A stretch of 32,000 bases of DNA, taken from Okeania sp. (lineage in GTDB: Bacteria > Cyanobacteriota > Cyanobacteriia > Cyanobacteriales > Microcoleaceae). The DNA lies in the NCBI RefSeq assembly GCF_035285525.1, contig NZ_JAYKGW010000109.1:27173-59172 (forward strand), read 5' to 3'. The notes beneath the pieces are model-generated. The model saw nothing but the letters and a program-made list of their open reading frames with translations. It was not told the origin of the DNA and did no database searches. A program made the translations under genes and the position numbers. This document shows positions 1 to 32,000 of this stretch, piece after piece; positions within the stretch are counted from its first letter, which is position 1; every line of letters starts with the position of its first letter.

Positions 1-210
1 ATATTTTCAGAGTTTATTTCTAGTTTTTGAATTGTTATATCATATCATGGTAAGCATTTCCTGCGGAATGCTGCGCCAACACCTATTAACAATAAAAAGC
101 TCAACCTTAAGGACTAAATTTCAAGGAATATAGACTTAAAAACAGGATTTTGTATTCAAATAAAATTTCTGATTTATCGGGAACCGTATCATAAAGCTTT
201 TATTAGAATA

Positions 211-298
211 GGACTTACGCAAAGCTACTATATGTGGAGTTTAAAAACTATAACGTTATAGTTTTTGACGCTATATATGTGGTCTTGGCGTAAGTCCT
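211..298. repeat. Hairpin-type dispersed repeat (GGACTTACGC ... GCGTAAGTCC arms) enclosing a perfect 24-bp palindrome
   Basis: GGACTTACGC (211-220) and GCGTAAGTCC (289-298) are reverse complements. AAAAACTATAACGTTATAGTTTTT (243-266) is a perfect palindrome. Related arms occur at 1766-1774, 5788-5868 and 5955-5965. Confidence 0.7.
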
Positions 299-480
299 GT
301 AGAAATTAAAAGTAATAGCTCAATTAATTGCGCAGTTGCTCCGTAGGAGGCTAGCTTATAGCTTACGGCTAAATGCTTACATATCATGTCCCAATAATTA
401 GCGCTCAAAAAACCTTTTAACCAATATTCCCTTTTGCATCTCTTGGTGAGCATTCCCGTGTCTTACGCTGACGCTTGATC

Positions 481-608
481 TGACCGCTTGTGTCTGTCCC
501 CGACGTGGCATCTAACCGGTTGCGTCTGTTGCCAACGTAAAACTTGACCGCTTGCGTATATCGCCGATATGGGGTAACACCGCTTCTGACTTTCGCCCTC
601 TGCTTTCC
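481..608. repeat. Degenerate tandem repeat, ~32-bp period, 4 units
   Basis: Units TGACCGCTTGTGTCTGTCCCCGACGTGGCATC / TAACCGGTTGCGTCTGTTGCCAACGTAAAACT / TGACCGCTTGCGTATATCGCCGATATGGGGTA / ACACCGCTTCTGACTTTCGCCCTCTGCTTTCC share a [TA]-AC-CG-[CG]-TT head. The block is locally GC-richer than its surroundings and holds no long ORF. Confidence 0.6.
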
Positions 609-665
609 TTACCTCCGCTGATAGCTGAATGCTTACACCTTAATTATCAATTATCCATTAGTAAT

Positions 666-1665
666 ATGTCTATCTATAATTCCAAATCTACCAATAATTT
701 TGCAGTTAATTAAAATCATATTGCAGCAGCAGCTAATCGTTTATATTCTGTAGCTCAACGGACACCTGCAATAACTTCAAAACTGTAAATAAACTGACTA
801 ACTGTGAGGTATTTTTTAAGTGTGAAAATTTTCAACGTACAGGTTCATTTAAGTTTAGAGGAGCTGACAATGCTTTATCTAAACTATCATAAATTCAAAA
901 TAAATCAGGTGTATTAACTTATTCTTCTGGAAATCATGCTCAGGCGATCGCTCTCATAGGTAAATTATTAAATATTCCGACAACTATTGTGATGCCACAC
1001 AATGCTCCAGACGTTAAAAAAAATCTGCTACCCGTGGTTATGGAGCTGAGATAATTTTCTATGATATAAATGAAGCCAATAGAAAAGATTTAGCTGAAAA
1101 AATTGCTCAAGAAAAAGGTTCTACAATTATTCCACCTTATGACCATATTGATATTATTGCCGGACAAGGTACGACTGCTTTAGAGTTAATTGAAGAAGTA
1201 GAAAGTTTGGATTTACTATTAGTATGTTGTGGTGGTGGAGGTTTACTTTCTGGCTGCGCGATCGCTACTAAAAATTTATTAAAAAACTGCAAAGTTGTGG
1301 GAGTTGAGCAAAAAAATGCTGATGATGCAACTCGGTCTTTTTATTCTCAAACTCTGCAAATTATACATAATCCTAACACTATTGCTGATGGTGCGAGAAC
1401 GCCTTTTTTAGGTAACTTAAATTTTCCTTTAATCTTGAATTATGTTGATGATATGGTGACAGTTTCTGAGTCAGAAATTTTAAGAACAATGTATTTTATT
1501 TGGGAGAGAATGAAGTTAGTAATAGAACCTACTGGAGCTTTAGCAGCAGCAGCTTTGTTAGAAGGAAATATTAAAGTTTCAGATATTAGAGTGGGAGTAA
1601 TTATTAGTGGGGGAAATGTAGATTTGAAGCAAGTAGGAGAGTTGTTTAAATCTGTTCAGGAATAA
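666..1665 (+). pseudogene. PLP-dependent threonine dehydratase / serine racemase family (PALP fold), decayed
   Basis: Stitched translation gives ...RTPAITS..VNKLTNCEVFFKCENFQRTGSFKFRGA (PLP-lysine motif) ...YSSGNHAQAIALIGKLLNIPTTIVMP...SATRGYGAEIIFYD...GQGTTALELIEE...LLVCCGGGGLLSG. Four lesions: in-frame TAA 711-713, frameshift ~770-790, in-frame TAA 890-892, and a frameshift in the A8 run at 1016-1023. Only the last 152 codons (1207-1665) form an open ORF. Confidence 0.85.
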
Positions 1666-1698
1666 AGTCTGGTGAACCCAGAAAATTGGTTTCTATGA

Positions 1699-1763
1699 TA
1701 AACCGGGTTTCTTCTTCTACAAGAAACCGGGTTTTTTCTTCTAGAAGAAACCGGGTTTCTTCT
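1699..1763. repeat. Three direct copies of (G)AAACCGGGTTTCTTCT(TCTA)
   Basis: Copies at 1700-1719, 1723-1743 and 1747-1763, directly downstream of the pseudogene stop. A related GAAACCGAGTTT occurs near 4525. Confidence 0.75.
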
Positions 1764-1830
1764 GTGTAAGTCCTACTGTTGTTTAACTGTAGATGTAGAA
1801 ATCATAAACAGCAAGTTGTAATATTTCACC

Positions 1831-1857
1831 GTAGGGGTTTGGTTTCCAAACCCTTAC
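1831..1857. repeat. GTAGGGGTTTGG/CCAAACCC(C/T)TAC hairpin repeat, family copy 1
   Basis: GTAGGGGTTTGGTTTCCAAACCCTTAC is self-complementary with one mismatch. The same family occurs at 7208-7265, 14346-14401 and as a half copy at 16264-16286. Confidence 0.75.
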
Positions 1858-1913
1858 AATTTTTTTCATAAATCATGTAGGATTAGTATAATTTAATCTA
1901 CAAATTTTAACAG

Positions 1914-3799
1914 ATGGATTTAGATACTTTATTAGAACATATAGATATTGGGGAAGACCAAGATATTGAGTTTAAGTCTGCTAAAAATACTTTACCCAAA
2001 GATATTTTGCCAACTCTCTCAGCTTTTGCTAATACAGATGGCGGCTATATAATATTAGGAGTTAGTGAAACTGATGATGGATTTATTATTTCAGGAGTTA
2101 ATAATCCAGAAAATTTAATAACCCAATTTTGGAATAATCATAATAATCCTGAAAAATTGAGTTTTCCTATTTGCTCTAATTACAATTTGGAAATTAAAGA
2201 AATTGACAGTAGTAAACTTATTATTATTCCAGTTCCTAGAGCAACTCGTACTCAACGTCCTGTTTATATTAATAAAAATCTAATGACAGGAACATATAAA
2301 CGTAACTATTCTGGAGACTACCACTGCACTGAAGTAGAAATTAAGCAGATGTTGCGAGATGCAAGTAATGATCCCCAAGATTATCAAATTTTAGATAATT
2401 TTAATTTTGACGATCTAGATCCAGAAACTATGAAAGCATTTCGACAACGTTTTAGTAATAGAGAACCGGATCATCCTTACTTGGAACTTGACGATAAAAA
2501 TTTACTCCTTTAGTTGGGAGGATGGAAACGCGATCGCGCCACAAATCAAGAGGGATTAACTTATGCTGGGTTACTAATGTTTGGTCGTGAACGTAGTATT
2601 TTAGATGCTTTTCCTCATTACCACTTAGATTATCAAGAACGTTTCTCTAGCGATCCAGACCAAAGGTGGGATTATCGTTTAACCCTTGATGGTAAATGGG
2701 AACCAAATTTATTTAATTTTTATTATCGTGTTTATAATCGTTTGGTTAACGATTTAGATGTACCATTTAAACTTGATAAAGATGCTACTCGTAGAGAAGA
2801 AACTCATGTTCATCAAGGTATAAGAGAAGCATTAGTAAATACTCTAATTCATGCCGATCATCTATCTACAAAATCATTAGTTATCATCAAGTCTAAACAA
2901 GGTTTTATATTTTCTAATCCCGGTCGTCTGAGAATACCTATTGATGTTTTGTATCAAGGTGGTCAAAGCGATCCTCGTAATCCTAAATTACAAAAAATGT
3001 TTCAAATGTTAGGATTAGGAGAAAAAGCAGGTTCTGGATTTAGAAAAATTCTCAGAGCATGGAAAGAACAACAATGGTTTATTCCTTTTGTATCAGAAAA
3101 GCTTGATATAGAAGTAACATCTTTATTGTTACCAATGGTTAGTTTTATACCAGAAAATATAGAAAAAGAATTAAAGGAAATAGTCGGAAATAATTATTAT
3201 AATTTAACAGAATTAGAGCGTATTATTTTGGTAATTACTCATAAGTTTGGAGAAGTTAGTAATACAGATATTCAACGTTATAGAAAAGAGCATCCTACAG
3301 ATATAAGTAAATGTTTAAAAGGTCTAGTTGATCATGGTTGTTTAGAGAAATCTGGTCACGGTAAAGGTACGCGCTATAATCTACCAAACCAAGGTCAGCT
3401 TGATTTATTTTCGTTGTTGAATAACTCTGAGCATAACAAACTTAGCTCCGAGCATAACCAACCTAGCTCCGAGCATAACGAACCTAACTCCGAGCATAAT
3501 CCAGAAAAAGAATTAATAGATATTGCAACTCCAGTCAGAGAAAAGAAACGAGTAAGTCGAGAACTAATGATAACCACAATTTTTAATCTATGCTCAAATG
3601 GGTATATAAATCTCAAAACATTACATTAGCTGAACTTTTGGATAGAAATCCAGACACTATTAGAACTCATTATATCAATTCTATGGTAAAAGAAGGTAGC
3701 TTACAACTTCAATATCCAGATAAACCTCATCATCCACAGCAAGCATATAAAACTGCATCCAACCAAAATGACAAATTTAATCAGCTTGCTGAGGATTAA
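1914..3799 (+). pseudogene. AlbA_2 (Schlafen-like) DNA-binding + HATPase_c_4-type ATPase + wHTH protein (often annotated 'ATP-dependent DNA helicase RecG-like' or transcriptional regulator), disrupted
   Basis: The three ORFs 1914-2513, 2514-3629 and 3590-3799 read as one protein. The first two share a frame and are separated only by TAG at 2511-2513 (...DDKNLLL*LGGWKRDR...). The third is in another frame, and the shift maps near a (TA)3 run at 3603-3608. Family-typical motifs recalled: EFKS..., FANTDGGYIILGV, REALVNTLIHADH, GSGFRKI, and C-terminal YPDKPHHPQQAYKT. Confidence 0.7.
3423..3506 (+). repeat. In-frame 21-bp tandem repeat (4 units) encoding (N/S)SEHNxx
   Basis: Units at 3423-3443, 3444-3464, 3465-3485 and 3486-3506 (AGCTCCGAGCATAAC[CG]AACCT core) translate to NSEHNKL SSEHNQP SSEHNEP NSEHNPE. 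Confidence 0.9.
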
Positions 3800-3802
3800 C
3801 CA

Positions 3803-4252
3803 TTATCCATTATCCATTAATGAATCAACTCTTGGTCTCAAACCATAATAACGATACCGCAAATAATCTTGAAGAATACGGTCGTGATCAAAACAAAGAT
3901 TTGTCGGAATCTGCCAAGGTTCAAACACAGCTAAATTTTTAGCATCATCTGCTGCTTTCGGTTCCCCAGTTGCAGTGGCAATAAATACCACACTCATTGT
4001 ATGTTGACGGGGGTCGCGGTTGGGGTCAGAATAAACATAAAATTGTTCGATTAATTTTACTTCCAAACTCGTTTCTTCTTTTGCTTCCCGTTTTGCTGCA
4101 GTTTCGACAGTTTCTCCATAGTCAACAAACCCACCAGGAATCGCCCAACCGAAAGGTTCGTTTTTTCTTTCTATCAAAACAATAGGCCGTCCTGGTTTAT
4201 TAATTAATTCGATAATAATATCAACAGTGGGAGTAGGATTACGATAAGTCAT
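3803..4252 (-). CDS. NUDIX hydrolase
   Basis: 149-aa ORF with a canonical Nudix box [26 protein letters not shown] (GX5EX7REUXEEXGU). Confidence 0.9.
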
Positions 4253-4696
4253 TTCAGTTATCAGTTATAGCGCTACGCGCTAGGGAATAGGGAACACAGA
4301 AGGTGGGAACAGCGGTCAAGGGATGGCGAGATTCCTCGCGATATCCAATCGACCAAGAGAGGGAACAGGAAACTATCAAAGGATTTTTCATATAGGGAAA
4401 TGCTCCGCAAACAGGATTTAGAAATTTCCGCGCCCTTTACTTCAACTGTTATATCAGTTATCAATACCACCTACTGAACTAGGAAGTAAGAAAATCTGGT
4501 ATTTTTTTGTTCCCAGAACTTATGCAGAAACCGAGTTTATCAACAAAAGCTCGTCGTTTAGGACAAATAGGGCAATAAATCTAGTTTCTTGGTTGAGAAA
4601 TAATCATACAAAATTTTATCTGCCTTGACAACAGTTACCAAGAAATTTTAGATTTTGATTATATACTGAATATTATGTTTATTATGTCCAAATTTA

Positions 4697-5725
4697 ATGA
4701 TGAGCGATCGCCGTTACTTTTTAAAATTTCTAGGTCTAAGTTTATTAGCAACCCAACTTACTACTAATAAGCATTTCCAGAGTGTTGCTTCAGCAGCATC
4801 GCCTCTACCCATCCTCAAACCACCCCGCCTCAAAGTAGGCGATACTATCGGAGTAGTTAGTCCTGGCACTATGATTTTTAAATCTAACCTCAAATACGTC
4901 AATTTAGTTTTAGGACAACAAGGGTTTAAAGTAAAAGCTGGAACTCACGTTCTCGATCAATATGGATATTTTGCAGGTAAAGATATTGATCGCGCTGCGG
5001 ATATCAATGCCATGTTTGGGGATGAGGAAATAAAAGCATTAATAACAACTACAGGTGGTTGGGGTAGCAGTCGCATCTTGCCATTATTAGACTATGACTT
5101 AATTCGTAAAAATCCTAAAATTGTTATGGGTTACAGCGATATTACTGCTTTGTTATTGGGGATATATGCTCGCACTGGTTTGGTGACATTCCACGGTCTC
5201 AATGGTCTATCTTCCTGGAATAAATTTTCTGTTGGTTATTTCCAAGGTATCTTGCTTGAAGGAAAAGCGATGACTTTGCAACCGCCTCCGAATATTGTGG
5301 AAACTATTACAGGTGGAAAAGCGCGGGGACGACTGGTGGGAGGAAATTTATCTGTGTTTACGGCGATAGTAGGATCTCATTTTTTGCCAGACTGGCGAGG
5401 GAAAATTTTGTTTGTGGAGGACACAGGAGAGGATATTTATCGGGTAGATCGAATGTTGACTCATTTGAGTTTAGCTGGTATTTTGAGGCAGTTGGAGGGT
5501 TTTGTGTTTGCTAGATGTACTCGATGTTTGGATGAAGAGGATGATTTTCCCACGTTAACATTATCGCAGGTTTTGATTGATCTTATTCGACCTCTAGGTA
5601 TTCCTGCTTGGTATGGTACAAATATCGGTCATCTTTTGGATAAGTTTACAGTACCATTGGGAGTAGAGGTGGAGATAGATAGCGATCGCGGTACGATGAC
5701 AATGTTAGAAACTGCTGTGGTTTGA
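4697..5725 (+). CDS. LD-carboxypeptidase (peptidase S66, muramoyltetrapeptide carboxypeptidase-like) with N-terminal export signal
   Basis: 342 aa. It has the S66 nucleophile motif GYSDITALL, plus GGNL and a late GHL region. The N-terminus MMSDRRYFLKFLGLSLLA looks like a Tat/Sec signal. Confidence 0.85.
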   Translation: MMSDRRYFLKFLGLSLLATQLTTNKHFQSVASAASPLPILKPPRLKVGDTIGVVSPGTMIFKSNLKYVNLVLGQQGFKVKAGTHVLDQYGYFAGKDIDRAADINAMFGDEEIKALITTTGGWGSSRILPLLDYDLIRKNPKIVMGYSDITALLLGIYARTGLVTFHGLNGLSSWNKFSVGYFQGILLEGKAMTLQPPPNIVETITGGKARGRLVGGNLSVFTAIVGSHFLPDWRGKILFVEDTGEDIYRVDRMLTHLSLAGILRQLEGFVFARCTRCLDEEDDFPTLTLSQVLIDLIRPLGIPAWYGTNIGHLLDKFTVPLGVEVEIDSDRGTMTMLETAVV

Positions 5726-5787
5726 AGAAGGAATAAGGAAGAAAGAAAGTAGGTGAGTTTTATATGAAATCCGGATAATTACTATCA

Positions 5788-5868
5788 AGACTTACAAGGG
5801 AGGTACTATATGTTAAAAAATATTGCGCATGGGGTAAGCACTATATCTAGGGTCGGTGCGTAAATCCT
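5788..5868. repeat. Second copy of the GACTTAC...GCGTAA(A/G)TCCT hairpin repeat family
   Basis: AGACTTACAAGGGAGGTACTATATGT ... GGTGCGTAAATCCT parallels 211-298 (GGACTTACGCAAAGCTACTATATGT ... GGCGTAAGTCCT). A further arm lies at 5955-5965, next to a 9-bp stem GCGATCACT/AGTGATCGC (5902-5930). Confidence 0.6.
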
Positions 5869-6201
5869 CTTTGTATTAATTATGGTAATTTTCTTGTTCA
5901 GGCGATCACTTAAAAAATTATAGTGATCGCTCTATTTAACTATATAGTGTCTTTGCGTAAGTCCTGTATATTATAGAATCCCTAAACATATCTCTAAAAA
6001 TTTAGGCAATATGCCGCTAGACTCCGCCAACACCAACCTCTTTTTGTATATAAAAAAATAGTTAATAAGGGAAAATTAGTTTCAATTCTTATTGATTTGA
6101 TGACTGCATAAAATCCTCTCTTAGTTGAATTGTTCAATTTTATCAAACATAAACCACATTTGACTTTTTTGATGATTTACTAATAGCTAATATCTGGATA
6201 C

Positions 6202-7134
6202 TTACACTTTCAAAATTTCATCATCGACTGAAAAATCTACTTCTGCTTTGTCACGGCCGGAAGCAATAAAATCATTTTCAAATGAATCTTTTAACCCAGA
6301 GATTAAGTCATATTTTGGCTGCCAATTTAATTCTATTATTGCCTTATTTACACTGGCAAAAAAATGTTGAACTCTTAATGGAAAAGCTTTCTTTTTACCA
6401 AAGTCAAATTGCTTTGGATCGTAATGTACTAACTTAATAGAATCAGGAGATTTTCCCGCAGCTTCAGCACAAGCACGAGCTAAACCATCAAAAGTAATAA
6501 AACGTTCCCCAGAAACATTATAAATCTGCCCAATTGCTTTATCATTTTCCAACACATTTACCATTGCCATAGCTAAGTCTTGGACATGACCTAATTGAGT
6601 AATATGAAGTCCATTACCAGGAATAGGAATGGGGCGATCGCGTACAATCCTTTCAAAGAACCATGCTTCTAAATCATTATAATTTTGTGGTCCGTAAATA
6701 TAAGTAGGGCGAATAGAAGTCCAGGGTAAATTTTGATTGGCTAATTCTATTTCTGTTTCAAATTTTCCTAAATGACGACTTTTTGGGTCAATAGTATCTC
6801 CTTCAATATGAGGCATTTGGTCAGATTTTAAATAAACTCCAGCAGAACTCATATAAACGAAATGTTTGACTTGACCTTGAAAGATTTCTGCGAGAGGTTT
6901 TGTATCAGTTAATTTTCGTCCGTTATTATCAAAAATAGCATCAAATTTTTCCGATGCTAATTTTTCTTTTAGTTGGTTAGAATCAGTTCTATCCCCATGA
7001 ATTTCTTGGATTCCTAATACTGGAGCCGGTTTATTGCCACGATTAAATAATACAATTTCATGGCCTTTTTCTACCAAAATTTTAGTTAAATATACCCCAA
7101 TAAATCGGGTACCACCCATAATTAATATTCGCAT
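6202..7134 (-). CDS. NAD-dependent epimerase/dehydratase family protein (CSP41-like 'mRNA-binding protein' type)
   Basis: 310 aa with a Rossmann N-terminus MRILIMGGTRFIGVYLTKILVEKGHEIVLFNRG. Length and pattern fit the cyanobacterial CSP41 homologues as I recall them. Confidence 0.75.
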   Translation of the reverse strand: MRILIMGGTRFIGVYLTKILVEKGHEIVLFNRGNKPAPVLGIQEIHGDRTDSNQLKEKLASEKFDAIFDNNGRKLTDTKPLAEIFQGQVKHFVYMSSAGVYLKSDQMPHIEGDTIDPKSRHLGKFETEIELANQNLPWTSIRPTYIYGPQNYNDLEAWFFERIVRDRPIPIPGNGLHITQLGHVQDLAMAMVNVLENDKAIGQIYNVSGERFITFDGLARACAEAAGKSPDSIKLVHYDPKQFDFGKKKAFPLRVQHFFASVNKAIIELNWQPKYDLISGLKDSFENDFIASGRDKAEVDFSVDDEILKV

Positions 7135-7207
7135 CTTTTCCTCTTGTTATCAATAGTTAAGAATTTAATTATATAGCAATCCGTGCATAGATTTTCAGAT
7201 TTTATTG

Positions 7208-7265
7208 TAGGAGTTTGTTCTCCAAACCAAGCACATAAATGGGATTGGGAAACCAAACCCCTACA
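7208..7265. repeat. GTAGG(A/G)GTTTG...CCAAACCCCTAC hairpin repeat, family copy 2
   Basis: GTAGGAGTTTGTTCTCCAAACC (7208-7229) and GGGATTGGGAAACCAAACCCCTAC (7241-7264) are imperfect inverted repeats. Confidence 0.65.
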
Positions 7266-7375
7266 GTTTTTCTCATCAATCATTTCTGATGGCTATATAG
7301 CAATAATTGGCTTCTTTCTTTTTATCACAACTAATTGTATACTAATTAAACACAATTTAAAACTAAGATAATAAT

Positions 7376-7585
7376 ATGCAATCCAATTCTGATAAGTTCC
7401 CGGAGAAAGACTCAGAAAATATAATATCTGAGCATACCAAAGCCAAATTAGAGCAATCGGTTTTACTACACAATATATCAATTGCTGCCCTGGTGGGAGT
7501 AATAGCTTTTGCTGGAGTAAGCACTCTGATTATTGCTACTATTCAAAACTCGGTTAATGAAATGGAAAAAACAGAAATCAAATAG
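7376..7585 (+). CDS. Hypothetical small membrane protein (one predicted TM helix)
   Basis: 69-aa ORF with the hydrophobic stretch IAALVGVIAFAGVSTLIIATI. No recognisable family, and it overlaps a competing antisense ORF. Confidence 0.3.
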   Translation: MQSNSDKFPEKDSENIISEHTKAKLEQSVLLHNISIAALVGVIAFAGVSTLIIATIQNSVNEMEKTEIK

Positions 7586-7790
7586 ATTTAATTCTACTAA
7601 TTAGTTTCTTTTTACTGCATATTAAAAAAGTGAATAAAAGTAAGCATTCAGCATTTATCTTTTGAACTTAATAAGTTACTTAAGTTAGTTTATAGCCTTT
7701 TTATTTCCTGGGGAATGCTAAGCAAAAATAAGTTTTAATTATTTTGGGAGGCTAACTTGATCCTTCGCTATGAAAGTGAATTAATAACTC

Positions 7791-7813
7791 ATAGCTGATG
7801 GCTAAATGCTGAC
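7791..7813. repeat. STRR-like heptamer block ATAGCTGATGGCTAAATGCTGAC (GCTGA[AT]NGCTTAC family)
   Basis: The same family occurs at 367-380, 617-636, 8464-8479 and 8586-8599 in this orientation, and at 7640-7652, 8310-8336 and 10258-10268 as reverse complements. Confidence 0.7.
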
Positions 7814-7835
7814 ATCAATTTTATACTAAAAAAAC

Positions 7836-8306
7836 ATGAATAAATTACTTAAAACTATCAAAAATATTTTTCTGCATGAACAAGATAACATTTTTCTCCA
7901 ATTCATTGAAGGTATAGAATTCTTAGTTTCTAAAGTTCTATCTTTAGCAATGATTACTGTGATTATTTTTGCTGTATGTGATTTGATAGTTTATATATAT
8001 AAACAACTTTTATTGACACCTAATCCTCTGTTTAAAGATAGTTTATTTGAAATCTTTGGACTATTTTTAAATATTTTAATTGCTCTAGAAATTCTAGAAA
8101 ATATTACAGCCTATCTTCGTAAACACGTTTTTCAAGTGGAGTTAGTAATTGCTACTTCTTTAATTGCTGTAGCCCGAAAAATCATTATTTATGATTTGGA
8201 TAAAAAAGGAGGAGAAGCTTTAATTGGATTAGCACTTGCTACTTTTGCTTTATCAATTAGTTTCTGGATTATTCGCTCGCAAAATAATCAAAAATCCAAG
8301 CATTAA
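7836..8306 (+). CDS. PsiE-family (phosphate-starvation-inducible E-like) membrane protein
   Basis: 156 aa with about 4 TM segments. The segment LNILIALEILENITAYL...LIAVARKIIIYD resembles the conserved PsiE core as I recall it. Confidence 0.5.
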   Translation: MNKLLKTIKNIFLHEQDNIFLQFIEGIEFLVSKVLSLAMITVIIFAVCDLIVYIYKQLLLTPNPLFKDSLFEIFGLFLNILIALEILENITAYLRKHVFQVELVIATSLIAVARKIIIYDLDKKGGEALIGLALATFALSISFWIIRSQNNQKSKH

Positions 8307-8309
8307 AGA

Positions 8310-8336
8310 GTAAGCATTCAGCAGTCAGCTATCAGC
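8310..8336. repeat. STRR-like heptamer block GTAAGCATTCAGCAGTCAGCTATCAGC (inverted relative to 7791-7813)
   Basis: Its reverse complement GCTGATAGCTGACTGCTGAATGCTTAC is built from GCTGAnn heptamers. It begins 4 nt after the PsiE-like stop codon. Confidence 0.7.
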
Positions 8337-8653
8337 TTGGGAAGCAAATCTATAATTTCCAGCCATAAATATACATCGTTTGATAATATCAGATATATGG
8401 TTAAAAAGTAGAATTTAAAAGAATGCTTGCCATTGATTTTTATTGCCCTTGATCTGACTACTAATAGCTAAATGCTTACATTAAAAATGATATTTGGTTT
8501 AACTAGCTATCAGCTTTTAAATGTAATAATTTACTAGGGTTTTGATTCTTTGTAAAAGTTTTTTTGCATAGTATTCTCTAGGAAAAGCTGAATGCTTATT
8601 TAGAATTTTTGATTGATAAATCATTTTTATTATCTCTGAAAAATCAAAAAAAT

Positions 8654-9109
8654 ATGAATGAAAATTATTTTGAATTTGAGCAAGATTTCGTAGCATCTCT
8701 ACGGTGCATTCCTATGATAGTACGCTATAAATTAGATACTTGTGGAGTTAAATTAAAATTATCCCACTGGCATCAATTTAATCATACAATTCGTCAAGAA
8801 TTAGTAGATAGACCTTGTACTGAACCTGAAGAAATTAAAAGTTACCGAGAATGGTTACATCAGTTAGTAATTGAGCAAACAAATACCTCTGCTAAAGATT
8901 TACCTATTCCAGAAAACCCTCCTTGGGTAGATGAGACAAAAATTCCCGAAACAGTTCAGGAAAAAGCTCAAGAAGTAGGTCTTCAAATTAATTTAAACCA
9001 ATGGAAAAATCTCACTGCAATGCAAAGGTTTGTTCTCGTTAAACTTAGTCGCCCTAGCCATGAAAATAAAAACTTTTTACCTGCTATTCAAGAATTTAAC
9101 TTGATTTGA
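8654..9109 (+). CDS. Nitrate reductase-associated protein (TIGR02664-like)
   Basis: The N-terminus MNENYFEFEQDFVASLRCIPMIVRYKLDTCGVKLKLSHWHQF matches the conserved start of this small cyanobacterial family. I prefer ATG 8654 over the TTG 8609 used by the ORF track. Confidence 0.7.
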   Translation: MNENYFEFEQDFVASLRCIPMIVRYKLDTCGVKLKLSHWHQFNHTIRQELVDRPCTEPEEIKSYREWLHQLVIEQTNTSAKDLPIPENPPWVDETKIPETVQEKAQEVGLQINLNQWKNLTAMQRFVLVKLSRPSHENKNFLPAIQEFNLI

Positions 9110-9347
9110 ATCAGAGCAAATAATGGATAATGGATAATTGATAATTAGGGCTTGCTGATTGAATATAAAAGTGTTTATATATAAAGCTTTTACCCTTTTT
9201 AGGTTGTAAAAAAGTATCAGATTTTAGCCTTATAAATCTAAAAAAGTGAGTATTTTGGTTATATTGAGGCACCCAAGTCAAGGGATAATTTTTTCGATTT
9301 ATCGGGAACCGTCCATGTCCTCTAAAACTCCTTATTCCTCTTGACTT

Positions 9348-9403
9348 CCCCTCCATCGGAGGGGTTAGGGGTGGGTGACTCTCTACTCCCTACTCCCTAT
9401 TTC
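9348..9403. repeat. CCCCTCC-N-GGAGGGGTTAGGGGTGGGTG element plus CTACTCC heptamers
   Basis: 9348-9377 is the reverse complement of the element at 16158-16184 (CCCACCCCTAACCCCTCCCAGGAGGGG). It is followed by CTACTCC CTACTCC CTATTTC at 9383-9403. Confidence 0.75.
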
Positions 9404-9413
9404 TTAACTTAAT

Positions 9414-10040
9414 TTACAGTTCAATTAAGCCTTCTGGGGGAGTAATTTCAATGATATTTTTTTCAAAATCAACTATAGGAACAATTTCTTTTACAAACGG
9501 AATTAAAATATTTTTGCCTTGAGAAGATTGAGATTTTTGCTGATGTTTTTTTCGCCGACTTGGCTCATTTTCTTGTGGTAAATTATTTGCCTTATCAACT
9601 TCAGAAATAACAGGAATATTAGATATTTTTTCTACTTCTAATAAATCACTACCAGCAGAAATCATGCTCACAACCTTCCCAAGAATTTCCCCATTTAACT
9701 GATTAATAACTGTTAAACCAATTAAATCTGGGACATAAAATTCATCTTCTTCTAGTTCAGGGCGATCGCCTTTTTCAATCAATAACAGACTATTTCGTAA
9801 ACCTTCAGCTTGTTCACGATTTTCAATTTCTGCTAACTTTATTACATATAAACCCTTACCAGAAAGATAACGACCACCTAATAATTCAATAGACTGGGGT
9901 TCCATTTGATTTGGTAATAATAACCACCTTTTTCCAGGTTCTAAGAATCTTTCTGGGAAATCTGAACTAGGATATACTCGCAGTTCTCCCCTCAAACCTT
10001 GAGGTGCAACAATTTTACCAATTTCAATCCATTCAGACAT
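9414..10040 (-). CDS. rimM: 16S rRNA processing protein RimM
   Basis: 208 aa. The N-terminus EWIEIGKIVAPQGLRGELRVYPSSDFPERF is the RimM signature, followed by a PRC-barrel-like C-terminus with a basic, hydrophilic insertion. Confidence 0.9.
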   Translation of the reverse strand: MSEWIEIGKIVAPQGLRGELRVYPSSDFPERFLEPGKRWLLLPNQMEPQSIELLGGRYLSGKGLYVIKLAEIENREQAEGLRNSLLLIEKGDRPELEEDEFYVPDLIGLTVINQLNGEILGKVVSMISAGSDLLEVEKISNIPVISEVDKANNLPQENEPSRRKKHQQKSQSSQGKNILIPFVKEIVPIVDFEKNIIEITPPEGLIEL

Positions 10041-10046
10041 AATTTA

Positions 10047-10081
10047 AGTCAGAAGTCAAAATTTAAAAGTCAAAAGTTAAA
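10047..10081. repeat. STRR heptamer tract (AGTCAGA AGTCAAA ATTTAAA AGTCAAA AGTTAAA)
   Basis: Five consecutive 7-nt units directly upstream of the rimM start. Confidence 0.85.
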
Positions 10082-10426
10082 TAGATCTGGAATTACGCAA
10101 AGAGTAAATTATACATCATCTTTAGTAAACTGACACACTTAAAAATGTAGGTTGGGTAGTAGCTTGCTTCTGTATAGCAGTACGATAGTGAAACCCAACA
10201 AAACCTTACTAATGTTGGGTTGTCACCGTCTAACGGGACGGGTTTATGTAAATCTTAGAGTAAGCATTAAAATTCTAGCTCAAACTCGCCCCCTACCCCA
10301 TACAACATTTTAAGATGAAACAATCCAGTAGGGTCGAAATGAATATAAAGTTTAAAGTTGGCTTTGATAGTAAGATTCAATTTACCTCAACTAATAAAGC
10401 TTTTATCTCAAACTAAAATAAATAAC

Positions 10427-10458
10427 TGACCGCTGACTGCTGATTGCTGAATACTTAC
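10427..10458. repeat. STRR heptamer tract CTGACCG CTGACTG CTGATTG CTGAATA CTTAC
   Basis: Strict 7-nt periodicity. It ends in the GCTGAATACTTAC variant of the dispersed motif. Confidence 0.85.
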
Positions 10459-10488
10459 TTATTAGTTAATCTTAATTTTTAGAAGTTA

Positions 10489-11841
10489 ATGAAAATTATA
10501 AAAGGAAACATACAACCAAGAAAAGCTGTTCAACCATTTGTTATTTATAGAAAAAAAAATATGGTTAGTGATAAAGGGAAAAGGAATAATAGTTGTCAAA
10601 AATTTCCCTTGACTTTACCAAAATCAATTTGTATTTTCATTTTAACTTTGATGTTTTCTATTGGTGAAAGTGCCGTATATAGTCAAAATAAAAATTATTA
10701 TATAAATAACAAAATTAACCATGATTACCAACCCGAAAAATCTTTAATTCTGCTCGCGCAAAATCAAACACAATTAGAAGAATTTGACTTTAGAGAAGAA
10801 ATTCGCGATCGCGTCCGACAAGAAGTAGATTATACTTTTCGTCATGCGACATCATTACTTGGTGTTTTTCTAATTGTTTTGACATTTTTTCCGGCTTCAG
10901 CAGCAATTTGGATTTGGTTTTCCCAAGCAAAATTAGCTAACAAAATTGATATTACAGAACAAGAAATTGATAGTTTGAAATATGACACAATATCTCAACT
11001 AAAAGAAATTGTAGAAGAGGCTCAAATTATCTTAAATGAACTGAAACAACAAAGTAATAAAGCTGATGAAAAAATTGAACAACTGCAAAAGGATACTTTG
11101 ATTCAATATTCTTCTACTCAAGAGGATAATTCTGAGCCATTAATGATGGCAAATGATTATGCCAAACAAGCCTCTCAATTTCTATTAGCAGGTCGGCCTA
11201 AAGAAGCTATTAATGCTTATAATCAAGCCTTAAAAATTTATCCAGAAATGGCAGAAATTTGGAATAATCGGGGTGTGGCATTGACAAGATTAAAGATGTT
11301 TGATGAAGCGATCGCTTCTTATGATAGAGCTTTACAAATTCAGCCTGATTATGCAGATGCTTGGAATAATCGTGGGGTTTCTTTAATAGAATTGCAGCAT
11401 TATCAGGAGGGAATTAATTCTTTTGAACAAGGAATAAAGGTTAAACCTGATTATGCAGATGCTTGGAATAATCGTGGGGTTTGTTTAGCTAAAATTCAAA
11501 AATATCAAGAGGCGGTAAAATCTTATAATCAGGCAATTGCAATTAGAAATAATTATACTGATGCTTGGAATAATCGGGGTGTTTCTTTGATGAAGTTAGG
11601 TATTTATGAAGAGGCGATCGCTTGTTTTGATAATGCTGTAAAAATTAAACCTAACTATTCTAATGCTTGGTATAATTTGGCGCGTTGTTGTAGTTTAAAA
11701 GGTGAGGTGGAAATTGCTTTACAACATTTAGAAAAAGCGATTATTTTGAATGATGGAAACTATCAGGAAATGGCAAAAAATGAACCTGATTTTGAGAATA
11801 TTCGGCATAATGATTTGTTTCAAAAATTGATATTGAATTAA
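10489..11841 (+). CDS. Membrane-anchored coiled-coil + TPR repeat protein
   Basis: 450 aa with two hydrophobic segments (ICIFILTLMFSI and LLGVFLIVLTFFPASAAIWIWF) and a coiled-coil stretch. About 6 TPR units follow, each with the recurring motif A(E/D)(A/I)WNNRGV. ATG 10561 is an alternative start. Confidence 0.85.
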   Translation: MKIIKGNIQPRKAVQPFVIYRKKNMVSDKGKRNNSCQKFPLTLPKSICIFILTLMFSIGESAVYSQNKNYYINNKINHDYQPEKSLILLAQNQTQLEEFDFREEIRDRVRQEVDYTFRHATSLLGVFLIVLTFFPASAAIWIWFSQAKLANKIDITEQEIDSLKYDTISQLKEIVEEAQIILNELKQQSNKADEKIEQLQKDTLIQYSSTQEDNSEPLMMANDYAKQASQFLLAGRPKEAINAYNQALKIYPEMAEIWNNRGVALTRLKMFDEAIASYDRALQIQPDYADAWNNRGVSLIELQHYQEGINSFEQGIKVKPDYADAWNNRGVCLAKIQKYQEAVKSYNQAIAIRNNYTDAWNNRGVSLMKLGIYEEAIACFDNAVKIKPNYSNAWYNLARCCSLKGEVEIALQHLEKAIILNDGNYQEMAKNEPDFENIRHNDLFQKLILN

Positions 11842-11878
11842 GGTAGATAGTATAGCTATTTATTATTATAATAACTAA

Positions 11879-12110
11879 CTGTCATTGCGAGGGGGGAAGG
11901 GAAAGTAATTATTTTCAAGAGAAATTATCAACACCCCCAAAGCAATCTCTAAGATGTCATTGCGAGGGGCAGGAAAAGTAATTATTTTATGTGAAGCACC
12001 CTAAGACCCCCGAAGCAATCTTTTCTGTCATACGGGAGATTGCTTCGGCTAAGTTAATAGTTATTCCGAAAAGTTAACTGCTTCTATCACCGCCTCGCAA
12101 TGACAACCTC
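11879..12110. mobile_element. MITE-like element: 5' partial copy (11880-~11950) abutting a full ~151-bp copy (11955-12105)
   Basis: The full copy has perfect 13-bp terminal inverted repeats, TGTCATTGCGAGG (11955-11967) and CCTCGCAATGACA (12093-12105). An internal hairpin is CGAAGCAATC...GATTGCTTCG. The composite is flanked directly by the 12-bp direct repeat TATAATAACTAA (11867-11878 and 12111-12122). Confidence 0.75.
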
Positions 12111-12184
12111 TATAATAACTAAATTAGCTTTAGCAAACATTTATCAATTTAGTATAATCTCTGTAATTTTAGATAAAGATTGCT

Positions 12185-12325
12185 ATGCCAGAAATTACTA
12201 TTAATTTACCAGAAGATATTTGTTCTGCTCGTCGTTTAACTGCTGAATAATTTGTTTAGGATATGTGTTTAGCAGCGGCTATATATTGGTATCAAAAAGG
12301 GGAAATTTCTCAAGAAAAAAATGAT
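12185..12325 (+). pseudogene. UPF0175-family antitoxin remnant
   Basis: Translation is MPEITINLPEDICSARRLTAE*FV*DMCLAAAIYWYQKGEISQEK. It has in-frame TAA (12248-12250) and TAG (12257-12259), and the 3' part is replaced by the next MITE copy. Confidence 0.55.
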
Positions 12326-12339
12326 AATAACTTCTAATA

Positions 12340-12481
12340 CTGTCCGCAGCGAGGGGGAAAAGAAAAGAAATTATTTTATGTGAAGCACCTCAACACTGTA
12401 ATACGAGAGATTGCTGCGGCTAAGTTAATGCTTATTCCGAAAGGTTAACTGTTTCTATCACCGCCTCGCAATGACAACCTC
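12340..12481. mobile_element. MITE-like element, copy C (variant left end TGTCCGCAGCGAGG, internal deletion)
   Basis: It shares ...ATTATTTTATGTGAAGCACC...GAGATTGCT.CGGCTAAGTTAAT...GTTAACTG.TTCTATCACCGCCTCGCAATGACAACCTC with copy B. Confidence 0.7.
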
Positions 12482-12482
12482 T

Positions 12483-12636
12483 CTGTCCGCAGCGAGGGGG
12501 AAGGAAAAGAAATTGTTTTATGTGAAGCACCCCAAAACCCCCGAAGCAATCTTTTCTGTAATATGGGAGATTGCTTTGGCTAAGTTAATAGTTATTTCTA
12601 GAAGTTAACAGTTTCTATCACCGCCTCGCAATGACA
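12483..12636. mobile_element. MITE-like element, copy D (a further 5' fragment follows at 12645-~12668)
   Basis: Full-length relative of copy B, ending in CCTCGCAATGACA (12624-12636) and directly adjoining copy C. Confidence 0.7.
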
Positions 12637-12739
12637 ATAACTTGTGTCATGGAAAGGGGAAAAGGCTGACATTTGATGAGTGATAAATAGATTATTAAAA
12701 ACTGATAACTGATAACTAAATTTCAGATGGCTGAAACAG

Positions 12740-14185
12740 CTATATTTTACATTCTACAAGTTTTTGCACGAGAGAAGAACCAACTACCGTCCACAATCGC
12801 ACAGCAAGCCAAGGGAGGTGCCCCTTATATGTGTTCAGACTAAAAGTTAGGTTTGAGTAATACAACCAGGTTCCTCCTTGACGCCATCCAACTTGATCGC
12901 CAAAATTTCTTGATATTTTACTATCATACTTCCTTGTACCACCCAAACTCTGATAAATCTGCTTCTGCACTGAAAAGCCAAATTTACCATTACTATATTT
13001 TACCCAAAGTTGGTCAATAGTTCCCAGGTCTTCGCAAGGAAAATTATCTATATCTTCTACTCTCAACCAACCTTCATTTTCTTGTCTTGCAACTTTCAAC
13101 ATACAATTAGCAGTTTCCTTGTCTGCTTCTTTCCATTTTCCTGATGCTAATAGATCGCGCAATTTTTCATATTTTACTCCTCTAGCTGAGATTAAAGGTA
13201 CATTATTAGAAACAAAATTTTGTCGAGGTTGTTGATTTTTTTGAGTAGCAGAAACAGATTTTTTTGGAGAATTTTGCAATTCTTGAGTAACAGAAACAGA
13301 AGAATTACCAAATCCTAAATCAGCCAAAACATCTTCAACCTGCTGATAACGTTGCTTTGGTTTTTGCTCTACCAAACCATCTAAAACTTTAGCCAAATTA
13401 TCACTGACAAAATTTACATTTAAACAATCTCGCCATACCCATTCCATTTCCATTACATCATACAAATCAAAGGGACTCATCTGAGTCAATAAATGTAAAC
13501 AAGTTACTCCCAAACTATACAAATCGCTAGCTAATTTTGCCTTTCCCATTGACTGTTCCGGGGCGCAATACTCTGCTGAACCAATAACTGTTCCTGTCAC
13601 TGTCCGACGTTGAGTTGTTGGTAAAATTTTAGATGCTCCAAAATCAACCAAAACTAACTTTTTATCTGCCTCTCTCCTAATAATATTCTCCGGCTTAATA
13701 TCCCGATGAATTACATTATGACCGTGAACAAATTGCAAAACAGATAATAAGTCTATTAACAATTCTCTAATTTGACTTTCATTAAAAACGCCACAATTTT
13801 CTAACTATTTTTGTAGAGTTTCACCTTGAATAAATTCCTGTACTAAATATTGACGATTATCCACAGTAAAATAACCATAAAGTTCAGGGATTTGGGAATG
13901 CTTTCCTAATAACTTCAACCTTTCTGTTTCCTGTGCAAATAACTCCGCAGCTTTTGCCACAGTTTTGGTTTCCTGTAGCTCAGGGAGAAACTGTTTAATG
14001 ACACAAAAAGGTTTAGAAGGTTTAAACTCATCTACTGCTAAAAAAGTTCGACCAAAACCACCTTGTCCGAGAATACTTTTTGCCCAATAACGTTCTACAA
14101 GTAATAGTTTATTTCCGCATTTTTGACAGAACTTAAAATTGTCTGGGTTAATAGTTAAACACTCTGGATTAAGACACTGGGACAT
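12740..14185 (-). pseudogene. Ser/Thr protein kinase with N-terminal 4-Cys zinc ribbon and C-terminal GUN4-like domain, interrupted by one in-frame TAG
   Basis: ORFs 13805-14185 and 12740-13762 share a frame. The only interruption is TAG (minus strand) at 13805-13807, and read-through gives GETLQK*LENCGVFNESQIRELLIDLLSVLQFVHGHNVIHRDIKPENI. Motifs: CLNPEC..FCQKCG, GQGGFGRTF, VIKQF, HRDIKPEN, DFG, and the GUN4-like segment GKWKEADKET...FPCEDLGTIDQLWVKYSNGKFGFSVQ. Confidence 0.8.
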
Positions 14186-14345
14186 AATTAATAATTAATA
14201 ATCAATAATGAAAATTATAACAATCCGCGCTTAGAATGAATAATTAATAATGAAAATTATCGCAATCCTTCCTTATGTATGTTGTTAAAATTCAAACCTA
14301 TTGAATAATTTCTATAGCAACCCTAAATTAGGTTATAAGATTATC

Positions 14346-14401
14346 GTAGGGGTTTGGTCTCCAAATCCCTTAGTACTTGGGTTTGGAGACCAAACCCCTA
14401 C
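14346..14401. repeat. Long near-perfect hairpin, GTAGGGGTTTGGTCTCCAAA ... TTTGGAGACCAAACCCCTAC (family copy 3)
   Basis: The 20-bp arms at 14346-14365 and 14382-14401 are exact reverse complements, and the pairing extends with one mismatch. It sits between the CocE/NonD stop and the kinase start. Confidence 0.85.
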
Positions 14402-14423
14402 AGCTAAATCTGATTCCTGATTG

Positions 14424-16085
14424 CTATATTTTATAACTTCGCTCCTTCTTCCTTCTTCCTTCTTCCTTCGTCATTGACAAAGAAATTATAGAAGGATAAT
14501 TTTTCCCGAAACTAACAGTTATGGTAATAATTTTTGCGTCAATTAATTTTACTTCTGCTGGTGGTTTATCTATACCAGGATTAATTAAATAAGCTGGAAA
14601 ACAAGCAGCACTTAAACTCAATCTTATCCCATTACCTTTAGCAATTTTCATACAAGTTGGTTGTAAACAAATTTTCACTGGCAAATCATTATCAACCACC
14701 TTAATATAACCCTGACTAAAATTATAAACATTCCCATTTTTTCTCACTTCAGACAACACAGCATAAAGATCAAAACTACTTGTATCTGCCGTACAATAAA
14801 CATTCACAAAAATATCTCCAGCTATGTGTAAGTCTGACCTTAAAAATTCAGAAGTATAAGTCAAAATATCAGTCCGACAATCTAATTCTGAACGTTCAAA
14901 AGAACCGGCTGGAAATGTCGCATGACCTCCCAATGTGGGAACTGGTCGCCAAGGGTCATGTACAAACGTATCATCAACAGAAATATCAGGGCAATTTTCC
15001 GTTAAACTTCCCGAATCTTCCCTCATATTAGCAAGTCCTGTACTAGCCAAATAATAGAACTTATTATTATTACTCGGCCAACAATTAAAATTACGCCATT
15101 CATTACTTCCCATCTCAAATAAAGAAACAGGCGATCGCTCTAATATTCCTGTATTTATTCCTTTCAGAAATTGATTAAACCATAATATTTGTAAATCATC
15201 TATGGGGTTAGAAGCTGCTAAACCATAATTTACAGCTCCTACTTTTGTTCCCCAAGGAATATGAGACCAGGGACCGACAATTAATTTTTGTAAGAATTTA
15301 CTGCGGTTTACCATTTCTTTATATAAATGAATTGTACCTCGTAAATAGGTATCAAACCAACCGCCGATATGTAAGATTGGCAGGTCTACATTTTCCATAT
15401 TTGGTGATAGGTTTTGCCAATATTCATTAGATTGATAATTTTCTATCCACTGATGATAAAAAGATTCTTTTCCATACTCATTCATCACTTTTGGGAAGGC
15501 AGGATTTGTAGTAGATAAAGGCAAATTTCTGGAAGCTTGATAAAGTTCTTGATAAGACTTTTCATCTCCTTGTAAACGAGCAGTTTCTGTTGCTAGCTGA
15601 ACTGCCCAACCAAGATTTGTTTGTAAACAAAAAGCTCCACCTTCGTAAGCCCAATCTTGATATAAATCATAACCAATCATTCCCGGACAAATTGTTTTTA
15701 AAGCAGGAGGTTTAGCACTAGCAGCATATAGTTGAGTCATGCCTTGATAAGAAAATCCATACATTCCTATTTCGCCAGTACTACCTGGTAAATTTTTTGC
15801 CCAATTAATAGTATCAATTCCATCTTCAATTTCATGGGTAAATAATTGAAATTTTCCTTCGGATGTACCTCTACCTCGGACATCTTGAATAATTACAATA
15901 TAACCATGAGCAGCGTACCATTTTGGATGAGCATAAACCACTGTGGAAGCGATCGCTCGACCATAAGGTTGTCGCATTAATATTATGGGAAATTCTCCTT
16001 CTGCATCGGGGCGATAAATATCAGCATCTAAACGTACTCCATCTCTTGTTAACATGGATGTAGTTTCTTTGGGTAAAATTTTCAT
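14424..16085 (-). CDS. CocE/NonD family hydrolase (X-Pro dipeptidyl-peptidase S15-type alpha/beta hydrolase)
   Basis: 553 aa. It begins RDGVRLDADIYRPD...PIILMRQPYGR, contains the nucleophile elbow GMYGFSYQG, and has the family's C-terminal beta-sandwich length. The last ~12 codons (EEGRRKKERSYKI) run into a CCTTCTT heptamer tract at ~14442-14470. Confidence 0.85.
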   Translation of the reverse strand: MKILPKETTSMLTRDGVRLDADIYRPDAEGEFPIILMRQPYGRAIASTVVYAHPKWYAAHGYIVIIQDVRGRGTSEGKFQLFTHEIEDGIDTINWAKNLPGSTGEIGMYGFSYQGMTQLYAASAKPPALKTICPGMIGYDLYQDWAYEGGAFCLQTNLGWAVQLATETARLQGDEKSYQELYQASRNLPLSTTNPAFPKVMNEYGKESFYHQWIENYQSNEYWQNLSPNMENVDLPILHIGGWFDTYLRGTIHLYKEMVNRSKFLQKLIVGPWSHIPWGTKVGAVNYGLAASNPIDDLQILWFNQFLKGINTGILERSPVSLFEMGSNEWRNFNCWPSNNNKFYYLASTGLANMREDSGSLTENCPDISVDDTFVHDPWRPVPTLGGHATFPAGSFERSELDCRTDILTYTSEFLRSDLHIAGDIFVNVYCTADTSSFDLYAVLSEVRKNGNVYNFSQGYIKVVDNDLPVKICLQPTCMKIAKGNGIRLSLSAACFPAYLINPGIDKPPAEVKLIDAKIITITVSFGKNYPSIISLSMTKEEGRRKKERSYKI

Positions 16086-16157
16086 TTTAATAGGTTTAAT
16101 AATTAATAATTAAAAGAGGGAAGAGGAAATAGGTAATAGGAAATAGGGGATAGGGAA

Positions 16158-16184
16158 CCCACCCCTAACCCCTCCCAGGAGGGG
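16158..16184. repeat. CCCACCCCTAACCCCTCCCAGGAGGGG element (partner of 9348-9377)
   Basis: Inverted copy of the 9348-9377 element, preceded by AATAGG(A/G) heptamer-like units at 16128-16157. Confidence 0.75.
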
Positions 16185-16348
16185 AATAATTGATGATTTA
16201 TAGATAATAATTGATTCTATTTTTGATTTTTAGAGATGTCTAATAATTAACAATAAAAAAAATGGGATTTGGAAACCAAACCCCTAAAATTTTTTTCACA
16301 AATCATTTCTTTGAGTTTATAGTATAAAAATTTTATGTTATGGATGTT

Positions 16349-16467
16349 CTTCAAAGTCCCCCTTACAAAGGGGGATTTAGGGGGATTGAAATCTACTTTT
16401 TTATATCTCCCCTTTGTCAGCGAGGGAGTCTTCAAAGTCCTCCTTACAAAGGGGGATTTAGGGGGAT
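16349..16467. repeat. Two copies of CTTCAAAGTCC(C/T)CCTTACAAAGGGGGATTTAGGGGGAT
   Basis: Copies at 16349-16386 and 16430-16467 differ by 1 nt. Each contains the hairpin CCCCTT-ACAA-AGGGGG. They create the spurious 'PLTKGDLGG' ORFs on both strands. Confidence 0.85.
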
Positions 16468-16716
16468 CAAACCCAAAACTGAGTCTTGAACCAAGATCTG
16501 TGTACACCGTAGCTTTCTCAGGCGGGTTGAATCACTGGATTACGTTCACCACAAAATTTAAGCAAATCTTCCACTTTGGCTCGAACCCTAGAAGCGATAA
16601 GCCTTAGACCGCGCCAGCGGGACAGGGTTTGGTAACAAATCATACAGTTGTCCCGTCACCCCTGCCCCCGGATTCGTGATATATCTGAGCATAGGAGCCA
16701 GCAGTAGAAGGTTTTT

Positions 16717-17469
16717 ATGCTATCCCTTGACGTTCCCCAGTATGCGTCCGCCCAAAAAATAAGTCAAACTTACCGAATTTTAGTGGTAGAAGATGAAGAA
16801 GTCATCCGCCAAATGCTGGTGCTCGCACTTCAGGAAGAAGGCTACGACGTCCTCTGGGCCGAGGATGGCCGCAGCGCCTTGGCGCTGATCCAAGATATTG
16901 AGGCCGCCTCCAATCAACCGCCTATCGATCTGATGTTGCTGGACCTGATGCTTCCCCAGGTCAACGGTCTGGATATCTGCCGCACCCTCCGTTATCAAGG
17001 CAACACCCTACCTATCCTCATCGTCAGCGCCAAGGCCAGCGAAACGGATCGGGTTTTGGGGCTAGAAGTCGGCGCCGACGATTACCTGAGCAAACCCTTT
17101 AGTATGCGGGAATTGGTTGCCCGTTGTCGGGCCCTGATTCGGCGCCAAAGTTTCGGCGCGGGTTCGACCAACACCTTCCGCAAGTTTCGGGATTTAGTGC
17201 TCTATCCCAAGGAATGCCGGGTCGTTCTCCGGGGGGAAGAGGTGAGTTTAGCGCCGAAGGAATACCGCCTACTGGAATTATTTATGGCCCATCCCCGCCG
17301 GGTTTGGTCCCGGGAACAACTAATCGAGCAAGTCTGGGGCATGGATTTTTTAGGCGACACCAAAACCGTGGATGTCCATATTCGTTGGTTACGGGAAAAA
17401 CTAGAACTAGACCCCAGTCAGCCCGAGTATATTATTACCGTTAGGGGTTTTGGCTACCGGTTTGGCTAG
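16717..17469 (+). CDS. OmpR/PhoB-family response regulator (SphR-like, assignment tentative)
   Basis: 250 aa. The receiver domain reads ILVVEDEE...DLMLLDLMLPQVNGLDIC...ILIVSAKASETDRVLGLEVGADDYLSKPF. The winged-helix C-terminus reads LAPKEYRLLELFM...VDVHIRWLREKLE...ITVRGFGYRF. Confidence 0.9.
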   Translation: MLSLDVPQYASAQKISQTYRILVVEDEEVIRQMLVLALQEEGYDVLWAEDGRSALALIQDIEAASNQPPIDLMLLDLMLPQVNGLDICRTLRYQGNTLPILIVSAKASETDRVLGLEVGADDYLSKPFSMRELVARCRALIRRQSFGAGSTNTFRKFRDLVLYPKECRVVLRGEEVSLAPKEYRLLELFMAHPRRVWSREQLIEQVWGMDFLGDTKTVDVHIRWLREKLELDPSQPEYIITVRGFGYRFG

Positions 17470-17538
17470 GCGGTTAATTTTCTCTTAACCTCGTCTATTC
17501 TAAATAGGTGTTGGCGCATCGACCGTGGGGGGTAAGCG

Positions 17539-18804
17539 ATGGATGTTTTGGCCCTAGTGTTGGGCGGACTTCTAGGTTTTGCCCTGGGATTGGGGGAGCG
17601 TTGGCGGCTCAAGCGCCGGTTAATGCCTTTTTTGACTTCCCTGGAAGATACCCCCCAGGTCGCTCGTTCTCTCTCGCTAATTTCCTTAGTACGCCGGGAA
17701 CTCGCTTATCTTAAAGACCGGGAATCCCGTCTGCTGGAGGAGCGAAGCCAGTCCCGCTTGATCTTAGAGCAGGCCCCCTGGGGCTATCTCCAGGTGGATG
17801 AAGACAACCATTTACTCTGGTGTAACCGTCAGGCCCAGAAATGGCTCCAGATTGACCGCTGGGAATCAAGGCAGTACCGGTTACTGTTAGAATGGGTGCG
17901 GTCTTCCGAGTTAGACCAATTGGTGGAGCGGACTCGCCAGACCCAAACCCCCCATATTCAGGAATGGCTTTTTTTTCCGCCCATCAACCCGGAGACCCTT
18001 AATCCAGGCAACCTCTCCTCCTGGTTACTGAAAGGGTATAGCTATCCTCTACCCCGGGGACAGGTGGCCATTTTTATCGAAAATCTCCAGCCCCTAGCGG
18101 AATTGCGCCGTAGTCGCGACCGAGTCTTCGCCGATCTGACCCACGAGTTACGCACGCCCCTGACGGCGATTTCCTTAGTCGCCGAGGCTCTCTTTCCCCG
18201 ACTTCAATCCCCAGAACAGGGCTGGGTGGGACAGATGCTGACAGAAACTGAGCGCTTACGCGCACTGGTAGACGAATGGCTCAGCCTTTCCCAGATTACG
18301 GAGAATCCGGGGCAGTGTCTGGATTTGGAAGATTTGGATCTGCGAGACGTTTTACTCTCCAGTTGGCAACGCCTGTTACCCTTAGCTCAGGAAAAACAGA
18401 TTCAACTGGATTACCAAGGCGCCGAGCAGTTATGGCTCCGGGGCGACCGGGATCGACTCATTCAAGTGTTTATCAATTTATTCGACAATTGTCTGAAACA
18501 TAGCCCAGAGAGGGGGGTAATTACCGTGTGGGCCGATTTAGGCGCTTCCCAGGCCCAGGTGCAAGTCTTGGATCAAGGCGCCGGCTTTAATCCCCAGGAT
18601 CTGCCCTTTATTTTTAACCGCCTCTACCGGGGCGATCCCTCCCGCCATCGGGGGCAGTCTCCCCGATCCGGTAGCGGTTTGGGGTTGGCTATCGCTAAAG
18701 AGATTATTGAAGCCCATCAGGGAAGCCTCGGCGCCGCCAACGATCCCCAAACCGGAGGGGCCTGTTTCACCGTCACCTTGCCGATTCTCTCAGAGGTTGT
18801 TTGA
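17539..18804 (+). CDS. Sensor histidine kinase, PhoR/SphS-like
   Basis: 421 aa with an N-terminal hydrophobic segment, a PAS-like region, the H-box FADLTHELRTPLTAI, an N-box FDNCLKHSP, FNRLYRGDPSR, and the G2 box GSGLGLAIAKEIIEAHQGSL. It starts 70 nt after the regulator stop. Confidence 0.88.
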   Translation: MDVLALVLGGLLGFALGLGERWRLKRRLMPFLTSLEDTPQVARSLSLISLVRRELAYLKDRESRLLEERSQSRLILEQAPWGYLQVDEDNHLLWCNRQAQKWLQIDRWESRQYRLLLEWVRSSELDQLVERTRQTQTPHIQEWLFFPPINPETLNPGNLSSWLLKGYSYPLPRGQVAIFIENLQPLAELRRSRDRVFADLTHELRTPLTAISLVAEALFPRLQSPEQGWVGQMLTETERLRALVDEWLSLSQITENPGQCLDLEDLDLRDVLLSSWQRLLPLAQEKQIQLDYQGAEQLWLRGDRDRLIQVFINLFDNCLKHSPERGVITVWADLGASQAQVQVLDQGAGFNPQDLPFIFNRLYRGDPSRHRGQSPRSGSGLGLAIAKEIIEAHQGSLGAANDPQTGGACFTVTLPILSEVV

Positions 18805-18967
18805 ATAAAGGGTCAACGCCCTGGTTTTATCCCCCCCTTGGACTGATCCCCTACCCAAAGAATCAGAAAAGCGCTTAACTGGACAAGAGCGTGATCTAAA
18901 TCACCCAAAGGTCGTTTGTGGTTTTGAGATTGCCGCCTTGGGTTAGTCACTTTTCTCGTTTCAAACC

Positions 18968-21900
18968 ATGTCTAACAACTACGGAGCATTTGCCGCTATT
19001 ACCGTTGATGCGGCCGGGACCGAACACGCCGTTTGGGAACAGAGCGGGGCCCTGTGGCATAGCTATTTTGATGAAACCGCTAACCAGTGGGTGGAAGGTC
19101 GTCCTGTGGCCACATCGGTTGGCGGGGGCAAACTGCAACTGATTACCGGCGATATTATTCCCTACCAAGTCACAGATACGGGAACGGGGCAAACCTTTAC
19201 CGAGTATGCGCCAGGGTTGGTGGCAATTTGGGCCGATAGCAACGGCGACCTGTTTTATGTCGTGGGGCGCTATGGGGAAGACCAAACGGTTCAGTGGTCA
19301 AATGCCGTCGAATTTGGCGCTCCTAATCTTAATAATCCCAATGACACCGTTTTTAGCCAAGATCCGGCGCTTGCGCTTACCCCAGCCACCATTACCCAAG
19401 AAGGTATAGCGACTCCGGCGGCGGTATCCGTGGTCTATTCCCAAGTCGATACCACGGTGGAATACATTGCCAACTGGCGGGGCAGTTTAGGCGATCAAAA
19501 TACCCTCATTAGCTTTCGTTTTACTGGTGTTGATAGCAATGGCGATGGCATTTTATCGGGGCGGGGCGCGAATAACAGTTTAGGGGATGGTATTAGCAAT
19601 GAATTGACAAGCTGGACAATGTTGGCGCTGTCGGCGGATGGCACGACGGTTTTAGCCAGTTATGACCTTAGCCAACAGTTAGCCCTCGACACCTTCAACT
19701 TTAATTTTGATCTAGCTAACCAACAAATTTTGGCCAATGCCGATGCAACCGTTTTTTCCCCCAGTGAAGATCTCTATGGCTTAAACACAGGGCTAGACCG
19801 TTCTGTTGATAGTGACGATGCCGTCTGGATACTCAAGAGTCAAAGCGCAAGCGAGGAGATTCAGTTACAAACCATTCCGGTCGGTTCAAACACCCCTACT
19901 ACCATTGCCATCAGTTCCCTAGCCAGCGCGATTTTTCCCGTTGCCAGCCAAACCAACGACGATACTGATCTTTACAGTGAATTCATTGCGTTTACGGGGG
20001 ATGCTCGCACTAGCGATACGCTCACCGATCAAAACGGCAATATGGTCACCTTTGCTGACCAAATACCGATTCCTGCCAGCTATGAACCTCTGGGGCCTGA
20101 GGCCCAGTTTTTGACTGCTGACACGATTAATTCCAAAAGTAATGAGGCTTTGTTGGGATTGGGCGCAACCTCTAGCAGTATTGCCACCACTCCCTTCGGC
20201 ACCACCCAAGGCTTTAATTTAACGTTTGCCGCCGCCAGTTGGATTTTAACGGGGCAAATTCCGCTACCCGCCTCCTTGATTCCGGCCGATAGCAATCAAA
20301 CGTATACCCTGACGGGGTCTATTGGCACGAGCAAGGAAGTCCAAGATGGACAAGTGGTTTACGTACTAGATACTAATGTTTCGATTGCCGAAGGGCCAAC
20401 CATTACATCTGGCTCCGATGAAAGCTCAGGTCGAGATCAATTTGTGGGAACCTCCCTGTCCCTTTCGTTAGACCTGAGCACCACATTTACCCCGGATGAG
20501 TCGGGGGATTTGCAATACTCAGACGCTTCCATAGGTTTGACGCTGGGATTTGGAACGTTTGATGCGATTCAACTGTCTGTTCCCCCTCTACCCGCAAAGC
20601 TAAAGGGAGGGATTTTGCAGGGGAGTGTCACCTTATCTAAACTGAATTTCACGGTTAATACTGGTGTTGACTTAGCAACCAAATCAACGACACCGCAACT
20701 GCCGATTTACCTGACGGGGAATGTCAACACTCCGGGTTCCATCCAGATGGTCAATCAAACCATCACGGCCTTTTTGAATGGAACAGAAGGTGAAGCGTTA
20801 GCGGGTTTGCCCCTGGCTCTATTGCAAACCATTGCTCTGCTGACCCTGGAAGAAAACGCCCAAGGGGAAGTGGAACCCGCTGAGGGAGGAATTTTAAATT
20901 ATCCTGTCGCGACGGTGGAAACCCTGATCGGCTTGCTCTATGGGTTGCAAATTGTGGAGCAGGTGGGCACGTTGTTGGGCGATTTGAAAAACTATACCTT
21001 TGAGGATCTGACTATTGGGCTGGATTATGCGCCGAACTTGAGCGGCAGTATCGGCGTGTTGTTCAATACCCTACAAGGCAACATGGGAGCGGGAGCTGAC
21101 ATTGGCATTGACTTGAATGTGGATAATACAGGGGCGGCCTCAGTCGATTTAGATTTTGCGGGTAATTTGTCGGCCAGCGCTTCATTTTTGCTCTGGAATT
21201 GGTCTTGGGGCTGGAATAAAGGGGTTAGCTATTCTTTTGATTTATCCACTAATTCATCAGCAACCTTAGCAACGGACAGCATAACTGACAGTACGGCCAG
21301 CGGCAATACAGGTGATGTCACTGTCATTTATGCCCCCACGACTGGCTCCAACATTCTTTACCAAACGACAGGGGCCGTCCGCTCCGACTTATCTGATCCC
21401 AGCGCCGGAACCCTCAATGATTTAACGGCAGATGATGATATTACCCTGGCGTTTGACCCCTATACCGGGTCAGTGTTATTGGCTTGGGTGGCGGCGGGCG
21501 GTGACAGTACCCTTCCCCTGGCCAGTCAAACCGGCGCGGTAGTTAGTCGGGTATATGCCTCGGCGTTGGATAGTTCTGGGCGGGGTTGGGATATTCCCAC
21601 CGTGGTGAATCAAACCAATGAGAGCCTTCATCCGGGGTTTAATTTCAACCCTAGTGGTGAATTTTTCTATACCAACACCAGTACCGGGGCGATCGCCAAT
21701 CCGGCCACCATTGAGGATTTTGCCGACTATACCCTTAACCGTATTTTGGTGTGGGGTTTTTCCGAAACAGCAGGGGATTTAAACGCCAACAGTACTCCTG
21801 ATGAAGTGCAAGCAGCGATCCAAGCGACCGATATTTATTACAGCCTCTCCAGTCGTCCCGCCAGTGGAGGTGTGTGGAGCGATTGGAGTGCGCCAGAAGT

Positions 21901-24900
21901 GGCGTTTGCGATGGCGGGAACCGATAGTTTACCCACGGTGGGACAAGATCCCGACGGCAATTTAAGGTTAGCTTGGGTCTCCGATAGCGCCATTAATGAT
22001 GAACCCCTCTCCACCATCTACACCAGTACCTGGGATGCCAGCAATGACCAATGGACAGAAGCGGCGATTGTCGCCCAGCAGAGCGATTTACGGGTTAGTA
22101 AGCTGATTCTGGATGCCTTTGGCTCTAATCCTGCCATTTACTGGACTGACGATATTGCGCCGAGTTACAGCGCCACGGTCTTAGATGACGATCCGGCTTG
22201 GTACTATCGCCTCAACGACAGTGGCAGTTCCGTCGCCCAAAATTTAGGTAATTTAGGCAGTACCTATAACGGCGCCTATGTAGGGGGAACGGTGGCCATT
22301 GTGGCCGATAGTGCGTTAGTGAACACCGAAACGGGTGATGGTGACCCCGATGCGTCGGCCCAATTTAGCGCCACAGCGGGGGGGTATCTTTCCATTCCCT
22401 TTAGTCAAAGCAGTTTAAACGGCAGTTACACCCTCGAACTCTGGGTCAAACTGGATAGCACGGCCAGCGGTCAAATTCTCTTACAAAAACTGCCCCTCGC
22501 CACCGACAGTAATTCAACCCCGACCCCCGAATGGATTCTACAAACTGGGGAAGGGGGAACGCTGGTGTTTGATGTGGGCAATGGCGAAATTACCAGTGAG
22601 GCGCTGACCACCGGAGAATGGTATTACGTGGTGGCGACGCTGGACAGCAGCATTAACGGTACTCAAGACAATCCGATCTCCGCCTTATATTTAAACGGCG
22701 CCTTAGTCGGGCAACAACAGGGCAGTGCCAACCCCAAAGCCGATGCGTCGGTGGTAGCCGGTCAAAATCTGGACGGACAGTTAGATGAAATCGCCATTTA
22801 CAACGCCCTCTTTACGCCAACGCCCGATCCCACAGTGGATGCGAGCGGCAACATCACGAATTATGATCCTGGCATTACTGGGGTCAATGCCATCAGCAAT
22901 CATTATGTCGCCCGCTATAATCTTCCCGCCAATGTGGTGAAAGATGGCACGTTTTATGCGGTTTACGACGGCAGTGAATGGAGTAGTAGTAATCTATTTG
23001 CGCCTCAGCCCCAAGATCCGGTGACTCAGCCCCTACTCTCCCGTCTGCCAACCTATGACGTTGTTTCCACTTCTGGCTTAGCCCCCGATGGGGTGACGGA
23101 TCTTTATACCCAAATTTCCCTCGTCAATCCCAATGCCACCCTCAACGCGATCCAAGTCACCAGCCCTGATGGCAACACTATTTGGAGTAGTAATTGGGCA
23201 ACGGATGGTCACCTTCCCCTCGCAATCATCCAAGGTGATGAACTGACTAATAATGCCAGTGGCGTTAGCCATACCCTCTTGGGCATTACAGAAACTTTTG
23301 ATCTTTATTTTCAAGGGACAGCCTCCACCTCGAACTACACCGTCAAGGTCGTTTTTAGTGATGGCGCCACAGCGACTCAATTCCAACCCTTATTACCGAA
23401 TCCCAGTCAATCGGGAACCGCCGGGGATGTCATTTCTGCCCAGGGGGACATTCTTGAAGATGAAGTGTCGAGTCTGGCTCAGATTGATAGTGGGCTGACG
23501 TTAGCTACCAGCGAAGATTATGTTGGTACTGCCATGGCCGCTGGCGCATTTCTTGATGGTCAAATGGCAATCGCCATTGCGGCCCCCTATGCCAAACCCA
23601 GCGCCAATGGCGCAACGGGGGACGGCGCCATTATCATCATTCCGGCTGGGAAAACGCTTAACAGTAATGCCGGATTAACCCTAGATCCAACCACCGTTCC
23701 CACTGGGGGTGTCCTGATTACTGGGGTAGAAGGTAGCCAAGAAAATGCCGGTTATACCTTGGGGGTAGGAGATATCAATGGCGATGGCAAAGCTGATTTA
23801 GTGATTGGCGCACCGCGAGGTAACAACCAGGCAGGCATTATTTATGTTGTCTTTGGCGAATACCTCACCGCCAACAGTAGCCTCAACCTGGCCACCCTCG
23901 TTAGTGAAGGCAAGGCCTTAGCCATTAGCGGCTTTAGTTCTGCCAGTGAAGCGGGAACTGCCTTAGCGGTGGGGAATTTAAACGGTGACGATTATGCGGA
24001 TATTTTGGTGGGCGCTCCCTATGGCTCCGCCGGGGCCGGAGAAGTCTATGCCATTTATGGTAGCGCCAGCAGTAGTTTAACGCCCCAATTAATTTTTACC
24101 GGCGAAGCGGGTAGTACCGCTGGATTTGCGGTGGACATTGTGCCGGTTAACAGCAGTCGCCATACCCTCAACGCCGATGTCCATGCCGACATTGTGATTG
24201 GCGCTCCTAATTACCAACAAACGGTCACCTTTAACAGCCGTTTTCAAAATGTCAACGCTCCCAAGGATGCCATTAATGCTTGGCTGGCCACCACGCCTAC
24301 CGTTCCCGATAACCAGAATATTACTGGCAGTAATGACCTGACCCTAACCACGGGTCGCGCCTACGTTTTGCTCGGACAGGGGGGCAATTTTGCCACCGGA
24401 CTCACCCAAAGCGCTCTGGGGGCCAATAACGGTTTTATCTTGGATGGCTCTTCCATTTTTAACAGTGATGGGGATGCAGGCTATAGCGTTTCTGGCGCTG
24501 GGGATCTTAACGGTGATACCTACGAAGATTTGGCGATCGGCGCTCCGGCGGAAAGCAAAGGGGCTGGGAGTGTTTATGTGGTCGCGGGGCGCTCCAGTTT
24601 TGCTGACTACATTGATCAAGATCCCTTGTCGTTAGCCTGGGACAGTAACCTAATTCTCACGGCTCCAGAAGCCAGCGCCCATTTGGGTCGTTTGGTGGCA
24701 GATGCAGGCGATTTTAATGGCGATGGTGCTAATGATTTACTGATTGGTTCCCCGAATGCGGGCTACAGCGCCGGTCAAGCCCATATCCTGTTTGGCAATA
24801 CCAGCAGTAGCAATAATCCCCTTTGGAGCAGCGCCACGGGCAACGCCTACAGCACCATTACCCCCCTGCAACCCGGCGCTACCCAAGGAACAGCTTTCTT

Positions 24901-27900
24901 TAACCAATTGGCTAGTGCCCCCGATCCGAGTTTTAATTACTTCACGTTGAATGGAACCAATCCCCAAGACTTAATGGTTCCGGCCACCGATGCGGTAGAT
25001 GTCAATGGTGATGGCGTAGAGGATTTACTCGCCAGCGCCCTCGTTGGCAATCAAGTGGGCATTTTATTTGGCCATCCTTGGCTGGCGGACGAAGGCAGCT
25101 TGAAAATTAAAGACCTGACATCCAATCAGGGATTGATTATTCCGGGCGCAATTGACAACCCCACCGCCGCTCCACAGGTGATTTTACTGGGGGATTTAAA
25201 CGGTGATGGCTATAGTGAAACCTTGGTCAACAATACCCCCACCGCTAGTACTCTTGTCTTTGGGGGCGGCACCCAAGCACTTCTCGATGACAGTCTGGTT
25301 ACTCGTGAATTGACCTTAACCCAAGCGGTTTCTACCCAGTACACCGCCGTGGGGGATGTCAATGGGGATGGTTTGCAAGATGTTGTGGCAGAAACGAGCA
25401 ATTCTGCCCTAAATTTGAATGGCATTAACAATTATGCTCAAATTCCCAATATCGAAGCGATTAACTTTGATACGAATGACAACTTTACTGTAGAAGCGTG
25501 GATTTGGATCGATACCCAACAGCCAGATACCCAAGAGGGGGACAATGACATCATTGAAAAATGGTCAGAGCAAGGGGGATATCCGTTTGTTATTCGCTAT
25601 CAGAGAAGCGCTGGAGAAATTCTTGTCGCTCGTTTTGATGGCACAAATAATCCTGCCATAAGCGCAAAAATTGGAACTAACCAGTTCTACCATGTCGCCT
25701 TTGTTAAAGACGGTAAAAATTTATACCTTTATTTGGATGGCGAACTTGCGGCTTCCGCAACTGATACCACCACCAACAGCACTCAAAATAACTCTCCTCT
25801 ATTTTTAGGCAGAAGGGGTGCGAGTGATCGCCCTAACTATTTTGCTGGGCAGATCGATAATCTCCGTATCTGGAATGTGGCCCGTACCCAAGCCGAAATT
25901 CAGGCCAATCTCAACCAAACCATTGACAAGCCTCTAACCCAAACCAATTTAGTCGGGGATTACACCTTTGATAATGGAACGGTAGATGACAGTAGCCAAA
26001 AAGGAAATAACGGCGCTCTGGAAGCGGGAGCAACGATTACAATGGTTTCAGCCATCACGAGTTTATTGTTGGGGAATGAGACGTTAGGAACCCAAGAAAC
26101 GTTAGATATTTCCACGTTACCGTCCTTCTCTCTATCCTCATTATCTGGGTCAATTACAAACATTGTGCCGGGATTAGATCCCAATGGCGATGGATTTAAC
26201 GACTGGTTGATACAGACAACGGAAGCACTTTACTGGGTTGTGGGTAATGCCGAGGGAACGATCGCCGATCCGGTGGCGTTAGATTTGAGTAATGCCCCCC
26301 TAACGTTCACAGAATTTTTAGGTATTACGGCGATCGCCGACACCAACAATGATGGTTACAGCGACTTGATTGGCATTAACGCTAGCAGCACCCCTGAACT
26401 AAGAATTCCCTATGTCATTTATGGTTCGGCTAATTTTGGTCAAACAGACACTGCTCTCACCTATGGGCAATTACCGACCGTTAATTTATCTTTATCACCC
26501 CAATTGGATGTCTTAGACATTGGCGATGTTAATGGGGATGGCAAGGGCGATTTTGTGGTGATTGGCTCAGGGATTGAGGACAATCTTTTTTATCTTGCCA
26601 TTAGTGGCAGTGGAGAAACAAATTACACTTACGCCTCGCTAGAAGGTGAAAACATTGCTGACACCAATCCTTTGCAGTTAATCGGCAATGGAGATATTAA
26701 TGGGGATGGCTTTGATGATGTCATTGTCGGACAACCCAGTGCATCCAAAGTCTATGTCGTTTTTGGCAGTCCTAACTGGAAAAATGTAGGACAGACTGAT
26801 TTTATTTTCCTTCCCAGCCTCACCACATCAGCCACAACAACCGTTACTGCTGATGGTTTACCCCTATTCGGACTAACCATCGAAGGGCTGGCCAACTCCC
26901 AAGCTGGCTTAACCCTCGGTGGCGGTGAGGATGTGAATGGCGATGGGTTTGCCGATTTTGCCATTGGCGCACCGGGTGTGGATAACCTTAGCTATGTGCT
27001 GTTTGGCGGTGATTTCCTCGCAACATTGAGCCAAGGGGGAACGATCGCCAACGATGTTTTGGAGGGAACAGCAACGGGAGATAAAATTATCGGGAGCAAT
27101 GGCGCAGATTTTTTGGACGGCCGAGGAGGGTTTGATGTCCTTGTGGGTGGCTCCGGTAATGATGTCCTTGCCATTGGCGATACCGATTTTCGACGAGTTG
27201 ATGGGGGCAGTGGGCGCGACACTCTTAAGCTGGCAGGAGCGCTCAATCAAGTCTGGGATTTAACCGAGCTAAGCAGTGGTTTGCGACTCCAAAATCTAGA
27301 AGTTATTGACATGACCGGCTATGGCGAAAATACGTTAACCCTCAATGCCTTAACGGTTCTGAATTTATCTACCACCAGTAACAGCCTCTTTGTGGATGCA
27401 GATTCTGGCGCAAATGGTTTTACCGACACTCTATTCTTAGCGAGTGACTTTACCAACCAAGGAACCGTATCTGGTAATGGCGTTACCTACGATAAATATA
27501 CGTCGGCAGAAGCGTCTATTTATGTCACACCCGGAGTTCGGGTTATCTCTCTGGACACACTAACAGTTGTCACCACCAACGATGATATTGGTTCCGTCGA
27601 GGTCGCCATTACAAGCTTGACTGCGCCAGAAGAAAATTCCGTCGCCGTCTTCGACGCAACCCCCCGCATTTTTGTCTCTGAAGGGGTGGTTTCTGAAAGC
27701 GAATCAGAGGCTAAGTTCACAGTTACCCGAACTGGTGACATTAGTGAAGGCTTAACCCTAAATTACACGACTCTCGATGGTACTGCTGATGCGGGCACCC
27801 ATTTTATCCCTCGCTCCGGCAAACTGATTTTTGGGCCGGGGGTCGAAACCCTCTCTGTGGATATTCCCCTGATTGATGACATTATTCTACGGCAGTCCAA

Positions 27901-28429
27901 TCGCAACTTTGACTTACGAATCCTGGAATCCTTTAGCCAGGGAGGCGACTTTAGCCAACCGATCGCCGCTGGAGAGGGGGACGATGTGGTTCAGGTGAGC
28001 GCTCAAGATTCTTATATTTTGGGAGAAGGCGGGAATGATCGCCTTTTCGGCGGTTCCAGTAACGACCAATTGCTAGGCGGGAGTGGCGATGATTTTCTCA
28101 GCGGAAATCGAGGCAGTGATCAACTAACCGGCGGGCTTGGCAACGACACCTTTGTGTTCACGGCTTTACACGACGCGGGCGACCTCATTTTTGACTTTGA
28201 AGTCGGCGTTGATTTAATCGATCTCAGTCAACTACTCGACACGCTCAATTATGGAGGCAGTGACCCGATCGCCGATGGTTATGTCCAGTTTGGTGCCGCT
28301 GGGGAAACCCATTCCCAACTGTTTATCGATCCTGACGGGAGTTTGGGAGCAGCCAGTCGTCGGGCCTTTGCATTTCTATTCGATGTGGATGTTGGGGGCC
28401 TGAGTGATGCCACTAATTTTTGCTTTTAG
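18968..28429 (+). CDS. Giant (3,153 aa) secreted multidomain protein: unassigned N-terminal ~1,075 aa, 2 LamG, ~13 FG-GAP/integrin-alpha loops, Calx-beta, RTX repeats, T1SS C-terminal target domain
   Basis: A single uninterrupted ORF with no N-terminal signal peptide (MSNNYGAFAAITVD...). Domain motifs are listed in the sub-features below. All overlapping ORFs in other frames are short and look like GC-driven artefacts. Confidence 0.92.
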   Translation: MSNNYGAFAAITVDAAGTEHAVWEQSGALWHSYFDETANQWVEGRPVATSVGGGKLQLITGDIIPYQVTDTGTGQTFTEYAPGLVAIWADSNGDLFYVVGRYGEDQTVQWSNAVEFGAPNLNNPNDTVFSQDPALALTPATITQEGIATPAAVSVVYSQVDTTVEYIANWRGSLGDQNTLISFRFTGVDSNGDGILSGRGANNSLGDGISNELTSWTMLALSADGTTVLASYDLSQQLALDTFNFNFDLANQQILANADATVFSPSEDLYGLNTGLDRSVDSDDAVWILKSQSASEEIQLQTIPVGSNTPTTIAISSLASAIFPVASQTNDDTDLYSEFIAFTGDARTSDTLTDQNGNMVTFADQIPIPASYEPLGPEAQFLTADTINSKSNEALLGLGATSSSIATTPFGTTQGFNLTFAAASWILTGQIPLPASLIPADSNQTYTLTGSIGTSKEVQDGQVVYVLDTNVSIAEGPTITSGSDESSGRDQFVGTSLSLSLDLSTTFTPDESGDLQYSDASIGLTLGFGTFDAIQLSVPPLPAKLKGGILQGSVTLSKLNFTVNTGVDLATKSTTPQLPIYLTGNVNTPGSIQMVNQTITAFLNGTEGEALAGLPLALLQTIALLTLEENAQGEVEPAEGGILNYPVATVETLIGLLYGLQIVEQVGTLLGDLKNYTFEDLTIGLDYAPNLSGSIGVLFNTLQGNMGAGADIGIDLNVDNTGAASVDLDFAGNLSASASFLLWNWSWGWNKGVSYSFDLSTNSSATLATDSITDSTASGNTGDVTVIYAPTTGSNILYQTTGAVRSDLSDPSAGTLNDLTADDDITLAFDPYTGSVLLAWVAAGGDSTLPLASQTGAVVSRVYASALDSSGRGWDIPTVVNQTNESLHPGFNFNPSGEFFYTNTSTGAIANPATIEDFADYTLNRILVWGFSETAGDLNANSTPDEVQAAIQATDIYYSLSSRPASGGVWSDWSAPEVAFAMAGTDSLPTVGQDPDGNLRLAWVSDSAINDEPLSTIYTSTWDASNDQWTEAAIVAQQSDLRVSKLILDAFGSNPAIYWTDDIAPSYSATVLDDDPAWYYRLNDSGSSVAQNLGNLGSTYNGAYVGGTVAIVADSALVNTETGDGDPDASAQFSATAGGYLSIPFSQSSLNGSYTLELWVKLDSTASGQILLQKLPLATDSNSTPTPEWILQTGEGGTLVFDVGNGEITSEALTTGEWYYVVATLDSSINGTQDNPISALYLNGALVGQQQGSANPKADASVVAGQNLDGQLDEIAIYNALFTPTPDPTVDASGNITNYDPGITGVNAISNHYVARYNLPANVVKDGTFYAVYDGSEWSSSNLFAPQPQDPVTQPLLSRLPTYDVVSTSGLAPDGVTDLYTQISLVNPNATLNAIQVTSPDGNTIWSSNWATDGHLPLAIIQGDELTNNASGVSHTLLGITETFDLYFQGTASTSNYTVKVVFSDGATATQFQPLLPNPSQSGTAGDVISAQGDILEDEVSSLAQIDSGLTLATSEDYVGTAMAAGAFLDGQMAIAIAAPYAKPSANGATGDGAIIIIPAGKTLNSNAGLTLDPTTVPTGGVLITGVEGSQENAGYTLGVGDINGDGKADLVIGAPRGNNQAGIIYVVFGEYLTANSSLNLATLVSEGKALAISGFSSASEAGTALAVGNLNGDDYADILVGAPYGSAGAGEVYAIYGSASSSLTPQLIFTGEAGSTAGFAVDIVPVNSSRHTLNADVHADIVIGAPNYQQTVTFNSRFQNVNAPKDAINAWLATTPTVPDNQNITGSNDLTLTTGRAYVLLGQGGNFATGLTQSALGANNGFILDGSSIFNSDGDAGYSVSGAGDLNGDTYEDLAIGAPAESKGAGSVYVVAGRSSFADYIDQDPLSLAWDSNLILTAPEASAHLGRLVADAGDFNGDGANDLLIGSPNAGYSAGQAHILFGNTSSSNNPLWSSATGNAYSTITPLQPGATQGTAFFNQLASAPDPSFNYFTLNGTNPQDLMVPATDAVDVNGDGVEDLLASALVGNQVGILFGHPWLADEGSLKIKDLTSNQGLIIPGAIDNPTAAPQVILLGDLNGDGYSETLVNNTPTASTLVFGGGTQALLDDSLVTRELTLTQAVSTQYTAVGDVNGDGLQDVVAETSNSALNLNGINNYAQIPNIEAINFDTNDNFTVEAWIWIDTQQPDTQEGDNDIIEKWSEQGGYPFVIRYQRSAGEILVARFDGTNNPAISAKIGTNQFYHVAFVKDGKNLYLYLDGELAASATDTTTNSTQNNSPLFLGRRGASDRPNYFAGQIDNLRIWNVARTQAEIQANLNQTIDKPLTQTNLVGDYTFDNGTVDDSSQKGNNGALEAGATITMVSAITSLLLGNETLGTQETLDISTLPSFSLSSLSGSITNIVPGLDPNGDGFNDWLIQTTEALYWVVGNAEGTIADPVALDLSNAPLTFTEFLGITAIADTNNDGYSDLIGINASSTPELRIPYVIYGSANFGQTDTALTYGQLPTVNLSLSPQLDVLDIGDVNGDGKGDFVVIGSGIEDNLFYLAISGSGETNYTYASLEGENIADTNPLQLIGNGDINGDGFDDVIVGQPSASKVYVVFGSPNWKNVGQTDFIFLPSLTTSATTTVTADGLPLFGLTIEGLANSQAGLTLGGGEDVNGDGFADFAIGAPGVDNLSYVLFGGDFLATLSQGGTIANDVLEGTATGDKIIGSNGADFLDGRGGFDVLVGGSGNDVLAIGDTDFRRVDGGSGRDTLKLAGALNQVWDLTELSSGLRLQNLEVIDMTGYGENTLTLNALTVLNLSTTSNSLFVDADSGANGFTDTLFLASDFTNQGTVSGNGVTYDKYTSAEASIYVTPGVRVISLDTLTVVTTNDDIGSVEVAITSLTAPEENSVAVFDATPRIFVSEGVVSESESEAKFTVTRTGDISEGLTLNYTTLDGTADAGTHFIPRSGKLIFGPGVETLSVDIPLIDDIILRQSNRNFDLRILESFSQGGDFSQPIAAGEGDDVVQVSAQDSYILGEGGNDRLFGGSSNDQLLGGSGDDFLSGNRGSDQLTGGLGNDTFVFTALHDAGDLIFDFEVGVDLIDLSQLLDTLNYGGSDPIADGYVQFGAAGETHSQLFIDPDGSLGAASRRAFAFLFDVDVGGLSDATNFCF
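22196..22813 (+). other. Giant protein domain: LamG / concanavalin-A-like lectin (Laminin_G_3-type) #1
   Basis: AWYYRLNDSGSSVAQNLGN...SYTLELWVKLDSTASGQILLQK...GEWYYVVATLD...LYLNGALVGQQ...LDGQLDEIAIYNALF. Confidence 0.7.
23500..25400 (+). other. Giant protein domain: FG-GAP/integrin-alpha-like beta-propeller block 1 (8 calcium-loop motifs)
   Basis: GDINGDGKADLVIGAP, GNLNGDDYADILVGAP, NADVHADIVIGAP, GDLNGDTYEDLAIGAP, GDFNGDGANDLLIGSP, VDVNGDGVEDLLAS, GDLNGDGYSETLV, GDVNGDGLQDVVAE. Confidence 0.85.
25401..25915 (+). other. Giant protein domain: LamG / concanavalin-A-like lectin #2, inserted between the FG-GAP blocks
   Basis: LNLNGINNYAQIPN...FTVEAWIWID...FYHVAFVKDGKNLYLYLDGELAAS...FAGQIDNLRIWNVARTQAEIQANL. 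Confidence 0.75.
26170..26980 (+). other. Giant protein domain: FG-GAP block 2 (5 calcium-loop motifs)
   Basis: LDPNGDGFNDWLIQ, ADTNNDGYSDLIGI, GDVNGDGKGDFVVIG, GDINGDGFDDVIVGQP, EDVNGDGFADFAIGAP. Confidence 0.8.
27050..27235 (+). other. Giant protein domain: RTX (hemolysin-type calcium-binding) nonapeptide repeats #1
   Basis: LEGTATGDKIIGSNGADFLDGRGGFDVLVGGSGNDVLAIGD...DGGSGRDTL. Confidence 0.8.
27640..27925 (+). other. Giant protein domain: Calx-beta
   Basis: FVSEGVVSESESEAKFTVTRTGDISEGLTLNYTTLDGTADAGTHFIPRSGKLIFGPGVETLSVDIPLIDDIILRQSNRNFDLRI. Confidence 0.8.
27970..28165 (+). other. Giant protein domain: RTX nonapeptide repeats #2
   Basis: GEGGNDRLFGGSSNDQLLGGSGDDFLSGNRGSDQLTGGLGNDTFVF. 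Confidence 0.85.
28166..28426 (+). other. Giant protein domain: type I secretion C-terminal target domain (VC_A0849-subclass-like)
   Basis: GDLIFDFEVGVDLIDLSQLLDTLNYGGSDPIADGYVQFGAAGETHSQLFIDPDG...FAFLFDV, at the extreme C-terminus directly after the RTX repeats. Confidence 0.65.
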
Positions 28430-28505
28430 GGACTGAATCCCCCCTATGTCTCCCTTGCCACCTTTCTCAACCTTGTCCATCTTTTATCAATCCTGCTCAT
28501 TGATT

Positions 28506-29090
28506 ATGAACATGAAATTCTTAACCTTTACCACTAGCGCCATTTTCTCGGCGATCGGGCTGACTCTCACCGCCTTTCCAGCCCAGGCGGCGATTATTCA
28601 TTATGAATTTTCTGTCTTGATCGAGAGTGGCTCCCTCGTTGGGCAAACCTTTGATGGCACTTTTCGTTATGACGATGCCGACGTGGCAGGATCACCCCAG
28701 GCGACGGCGACGGTAACGGGTTTTGATTTCGATTTTAATGGCGCTAACTATTGTTACGGTAATCTTTGTAACGGCAGTATTGGGGAAACCATAATGACTG
28801 CGCCCGTCGCCTATTTTGCCGTTTTCGACCCCAGCGCCTTTGTGGGACTCAACGGCAGTTACATTAATGGCGATTTTTCGTTTGACTTTAACAATGCCTT
28901 TGTCAGTCCCGATGATTCTAGTTTTGACTATAGTCTTTCCGCCTTACCCAACGACTCAGGCGTTGGCAAACCCTCTTATTCCGCTGTTCCTGAACCTTTT
29001 ACACTGTTAGGCGCTGTCTCAGCCCTTTTTTGGGGGGCGACGTTTAAGCGTAAAGTCGGACACAAGGGAAGTGGTCAAAAATTGTCTTAG
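28506..29090 (+). CDS. PEP-CTERM sorting-domain protein with unknown secreted N-terminal domain
   Basis: Signal peptide MNMKFLTFTTSAIFSAIGLTLTAFPAQA. The C-terminus is VPEPFTLLGAVSALFWGATFKRK, i.e. PEP motif, TM helix and basic tail. The ORF track starts at 28446, but ATG 28506 gives a proper signal peptide. Confidence 0.8.
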   Translation: MNMKFLTFTTSAIFSAIGLTLTAFPAQAAIIHYEFSVLIESGSLVGQTFDGTFRYDDADVAGSPQATATVTGFDFDFNGANYCYGNLCNGSIGETIMTAPVAYFAVFDPSAFVGLNGSYINGDFSFDFNNAFVSPDDSSFDYSLSALPNDSGVGKPSYSAVPEPFTLLGAVSALFWGATFKRKVGHKGSGQKLS

Positions 29091-29201
29091 GAGATTAGTG
29101 CAAAATCAATCATAAGCTTTACGATTTTATCCTAAGCTTCCTTAGATTCTTCGTCTAACAGTTATTTTATTTTCAGTTGTTTACCAACACTTTTGTTTAT
29201 C

Positions 29202-30899
29202 ATGCTCAACAAAATTCTGTCCCTGCAATATTTATCTAGCCTGATGACCAAGAAAGCACTGATTTCTCCTATTTGTCAGTTGATGGTCATACCGACCACC
29301 CTATTACTAGGGGCACTGCCCGCAGTGGCTGGCTCAATTGGGTTGCCCCTTCCTACCATTACTGAATTAGCCAAAGATGCTTGGATTTACGGTTTTGCCC
29401 CAGTGACCGTTGCCGAAAAGGAGTTTAATCAAACGATTCCGACTGCTGATGCCGTTTATGCTCCGATCAATAAATTATTCATCGATACGGCTACCCCACT
29501 CCCCGATAATCAACTTTGGGTATCTCCGAATGTCAATGTTGTCTATGCTTCCTCCCATATTGACTTAACGAATCAACCCCTTATTCTCTTTAACCCAGAC
29601 CGGAGTACAACCCCCTTTGCTGATCAATACTTTGTTTGGCAATTTATGGATGCTTACACCAATGACTATGACTATGTTGGAAGTCGTACCACTGGGCAGG
29701 GGGAAGGGACTTATGCCATTGTTGGGCCAAATTTCAACGGAACGATTCCTTTTCCTATCACGAAAACCATCACATCACCCACCAATTCTGGTTGGATTGT
29801 CGGACGATTTGAAGTGACGCCTAACTCTACCTCAGATCGCAATGAGGTTGTAAACTTGATTCAAAAAAACGTTTTTCTAACGCTTAATGAATATCAATCA
29901 TTTATTATTGACGGAAATGACCCAGATTATAAAAATCCAATCATTACAAAACCTGGCATCGAGTTTCCAGAATTAAATGTTGAAGGTCTAGAGTTTTTCA
30001 ATGTTCTGAATCGTTGGTTAGTCAAAAATCCTCCCCCGGCTCTAGACAATCCAATTTTAGGGCAAATTGCTCAAATTGGTATTAGCCCGGTCGAAAGTGA
30101 ACAAATCGAATTTGATGATCAATTTATTATCAATAATCTCGATGAAGCGGCCGCTCTGCTCTTGGGAATTAAAGAGGCAGAAGAAATCGCCGCTATCAAA
30201 ACCATTGAGCCAGACCAAGCCTATTGTGTTGGCAGTGATGTTTCTTTTGATAACTGTTCTGAGGATCAGAAATTATTAATTAATGATGTCCACAATGGTT
30301 GGTTTTATTCTTTGGGAACTCCTTTTGGTAACTTTGAGGATGAGTATCTACCCCGAACCTTATTAGCTCGTGGTGGCTTAGGAGGAAATGTAGTTGAGGA
30401 AGCAGTTTATCCCGTTCGTTTTTTCGATGAAAACGATCAACTCTTATCTCCAACTAAGCAATATACGTTTACGTTTGAAGCGGGGTTTGATCCAGTGAAT
30501 GATCCTGGTTTCTGGTCAATCACAATGTACGACTTAGAAACTGGCGAAATCGTTGCCAATCCCTTGGATCGTTATACTATCGGTAGTCAAAATGACTTAA
30601 TTCCTAATCAGGATGGGTCGATTACGATTTATATTCAGCGGGATAATCCCGGTGGCGATCAAACTAACAACTGGTTGCCCACAGCAGTATCAGGGAATGA
30701 TCCTTTCTATCTTCTATTTCGTGCCTACAACCCCAAGGAAGGATTTTATACGCCTGTTTCTCTCATCCAAGACACGGAAATTCCTTTGCCGAATATCCAG
30801 ACAGAACCAGTTCCCGAACCTTTAACTCTTCTGGGAACTACCACAGCAATTATTTTTGGGGCATCATTTAAGCAACGTCTAAATAGAAAGAATAAGTAG
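29202..30899 (+). CDS. DUF1254/DUF1214-domain protein carrying a PEP-CTERM sorting tail
   Basis: Signal-like N-terminus. AKDAWIYGFAPV is DUF1254-like and DPGFWSITMYD is DUF1214-like. The C-terminus is PVPEPLTLLGTTTAIIFGASFKQRLNRKNK. I prefer ATG 29202 over TTG 29193. Confidence 0.7.
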   Translation: MLNKILSLQYLSSLMTKKALISPICQLMVIPTTLLLGALPAVAGSIGLPLPTITELAKDAWIYGFAPVTVAEKEFNQTIPTADAVYAPINKLFIDTATPLPDNQLWVSPNVNVVYASSHIDLTNQPLILFNPDRSTTPFADQYFVWQFMDAYTNDYDYVGSRTTGQGEGTYAIVGPNFNGTIPFPITKTITSPTNSGWIVGRFEVTPNSTSDRNEVVNLIQKNVFLTLNEYQSFIIDGNDPDYKNPIITKPGIEFPELNVEGLEFFNVLNRWLVKNPPPALDNPILGQIAQIGISPVESEQIEFDDQFIINNLDEAAALLLGIKEAEEIAAIKTIEPDQAYCVGSDVSFDNCSEDQKLLINDVHNGWFYSLGTPFGNFEDEYLPRTLLARGGLGGNVVEEAVYPVRFFDENDQLLSPTKQYTFTFEAGFDPVNDPGFWSITMYDLETGEIVANPLDRYTIGSQNDLIPNQDGSITIYIQRDNPGGDQTNNWLPTAVSGNDPFYLLFRAYNPKEGFYTPVSLIQDTEIPLPNIQTEPVPEPLTLLGTTTAIIFGASFKQRLNRKNK

Positions 30900-30932
30900 C
30901 CTGACGGCAACGCTTTACTCAATGACCGAGAT

Positions 30933-31215
30933 ATGAAAACCGATCCCCAAAATCATTCCTCAACGTTAGAGCAACCCCTCAGAATCGTAAATACTGATAG
31001 TTTTGCGGCAATTCTGACCCAGTTGGGGATTTCTCTCGTTGTTTCCACCTATCAAGCTGGCAAATTGATTGTTATGGGGGCTGAGAATGAGATGAGCGTT
31101 AACACCCATTTTCGTCGTCTAAAAAAATCCCCCCGAAGGTAAACATGAAGCCTGTTTCTTGCTTCGAAATATGCACATCACAGGAGATATTGACATTCAT
31201 GAAACGGTCGCCCCA
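30933..31215 (+). pseudogene. Remnant of a TIGR03032-like conserved hypothetical gene
   Basis: The first 65 codons (...FAAILTQLGISLVVSTYQAGKLIVMG...VNTHFRR) resemble the family N-terminus as I recall it. The frame then stops at 31140-31142. A second fragment in another frame (ACFLLRNMHITGDIDIHETVAPNT*) follows, and the rest of the ~330-aa protein is absent. Confidence 0.35.
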
Positions 31216-31277
31216 AATACGTGACAGCCTAGATCCCCAAAGTAATGAATTGGTTTGTGTAGCCCAAGTGCTGGGTT

Positions 31278-31895
31278 TTACGAGGGGTCTAGATTTCTAT
31301 GACCATAAGGATCTCCCAAGTATTTCCGCAGGTAGGGAGAAAAAACTTCATAAATTAAGGTCAGAGGTTTACCGGCGTGCCAGAACAAATAATGGCGCCC
31401 CCAAAAGGGGCCAGTTTCTTGAAAGGCAGTTTCTAAAGCGGGCTGGTTTCCATAGTACAGACCCTGCACATCCCGATAGAGTTCGCTGTGGAGGCGGGAC
31501 AAACTTTCCCAAATGGGCAAACTGCGATTTTCTAAATACTCGTCCACATGGCTGGCGTCCCACCAAGAGACGGCGTAGGCTAATCGCTGGCCCGAAGCGG
31601 TTCTTAACCAGACCTGGCGCCGGAGCCAGGGACGGGGCACAGCTTCGATTTGGCCCGGCGCCGCCGGATCGGCTTTTTCAACTAAGGACATGTCTAACAC
31701 ATCCACCTCGGTTTTTTCCCCCGTCAGTAGTTGCAAGTGGCGGGTGGGAGAGCCGTCTCCGAGGATTAGCATCTGCCAAGCCGGAGCGAGTTGCCGGTGG
31801 GGCAAACCAGTTTTCACCGTCTGTTGGTCTCCTTGCCACAGCAATTCTAGGCTATGCCAGGAAGAAGCCAGCACCGTTGGGGAAGAGTGTATCAA
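31278..31895 (-). CDS. Chorismate lyase (chorismate pyruvate-lyase, cyanobacterial UbiC-like / DUF564)
   Basis: 205 aa. MLILGDGSPTRHLQLLTGEKTEVDVL...RRQVWLRTASGQRLAYAVSWW fits the cyanobacterial chorismate lyase pattern. The overlapping + strand ORF 31145-31900 is its antisense shadow. Confidence 0.6.
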   Translation of the reverse strand: MIHSSPTVLASSWHSLELLWQGDQQTVKTGLPHRQLAPAWQMLILGDGSPTRHLQLLTGEKTEVDVLDMSLVEKADPAAPGQIEAVPRPWLRRQVWLRTASGQRLAYAVSWWDASHVDEYLENRSLPIWESLSRLHSELYRDVQGLYYGNQPALETAFQETGPFWGRHYLFWHAGKPLTLIYEVFSPYLRKYLGDPYGHRNLDPS

Positions 31896-31946
31896 AGTGA
31901 AGTTACAAAAATTTACGTCTTTTTTAAGATAGCAAACCCAAGACGG

Positions 31947-32000
31947 TTAGCGATCCGGCAGGAGGCCGCAGACCTGCAACCGTTGCGCCAGCGCCGGAAA
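31947..32000 (-). CDS. 3' end of an unidentified gene running off the window
   Basis: The minus strand reads ...FPALAQRLQVCGLLPDR* with its stop at 31947-31949. Only 17 codons are visible. Confidence 0.25.
   Translation of the reverse strand, partial: FPALAQRLQVCGLLPDR

Follow-up and report, generated by a model that had tools for sequence, protein, structure and literature searches.

The window analyzed here is the whole 32,000-nt stretch of DNA, which lies within an NCBI contig of 59,172 bp that carries the label Okeania sp. (taxid 3100323). It raises the question of how two kinds of cyanobacterial DNA came to lie end to end in a single record. The original prediction, made from the sequence alone, was that the genome signature changes abruptly in mid-window, reflecting either foreign DNA acquired very recently as an island or the union of two organisms in one contig. 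As deposited, the contig runs on without a break or Ns, and its annotation crosses the junction. Its protein accessions, MEB3341129 to MEB3341146, are consecutive over this point, where an S15 peptidase (MEB3341140) is followed by a response regulator (MEB3341141). The join exists in the public record, and the question is whether it arose by gene transfer or by assembly.

Two lineages in one contig

The GC content in 1-kb windows was 0.28–0.39 up to position 16,500 and 0.40–0.54 beyond it, with means of 0.340 for the left half and 0.497 for the right half. Codon choice differed between the halves as well. GC3 was 0.17–0.32 in all 13 ORFs of the left half, and it was 0.61, 0.60, 0.50 and 0.50 in the four genes past the switch, with values of 0.37 and 0.45 in ORF 29,193–30,899 and in a shadow ORF at 31,145–31,900, respectively. 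The last gene on the left, coding for the S15 peptidase, had a GC3 of 0.206 versus 0.610 for the first gene on the right, the response regulator, with 631 bp between them. Coding density, calculated from the ORF coordinates, was ~65% on the left and ~93% on the right. The HIP1 octamer (GCGATCGC), expected by chance 0.15 times, occurs 14 times in the window: 12 copies lie left of 15,956 and two on the right (21,689 and 26,330). Tandem arrays of heptamers, as detected by TRF, occurred only in the left half, the last of them at 16,117–16,157, and dispersed repeat families (D5, D7, D12, D13 and others) were found in the left half or at the junction only, the repeats of the right half being exclusively intragenic FG-GAP units.

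Tetranucleotide z-scores gave a similar picture. The left half correlated with loci of its own lineage at r = 0.65–0.75 and with those of the right lineage at r = 0.22–0.32. The corresponding values for the right half were 0.63–0.68 with the right lineage and 0.38–0.46 with the left lineage, and the correlation between the two halves was 0.40. Thus, the predicted mid-window change of signature was borne out (from 0.340 to 0.497 in GC and from ~0.2 to ~0.6 in GC3), as were the HIP1 counts, given previously as 12 on the left and two on the right at ~21688 and ~26329, the lack of the left-half repeat families on the right, and the difference in codon choice. Comparisons of GC, GC3 and tetranucleotides, which had been proposed as a check, revealed a sharp step rather than a smooth profile, and the anomaly stands. 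Composition and oligonucleotide signature change together at one point, as is the case in inter-genome chimeric contigs.

It had also been proposed that each half be searched separately, and this placed the best relatives and the synteny of the two sides in different lineages rather than in one genome. For the left half, the comparison loci were from Trichodesmium sp. MO_231.B1 (L008), Dapis (L011) and a Microcoleaceae MAG (L031). The left half shared synteny and 81–91% nucleotide identity with these loci, whose GC content is 0.33–0.38 throughout and which carry 1–11 HIP1 sites per 10 kb. For example, the order of genes for S66 peptidase, epimerase, PsiE, nitrate-reductase-associated protein and RimM is common to the window and the Trichodesmium locus (81–91% nucleotide identity), and the pair formed by a Pkinase-GUN4 remnant and the S15 peptidase gene is common to the window and the Microcoleaceae MAG (82–87%). 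In the S15 peptidase region nucleotide identity with the latter was 87%, and the alignment ended at 16,092. The best homologues of this peptidase, which include Trichodesmium and Microcoleaceae proteins, were 85–91% identical to it. Protein clusters at 90% that contained left-half genes included Okeania sp. SIO2F4, SIO3I5 and SIO1H6, Trichodesmium MAGs and Dapis strains.

The right half was 89–97% identical at the nucleotide level, intergenic DNA included, to four independent genomes of the Cyanobacteria bacterium RI_101 group. The right-lineage loci used were those of RI_101 itself (L002 and L003, from read set SRR10063240) as well as L004, L033 and L092, and JAYKIZ and samp_483 MAGs were also considered. 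Identity was ~90% to L002, L003 and L033 over 16,553–18,844 and 89% to L092 over 17,528–18,785; at the far end of the window (31,306–32,000) it was 89% to L002 and 96.5–96.7% to L033 and L092. These loci have a GC content of 0.54–0.56 and no HIP1 sites. The response regulator shares 245–247 of its 250 residues with proteins of RI_101 and of the JAYKIZ and samp_483 MAGs, and the histidine kinase had only relatives of at most 44% in a metagenome scan, the loci of which (L034–L091) were disregarded. The protein clusters of the right half consist of RI_101-group MAGs and this contig only; in the protein collection, no other Okeania, Trichodesmium or Dapis genome contained these genes at 90% or above. 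A genome-wide ranking of GTDB representatives by the neighbouring Pkinase-GUN4 gave RI_101 (100%), samp_483 (85%), Snowella (65%), Synechocystis (59%) and Crocosphaera (56%). By this ranking, the right-half lineage is far removed from Microcoleaceae, its next relatives being Snowella, Synechocystis and Crocosphaera.

In RI_101 (L002), the native gene order is ilvC, response regulator, histidine kinase, chorismate lyase (minus strand) and Pkinase-GUN4 (minus strand), and the block runs on into dnaX and then the genes for ATP synthase gamma and alpha subunits. L033 keeps the response regulator, histidine kinase and chorismate lyase genes together, and L092 the histidine kinase, chorismate lyase and Pkinase-GUN4 genes. 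In samp_483 the histidine kinase and chorismate lyase have consecutive accessions (MFN5515774 and MFN5515773), suggesting that the two genes are adjacent there too. The chorismate lyase gene that had been noticed on the right side of the window is indeed present (Table 1). By its gene order, the right half, outside an inner 12.4-kb segment described below, is chromosomal backbone in its native arrangement and does not resemble an accessory cassette.

Table 1. Positions of the main features, counted from the first nucleotide of the window
Feature	Coordinates	Strand	Basis or remarks
Okeania/Trichodesmium-type DNA	1–16310		GC 0.34, GC3 ~0.2, 12 HIP1 sites, heptamer arrays, dispersed repeats, three broken genes
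S15 (CocE/NonD) peptidase, MEB3341140, last left-type gene	14424–16085	−	Pfam
Last heptamer (STRR-like) tandem array, left type	16117–16157		TRF
Last copy of left-half dispersed repeat; rightmost clearly left-type sequence	16251–16310		Families D5 and D7; other copies at 1821 and 7228
Breakpoint interval	16311–16511		Markov maximum (16,406) and homology bracket
PLTKGDLGG-type 39-nt repeat, copy 1	16348–16386	+	Family D13
PLTKGDLGG-type repeat, copy 2	16429–16467	+	Family D13; 97% identical to copy 1
Upstream region of response regulator, right-lineage type	16512–16716	+	Alignments, BLAST; very strongly conserved from 16,553
OmpR/PhoB-type response regulator, MEB3341141, first right-type gene	16717–17469	+	Pfam
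Sensor histidine kinase (PhoR-like), MEB3341142	17539–18804	+	Pfam; 89–90% nucleotide identity to L002, L033 and L092
12.4-kb segment missing from L002, L033 and L092	18845–31305	+	Alignment gap
Chorismate lyase, MEB3341146, right-lineage type	31278–31844	−	96.5–96.7% nucleotide identity to L033 and L092 from 31,306
Right-lineage chromosome resumes: chorismate lyase, then 3′ end of Pkinase-GUN4	31306–32000		Nucleotide alignments

Position and content of the junction

To place the switch, we used third-order Markov models trained on left- and right-lineage loci from which the parts homologous to the window had been left out. The cumulative log-likelihood ratio reached its maximum at 16,406, on a plateau of ~16,350–16,510. 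All 1-kb bins from 1 to 16,000 were left-like (+43 to +119 nats) and those from 17,001 to 29,000 and from 31,001 to 32,000 were right-like (−18 to −103); bins at 29–31 kb were ambiguous (+10 to +16). Homology bracketed the join between 16,310, where the last left-type repeat ends, and 16,512, where matches to L004 begin; those to L002, L003 and L033 begin at 16,553. The switch had previously been placed at 16470–16720. The switch itself is real, but it lies slightly to the left of this position, within 16,311–16,511.

The breakpoint interval showed no homology to either lineage other than a PLTKGDLGG-type repeat, two copies of which are separated by a unique 42-nt spacer, and the 44 nt that follow the second copy (16,468–16,511) match neither lineage. 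This repeat had been listed among the features of the left half. It is not confined to that half: the family is shared with RI_101, which has a copy at the equivalent spot (L002, 9,782–9,820), just upstream of the conserved leader of the response regulator gene, and left-lineage loci contain only a degenerate trace of it. The exactly shared stretch, past the one mismatch, is ~26 nt, and there are two copies at the join. Because RI_101 has a copy at the equivalent place, the repeat is a candidate site for a false join, and it is plausible that k-mers were shared at this point.

The statement that the junction lacks a tRNA, integrase or transposase held true, and no direct repeat linked the junction to the right half. 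No tRNA or tmRNA was detected in the window, no integrase or transposase domain was found by Pfam among its ORFs, and a search for direct repeats between the junction and the right half found none. Thus, none of the usual boundary marks of an island (tRNA or tmRNA, integrase or transposase, flanking direct repeats) was observed. Rfam searches of the window gave nothing at the gathering threshold, with only chance-level matches near the junction, and an exact look-up of small ORFs spanning the junction retrieved no entry from the protein collection.

Two other elements near the junction were observed. A 47-nt hairpin-type repeat (…CCACCCCTAACCCCTCCCAGGAGGGGAA…) at 16156–16201, within left-type intergenic DNA, shows an 87% match to L004 (1953–1997) and is a second short repeat family common to both lineages; a contig of read set SRR19514071 (L001) ends within it. 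On the right side, the sequence at 16553–16716 is more conserved among four right-lineage genomes than the coding sequence and is nearly invariant from ~16,630 to the start codon of the response regulator; the L092 locus ends before reaching this region. It has no Rfam match, and its conservation suggests that it acts as a leader, as a small RNA or in autoregulation. In a metagenome scan, the conserved motif upstream of the regulator gave 0 matches.

Origin of the join

It is probable that the contig is an inter-genome assembly chimera, and that the junction is a database artefact and not a case of gene transfer. The DNA from position 1 to ~16.4 kb would then come from an Okeania/Trichodesmium-type filamentous cyanobacterium and that from ~16.5 kb to at least 32 kb from another, unicellular-type cyanobacterium of the RI_101 group. 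The two genomes would have been joined in silico inside two intergenic regions that became fused, with no biological mechanism at work. The most plausible route would be a short repeat family present in both genomes, namely the 39-nt PLTKGDLGG-type repeat at 16,348–16,467, and we infer that the join is artificial and repeat-mediated. The original prediction had left the choice between a recent foreign island and a join of two organisms; the latter is favored, and the island appears much less likely.

Several lines of evidence led us to favor a chimera. First, the two halves go with different lineages by sequence, by gene order and by oligonucleotide signature, and it is in these lineages that their closest relatives are found. 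Second, the right half is core chromosome of the other lineage in its native order, with intergenic DNA and the region upstream of the regulator intact. Third, no amelioration has taken place, as GC3 is 0.21 on one side versus 0.61 on the other over 631 bp, and nothing at the boundary is island-like. Fourth, no further Okeania, Trichodesmium or Dapis genome of the protein collection has the segment, and the PLTKGDLGG-type family is found at the equivalent position in RI_101. Known inter-genome chimeric contigs, as generally understood, share these properties: an abrupt switch of GC, codon and oligonucleotide usage within one contig, best matches and synteny in different lineages for each side, no mobility genes, and a junction in non-coding DNA at a short repeat.

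The read data favor a chimera indirectly, since SRR19514071 reproduces the left DNA and exact Logan copies were obtained for the left half only. Independently assembled contigs of this run (L001 and L007) match the window at 4,391–7,263 and 14,374–16,181 with 100% identity, and the exact contig on the left side of the junction ends at 16,181. In exact look-ups of complete proteins, 7 of the 10 left-half proteins versus none of the 6 right-half proteins had a copy in Logan read-set assemblies. A Fisher calculation on these counts gave ~0.01, or 0.02 when the giant protein of the right half was omitted. The left-half copies include a 126-aa ORF on a 904-bp contig, and three of the seven were traced to SRR19514071. 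The 2.3-kb stretch containing the regulator and kinase genes is free of repeats and still had no Logan copy. This asymmetry fits a second organism that was absent from SRR19514071 or present at much lower depth, although this run may not be the source of the assembly.

Three observations speak against a chimera. The contig is continuous and has no Ns, so that some assembler found a path through the junction. There are two copies of the repeat at the join, whereas only one would be expected from a simple collapse via a shared repeat; in this respect the contig differs from collapsed-repeat chimeric contigs. Finally, with a final k of 55 or more, an exact match of ~26 nt would be short.

The main alternative is a very recent and real transfer of at least 15.5 kb of RI_101-group chromosomal DNA into the intergenic region upstream of the S15 peptidase gene, with no time for amelioration. 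Recombination at the PLTKGDLGG-type repeat, whether illegitimate or guided by the repeat, may have been the route of such a transfer. We consider a real transfer unlikely. The continuous public record with consecutive accessions across the junction is compatible with it, as are the intact flanking genes and the intact region upstream of the regulator, and the repeat family shared at the junction could guide recombination as well as misassembly. In addition, as in genomic islands, the composition deviates from that of the host, the segment is missing from close relatives and the cargo includes large surface or adhesin-type proteins (a giant RTX/FG-GAP protein and PEP-CTERM proteins), which are of a kind often found in islands. 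However, unlike genomic islands, the segment has no tRNA, integrase, transposase or direct-repeat boundary, and no second boundary is visible in the window. Its gene content is also not that of an island, since only the inner 12.4 kb is accessory: what lies on both sides of this inner segment is core chromosome of another lineage with the donor order kept, which is atypical for a mobile cassette. No other Okeania, Trichodesmium or Dapis genome of the collection contains the segment, and none of its proteins has an exact Logan copy, whereas SRR19514071 yields the left DNA exactly.

The gap of 40 points in GC3 implies that the transfer, if real, was extremely recent. An Okeania-type organism would have taken up at least 15.5 kb of unameliorated core DNA, in donor order and without a recognizable mobile element, from a distant unicellular-type cyanobacterium, and this seems improbable to us. 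Integration in that case may have proceeded by recombination at a short dispersed repeat common across cyanobacterial orders. If the junction is real, it would represent a striking inter-order transfer of core chromosomal DNA without a mobile-element signature.

It is also conceivable, at a rather low probability, that the chimera arose after assembly or in the laboratory, independently of any shared repeat. A chimeric long read, a ligation or MDA chimera, gap closing or scaffolding that left no Ns, or a pooled co-assembly in which data from different samples were merged could have been the source. The two repeat copies with their unique 42-nt spacer fit a simple de Bruijn collapse poorly, and the stretch at 16,468–16,511 that matches neither lineage is in line with such sources. 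Habitat is a further consideration. The Okeania-type relatives of the left half are marine. For RI_101, the nearest right-lineage relative, the read set (SRR10063240) appears in a list of geothermal data sets used for comparison (PMC8468003), and a literature search with the run and assembly accessions returned nothing beyond this listing. This difference is a hint that the habitats of the two organisms may not be the same. If the right-half organism is geothermal like its relative, its co-occurrence with Okeania would be odd, and a pooled or cross-sample assembly would be indicated. However, the habitat argument relies on a relative that is only ~90% identical, and nothing in the sequence reveals which technology was used. 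Such an origin is moreover a sub-case of an artefactual join and has the same practical consequence. Natural heterogeneity of composition within one genome, for instance a native high-GC region, is favored only by the continuity of the record, and we rejected it as next to impossible because the right half is 89–97% identical to genomes of another lineage with a GC content of 0.54–0.56 and no HIP1 sites, and left-lineage loci stay at 0.33–0.38 throughout.

Recognition of the join, if it is an artefact, would be of value for data hygiene and curation. At least six RefSeq entries under Okeania sp. (WP_324236567 to WP_324236572, i.e., the response regulator, the histidine kinase, a 3153-aa LamG/RTX protein, two PEP-CTERM proteins and chorismate lyase) are probably proteins of another cyanobacterial lineage. 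From such entries, horizontal transfer could be wrongly inferred, and errors could enter pan-genomes and taxonomic assignments. We expect that contamination by a second cyanobacterium is unlikely to be flagged by phylum-level screens. GUNC and metaMIC are tools designed to flag inter-genome chimeric contigs.

The 12.4-kb insert and other features of the two halves

The segment at 18,845–31,305 is separate from the switch at 16.4 kb and does not explain it. It is located between the convergent genes for histidine kinase and chorismate lyase; in the latter, the final residues and the stop are replaced by insert sequence. The insert contains genes for a 3153-aa LamG/FG-GAP/Calx-beta/RTX protein and two PEP-CTERM proteins as well as a 69-aa gene fragment. 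Its tetranucleotide correlation with the right lineage was 0.57–0.63. Since it has right-lineage DNA on both sides and a lineage-like signature, the insert looks like a genuine strain-variable region of the right-half organism, comparable to a bona fide insertion/deletion polymorphism in an RI_101-group chromosome whose two flanks are of the same lineage.

A search among 5.8 billion proteins with the N-terminal 1500 aa of the 3153-aa protein found only three homologues (41–43%). The list contained no fragments identical to this region, and the protein's own entry was missing from it as well. As the homologue search appears to hide self-hits, the lack of identical fragments is weak evidence. 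The PEP-CTERM/DUF1254/DUF1214 gene at 29193–30899 has a GC content of 0.415 and a GC3 of 0.37, below the rest of the right half, and was ambiguous in the Markov analysis; its cluster-mates at 90% came from ENA, one of them also from NCBI. This gene may stem from a source different from that of the rest of the insert. A 69-aa ORF at 30933–31142, just inside the right boundary of the insert, resembles a truncated N-terminal gene fragment, and it was not present in the protein collection. A 251-aa ORF at 31145–31900 (plus strand), antisense to chorismate lyase, has no Pfam match and an arginine/proline-rich translation and is therefore almost certainly no real gene but a shadow ORF.

Three genes of the left half are broken. 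A PALP (threonine-dehydratase-like) gene is frameshifted at about 1190 (plus strand). An AlbA_2/HATPase_c_4 gene has an in-frame TAG at 2511–2513 (plus strand) and is thereby divided into two abutting ORFs in the same frame. The left-half Pkinase-GUN4 gene has an in-frame TAG at 13805–13807 (minus strand), and the homologous stretch of the Microcoleaceae MAG (L031) contains no called gene. We considered whether the two Pkinase-GUN4 genes of the window, one in each half, are duplicated orthologues, but they are only 31% identical and the comparison was uninformative. The stop in the left-half gene is not an error specific to this contig, because it is reproduced in a Logan read-set contig (P0302, with Logan as the only source).

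What the first reader, a model, noticed from the sequence alone, without database searches (positions are those of the whole stretch)
16717..30899. Co-oriented block: two-component system, giant T1SS protein and two PEP-CTERM proteins as a candidate cell-surface module using two sorting routes
Five consecutive + strand genes have short spacers (70, 163, 76 and 111 nt by my preferred starts) and no obvious terminator hairpins between them. A T1SS-signal substrate sits directly upstream of two PEP-CTERM (exosortase-dependent) proteins and directly downstream of a PhoR/SphS-like sensor pair. I know of no described system coupling an RTX/T1SS adhesin with exosortase cargo under a dedicated two-component system. 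A regulated calcium-dependent matrix or aggregation module is a reasonable hypothesis. It is hypothesis only, because co-transcription is not shown.
Basis: inference. Interest (0 to 1): 0.65.

Follow-up and report, generated by a model that had tools for sequence, protein, structure and literature searches.

The report
Surface-protein island beside a phosphate-type sensor pair
The five genes are real, but the sensor/regulator pair is a conserved housekeeping-type neighbour, and a 12.5-kb strain-specific block (a giant calcium-binding secreted protein plus two PEP-CTERM surface proteins) has landed next to it; only those three cargo genes show any conserved linkage.

Summary
Five co-oriented genes encode an OmpR/PhoB-type regulator, a PhoR-like kinase, a 3153-aa FG-GAP/LamG/Calx-beta/RTX protein, and two cyano-PEP-CTERM proteins, one of them DUF1254+DUF1214.

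In the only three close relatives found (HK 93-96% aa identity), the kinase gene directly abuts the convergent chorismate-lyase gene. Window 18845-31305, which holds the giant gene and both PEP-CTERM genes, is a 12.46-kb indel. It has lower GC3 than its flanks and a truncated TIGR03032/DUF4915 remnant at its right end.

The three cargo genes do show linkage:
- The closest giant homolog (L045) sits next to a 51%-identical DUF1254/DUF1214 protein. That protein has an RTX tail and no signal peptide, instead of signal peptide plus PEP-CTERM.
- Another homolog (L056) is followed 98 nt later by a small PEP-CTERM protein of the gene-4 family.
- Four more distant homolog contexts have neither partner.

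Separately, window 1-~16.2 kb (GC3 ~0.2, Trichodesmium/Okeania/Dapis-like) is joined to a GC3 ~0.6 lineage. This is probably a chimeric metagenome contig.

Verdict: an accessory surface-protein island beside an unrelated sensor pair, with modest interest in a possible T1SS/exosortase cargo pairing.

The parts
16181..16553 (.). Boundary between a low-GC segment (Trichodesmium/Okeania/Dapis-like, GC3 ~0.2) and a high-GC segment (RI_101-like, GC3 ~0.6). Probably a chimeric assembly join.
   Evidence: GC profile and per-gene GC3. Cluster names of proteins on each side. An independent Logan contig identical to the left side ends at 16181. Homology to relatives L001 and L003 starts at 16553. L001 and L003 share an ilvC gene upstream that the window lacks.
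16348..16467 (+). Two 39-nt direct repeats (16348-16386 and 16429-16467, 97% identical), a small repeat element lying at the composition boundary.
   Evidence: the repeat finder family D7. Not present in any fetched locus.
16717..17469 (+). OmpR/PhoB-family response regulator (250 aa).
   Evidence: Pfam Response_reg + Trans_reg_C. Best NCBIfam match is PhoB, below cutoff. Members of its 90% cluster are named PhoB by JGI. Conserved at about 90% nt identity in L001 and L003.
17473..17499 (+). Pho-box-like tandem octamers GTTAATTT-tct-CTTAACCT-cgt-CTATTCTA in the RR-HK spacer. The middle box matches the Synechocystis SphR consensus exactly.
   Evidence: Pattern search; the window-wide count is not above chance. 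Identical in L001 and L003 and partly kept in L002. Consensus taken from PMC1906773.
17539..18804 (+). PhoR/SphS-like sensor histidine kinase (421 aa): N-terminal hydrophobic segment, weak PAS, HisKA, HATPase_c.
   Evidence: A cluster mate is named PhoR by JGI. In relative L002 it is adjacent to polyphosphate kinase.
18809..18832 (+). Weak terminator-like hairpin plus U-run after the HK stop, inside the part shared with relative L001.
   Evidence: The fold is not significant (z = 0.33).
18845..31305 (+). 12.46-kb block present here but absent at this site in three related genomes. It lies between the 3' ends of the convergent HK and chorismate-lyase genes. GC3 is 0.50/0.50/0.37 against 0.57-0.61 in the flanks.
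   Evidence: blastn and alignments against L001-L003. GC3. No terminal repeats, integrase or tRNA.
18968..28429 (+). Giant 3153-aa Ca2+-binding protein and predicted T1SS substrate. Domain map in aa: 1-~1130 no Pfam domain; LamG_3 ~1138-1284; FG-GAP 1594-2140; LamG_3 2152-2312; FG-GAP 2404-2680; RTX 2691-2762; Calx-beta 2906-2986; RTX 3027-3063; then a ~90-aa C-terminal tail. No N-terminal signal peptide.
   Evidence: Homologs P0002-P0004 at 44-53% identity.
28506..29090 (+). Gene 4: small PEP-CTERM protein of 194 aa (an alternative ATG at 28446 gives 214 aa). It has a signal peptide, a ~130-aa all-beta domain and a VPEP...KRK tail.
   Evidence: TIGR04155 at 37.7 bits. Family of 147 representatives. 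AF2 model with alignment, pLDDT 80.6. No convincing PDB fold match.
29202..30899 (+). Gene 5: DUF1254 + DUF1214 protein with a Sec signal peptide and a PEP-CTERM tail (565 aa; alternative TTG at 29193).
   Evidence: Relatives at 93-94% identity on short contigs. 51% identical to an RTX-tailed homolog in L045.
30933..31139 (+). 69-codon remnant of a TIGR03032/DUF4915-family gene at the right edge of the block.
   Evidence: Translations. NCBIfam hit for the L050 counterpart. Homology to L050 ends at 31115.
31278..31895 (-). Cyanobacterial chorismate lyase, convergent to the block. In relatives it is the immediate neighbour of the HK.
   Evidence: NF037993 at 283.6 bits, above cutoff. Synteny.

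Best explanation
The five-gene row is a juxtaposition, not one system.

(1) The RR/HK pair is a conserved PhoB/PhoR (SphR/SphS)-like two-component system of a ~55% GC cyanobacterial lineage ('Cyanobacteria bacterium RI_101'-like). It exists in that lineage without the downstream genes.

(2) Window 18845-31305 is a strain-specific accessory block. It sits in the gap between the convergent HK and chorismate-lyase genes, and most likely arrived by insertion.

(3) The block encodes a cell-surface or matrix gene cluster, which I read as follows:
- The giant protein has no signal peptide. It has a C-terminal RTX block and tail, so it would be exported in one step by a T1SS encoded elsewhere. Outside the cell it would fold on Ca2+ through its RTX beta-roll, its FG-GAP propellers (10 DxNxDGxxD-type sites) and its Calx-beta domain. 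It would present LamG lectin-like modules.
- Genes 4 and 5 would cross the inner membrane by the Sec pathway and be held by their PEP-CTERM helix. A cyanoexosortase encoded elsewhere would then process them onto the cell surface or exopolysaccharide.
- Each partner recurs next to a close homolog of the giant protein. I therefore infer that the three products act together at the surface, for example as a docking or accessory set for the giant adhesin-like protein.

Shown here: the gene content, the indel, and the recurrence of the partners. Inferred: export routes, surface location, physical or functional interaction, and the direction of the indel.
For: Indel:
- Window 16553-18844 matches L001 9009-11303 at 90% identity.
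- Window 31306-32000 matches L001 11441-12143, L003 2696-3390 and L002 11195-11806.
- In L002 and L003 the HK stop codon overlaps the lyase 3' end.

The two-component system is independent of the cargo:
- L001 and L003 carry ilvC-RR-HK-ubiC. L002 carries ppk next to the HK with no RR.
- RI_101 has only a 30%-identical giant paralog, at another locus.

Foreign character of the block:
- GC3 is 0.50, 0.50 and 0.37 against 0.57-0.61 in the flanks.
- There is a truncated TIGR03032/DUF4915 remnant at the right edge.
- In L050 the same gene-5-plus-remnant unit sits in a different context.

Cargo linkage:
- L045 has a DUF1254/DUF1214 protein, 51% identical over aa 49-521, directly upstream of the closest giant homolog P0002.
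- L056 has a gene-4-family PEP-CTERM protein 98 nt downstream of P0003. It scores 165 bits against the family HMM and is 33% identical to gene 4 (E = 7e-19).

Sorting signals: TIGR04155 is above cutoff for both proteins; RTX repeats are shown.

Background from the literature:
- Cyanoexosortase B is needed for export of PEP-CTERM proteins, motility and biofilm in Nostoc (PMC12188702).
- RTX proteins are T1SS substrates and are abundant in cyanobacteria (PMC3034196).
Against: - Only three informative contexts exist for the close clade. Each partner recurs once, in a different position (upstream in L045, downstream in L056).
- Four more distant homolog contexts lack both partners: L047, L048, L049 and Synechocystis pSYSM L055.
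- Gene-5 homologs in L052-L054 and a gene-4-family member on Nostoc pNPUN01 are not next to giant genes.
- No promoter-like site was found in the 163-nt spacer before the giant gene and no strong terminator after the HK. Read-through from the two-component operon therefore cannot be excluded.
- Deletion in the relatives, rather than insertion here, is not formally excluded.
- No T1SS or exosortase gene lies in the window.
Confidence: 0.6

Rival explanations
1. One reading: all five genes form one regulated, calcium-dependent matrix or aggregation module, with the RR/HK as its dedicated regulator.
For: The genes are co-oriented with short spacers, no strong terminator and no promoter-like site in the 163-nt spacer before the giant gene. 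Another giant paralog (P0008 in RI_101) also has a response regulator and a hybrid kinase next to it, though of a different type and downstream.
Against: The two-component system is conserved in three relatives without the cargo. None of seven giant-homolog contexts has a PhoB/PhoR-type pair. The pair's best family matches, and the names given to its cluster mates, are phosphate-regulon PhoB/PhoR. In L002 the kinase sits next to ppk. No Pho-box pair lies upstream of genes 3-5.
Confidence: 0.06
2. Regulatory capture: the block is foreign, but because it landed just downstream of the HK without a promoter of its own, it is transcribed by read-through from the RR-HK operon. It would then be incidentally phosphate-responsive in this strain.
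For: No consensus promoter in 18805-18967, and only a weak hairpin after the HK. A Pho-box-like element with a perfect CTTAACCT core lies in the RR-HK spacer and is conserved in relatives (consensus from PMC1906773).
Against: The promoter scan is a crude sigma-70 consensus and its hit count equals chance. The Pho-box match is not above chance window-wide. No upstream motif is shared with homologous loci. There are no expression data.
Confidence: 0.15
3. The three cargo genes are also just neighbours. RTX and PEP-CTERM genes are each so numerous in cyanobacteria that such adjacency arises by chance in variable, mobile-element-rich regions.
For: Published counts reach 35 RTX genes per cyanobacterial genome (PMC3034196) and 36-42 PEP-CTERM genes in Nostoc and Anabaena (PMC1569441). 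Giant-homolog loci are flanked by transposases and integrases. Distant homologs lack the partners. GC3 differs between gene 5 (0.37) and the giant gene (0.50).
Against: The partners that recur are not just any PEP-CTERM genes. They are homologs of gene 4 (a family with only 147 representatives among 1.84 billion proteins) and of gene 5 (51% identity), and they lie next to the closest homologs of the giant protein.
Confidence: 0.25
4. The block, or its junctions, is an assembly artefact like the left-hand join.
For: The same contig already contains one join between two different cyanobacterial lineages. Homology to L050 breaks at 31115, inside a gene remnant.
Against: An artefact would have to leave the HK/ubiC locus at 18844 and return to exactly the same intergenic point at 31306, in the same orientation. 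The giant ORF is intact over 9.5 kb.
Confidence: 0.04

Closest known systems
Cyanobacterial giant RTX / FG-GAP / Calx-beta / LamG surface proteins. Examples: the LamG-like 3797-aa protein on Synechocystis PCC 6803 plasmid pSYSM, 'SwmB domain-containing' and 'Calx-beta domain-containing' proteins of Synechocystis, Geminocystis and Cyanobacterium aponinum, and functionally the RTX surface proteins SwmA, oscillin and Sll1951.
   Same: Size class of 3000-4100 aa. Same domain vocabulary, C-terminal RTX repeats and no signal peptide, and cyanobacterial hosts. RTX proteins of cyanobacteria are surface, S-layer or motility proteins exported by T1SS (PMC3034196).
   Different: Only 28-31% identical to the named examples. 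It lacks SWM_repeat, DUF4114 and BNR domains and has a ~1130-aa N-terminal region with no Pfam or PDB match. No function has been demonstrated for this clade.
PEP-CTERM / cyanoexosortase (CrtB) sorting system
   Same: Both downstream proteins have a signal peptide and a TIGR04155 cyano_PEP tail. In Nostoc punctiforme, CrtB-dependent PEP-CTERM proteins mediate adhesion to polysaccharide, motility and biofilm (PMC12188702).
   Different: No exosortase gene lies in the window. Pairing of PEP-CTERM cargo with a giant T1SS-type protein is not mentioned in that paper (0 occurrences of RTX or T1SS).
PrsK/PrsR, the dedicated two-component system of proteobacterial PEP-CTERM/EpsH systems
   Same: It is a precedent for a two-component system tied to PEP-CTERM genes (PMC1569441).
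   Different: PrsR is a sigma-54-interacting regulator and was not found in the cyanobacteria of that study (Table 1). The RR here is OmpR/PhoB-type with a winged-helix output and no AAA+ domain.
SphS/SphR (PhoR/PhoB) phosphate-sensing two-component system of cyanobacteria
   Same: Domain architecture, best family matches, names given to close relatives, ppk adjacency in L002, and a Pho-box-like element in the RR-HK spacer.
   Different: Scores are below the NCBIfam equivalog cutoffs. Orthology to Synechocystis SphS/SphR was not tested directly, and there are no functional data.
DUF1254/DUF1214 proteins (solved structures VPA0106 3U07 and VPA0735 2P3Y/3VB9, all 'uncharacterized')
   Same: Both Pfam domains are above threshold. 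Sequence matches to those PDB entries.
   Different: The sorting signal varies within the ~45-51% identity subfamily: PEP-CTERM here, an RTX tail in L045, lipoprotein-type signal peptides or none in others. The biochemical function is unknown.

Membership tests
PhoB/PhoR (SphR/SphS) phosphate two-component system | RR with receiver plus OmpR-type winged-helix domain; HK with HisKA plus HATPase_c and a PAS-containing sensor region | tested here: met
   Pfam hits. The PAS hit is weak: 18.1 bits against a cutoff of 22.6.
PhoB/PhoR (SphR/SphS) phosphate two-component system | Scores above the curated equivalog thresholds for PhoB and PhoR | tested here: not met
   PhoB TIGR02154 scores 235 against a cutoff of 296. 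PhoR TIGR02966 scores 177 against 334. PnpS scores 180 against 400. These are nevertheless the top-ranked families.
PhoB/PhoR (SphR/SphS) phosphate two-component system | Tandem Pho boxes (CTTAACCT-like octamers with 3-bp linkers) at target promoters | tested here: inconclusive
   One conserved candidate lies in the RR-HK spacer (17473-17499). There is none upstream of genes 3-5, and the window-wide count equals chance.
PhoB/PhoR (SphR/SphS) phosphate two-component system | Response to phosphate limitation | not testable with these tools
   Needs expression or mutant data.
PrsK/PrsR PEP-CTERM regulatory system | Sigma-54-interacting (AAA+) response regulator paired with the PrsK kinase | tested here: not met
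   The RR has only Response_reg + Trans_reg_C. No PrsR or PrsK model appears among the 25 listed NCBIfam hits of either protein (104 and 75 families matched in all).
RTX / type I secretion substrate | Gly/Asp-rich nonapeptide repeats close to the C-terminus, followed by an uncleaved C-terminal region | tested here: met
   HemolysinCabind hits at aa 2691-2762 and 3027-3063. Seven GGxGxDxUx matches. A 90-aa tail follows.
RTX / type I secretion substrate | No N-terminal Sec signal peptide | tested here: met
   By reading the N-terminus MSNNYGAFAAITVDAAGTEHAVWEQ..., which has no hydrophobic h-region. No signal-peptide predictor was available.
RTX / type I secretion substrate | Cognate ABC transporter, MFP and TolC-like OMP; demonstrated secretion | not testable with these tools
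   None is encoded in the window (Pfam/NCBIfam were run only on the ORFs from 14424 rightwards) or in the flanks of L045. The rest of the genome is not available.
PEP-CTERM / cyanoexosortase cargo | C-terminal PEP motif, hydrophobic helix and basic cluster matching TIGR04155 above cutoff | tested here: met
   37.7 and 36.1 bits against a cutoff of 21.6. Tails are VPEPFTLLGAVSALFWGATFKRK and VPEPLTLLGTTTAIIFGASFKQRLNRKNK.
PEP-CTERM / cyanoexosortase cargo | N-terminal signal peptide | tested here: met
   By reading: MKFLTFTTSAIFSAIGLTLTAFPAQA|A for gene 4 and ...TTLLLGALPAVAG|S for gene 5. No predictor was run.
PEP-CTERM / cyanoexosortase cargo | Exosortase (CrtA/CrtB) present in the same genome | not testable with these tools
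   Not in the window.
DUF1254/DUF1214 family | Both Pfam domains above gathering score | tested here: met
   PF06863 at 99.4 bits and PF06742 at 103.6 bits.
LapA-type retained T1SS adhesin (LapG/LapD controlled) | N-terminal retention module with a LapG cleavage site, plus linked lapG/lapD genes | not tested
   No lapG- or lapD-like gene was noted in the window. The N-terminal region has no Pfam or PDB match.
Single operon of five genes | Co-transcription across all junctions | not testable with these tools
   Only consensus scans and folding are possible, and both are uninformative.

The most novel reading that the evidence does not exclude
A conserved three-component surface module. A giant T1SS-exported LamG/FG-GAP/Calx-beta/RTX protein would work with two small partners, a gene-4-family beta-domain protein and a DUF1254/DUF1214 protein. 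The partners reach the same extracellular compartment by a different route (Sec plus PEP-CTERM/cyanoexosortase), and the DUF1254/DUF1214 partner can be switched in evolution to the T1SS route (RTX tail, no signal peptide, as in L045). The PEP-CTERM partner would then be the cell-surface or EPS anchor, or an accessory factor, for a T1SS adhesin. That would be a functional coupling between type I secretion and exosortase sorting that has not been described.
Probability: 0.3. Interest if true: 0.6.

Novelty: new member of a known kind. Interest (0 to 1): 0.33.

Why it matters
As stated, the finding would have been the first two-component-controlled system coupling T1SS and exosortase cargo. That coupling to a regulator is not real: the regulator is a conserved PhoB/PhoR-like pair that merely borders a strain-specific insertion.

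What remains is more modest. The block is a clean example of an accessory cell-surface island in an uncultured marine cyanobacterial lineage. It also gives a lead, from three loci, that one clade of giant RTX proteins travels with specific PEP-CTERM and DUF1254/DUF1214 partners whose sorting signal can be swapped. If that holds up, it would give a first functional handle on DUF1254/DUF1214 proteins. It would also bear on how giant T1SS proteins are held at the cyanobacterial surface.

The probable chimeric join at ~16.2-16.55 kb also matters in practice. Anyone using this contig or MAG would mix two organisms.

Tried and rejected
- Exact-sequence look-ups of the RR, the HK, the giant protein and a junction-spanning ORF found no independent contig. 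Only the left-flank hydrolase was found, on a 1.8-kb Logan contig that stops short of the junction.
- tRNA and Rfam scans of the whole window were empty, so there is no tRNA integration site and no riboswitch or sRNA.
- A repeat search found no terminal direct or inverted repeats and no target-site duplication at the block edges.
- A Pho-box search found nothing upstream of genes 3-5.
- Alignment of the regions upstream of the giant genes from four loci showed no shared motif.
- A metagenome scan with a gene-5 alignment returned only four loci, none with a giant neighbour.
- The word-based protein search called gene 4 an orphan. The exhaustive HMMER search corrected this.
- Single-sequence AF2 of gene 4 failed (pLDDT 31). 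The alignment-based model was good (pLDDT 80.6), but Foldseek against the PDB gave no match at E <= 0.001 and TM scores mostly <= 0.4 (highest 0.55, target-normalised, on a 93-residue chain). No fold assignment is made.
- The HMM of the gene-4 family does not hit the giant proteins. The idea that gene 4 mimics a repeat of the giant protein was dropped.
- Plasmid searches gave only distant homologs without the partners.
- I considered and rejected the idea that the high-GC segment is an island inside the low-GC genome. Both sides carry core genes (the left-flank ORF 9414-10040, read by eye as rimM (not run through Pfam/NCBIfam), against RR/HK/ubiC), and the high-GC side is syntenic with independent high-GC genomes.

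Full report
**1. Observation**

Family assignments from Pfam and NCBIfam:
- The first gene is an OmpR/PhoB-type response regulator. Its best model is PhoB TIGR02154 at 235 bits, below the 296-bit cutoff.
- The second is a PhoR/PnpS-like histidine kinase with HisKA, HATPase_c and a weak PAS.
- The third is a 3153-aa protein with FG-GAP, two Laminin_G_3 domains, Calx-beta and RTX repeats.
- The last two proteins match the cyanobacterial PEP-CTERM model TIGR04155 above its cutoff (37.7 and 36.1 bits against 21.6). The second of them also carries DUF1254 + DUF1214.

Scanning the giant protein in ten overlapping pieces gave this domain map in aa:
- 1-~1130: no Pfam domain
- ~1138-1284: LamG_3
- 1594-2140: FG-GAP
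- 2152-2312: LamG_3
- 2404-2680: FG-GAP
- 2691-2762: RTX
- 2906-2986: Calx-beta
- 3027-3063: RTX
- final ~90 aa: C-terminal tail

The only terminator-like feature in a spacer is a weak 5-bp hairpin with a U-run just after the kinase stop (18809-18832). No spacer folds better than shuffled sequence, and promoter and terminator counts equal chance.

**2. The two-component system does not belong to the cargo**

A scan of one genome per species (GTDB) with the kinase found only three close relatives: L001 (MAG 'Cyanobacteria bacterium RI_101', 96% aa), L002 (93%) and L003 (94%). The next hit is a Nostoc at 44%.

At the DNA level, window 16553-18844 aligns to L001 and L003 at about 90%. The next aligned segment is window 31306-32000, which holds the chorismate-lyase gene on the minus strand. 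In all three relatives that segment follows the kinase directly. In L002 and L003 the kinase stop codon overlaps the lyase 3' end, and L001 has a 137-bp spacer.

Window 18845-31305, which is the giant gene plus both PEP-CTERM genes, is therefore a 12.46-kb indel between two convergent conserved genes.

In L001 and L003 the pair lies between ilvC and the lyase. In L002 the regulator is not adjacent at all, and the kinase sits next to polyphosphate kinase. JGI names close cluster mates PhoB and PhoR. The RR-HK spacer carries a Pho-box-like element, GTTAATTT-tct-CTTAACCT-cgt-CTATTCTA. It is conserved in the relatives, and its middle box equals the Synechocystis SphR consensus. Window-wide, such matches are not above chance.

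No Pho-box pair lies upstream of genes 3-5.

**3. Nature of the inserted block**

- GC3 is 0.50 (giant gene), 0.50 (gene 4) and 0.37 (gene 5), against 0.57-0.61 for the flanking RR, HK and lyase genes.
- At the right edge lies a 69-codon remnant of a TIGR03032/DUF4915-family gene (30933-31139).
- A 93%-identical copy of gene 5 plus a longer version of the same remnant lies on an independent contig (L050). There it is followed by MoxR/VWA-type genes rather than the lyase, and homology ends at window 31115.
- No integrase, tRNA, terminal repeat or target duplication marks the edges.

An assembly artefact is unlikely. The sequence leaves and re-enters the same intergenic point in the same orientation. 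I favour insertion here over three deletions elsewhere, but the direction is inferred.

**4. Do the three cargo genes belong together?**

The giant protein's nearest homologs are P0002 (53% in the best segment), then P0003 and P0004 (44% over about 70% of the length). Everything else is at or below 37%.

Contexts of the close clade:
- L045 (P0002) has a DUF1254/DUF1214 protein directly upstream. It is 51% identical to gene 5 over aa 49-521, but it has no signal peptide and carries a C-terminal RTX block instead of PEP-CTERM.
- L056 (P0003) has a 164-aa ORF 98 nt downstream of the giant gene. It has a signal peptide, the gene-4 domain and a VPEP...KR tail. It scores 165 bits against an HMM of the gene-4 family and is 33% identical to gene 4 (E = 7e-19).
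- L046 (P0004) ends in an IS fragment and is uninformative.

Four more distant homolog loci have neither partner: L047, L048, L049 and Synechocystis plasmid pSYSM. Gene-5 homologs elsewhere, and a gene-4-family member on Nostoc pNPUN01, are not beside giant genes.

Gene 4 is not an orphan. Exhaustive HMMER finds 147 representatives of a family of ~170-190-aa proteins built as signal peptide, domain and PEP-CTERM tail; of the ten members looked up, one cluster carries an organism name, Crocosphaera. An alignment-based AF2 model is all-beta with pLDDT 80.6 and has no convincing PDB analogue.

Within the ~45-51% identity DUF1254/DUF1214 subfamily, the same core carries PEP-CTERM, an RTX tail, lipoprotein-type signal peptides or nothing. 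This is 'choice-of-anchor' behaviour and points to an exported protein. Solved structures of the family are all uncharacterized.

Each partner thus recurs once beside a close homolog of the giant protein. That is more than the base rate of generic RTX/PEP-CTERM adjacency would give. But n = 3, and the gene order differs between loci.

**5. Mechanism (inferred)**

- The giant protein lacks a signal peptide and ends in RTX repeats plus a tail, so a T1SS encoded elsewhere would export it.
- Ca2+ would then drive folding of the RTX beta-roll, the FG-GAP propellers (ten DxNxDGxxD-type sites) and the Calx-beta domain.
- The LamG modules suggest carbohydrate or matrix binding.
- Genes 4 and 5 would go through Sec, be held by the PEP-CTERM helix and be processed by a cyanoexosortase.

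In Nostoc punctiforme, CrtB is required for PEP-CTERM protein export, adhesion to polysaccharide, motility and biofilm (PMC12188702). RTX proteins are abundant in cyanobacteria and include surface and motility proteins (PMC3034196).

A plausible but untested reading is that the PEP-CTERM partners dock or modify the giant protein at the surface or in the EPS.

**6. Comparison with known systems**

- A two-component system dedicated to PEP-CTERM genes does exist in Proteobacteria (PrsK/PrsR, PMC1569441). PrsR is sigma-54-dependent and was absent from the cyanobacteria in that study. The regulator here is OmpR/PhoB-type, so it is not a member.
- The giant protein belongs to the loosely defined class of cyanobacterial giant RTX/FG-GAP/Calx-beta proteins. 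It is a new member with an uncharacterized N-terminal third.
- I found no description of a conserved pairing of T1SS giant proteins with PEP-CTERM partners. The literature search was limited.

**7. Side finding: the contig looks chimeric**

- Window 1-~16.2 kb has 33% GC and GC3 ~0.2. Its proteins fall in >=90% clusters with Trichodesmium, Okeania and Dapis.
- From ~16.55 kb onward the sequence has GC3 ~0.6 and is syntenic with RI_101-like MAGs.
- Both sides carry core genes.
- L001 and L003 have ilvC where the window has low-GC sequence.
- An independent contig identical to the left side ends at 16181.
- Two 39-nt repeats lie at the boundary.

A chimeric metagenome join is the simplest explanation. 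It does not touch the five genes, but it removes the native context upstream of the regulator.

**8. Verdict**

The genes and annotations are correct, and the five-gene regulated module is not supported. The block is a strain-specific accessory surface-protein island beside a conserved phosphate-type sensor pair. The lead worth following is the possible functional pairing of this clade of giant RTX proteins with gene-4-family and DUF1254/DUF1214 partners across two sorting routes.

Noticed in passing
window 1-16553 versus 16553-32000: There is a sharp composition break: 33% GC and GC3 ~0.2 on the left against ~54% GC and GC3 ~0.6 on the right. Left-side proteins cluster at >=90% identity with Trichodesmium, Okeania and Dapis. 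The right side is syntenic with 'Cyanobacteria bacterium RI_101'-like MAGs. The contig is probably a chimeric metagenome assembly of two cyanobacteria.
   Followed up: partly
window 16348-16386 and 16429-16467: Two 39-nt direct repeats (TCTTCAAAGTCC[C/T]CCTTACAAAGGGGGATTTAGGGGGAT) lie 81 nt apart at the composition boundary. They are a small repeat element and are absent from all fetched loci.
   Followed up: partly
window 17473-17499: A Pho-box-like tandem octamer with a perfect CTTAACCT core lies in the RR-HK spacer. It is identical in L001 and L003 and partly kept in L002. This hints at autoregulation of the kinase gene by a PhoB-like regulator.
   Followed up: partly
L002 7660-11197: In one close relative the kinase has no adjacent response regulator. 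It lies divergent to polyphosphate kinase (ppk), and the regulator appears to be on another contig of that MAG.
   Followed up: partly
window 30933-31139; L050 1706-2197: A truncated TIGR03032/DUF4915-family gene remnant follows gene 5 both in the window and in an independent 93%-identical contig. The two copies are cut at different points.
   Followed up: yes
L045 6619-9102: This DUF1254/DUF1214 homolog (51% identical to gene 5) has no signal peptide and carries a C-terminal RTX block. Other subfamily members carry lipoprotein-type signals or no signal. One catalytic core is therefore found with several alternative sorting signals.
   Followed up: partly
window 12740-14185 (- strand): A Ser/Thr kinase gene with a C-terminal GUN4-like region, judged by eye, appears split into two ORFs (13805-14185 and 12740-13762). 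This could be a frameshift, a pseudogene or a sequencing error.
   Followed up: no
window 1914-3629 (+ strand): Two ORFs (1914-2513 and 2514-3629) are contiguous and in the same frame, separated only by a stop codon. This could be an interrupted gene or an error.
   Followed up: no
window 25268-27000: GC dips to 44-47% inside the giant gene, against 50-53% elsewhere in it. The dip covers the second LamG domain and the second FG-GAP block and may reflect mosaic or recombinant origin.
   Followed up: no
L049 20066-23997: The giant paralog of MAG RI_101 (P0008, 30% identical) is followed by a stand-alone receiver protein and an 1187-aa PAS/GAF hybrid kinase. This is a different kind of two-component neighbour from the one in the window.
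   Followed up: no

Follow-up and report, generated by a model that had tools for sequence, protein, structure and literature searches.

Cyanobacterial homologues of integrin α and of integrin β4 (Calx-beta) were reported by May & Ponting (1999), as cited in PMC3192720. RTX proteins are substrates of type I secretion systems (T1SS) and are most abundant in cyanobacteria; SwmA and SwmB of Synechococcus WH8102, oscillin of Phormidium and Sll1951 of Synechocystis are RTX-type surface proteins exported without a signal peptide (PMC3034196). RTX adhesins carry their ligand-binding domains as projections from host domains that are "split" (PMC12077191; bioRxiv 10.1101/2025.09.30.679566). Here we compare with these systems the product of a giant gene found in a 32,000-nucleotide stretch of DNA (the window) that is recorded publicly as Okeania sp.

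The nearest known counterparts of the giant protein are annotated 'Na-Ca exchanger/integrin-beta4' or 'Calx-beta domain-containing protein', as in K9Z4K8 (Cyanobacterium aponinum) and AIE73895.1 (Synechocystis). These proteins are likewise 3,100-4,200 aa long and share a scaffold of head, LamG, FG-GAP propellers, RTX-associated module and Calx-beta domain, but they are only 28-30% identical to the giant protein, carry SwmB repeats, BNR-repeat inserts and DUF4114/DUF5648 ends, and lack its second LamG and TIGR03661 end. Because such relatives have no functional name and no study of one was found, the comparison gives relatedness and not function. With LapA, MpIBP, FrhA and the Aeromonas RTX adhesins the giant protein shares great size, acidity and a C-terminal RTX β-roll with T1SS signal, and the placement of LamG among propeller blades and the modelled split N-terminal propeller follow the same split-domain logic. 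In contrast to these adhesins, which have an N-terminal retention module of ~127-196 aa and tandem Ig-like extenders, its head is modelled as propeller blades; no retention module was matched by NCBIfam in the whole protein or in aa 1-165, although sequence models can miss such modules, no Big or Ig-type Pfam matches were obtained, and no LapG/LapD-type genes were found in the window. The giant protein is therefore not a canonical RTX adhesin.

Integrity and domain order of the giant protein

As the original prediction held, an open reading frame with an ATG start occupies 18968..28429 on the + strand and encodes 3,153 aa. The product (328 kDa; pI ~4.05; 366 D+E vs 88 K+R; sole Cys at aa 3152) is 100% the same as NCBI MEB3341143.1/WP_324236569.1, and homologues of 3,100-4,200 aa run collinear with it from the head through the Calx-beta domain. 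GC3 along the gene is even (0.43-0.55), and no tandem repeats were detected in its DNA. The gene is genuine, complete and intact.

Pfam searches (cut-offs of 22 bits for FG-GAP and 23 bits for HemolysinCabind) identified FG-GAP (195 bits, E 6e-59), two copies of Laminin_G_3 (144 bits), Calx-beta (aa 2906-2986, 55.6 bits) and HemolysinCabind (49.6 bits), all above cut-off, and the predicted order of LamG, 8 FG-GAP, LamG, 5 FG-GAP, RTX, Calx-beta, RTX and T1SS signal was recovered. That description was right in its order but had passed over three parts of the protein, namely aa 1285-~1500, a 14th FG-GAP-like unit at aa ~1505-1560 and the module at aa 2755-2900. The features of the gene are as follows.

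18968..19315, +, N-terminal head, aa 1-116, more conserved across the family than any other part, ~two propeller blades in the model
19448..19852, +, mobile orphan domain of ~120-135 aa, aa 161-295, 'NGDGILSGRG...NELTxW...FNFNFD' (AF2 pLDDT ~80)
20165..21277, +, orphan mid-domain, aa 400-770, ~12 long amphipathic β strands plus a helical hairpin
21440..22180, +, aa 825-1071, modelled as ~four blades of a sialidase-like β-propeller (AF2 pLDDT ~80, Foldseek)
22184..22819, +, LamG/Laminin_G_3 domain 1, aa ~1073-1284 (Pfam)
22820..23467, +, second Pfam-less stretch, aa 1285-~1500, between LamG 1 and the propellers, family-conserved
23480..25402, +, FG-GAP block 1, aa ~1505-2145, nine FG-GAP-like units, one degenerate
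25421..25903, +, LamG/Laminin_G_3 domain 2, aa 2152-2312 (Pfam)
26135..27052, +, FG-GAP block 2, aa ~2390-2695, five units with Ca loops
27077..27229, +, RTX block 1, aa 2704-2754, three nonapeptides at aa 2709-2754
27230..27667, +, post-RTX conserved module without Pfam match, aa 2755-2900, common to many RTX/FG-GAP giant proteins
27683..27925, +, Calx-beta domain, aa 2906-2986 (Pfam, PDB sequence search)
28046..28156, +, RTX block 2, aa 3027-3063, three nonapeptides at aa 3037-3063, serralysin/CyaA-like β-roll
28181..28429, +, type I secretion target region (TIGR03661, aa 3072-3130; NCBIfam) to the stop codon

Counted by eye and by regular expression, the FG-GAP-like units total 14, equal to 2 × 7 blades. 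Block 1 holds eight units with Ca loops (aa 1601, 1669, ~1740, 1845, 1914, 2011, 2075 and 2129) and the degenerate unit, and block 2 holds five (aa 2404, 2457, 2519, 2575 and 2655); ~11 of the DxDxDGxxD-type Ca loops are of good quality. These loops are a likeness to integrin α, and a PDB sequence search matched the blades to the integrin αV propeller (2.5e-12), the Calx-beta domain to that of the Na/Ca exchanger (1.9e-10) and the RTX β-rolls to CyaA and serralysin (4.5e-26). Were the 14 units arranged as two propellers of seven blades each, LamG 2 would separate blades 2 and 3 of the second one, a position that we take to be the αI-domain site in integrins. In contrast to integrins, the giant protein has no β subunit, transmembrane segment or thigh/calf domains, and the inserted domain is a LamG jelly-roll rather than a vWFA domain. 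The stretch at aa 1285-~1500 is probably a β-sandwich; phmmer searches with aa 1285-1600 returned chance matches only. The LamG and FG-GAP folds are in themselves no proof of lectin or adhesin activity.

The C-terminus agrees with the prediction of a VC_A0849-like secretion signal, in that TIGR03661 (T1SS_VCA0849) matches aa 3072-3130 with 26.1 bits against a cut-off of 17.6. It is preceded by six GGxGxDxUx nonapeptides in two blocks, each of them short. The protein also has the traits of a T1SS substrate: it is acidic (pI 4.05), Cys-poor (one Cys) and without a signal-peptide-like N-terminus. By inspection, the N-terminus (MSNNYGAFAAITVDAAGTEHAVW) contains no signal-peptide-like hydrophobic stretch or h-region, and it is conserved from Met1 in homologues, in keeping with the claim that a signal peptide is absent. 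The combination of PEP motif, transmembrane helix and basic tail is absent from the C-terminus. ABC transporter, MFP and TolC-like genes were, as anticipated, found nowhere in the window, and the flanking DNA inspected for six homologues likewise held no exporter gene within 10 kb; a cognate exporter gene near an RTX-family T1SS substrate is common but not obligatory. The original view of a T1SS-type giant protein with predicted Ca2+-binding (FG-GAP, Calx-beta, RTX) and lectin-fold (LamG) modules is thus supported, and we consider it rather probable, from sequence, that this protein, with its integrin-like and lectin-like modules and its type I secretion signal, binds Ca2+ and is extracellular.

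Family membership and the accessory locus

The scaffold is common to ~15 public cyanobacterial proteins of 3,100-4,200 aa, and sequence comparison places the giant protein as a member of this rare cyanobacterial family. Its hosts include Synechocystis (AIE73895.1), Cyanobacterium aponinum PCC 10605, Geminocystis NIES-3709, Crocosphaera sp. Alani8 and the unicellular cyanobacterium SU2. The suggestion that the protein is of undescribed type with an unusual domain order was therefore overstated. None of the ~15 proteins bears a functional name, and among the papers searched there was no study of any family member, none combining FG-GAP, Calx-beta, RTX and cyanobacteria, and no characterization of slr1403-type proteins; a close characterized homologue of the same architecture, which would have spoken against the prediction, was likewise not found.

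As read from the aligned sequences, the family is a fixed scaffold in which cassettes are swapped at a few sites, and the position of LamG 2 is one of several sites with differing cassettes among members. The C-termini also differ, ending in a T1SS signal, other RTX types or DUF4114, so that family members need not all be T1SS substrates; the C-terminal T1SS region of the giant protein aligns with only two homologues (P0003 and P0010).

The gene lies in the following setting.

16717-17469, +, PhoB/SphR-like response regulator, conserved left flank of the cassette
17539-18804, +, PhoR/SphS-like histidine kinase, conserved left flank of the cassette
18787..31305, no strand, accessory cassette of 12.5 kb, missing from the closely related contig L009
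28446..29090, +, small PEP-CTERM (cyano_PEP) protein
29193..30899, +, DUF1254 + DUF1214 protein with PEP-CTERM tail
31278..31895, -, cyanobacterial chorismate lyase, conserved right flank of the cassette

On contig L009 the histidine kinase gene directly abuts the chorismate lyase gene and the interval corresponding to 18787-31305 is missing. We conclude that the giant gene and the two PEP-CTERM genes constitute a 12.5-kb accessory cassette, which is strain-variable, and that the adjacency of the kinase gene and the giant gene is a by-product of insertion. The only repeat at the cassette borders is an 11-nt match at chance level, and scans for tRNAs and Rfam families returned none. Control of the giant gene by the adjacent PhoB/PhoR-like pair is not supported: no Pho-box-like triple repeat was found upstream at up to 3 mismatches, a weak terminator-like hairpin lies 3′ of the kinase gene, and the adjacency stems from the insertion.

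Both ORFs downstream of the giant gene match TIGR04155 (37.7 and 36.1 bits, cut-off 21.6); the true start of the smaller is probably an internal Met near 28506. At a second locus (L003), as here, the giant gene is followed by one for a PEP-CTERM protein, and the two PEP-CTERM proteins are 33% identical (E 6e-19). The DUF1254/DUF1214 gene adjoins the giant gene both here and at another locus (L005), and the neighbor of the closest homologue (P0002) is a DUF1254/DUF1214 protein with an RTX block. The papers searched contained nothing on DUF1254 together with DUF1214.

Proposed function and its alternatives

The most economical reading of this architecture is an adhesin or matrix role, and we regard a T1SS-exported, Ca2+-dependent surface or matrix adhesin as the probable, though by no means certain, identity of the giant protein. 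A T1SS encoded elsewhere would export the protein unfolded and C-terminus first, and the RTX β-rolls, the Calx-beta domain and the ~11 FG-GAP Ca loops would stay unfolded until they encounter Ca2+ outside the cell. The two LamG domains, the two integrin-type propellers and the N-terminal sialidase-like propeller would then be free to bind glycans or proteins, with the cell envelope, the exopolysaccharide matrix and neighboring cells as candidate sites of the ligands, and by such binding the protein would act as a surface or matrix adhesin.

What this architecture explains least is the first third of the protein, which had been described as free of recognizable motifs. At the level of sequence this description stands: Pfam gave no match in aa 1-~1072 or in the N-terminal regions of 10 aligned family members, the N-terminal alignment, run as a profile against PDB, returned 0 matches, and sequence relatives of these ~1,070 aa are confined to 43 clusters among 1.84 billion proteins. 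In structural models, however, the region resolves further, in that the head and aa 825-1071 probably form a split, six-bladed sialidase-like propeller with two orphan inserts. The AF2 model of aa 1-1075 has a mean pLDDT of 55, rising to ~80 in aa 890-1060 and staying at ~50-60 in the head. The first insert, the mobile domain at aa 161-295, has no Pfam match and recurs in other giant proteins, where as many as five copies are present. The idea that the small PEP-CTERM protein is a free-standing version of this domain was rejected (BLASTP E 0.29; missed by an iterated profile search).

The second insert, the mid-domain (model pLDDT 71), ends in WNWSWGW and has no sequence match in Pfam or PDB and no significant fold match in PDB or BFVD (viral structures). 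A hydrophobic Gly/Ala-rich segment occurs at its position in every family member; a comparison of the mid-domain between close and distant subfamilies by hhalign gave a probability of only 56%, and local iterated searches did not link them. This domain is the basis for a membrane-active alternative, in which aa 400-770 would anchor the protein in the outer membrane of the producer or form pores in target cells in the manner of an RTX cytolysin. In keeping with such activity, its helical hairpin (aa 597-669) and the adjoining residues hold the most hydrophobic 19-residue stretch of the whole protein (aa 610-628, KD 1.67) and the third-ranked one (aa 653-671, KD 1.37), the strands on either side are strictly amphipathic (6 of the 12 have a face that is 55-89% hydrophobic opposite one that is 0-12% hydrophobic), the Gly/Ala-rich segment is present in all members, and the best, though weak, fold matches are outer-membrane barrels (FhuA, Pla, CymA) and β-pore-forming toxins. 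These matches are, however, insignificant (E at least 3.7e-3, query TM-score at most 0.28), and the amphipathic pattern also fits a soluble β-sheet around a hydrophobic helical core. Moreover, the window contains no HlyC-type acyltransferase gene and no gene hinting at a target or immunity function, and the domain has no similarity to the hydrophobic domains of RTX cytolysins. We consider membrane activity unlikely. The features expected of an outer-membrane β-barrel were likewise lacking in the mid-domain (best E 3.7e-3; query TM-score ≤ 0.28; no signal peptide). A composite proposal, which we offer as a speculation and consider doubtful, is that the first third, as a split sialidase-like propeller bearing the orphan domain of amphipathic strands and hydrophobic hairpin, is a new anchoring, membrane-interacting or lipid-interacting module of T1SS megaproteins that replaces the LapA-type retention module and that, in addition, the three genes of the cassette link a T1SS substrate with PEP-CTERM partners sorted by exosortase, so that together they would make up one surface or matrix module.

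That the giant protein is instead a motility or S-layer-associated surface protein, like SwmA/SwmB, oscillin or Sll1951, is quite unlikely. Cyanobacterial RTX proteins of known role are mostly tied to motility or the S-layer (PMC3034196), and SWM_repeat (PF13753) occurs in more distant relatives (P0008-P0012 and P0015), one of which is named "SwmB domain-containing". Yet Pfam found no SWM_repeat in the giant protein itself, no homology to the four known proteins was detectable beyond the shared RTX repeats, and the locus is a strain-variable cassette and not a motility cluster.

Still less convincing, and in our judgment very unlikely, is a secreted enzyme that degrades or modifies glycans, with catalysis in the N-terminal sialidase-like propeller and with the LamG domains and the FG-GAP propellers as its carbohydrate-binding modules. 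The Foldseek matches of the propeller, over 257-320 aligned columns, include GH33 sialidases and a GH32 endo-levanase with probability 1.0 (target TM-scores of 0.26-0.40 for the sialidase matches), and BNR_2 matches are present in some relatives, elsewhere in the protein. Against catalysis, none of the 10 family members has a glycoside-hydrolase or BNR match (Pfam/NCBIfam) in its first 1,075 aa, the PDB profile search was empty, and R101 is the only invariant Arg of the N-terminal alignment, so that a conserved sialidase Arg triad is unlikely.

The setting of the gene also bears on its host and integrity. The window is two-part in GC (33% vs 52%), with a sharp, intergenic compositional break at ~16500-16586; because of this, the name "Okeania" in the public record is probably wrong for the giant gene, whose half of the window is unlike Okeania. 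The earlier idea of looking for the protein in a sheath fraction presumes a filamentous host and loses support with that name. Several genes in the low-GC half are split or truncated, and no ORF truncated at the junction itself was found. Despite the break and these damaged genes, it is highly improbable that the giant gene is a mis-assembled or chimeric frame or a pseudogene of a poor-quality MAG contig: the break is intergenic and 2.4 kb upstream, GC3 runs evenly through the gene, Met1 to Calx-beta aligns with independent homologues and the C-terminal region with P0003 and P0010, and the independent contig L009 confirms both cassette flanks.

Some of the largest genes of cyanobacteria encode giant proteins of RTX, FG-GAP and Calx-beta type; these have been noted since 1999, yet the function of almost none is known. 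The strain-variable cassette is consistent with a role in cell-cell, cell-matrix or cell-grazer/phage interactions. If the first third were a retention or membrane-interaction device, it would represent a second way to anchor T1SS megaproteins. More broadly, a fixed scaffold with swappable ligand-binding cassettes may offer a natural system for studying the evolution of surface specificity.

Domain order of the giant protein

The giant gene begins with ATG and runs for 3,153 codons plus a stop, and its product is identical to NCBI MEB3341143.1. Pfam scans of the whole protein and of segments recovered FG-GAP, LamG, Calx-beta and RTX, the families of the original prediction, each above its curated cut-off, and a motif scan placed the individual calcium loops:

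18968..28429, + strand: giant gene
FG-GAP, Pfam, E 6e-59
Laminin_G_3 (LamG 1 and LamG 2), two copies, Pfam, E 5e-42
Calx-beta, Pfam, E 7e-15
HemolysinCabind, Pfam, E 4e-13
aa 1601, 1669, 1845, 1914, 2011, 2075, 2129: FG-GAP Ca loops before LamG 2, motif scan
near aa 1740: degenerate FG-GAP Ca loop, motif scan
aa 2404, 2457, 2519, 2575, 2655: FG-GAP Ca loops after LamG 2, motif scan
aa 2709-2754 and 3037-3063: RTX nonapeptides, motif scan
aa 3072-3130: TIGR03661 (T1SS_VCA0849), 26.1 bits, cut-off 17.6

The TIGR03661 match came from a scan of the C-terminal 153 residues alone and was not listed by the whole-protein scan. Together, the domain and motif scans confirm the predicted order (LamG, FG-GAP, LamG, FG-GAP, RTX, Calx-beta, RTX, T1SS signal), and the count of eight FG-GAP loops (one degenerate) before LamG 2 and five after it is correct. 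Beyond that description lie a second Pfam-free stretch (aa 1285-~1500) and a degenerate FG-GAP-like unit (aa ~1505-1560). With this unit the FG-GAP units number 14, which fits two seven-bladed propellers; if this arrangement holds, LamG 2 would separate blade 2 of the second propeller from blade 3, which we take to be where integrins carry their alpha-I domain. After the first RTX block, aa 2755-2900 (window 27230-27667) form a conserved module that has no Pfam match and is common to many unrelated RTX/FG-GAP giants (P0007, P0013, P0014, P0017, P0018 and others), often in multiple copies.

The nearest solved structures by sequence are integrin alpha-V propeller blades, the beta-rolls of CyaA and serralysin, and the Calx-beta domain of the Na/Ca exchanger. 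In the protein (328 kDa, pI about 4.05), 366 residues are acidic and 88 basic, and the only Cys is the last residue but one; such an acidic, Cys-poor composition is typical of T1SS substrates. Its N-terminus, MSNNYGAFAAITVDAAGTEHAVW, is conserved in homologues from residue 1, and therefore both the start codon and the predicted absence of a signal peptide are credible. The giant gene contains no DNA tandem repeats.

Relatives and the orphan first third

The protein had been proposed to be of undescribed type. This proposal goes too far, as segment-wise BLAST showed that about 15 other proteins have this scaffold, and the protein is one of the cyanobacterial integrin-alpha/Calx-beta giants that were noted long ago and are uncharacterised (PMC3192720; PMC3034196). 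Marine MAGs and the unicellular cyanobacterium SU2 encode the closest relatives (44-53% identical), which also include a fragment from Crocosphaera sp. Alani8; distant members (28-30%) occur in Synechocystis (AIE73895.1), Geminocystis NIES-3709 and Cyanobacterium aponinum. The head (aa 1-116), LamG 1, the aa 1301-1480 region, the propellers, the post-RTX module and Calx-beta are family-wide, whereas sequence similarity in the mid-domain (aa 400-770) is detectable only in closer relatives. Members are distinguished by cassettes: at the LamG 2 site the closest homologue, P0002, has the mobile domain (aa 161-295 of the giant protein) instead, P0003 and P0004 have two or three LamG domains, and others carry BNR-repeat inserts nearby. 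The C-terminal ends are TIGR03661-type, other RTX types, DUF4114 or DUF5648. The metagenomic genome that encodes P0002 also holds a paralogue (P0019; L011 20671-26186), apparently interrupted by transposase insertions of the ISL3 and IS66 types, and a 764-aa Calx-beta and RTX ORF downstream resembles its former C-terminus.

The leading third had been described as free of recognisable motifs, and searches of aa 1-1072 against Pfam, NCBIfam and PDB sequences indeed matched nothing, either for the giant protein or for nine aligned relatives. Among 1.84 billion cluster representatives, an exhaustive HMMER search matched only 43 at E <= 1e-3, most of them fragments. AlphaFold2, given 10 sequences, modelled aa 1-1075 poorly overall (pLDDT 55), with confident parts at aa 165-320 and 890-1060. 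In Foldseek, this low-confidence model matched six-bladed GH33 sialidases over 257-320 columns (probability 1.0), and its strand pattern suggests about two blades at aa 10-111 and about four at aa 825-1071. The model thus suggests that the first third may be a split sialidase-like propeller, interrupted by a ~700-aa insert.

This insert contains two orphan domains. A mobile domain of ~120 aa (aa 161-295, window 19448-19852; pattern 'NGDGILSGRG ... NELTxW ... FNFNFD') belongs to no Pfam family and occurs in two to five copies in other giant proteins (P0094, P0095, P0098, P0101, P0002, P0003 and P0019). The mid-domain, modelled separately from 16 sequences (pLDDT 71, pTM 0.65), shows about 12 strands, each 8-25 residues long, six of them with one face 55-89% hydrophobic and the opposite face nearly all polar or small. 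A helical hairpin within it (aa 597-669) holds the protein's most hydrophobic 19-residue stretch and the third-ranked one.

An accessory cassette and its host

The giant gene has the following neighbours:

upstream: PhoB/SphR-like regulator and PhoR/SphS-like kinase
28446-29090, downstream: small PEP-CTERM protein
29193-30899, downstream: DUF1254+DUF1214 protein with a PEP-CTERM tail
30933-31142: 69-aa ORF fragment, inside the 12.5-kb insertion
downstream, convergent: chorismate lyase

An independent sample yielded a Logan contig, L009 (53.5% GC), whose kinase is 92% identical to that of the window and which matches the window at 85-90% nucleotide identity over 16586-17492, 17539-18786 and 31306-32000. 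It lacks 18787-31305, with the kinase and chorismate lyase genes abutting there (L009 3200-3204), and we therefore conclude that the giant gene, together with the two PEP-CTERM genes, makes up a 12.5-kb accessory cassette. Its borders showed neither flanking repeats nor mobility genes; several loci of more distant relatives adjoin transposases or an integrase. In L009 a CHRD-domain gene (1198-1818) separates the response regulator from the kinase, and its counterpart in the window (17470-17538) is a 69-bp intergenic gap, 46 bp of it outside the aligned blocks. No Pho box was found upstream of the giant gene, and there is no sign of Pho control.

A PEP-CTERM homologue directly follows the giant gene in another locus (L003 12165-12659; 33% identity, E 6e-19). 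It aligns from an internal Met near 28506, which opens a signal-peptide-like segment, and the true start probably lies downstream of the annotated ATG at 28446. P0002 is preceded by a DUF1254/DUF1214 protein with an RTX block (L005 6619-9102), so that this protein adjoins the giant gene at two loci with different sorting tags, PEP-CTERM in the window and RTX in L005. The window copy has a GC3 of 0.37, below neighbouring stretches. Distant relatives' loci share no neighbours with the window locus.

Composition breaks within the window, from 33% GC, GC3 0.17-0.32 and 12 HIP1 sites (1-~16500) to about 52% GC, GC3 0.5-0.6 and 2 HIP1 sites (from 16586 on), with ordinary cyanobacterial genes in both halves. 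The left half is consistent with the Okeania label of the record, as a published genome of that genus has 36.8% GC (PMC7660993), whereas the right half matches L009 and Chroococcales-type relatives. The nearest named relatives of the kinase are unicellular Chroococcales (Synechocystis sp. LKSZ1, 61%; Snowella, Crocosphaera and Rippkaea, about 53-55%), with no other Okeania protein among the best 120 matches. The break is most likely a chimeric MAG contig, a large transfer being the alternative; L009 ends at window 16586, short of the join. From the break and the kinase relatives we conclude that the giant gene probably belongs to a unicellular cyanobacterium with about 53% GC rather than to Okeania.

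Next to the junction, on its AT-rich side, lie three copies of a 14-nt unit and a pair of 39-nt direct repeats, 81 nt apart and 97% identical, at 16113-16154 and 16348-16467. The low-GC half also holds damaged-looking genes (1207-1665, 1914-3629, 12740-14185), either pseudogenes or sequence errors:

PLP-dependent enzyme, C-terminal half only
Schlafen AlbA_2/HATPase_c_4 gene, split by a stop codon at 2511-2513
Ser/Thr kinase-GUN4 gene, broken into two ORFs

Predicted function

On balance, we favour a T1SS-exported, Ca2+-folding protein that binds envelope or matrix glycans or proteins. Export would proceed C-terminus first through a T1SS encoded elsewhere; no T1SS genes were found within 10 kb at any relatives' locus examined. 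The RTX, Calx-beta and FG-GAP modules would then fold on binding extracellular Ca2+, the lectin-fold and propeller modules would bind envelope or matrix glycans or proteins, and the PEP-CTERM neighbours may place the protein in the exopolysaccharide/exosortase sphere. By analogy, it may work like the RTX adhesins. However, two of the three minimum features of that class, a retention module and an Ig-like extender array, were not detected in Pfam and NCBIfam scans and a tandem-repeat check.

Among the alternatives, the mid-domain could be a membrane-active module; fold searches of PDB and BFVD gave nothing significant for it, and its best, weak matches were outer-membrane barrels. The protein could instead serve in motility or an S-layer, or act as a glycan-active enzyme; with a single invariant Arg, the sialidase-like propeller is unlikely to be catalytic. 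That the ORF is an assembly artefact is countered by the even GC3 along the whole gene. What may prove new is the protein's orphan first third, along with the cassette that it shares with PEP-CTERM partners.
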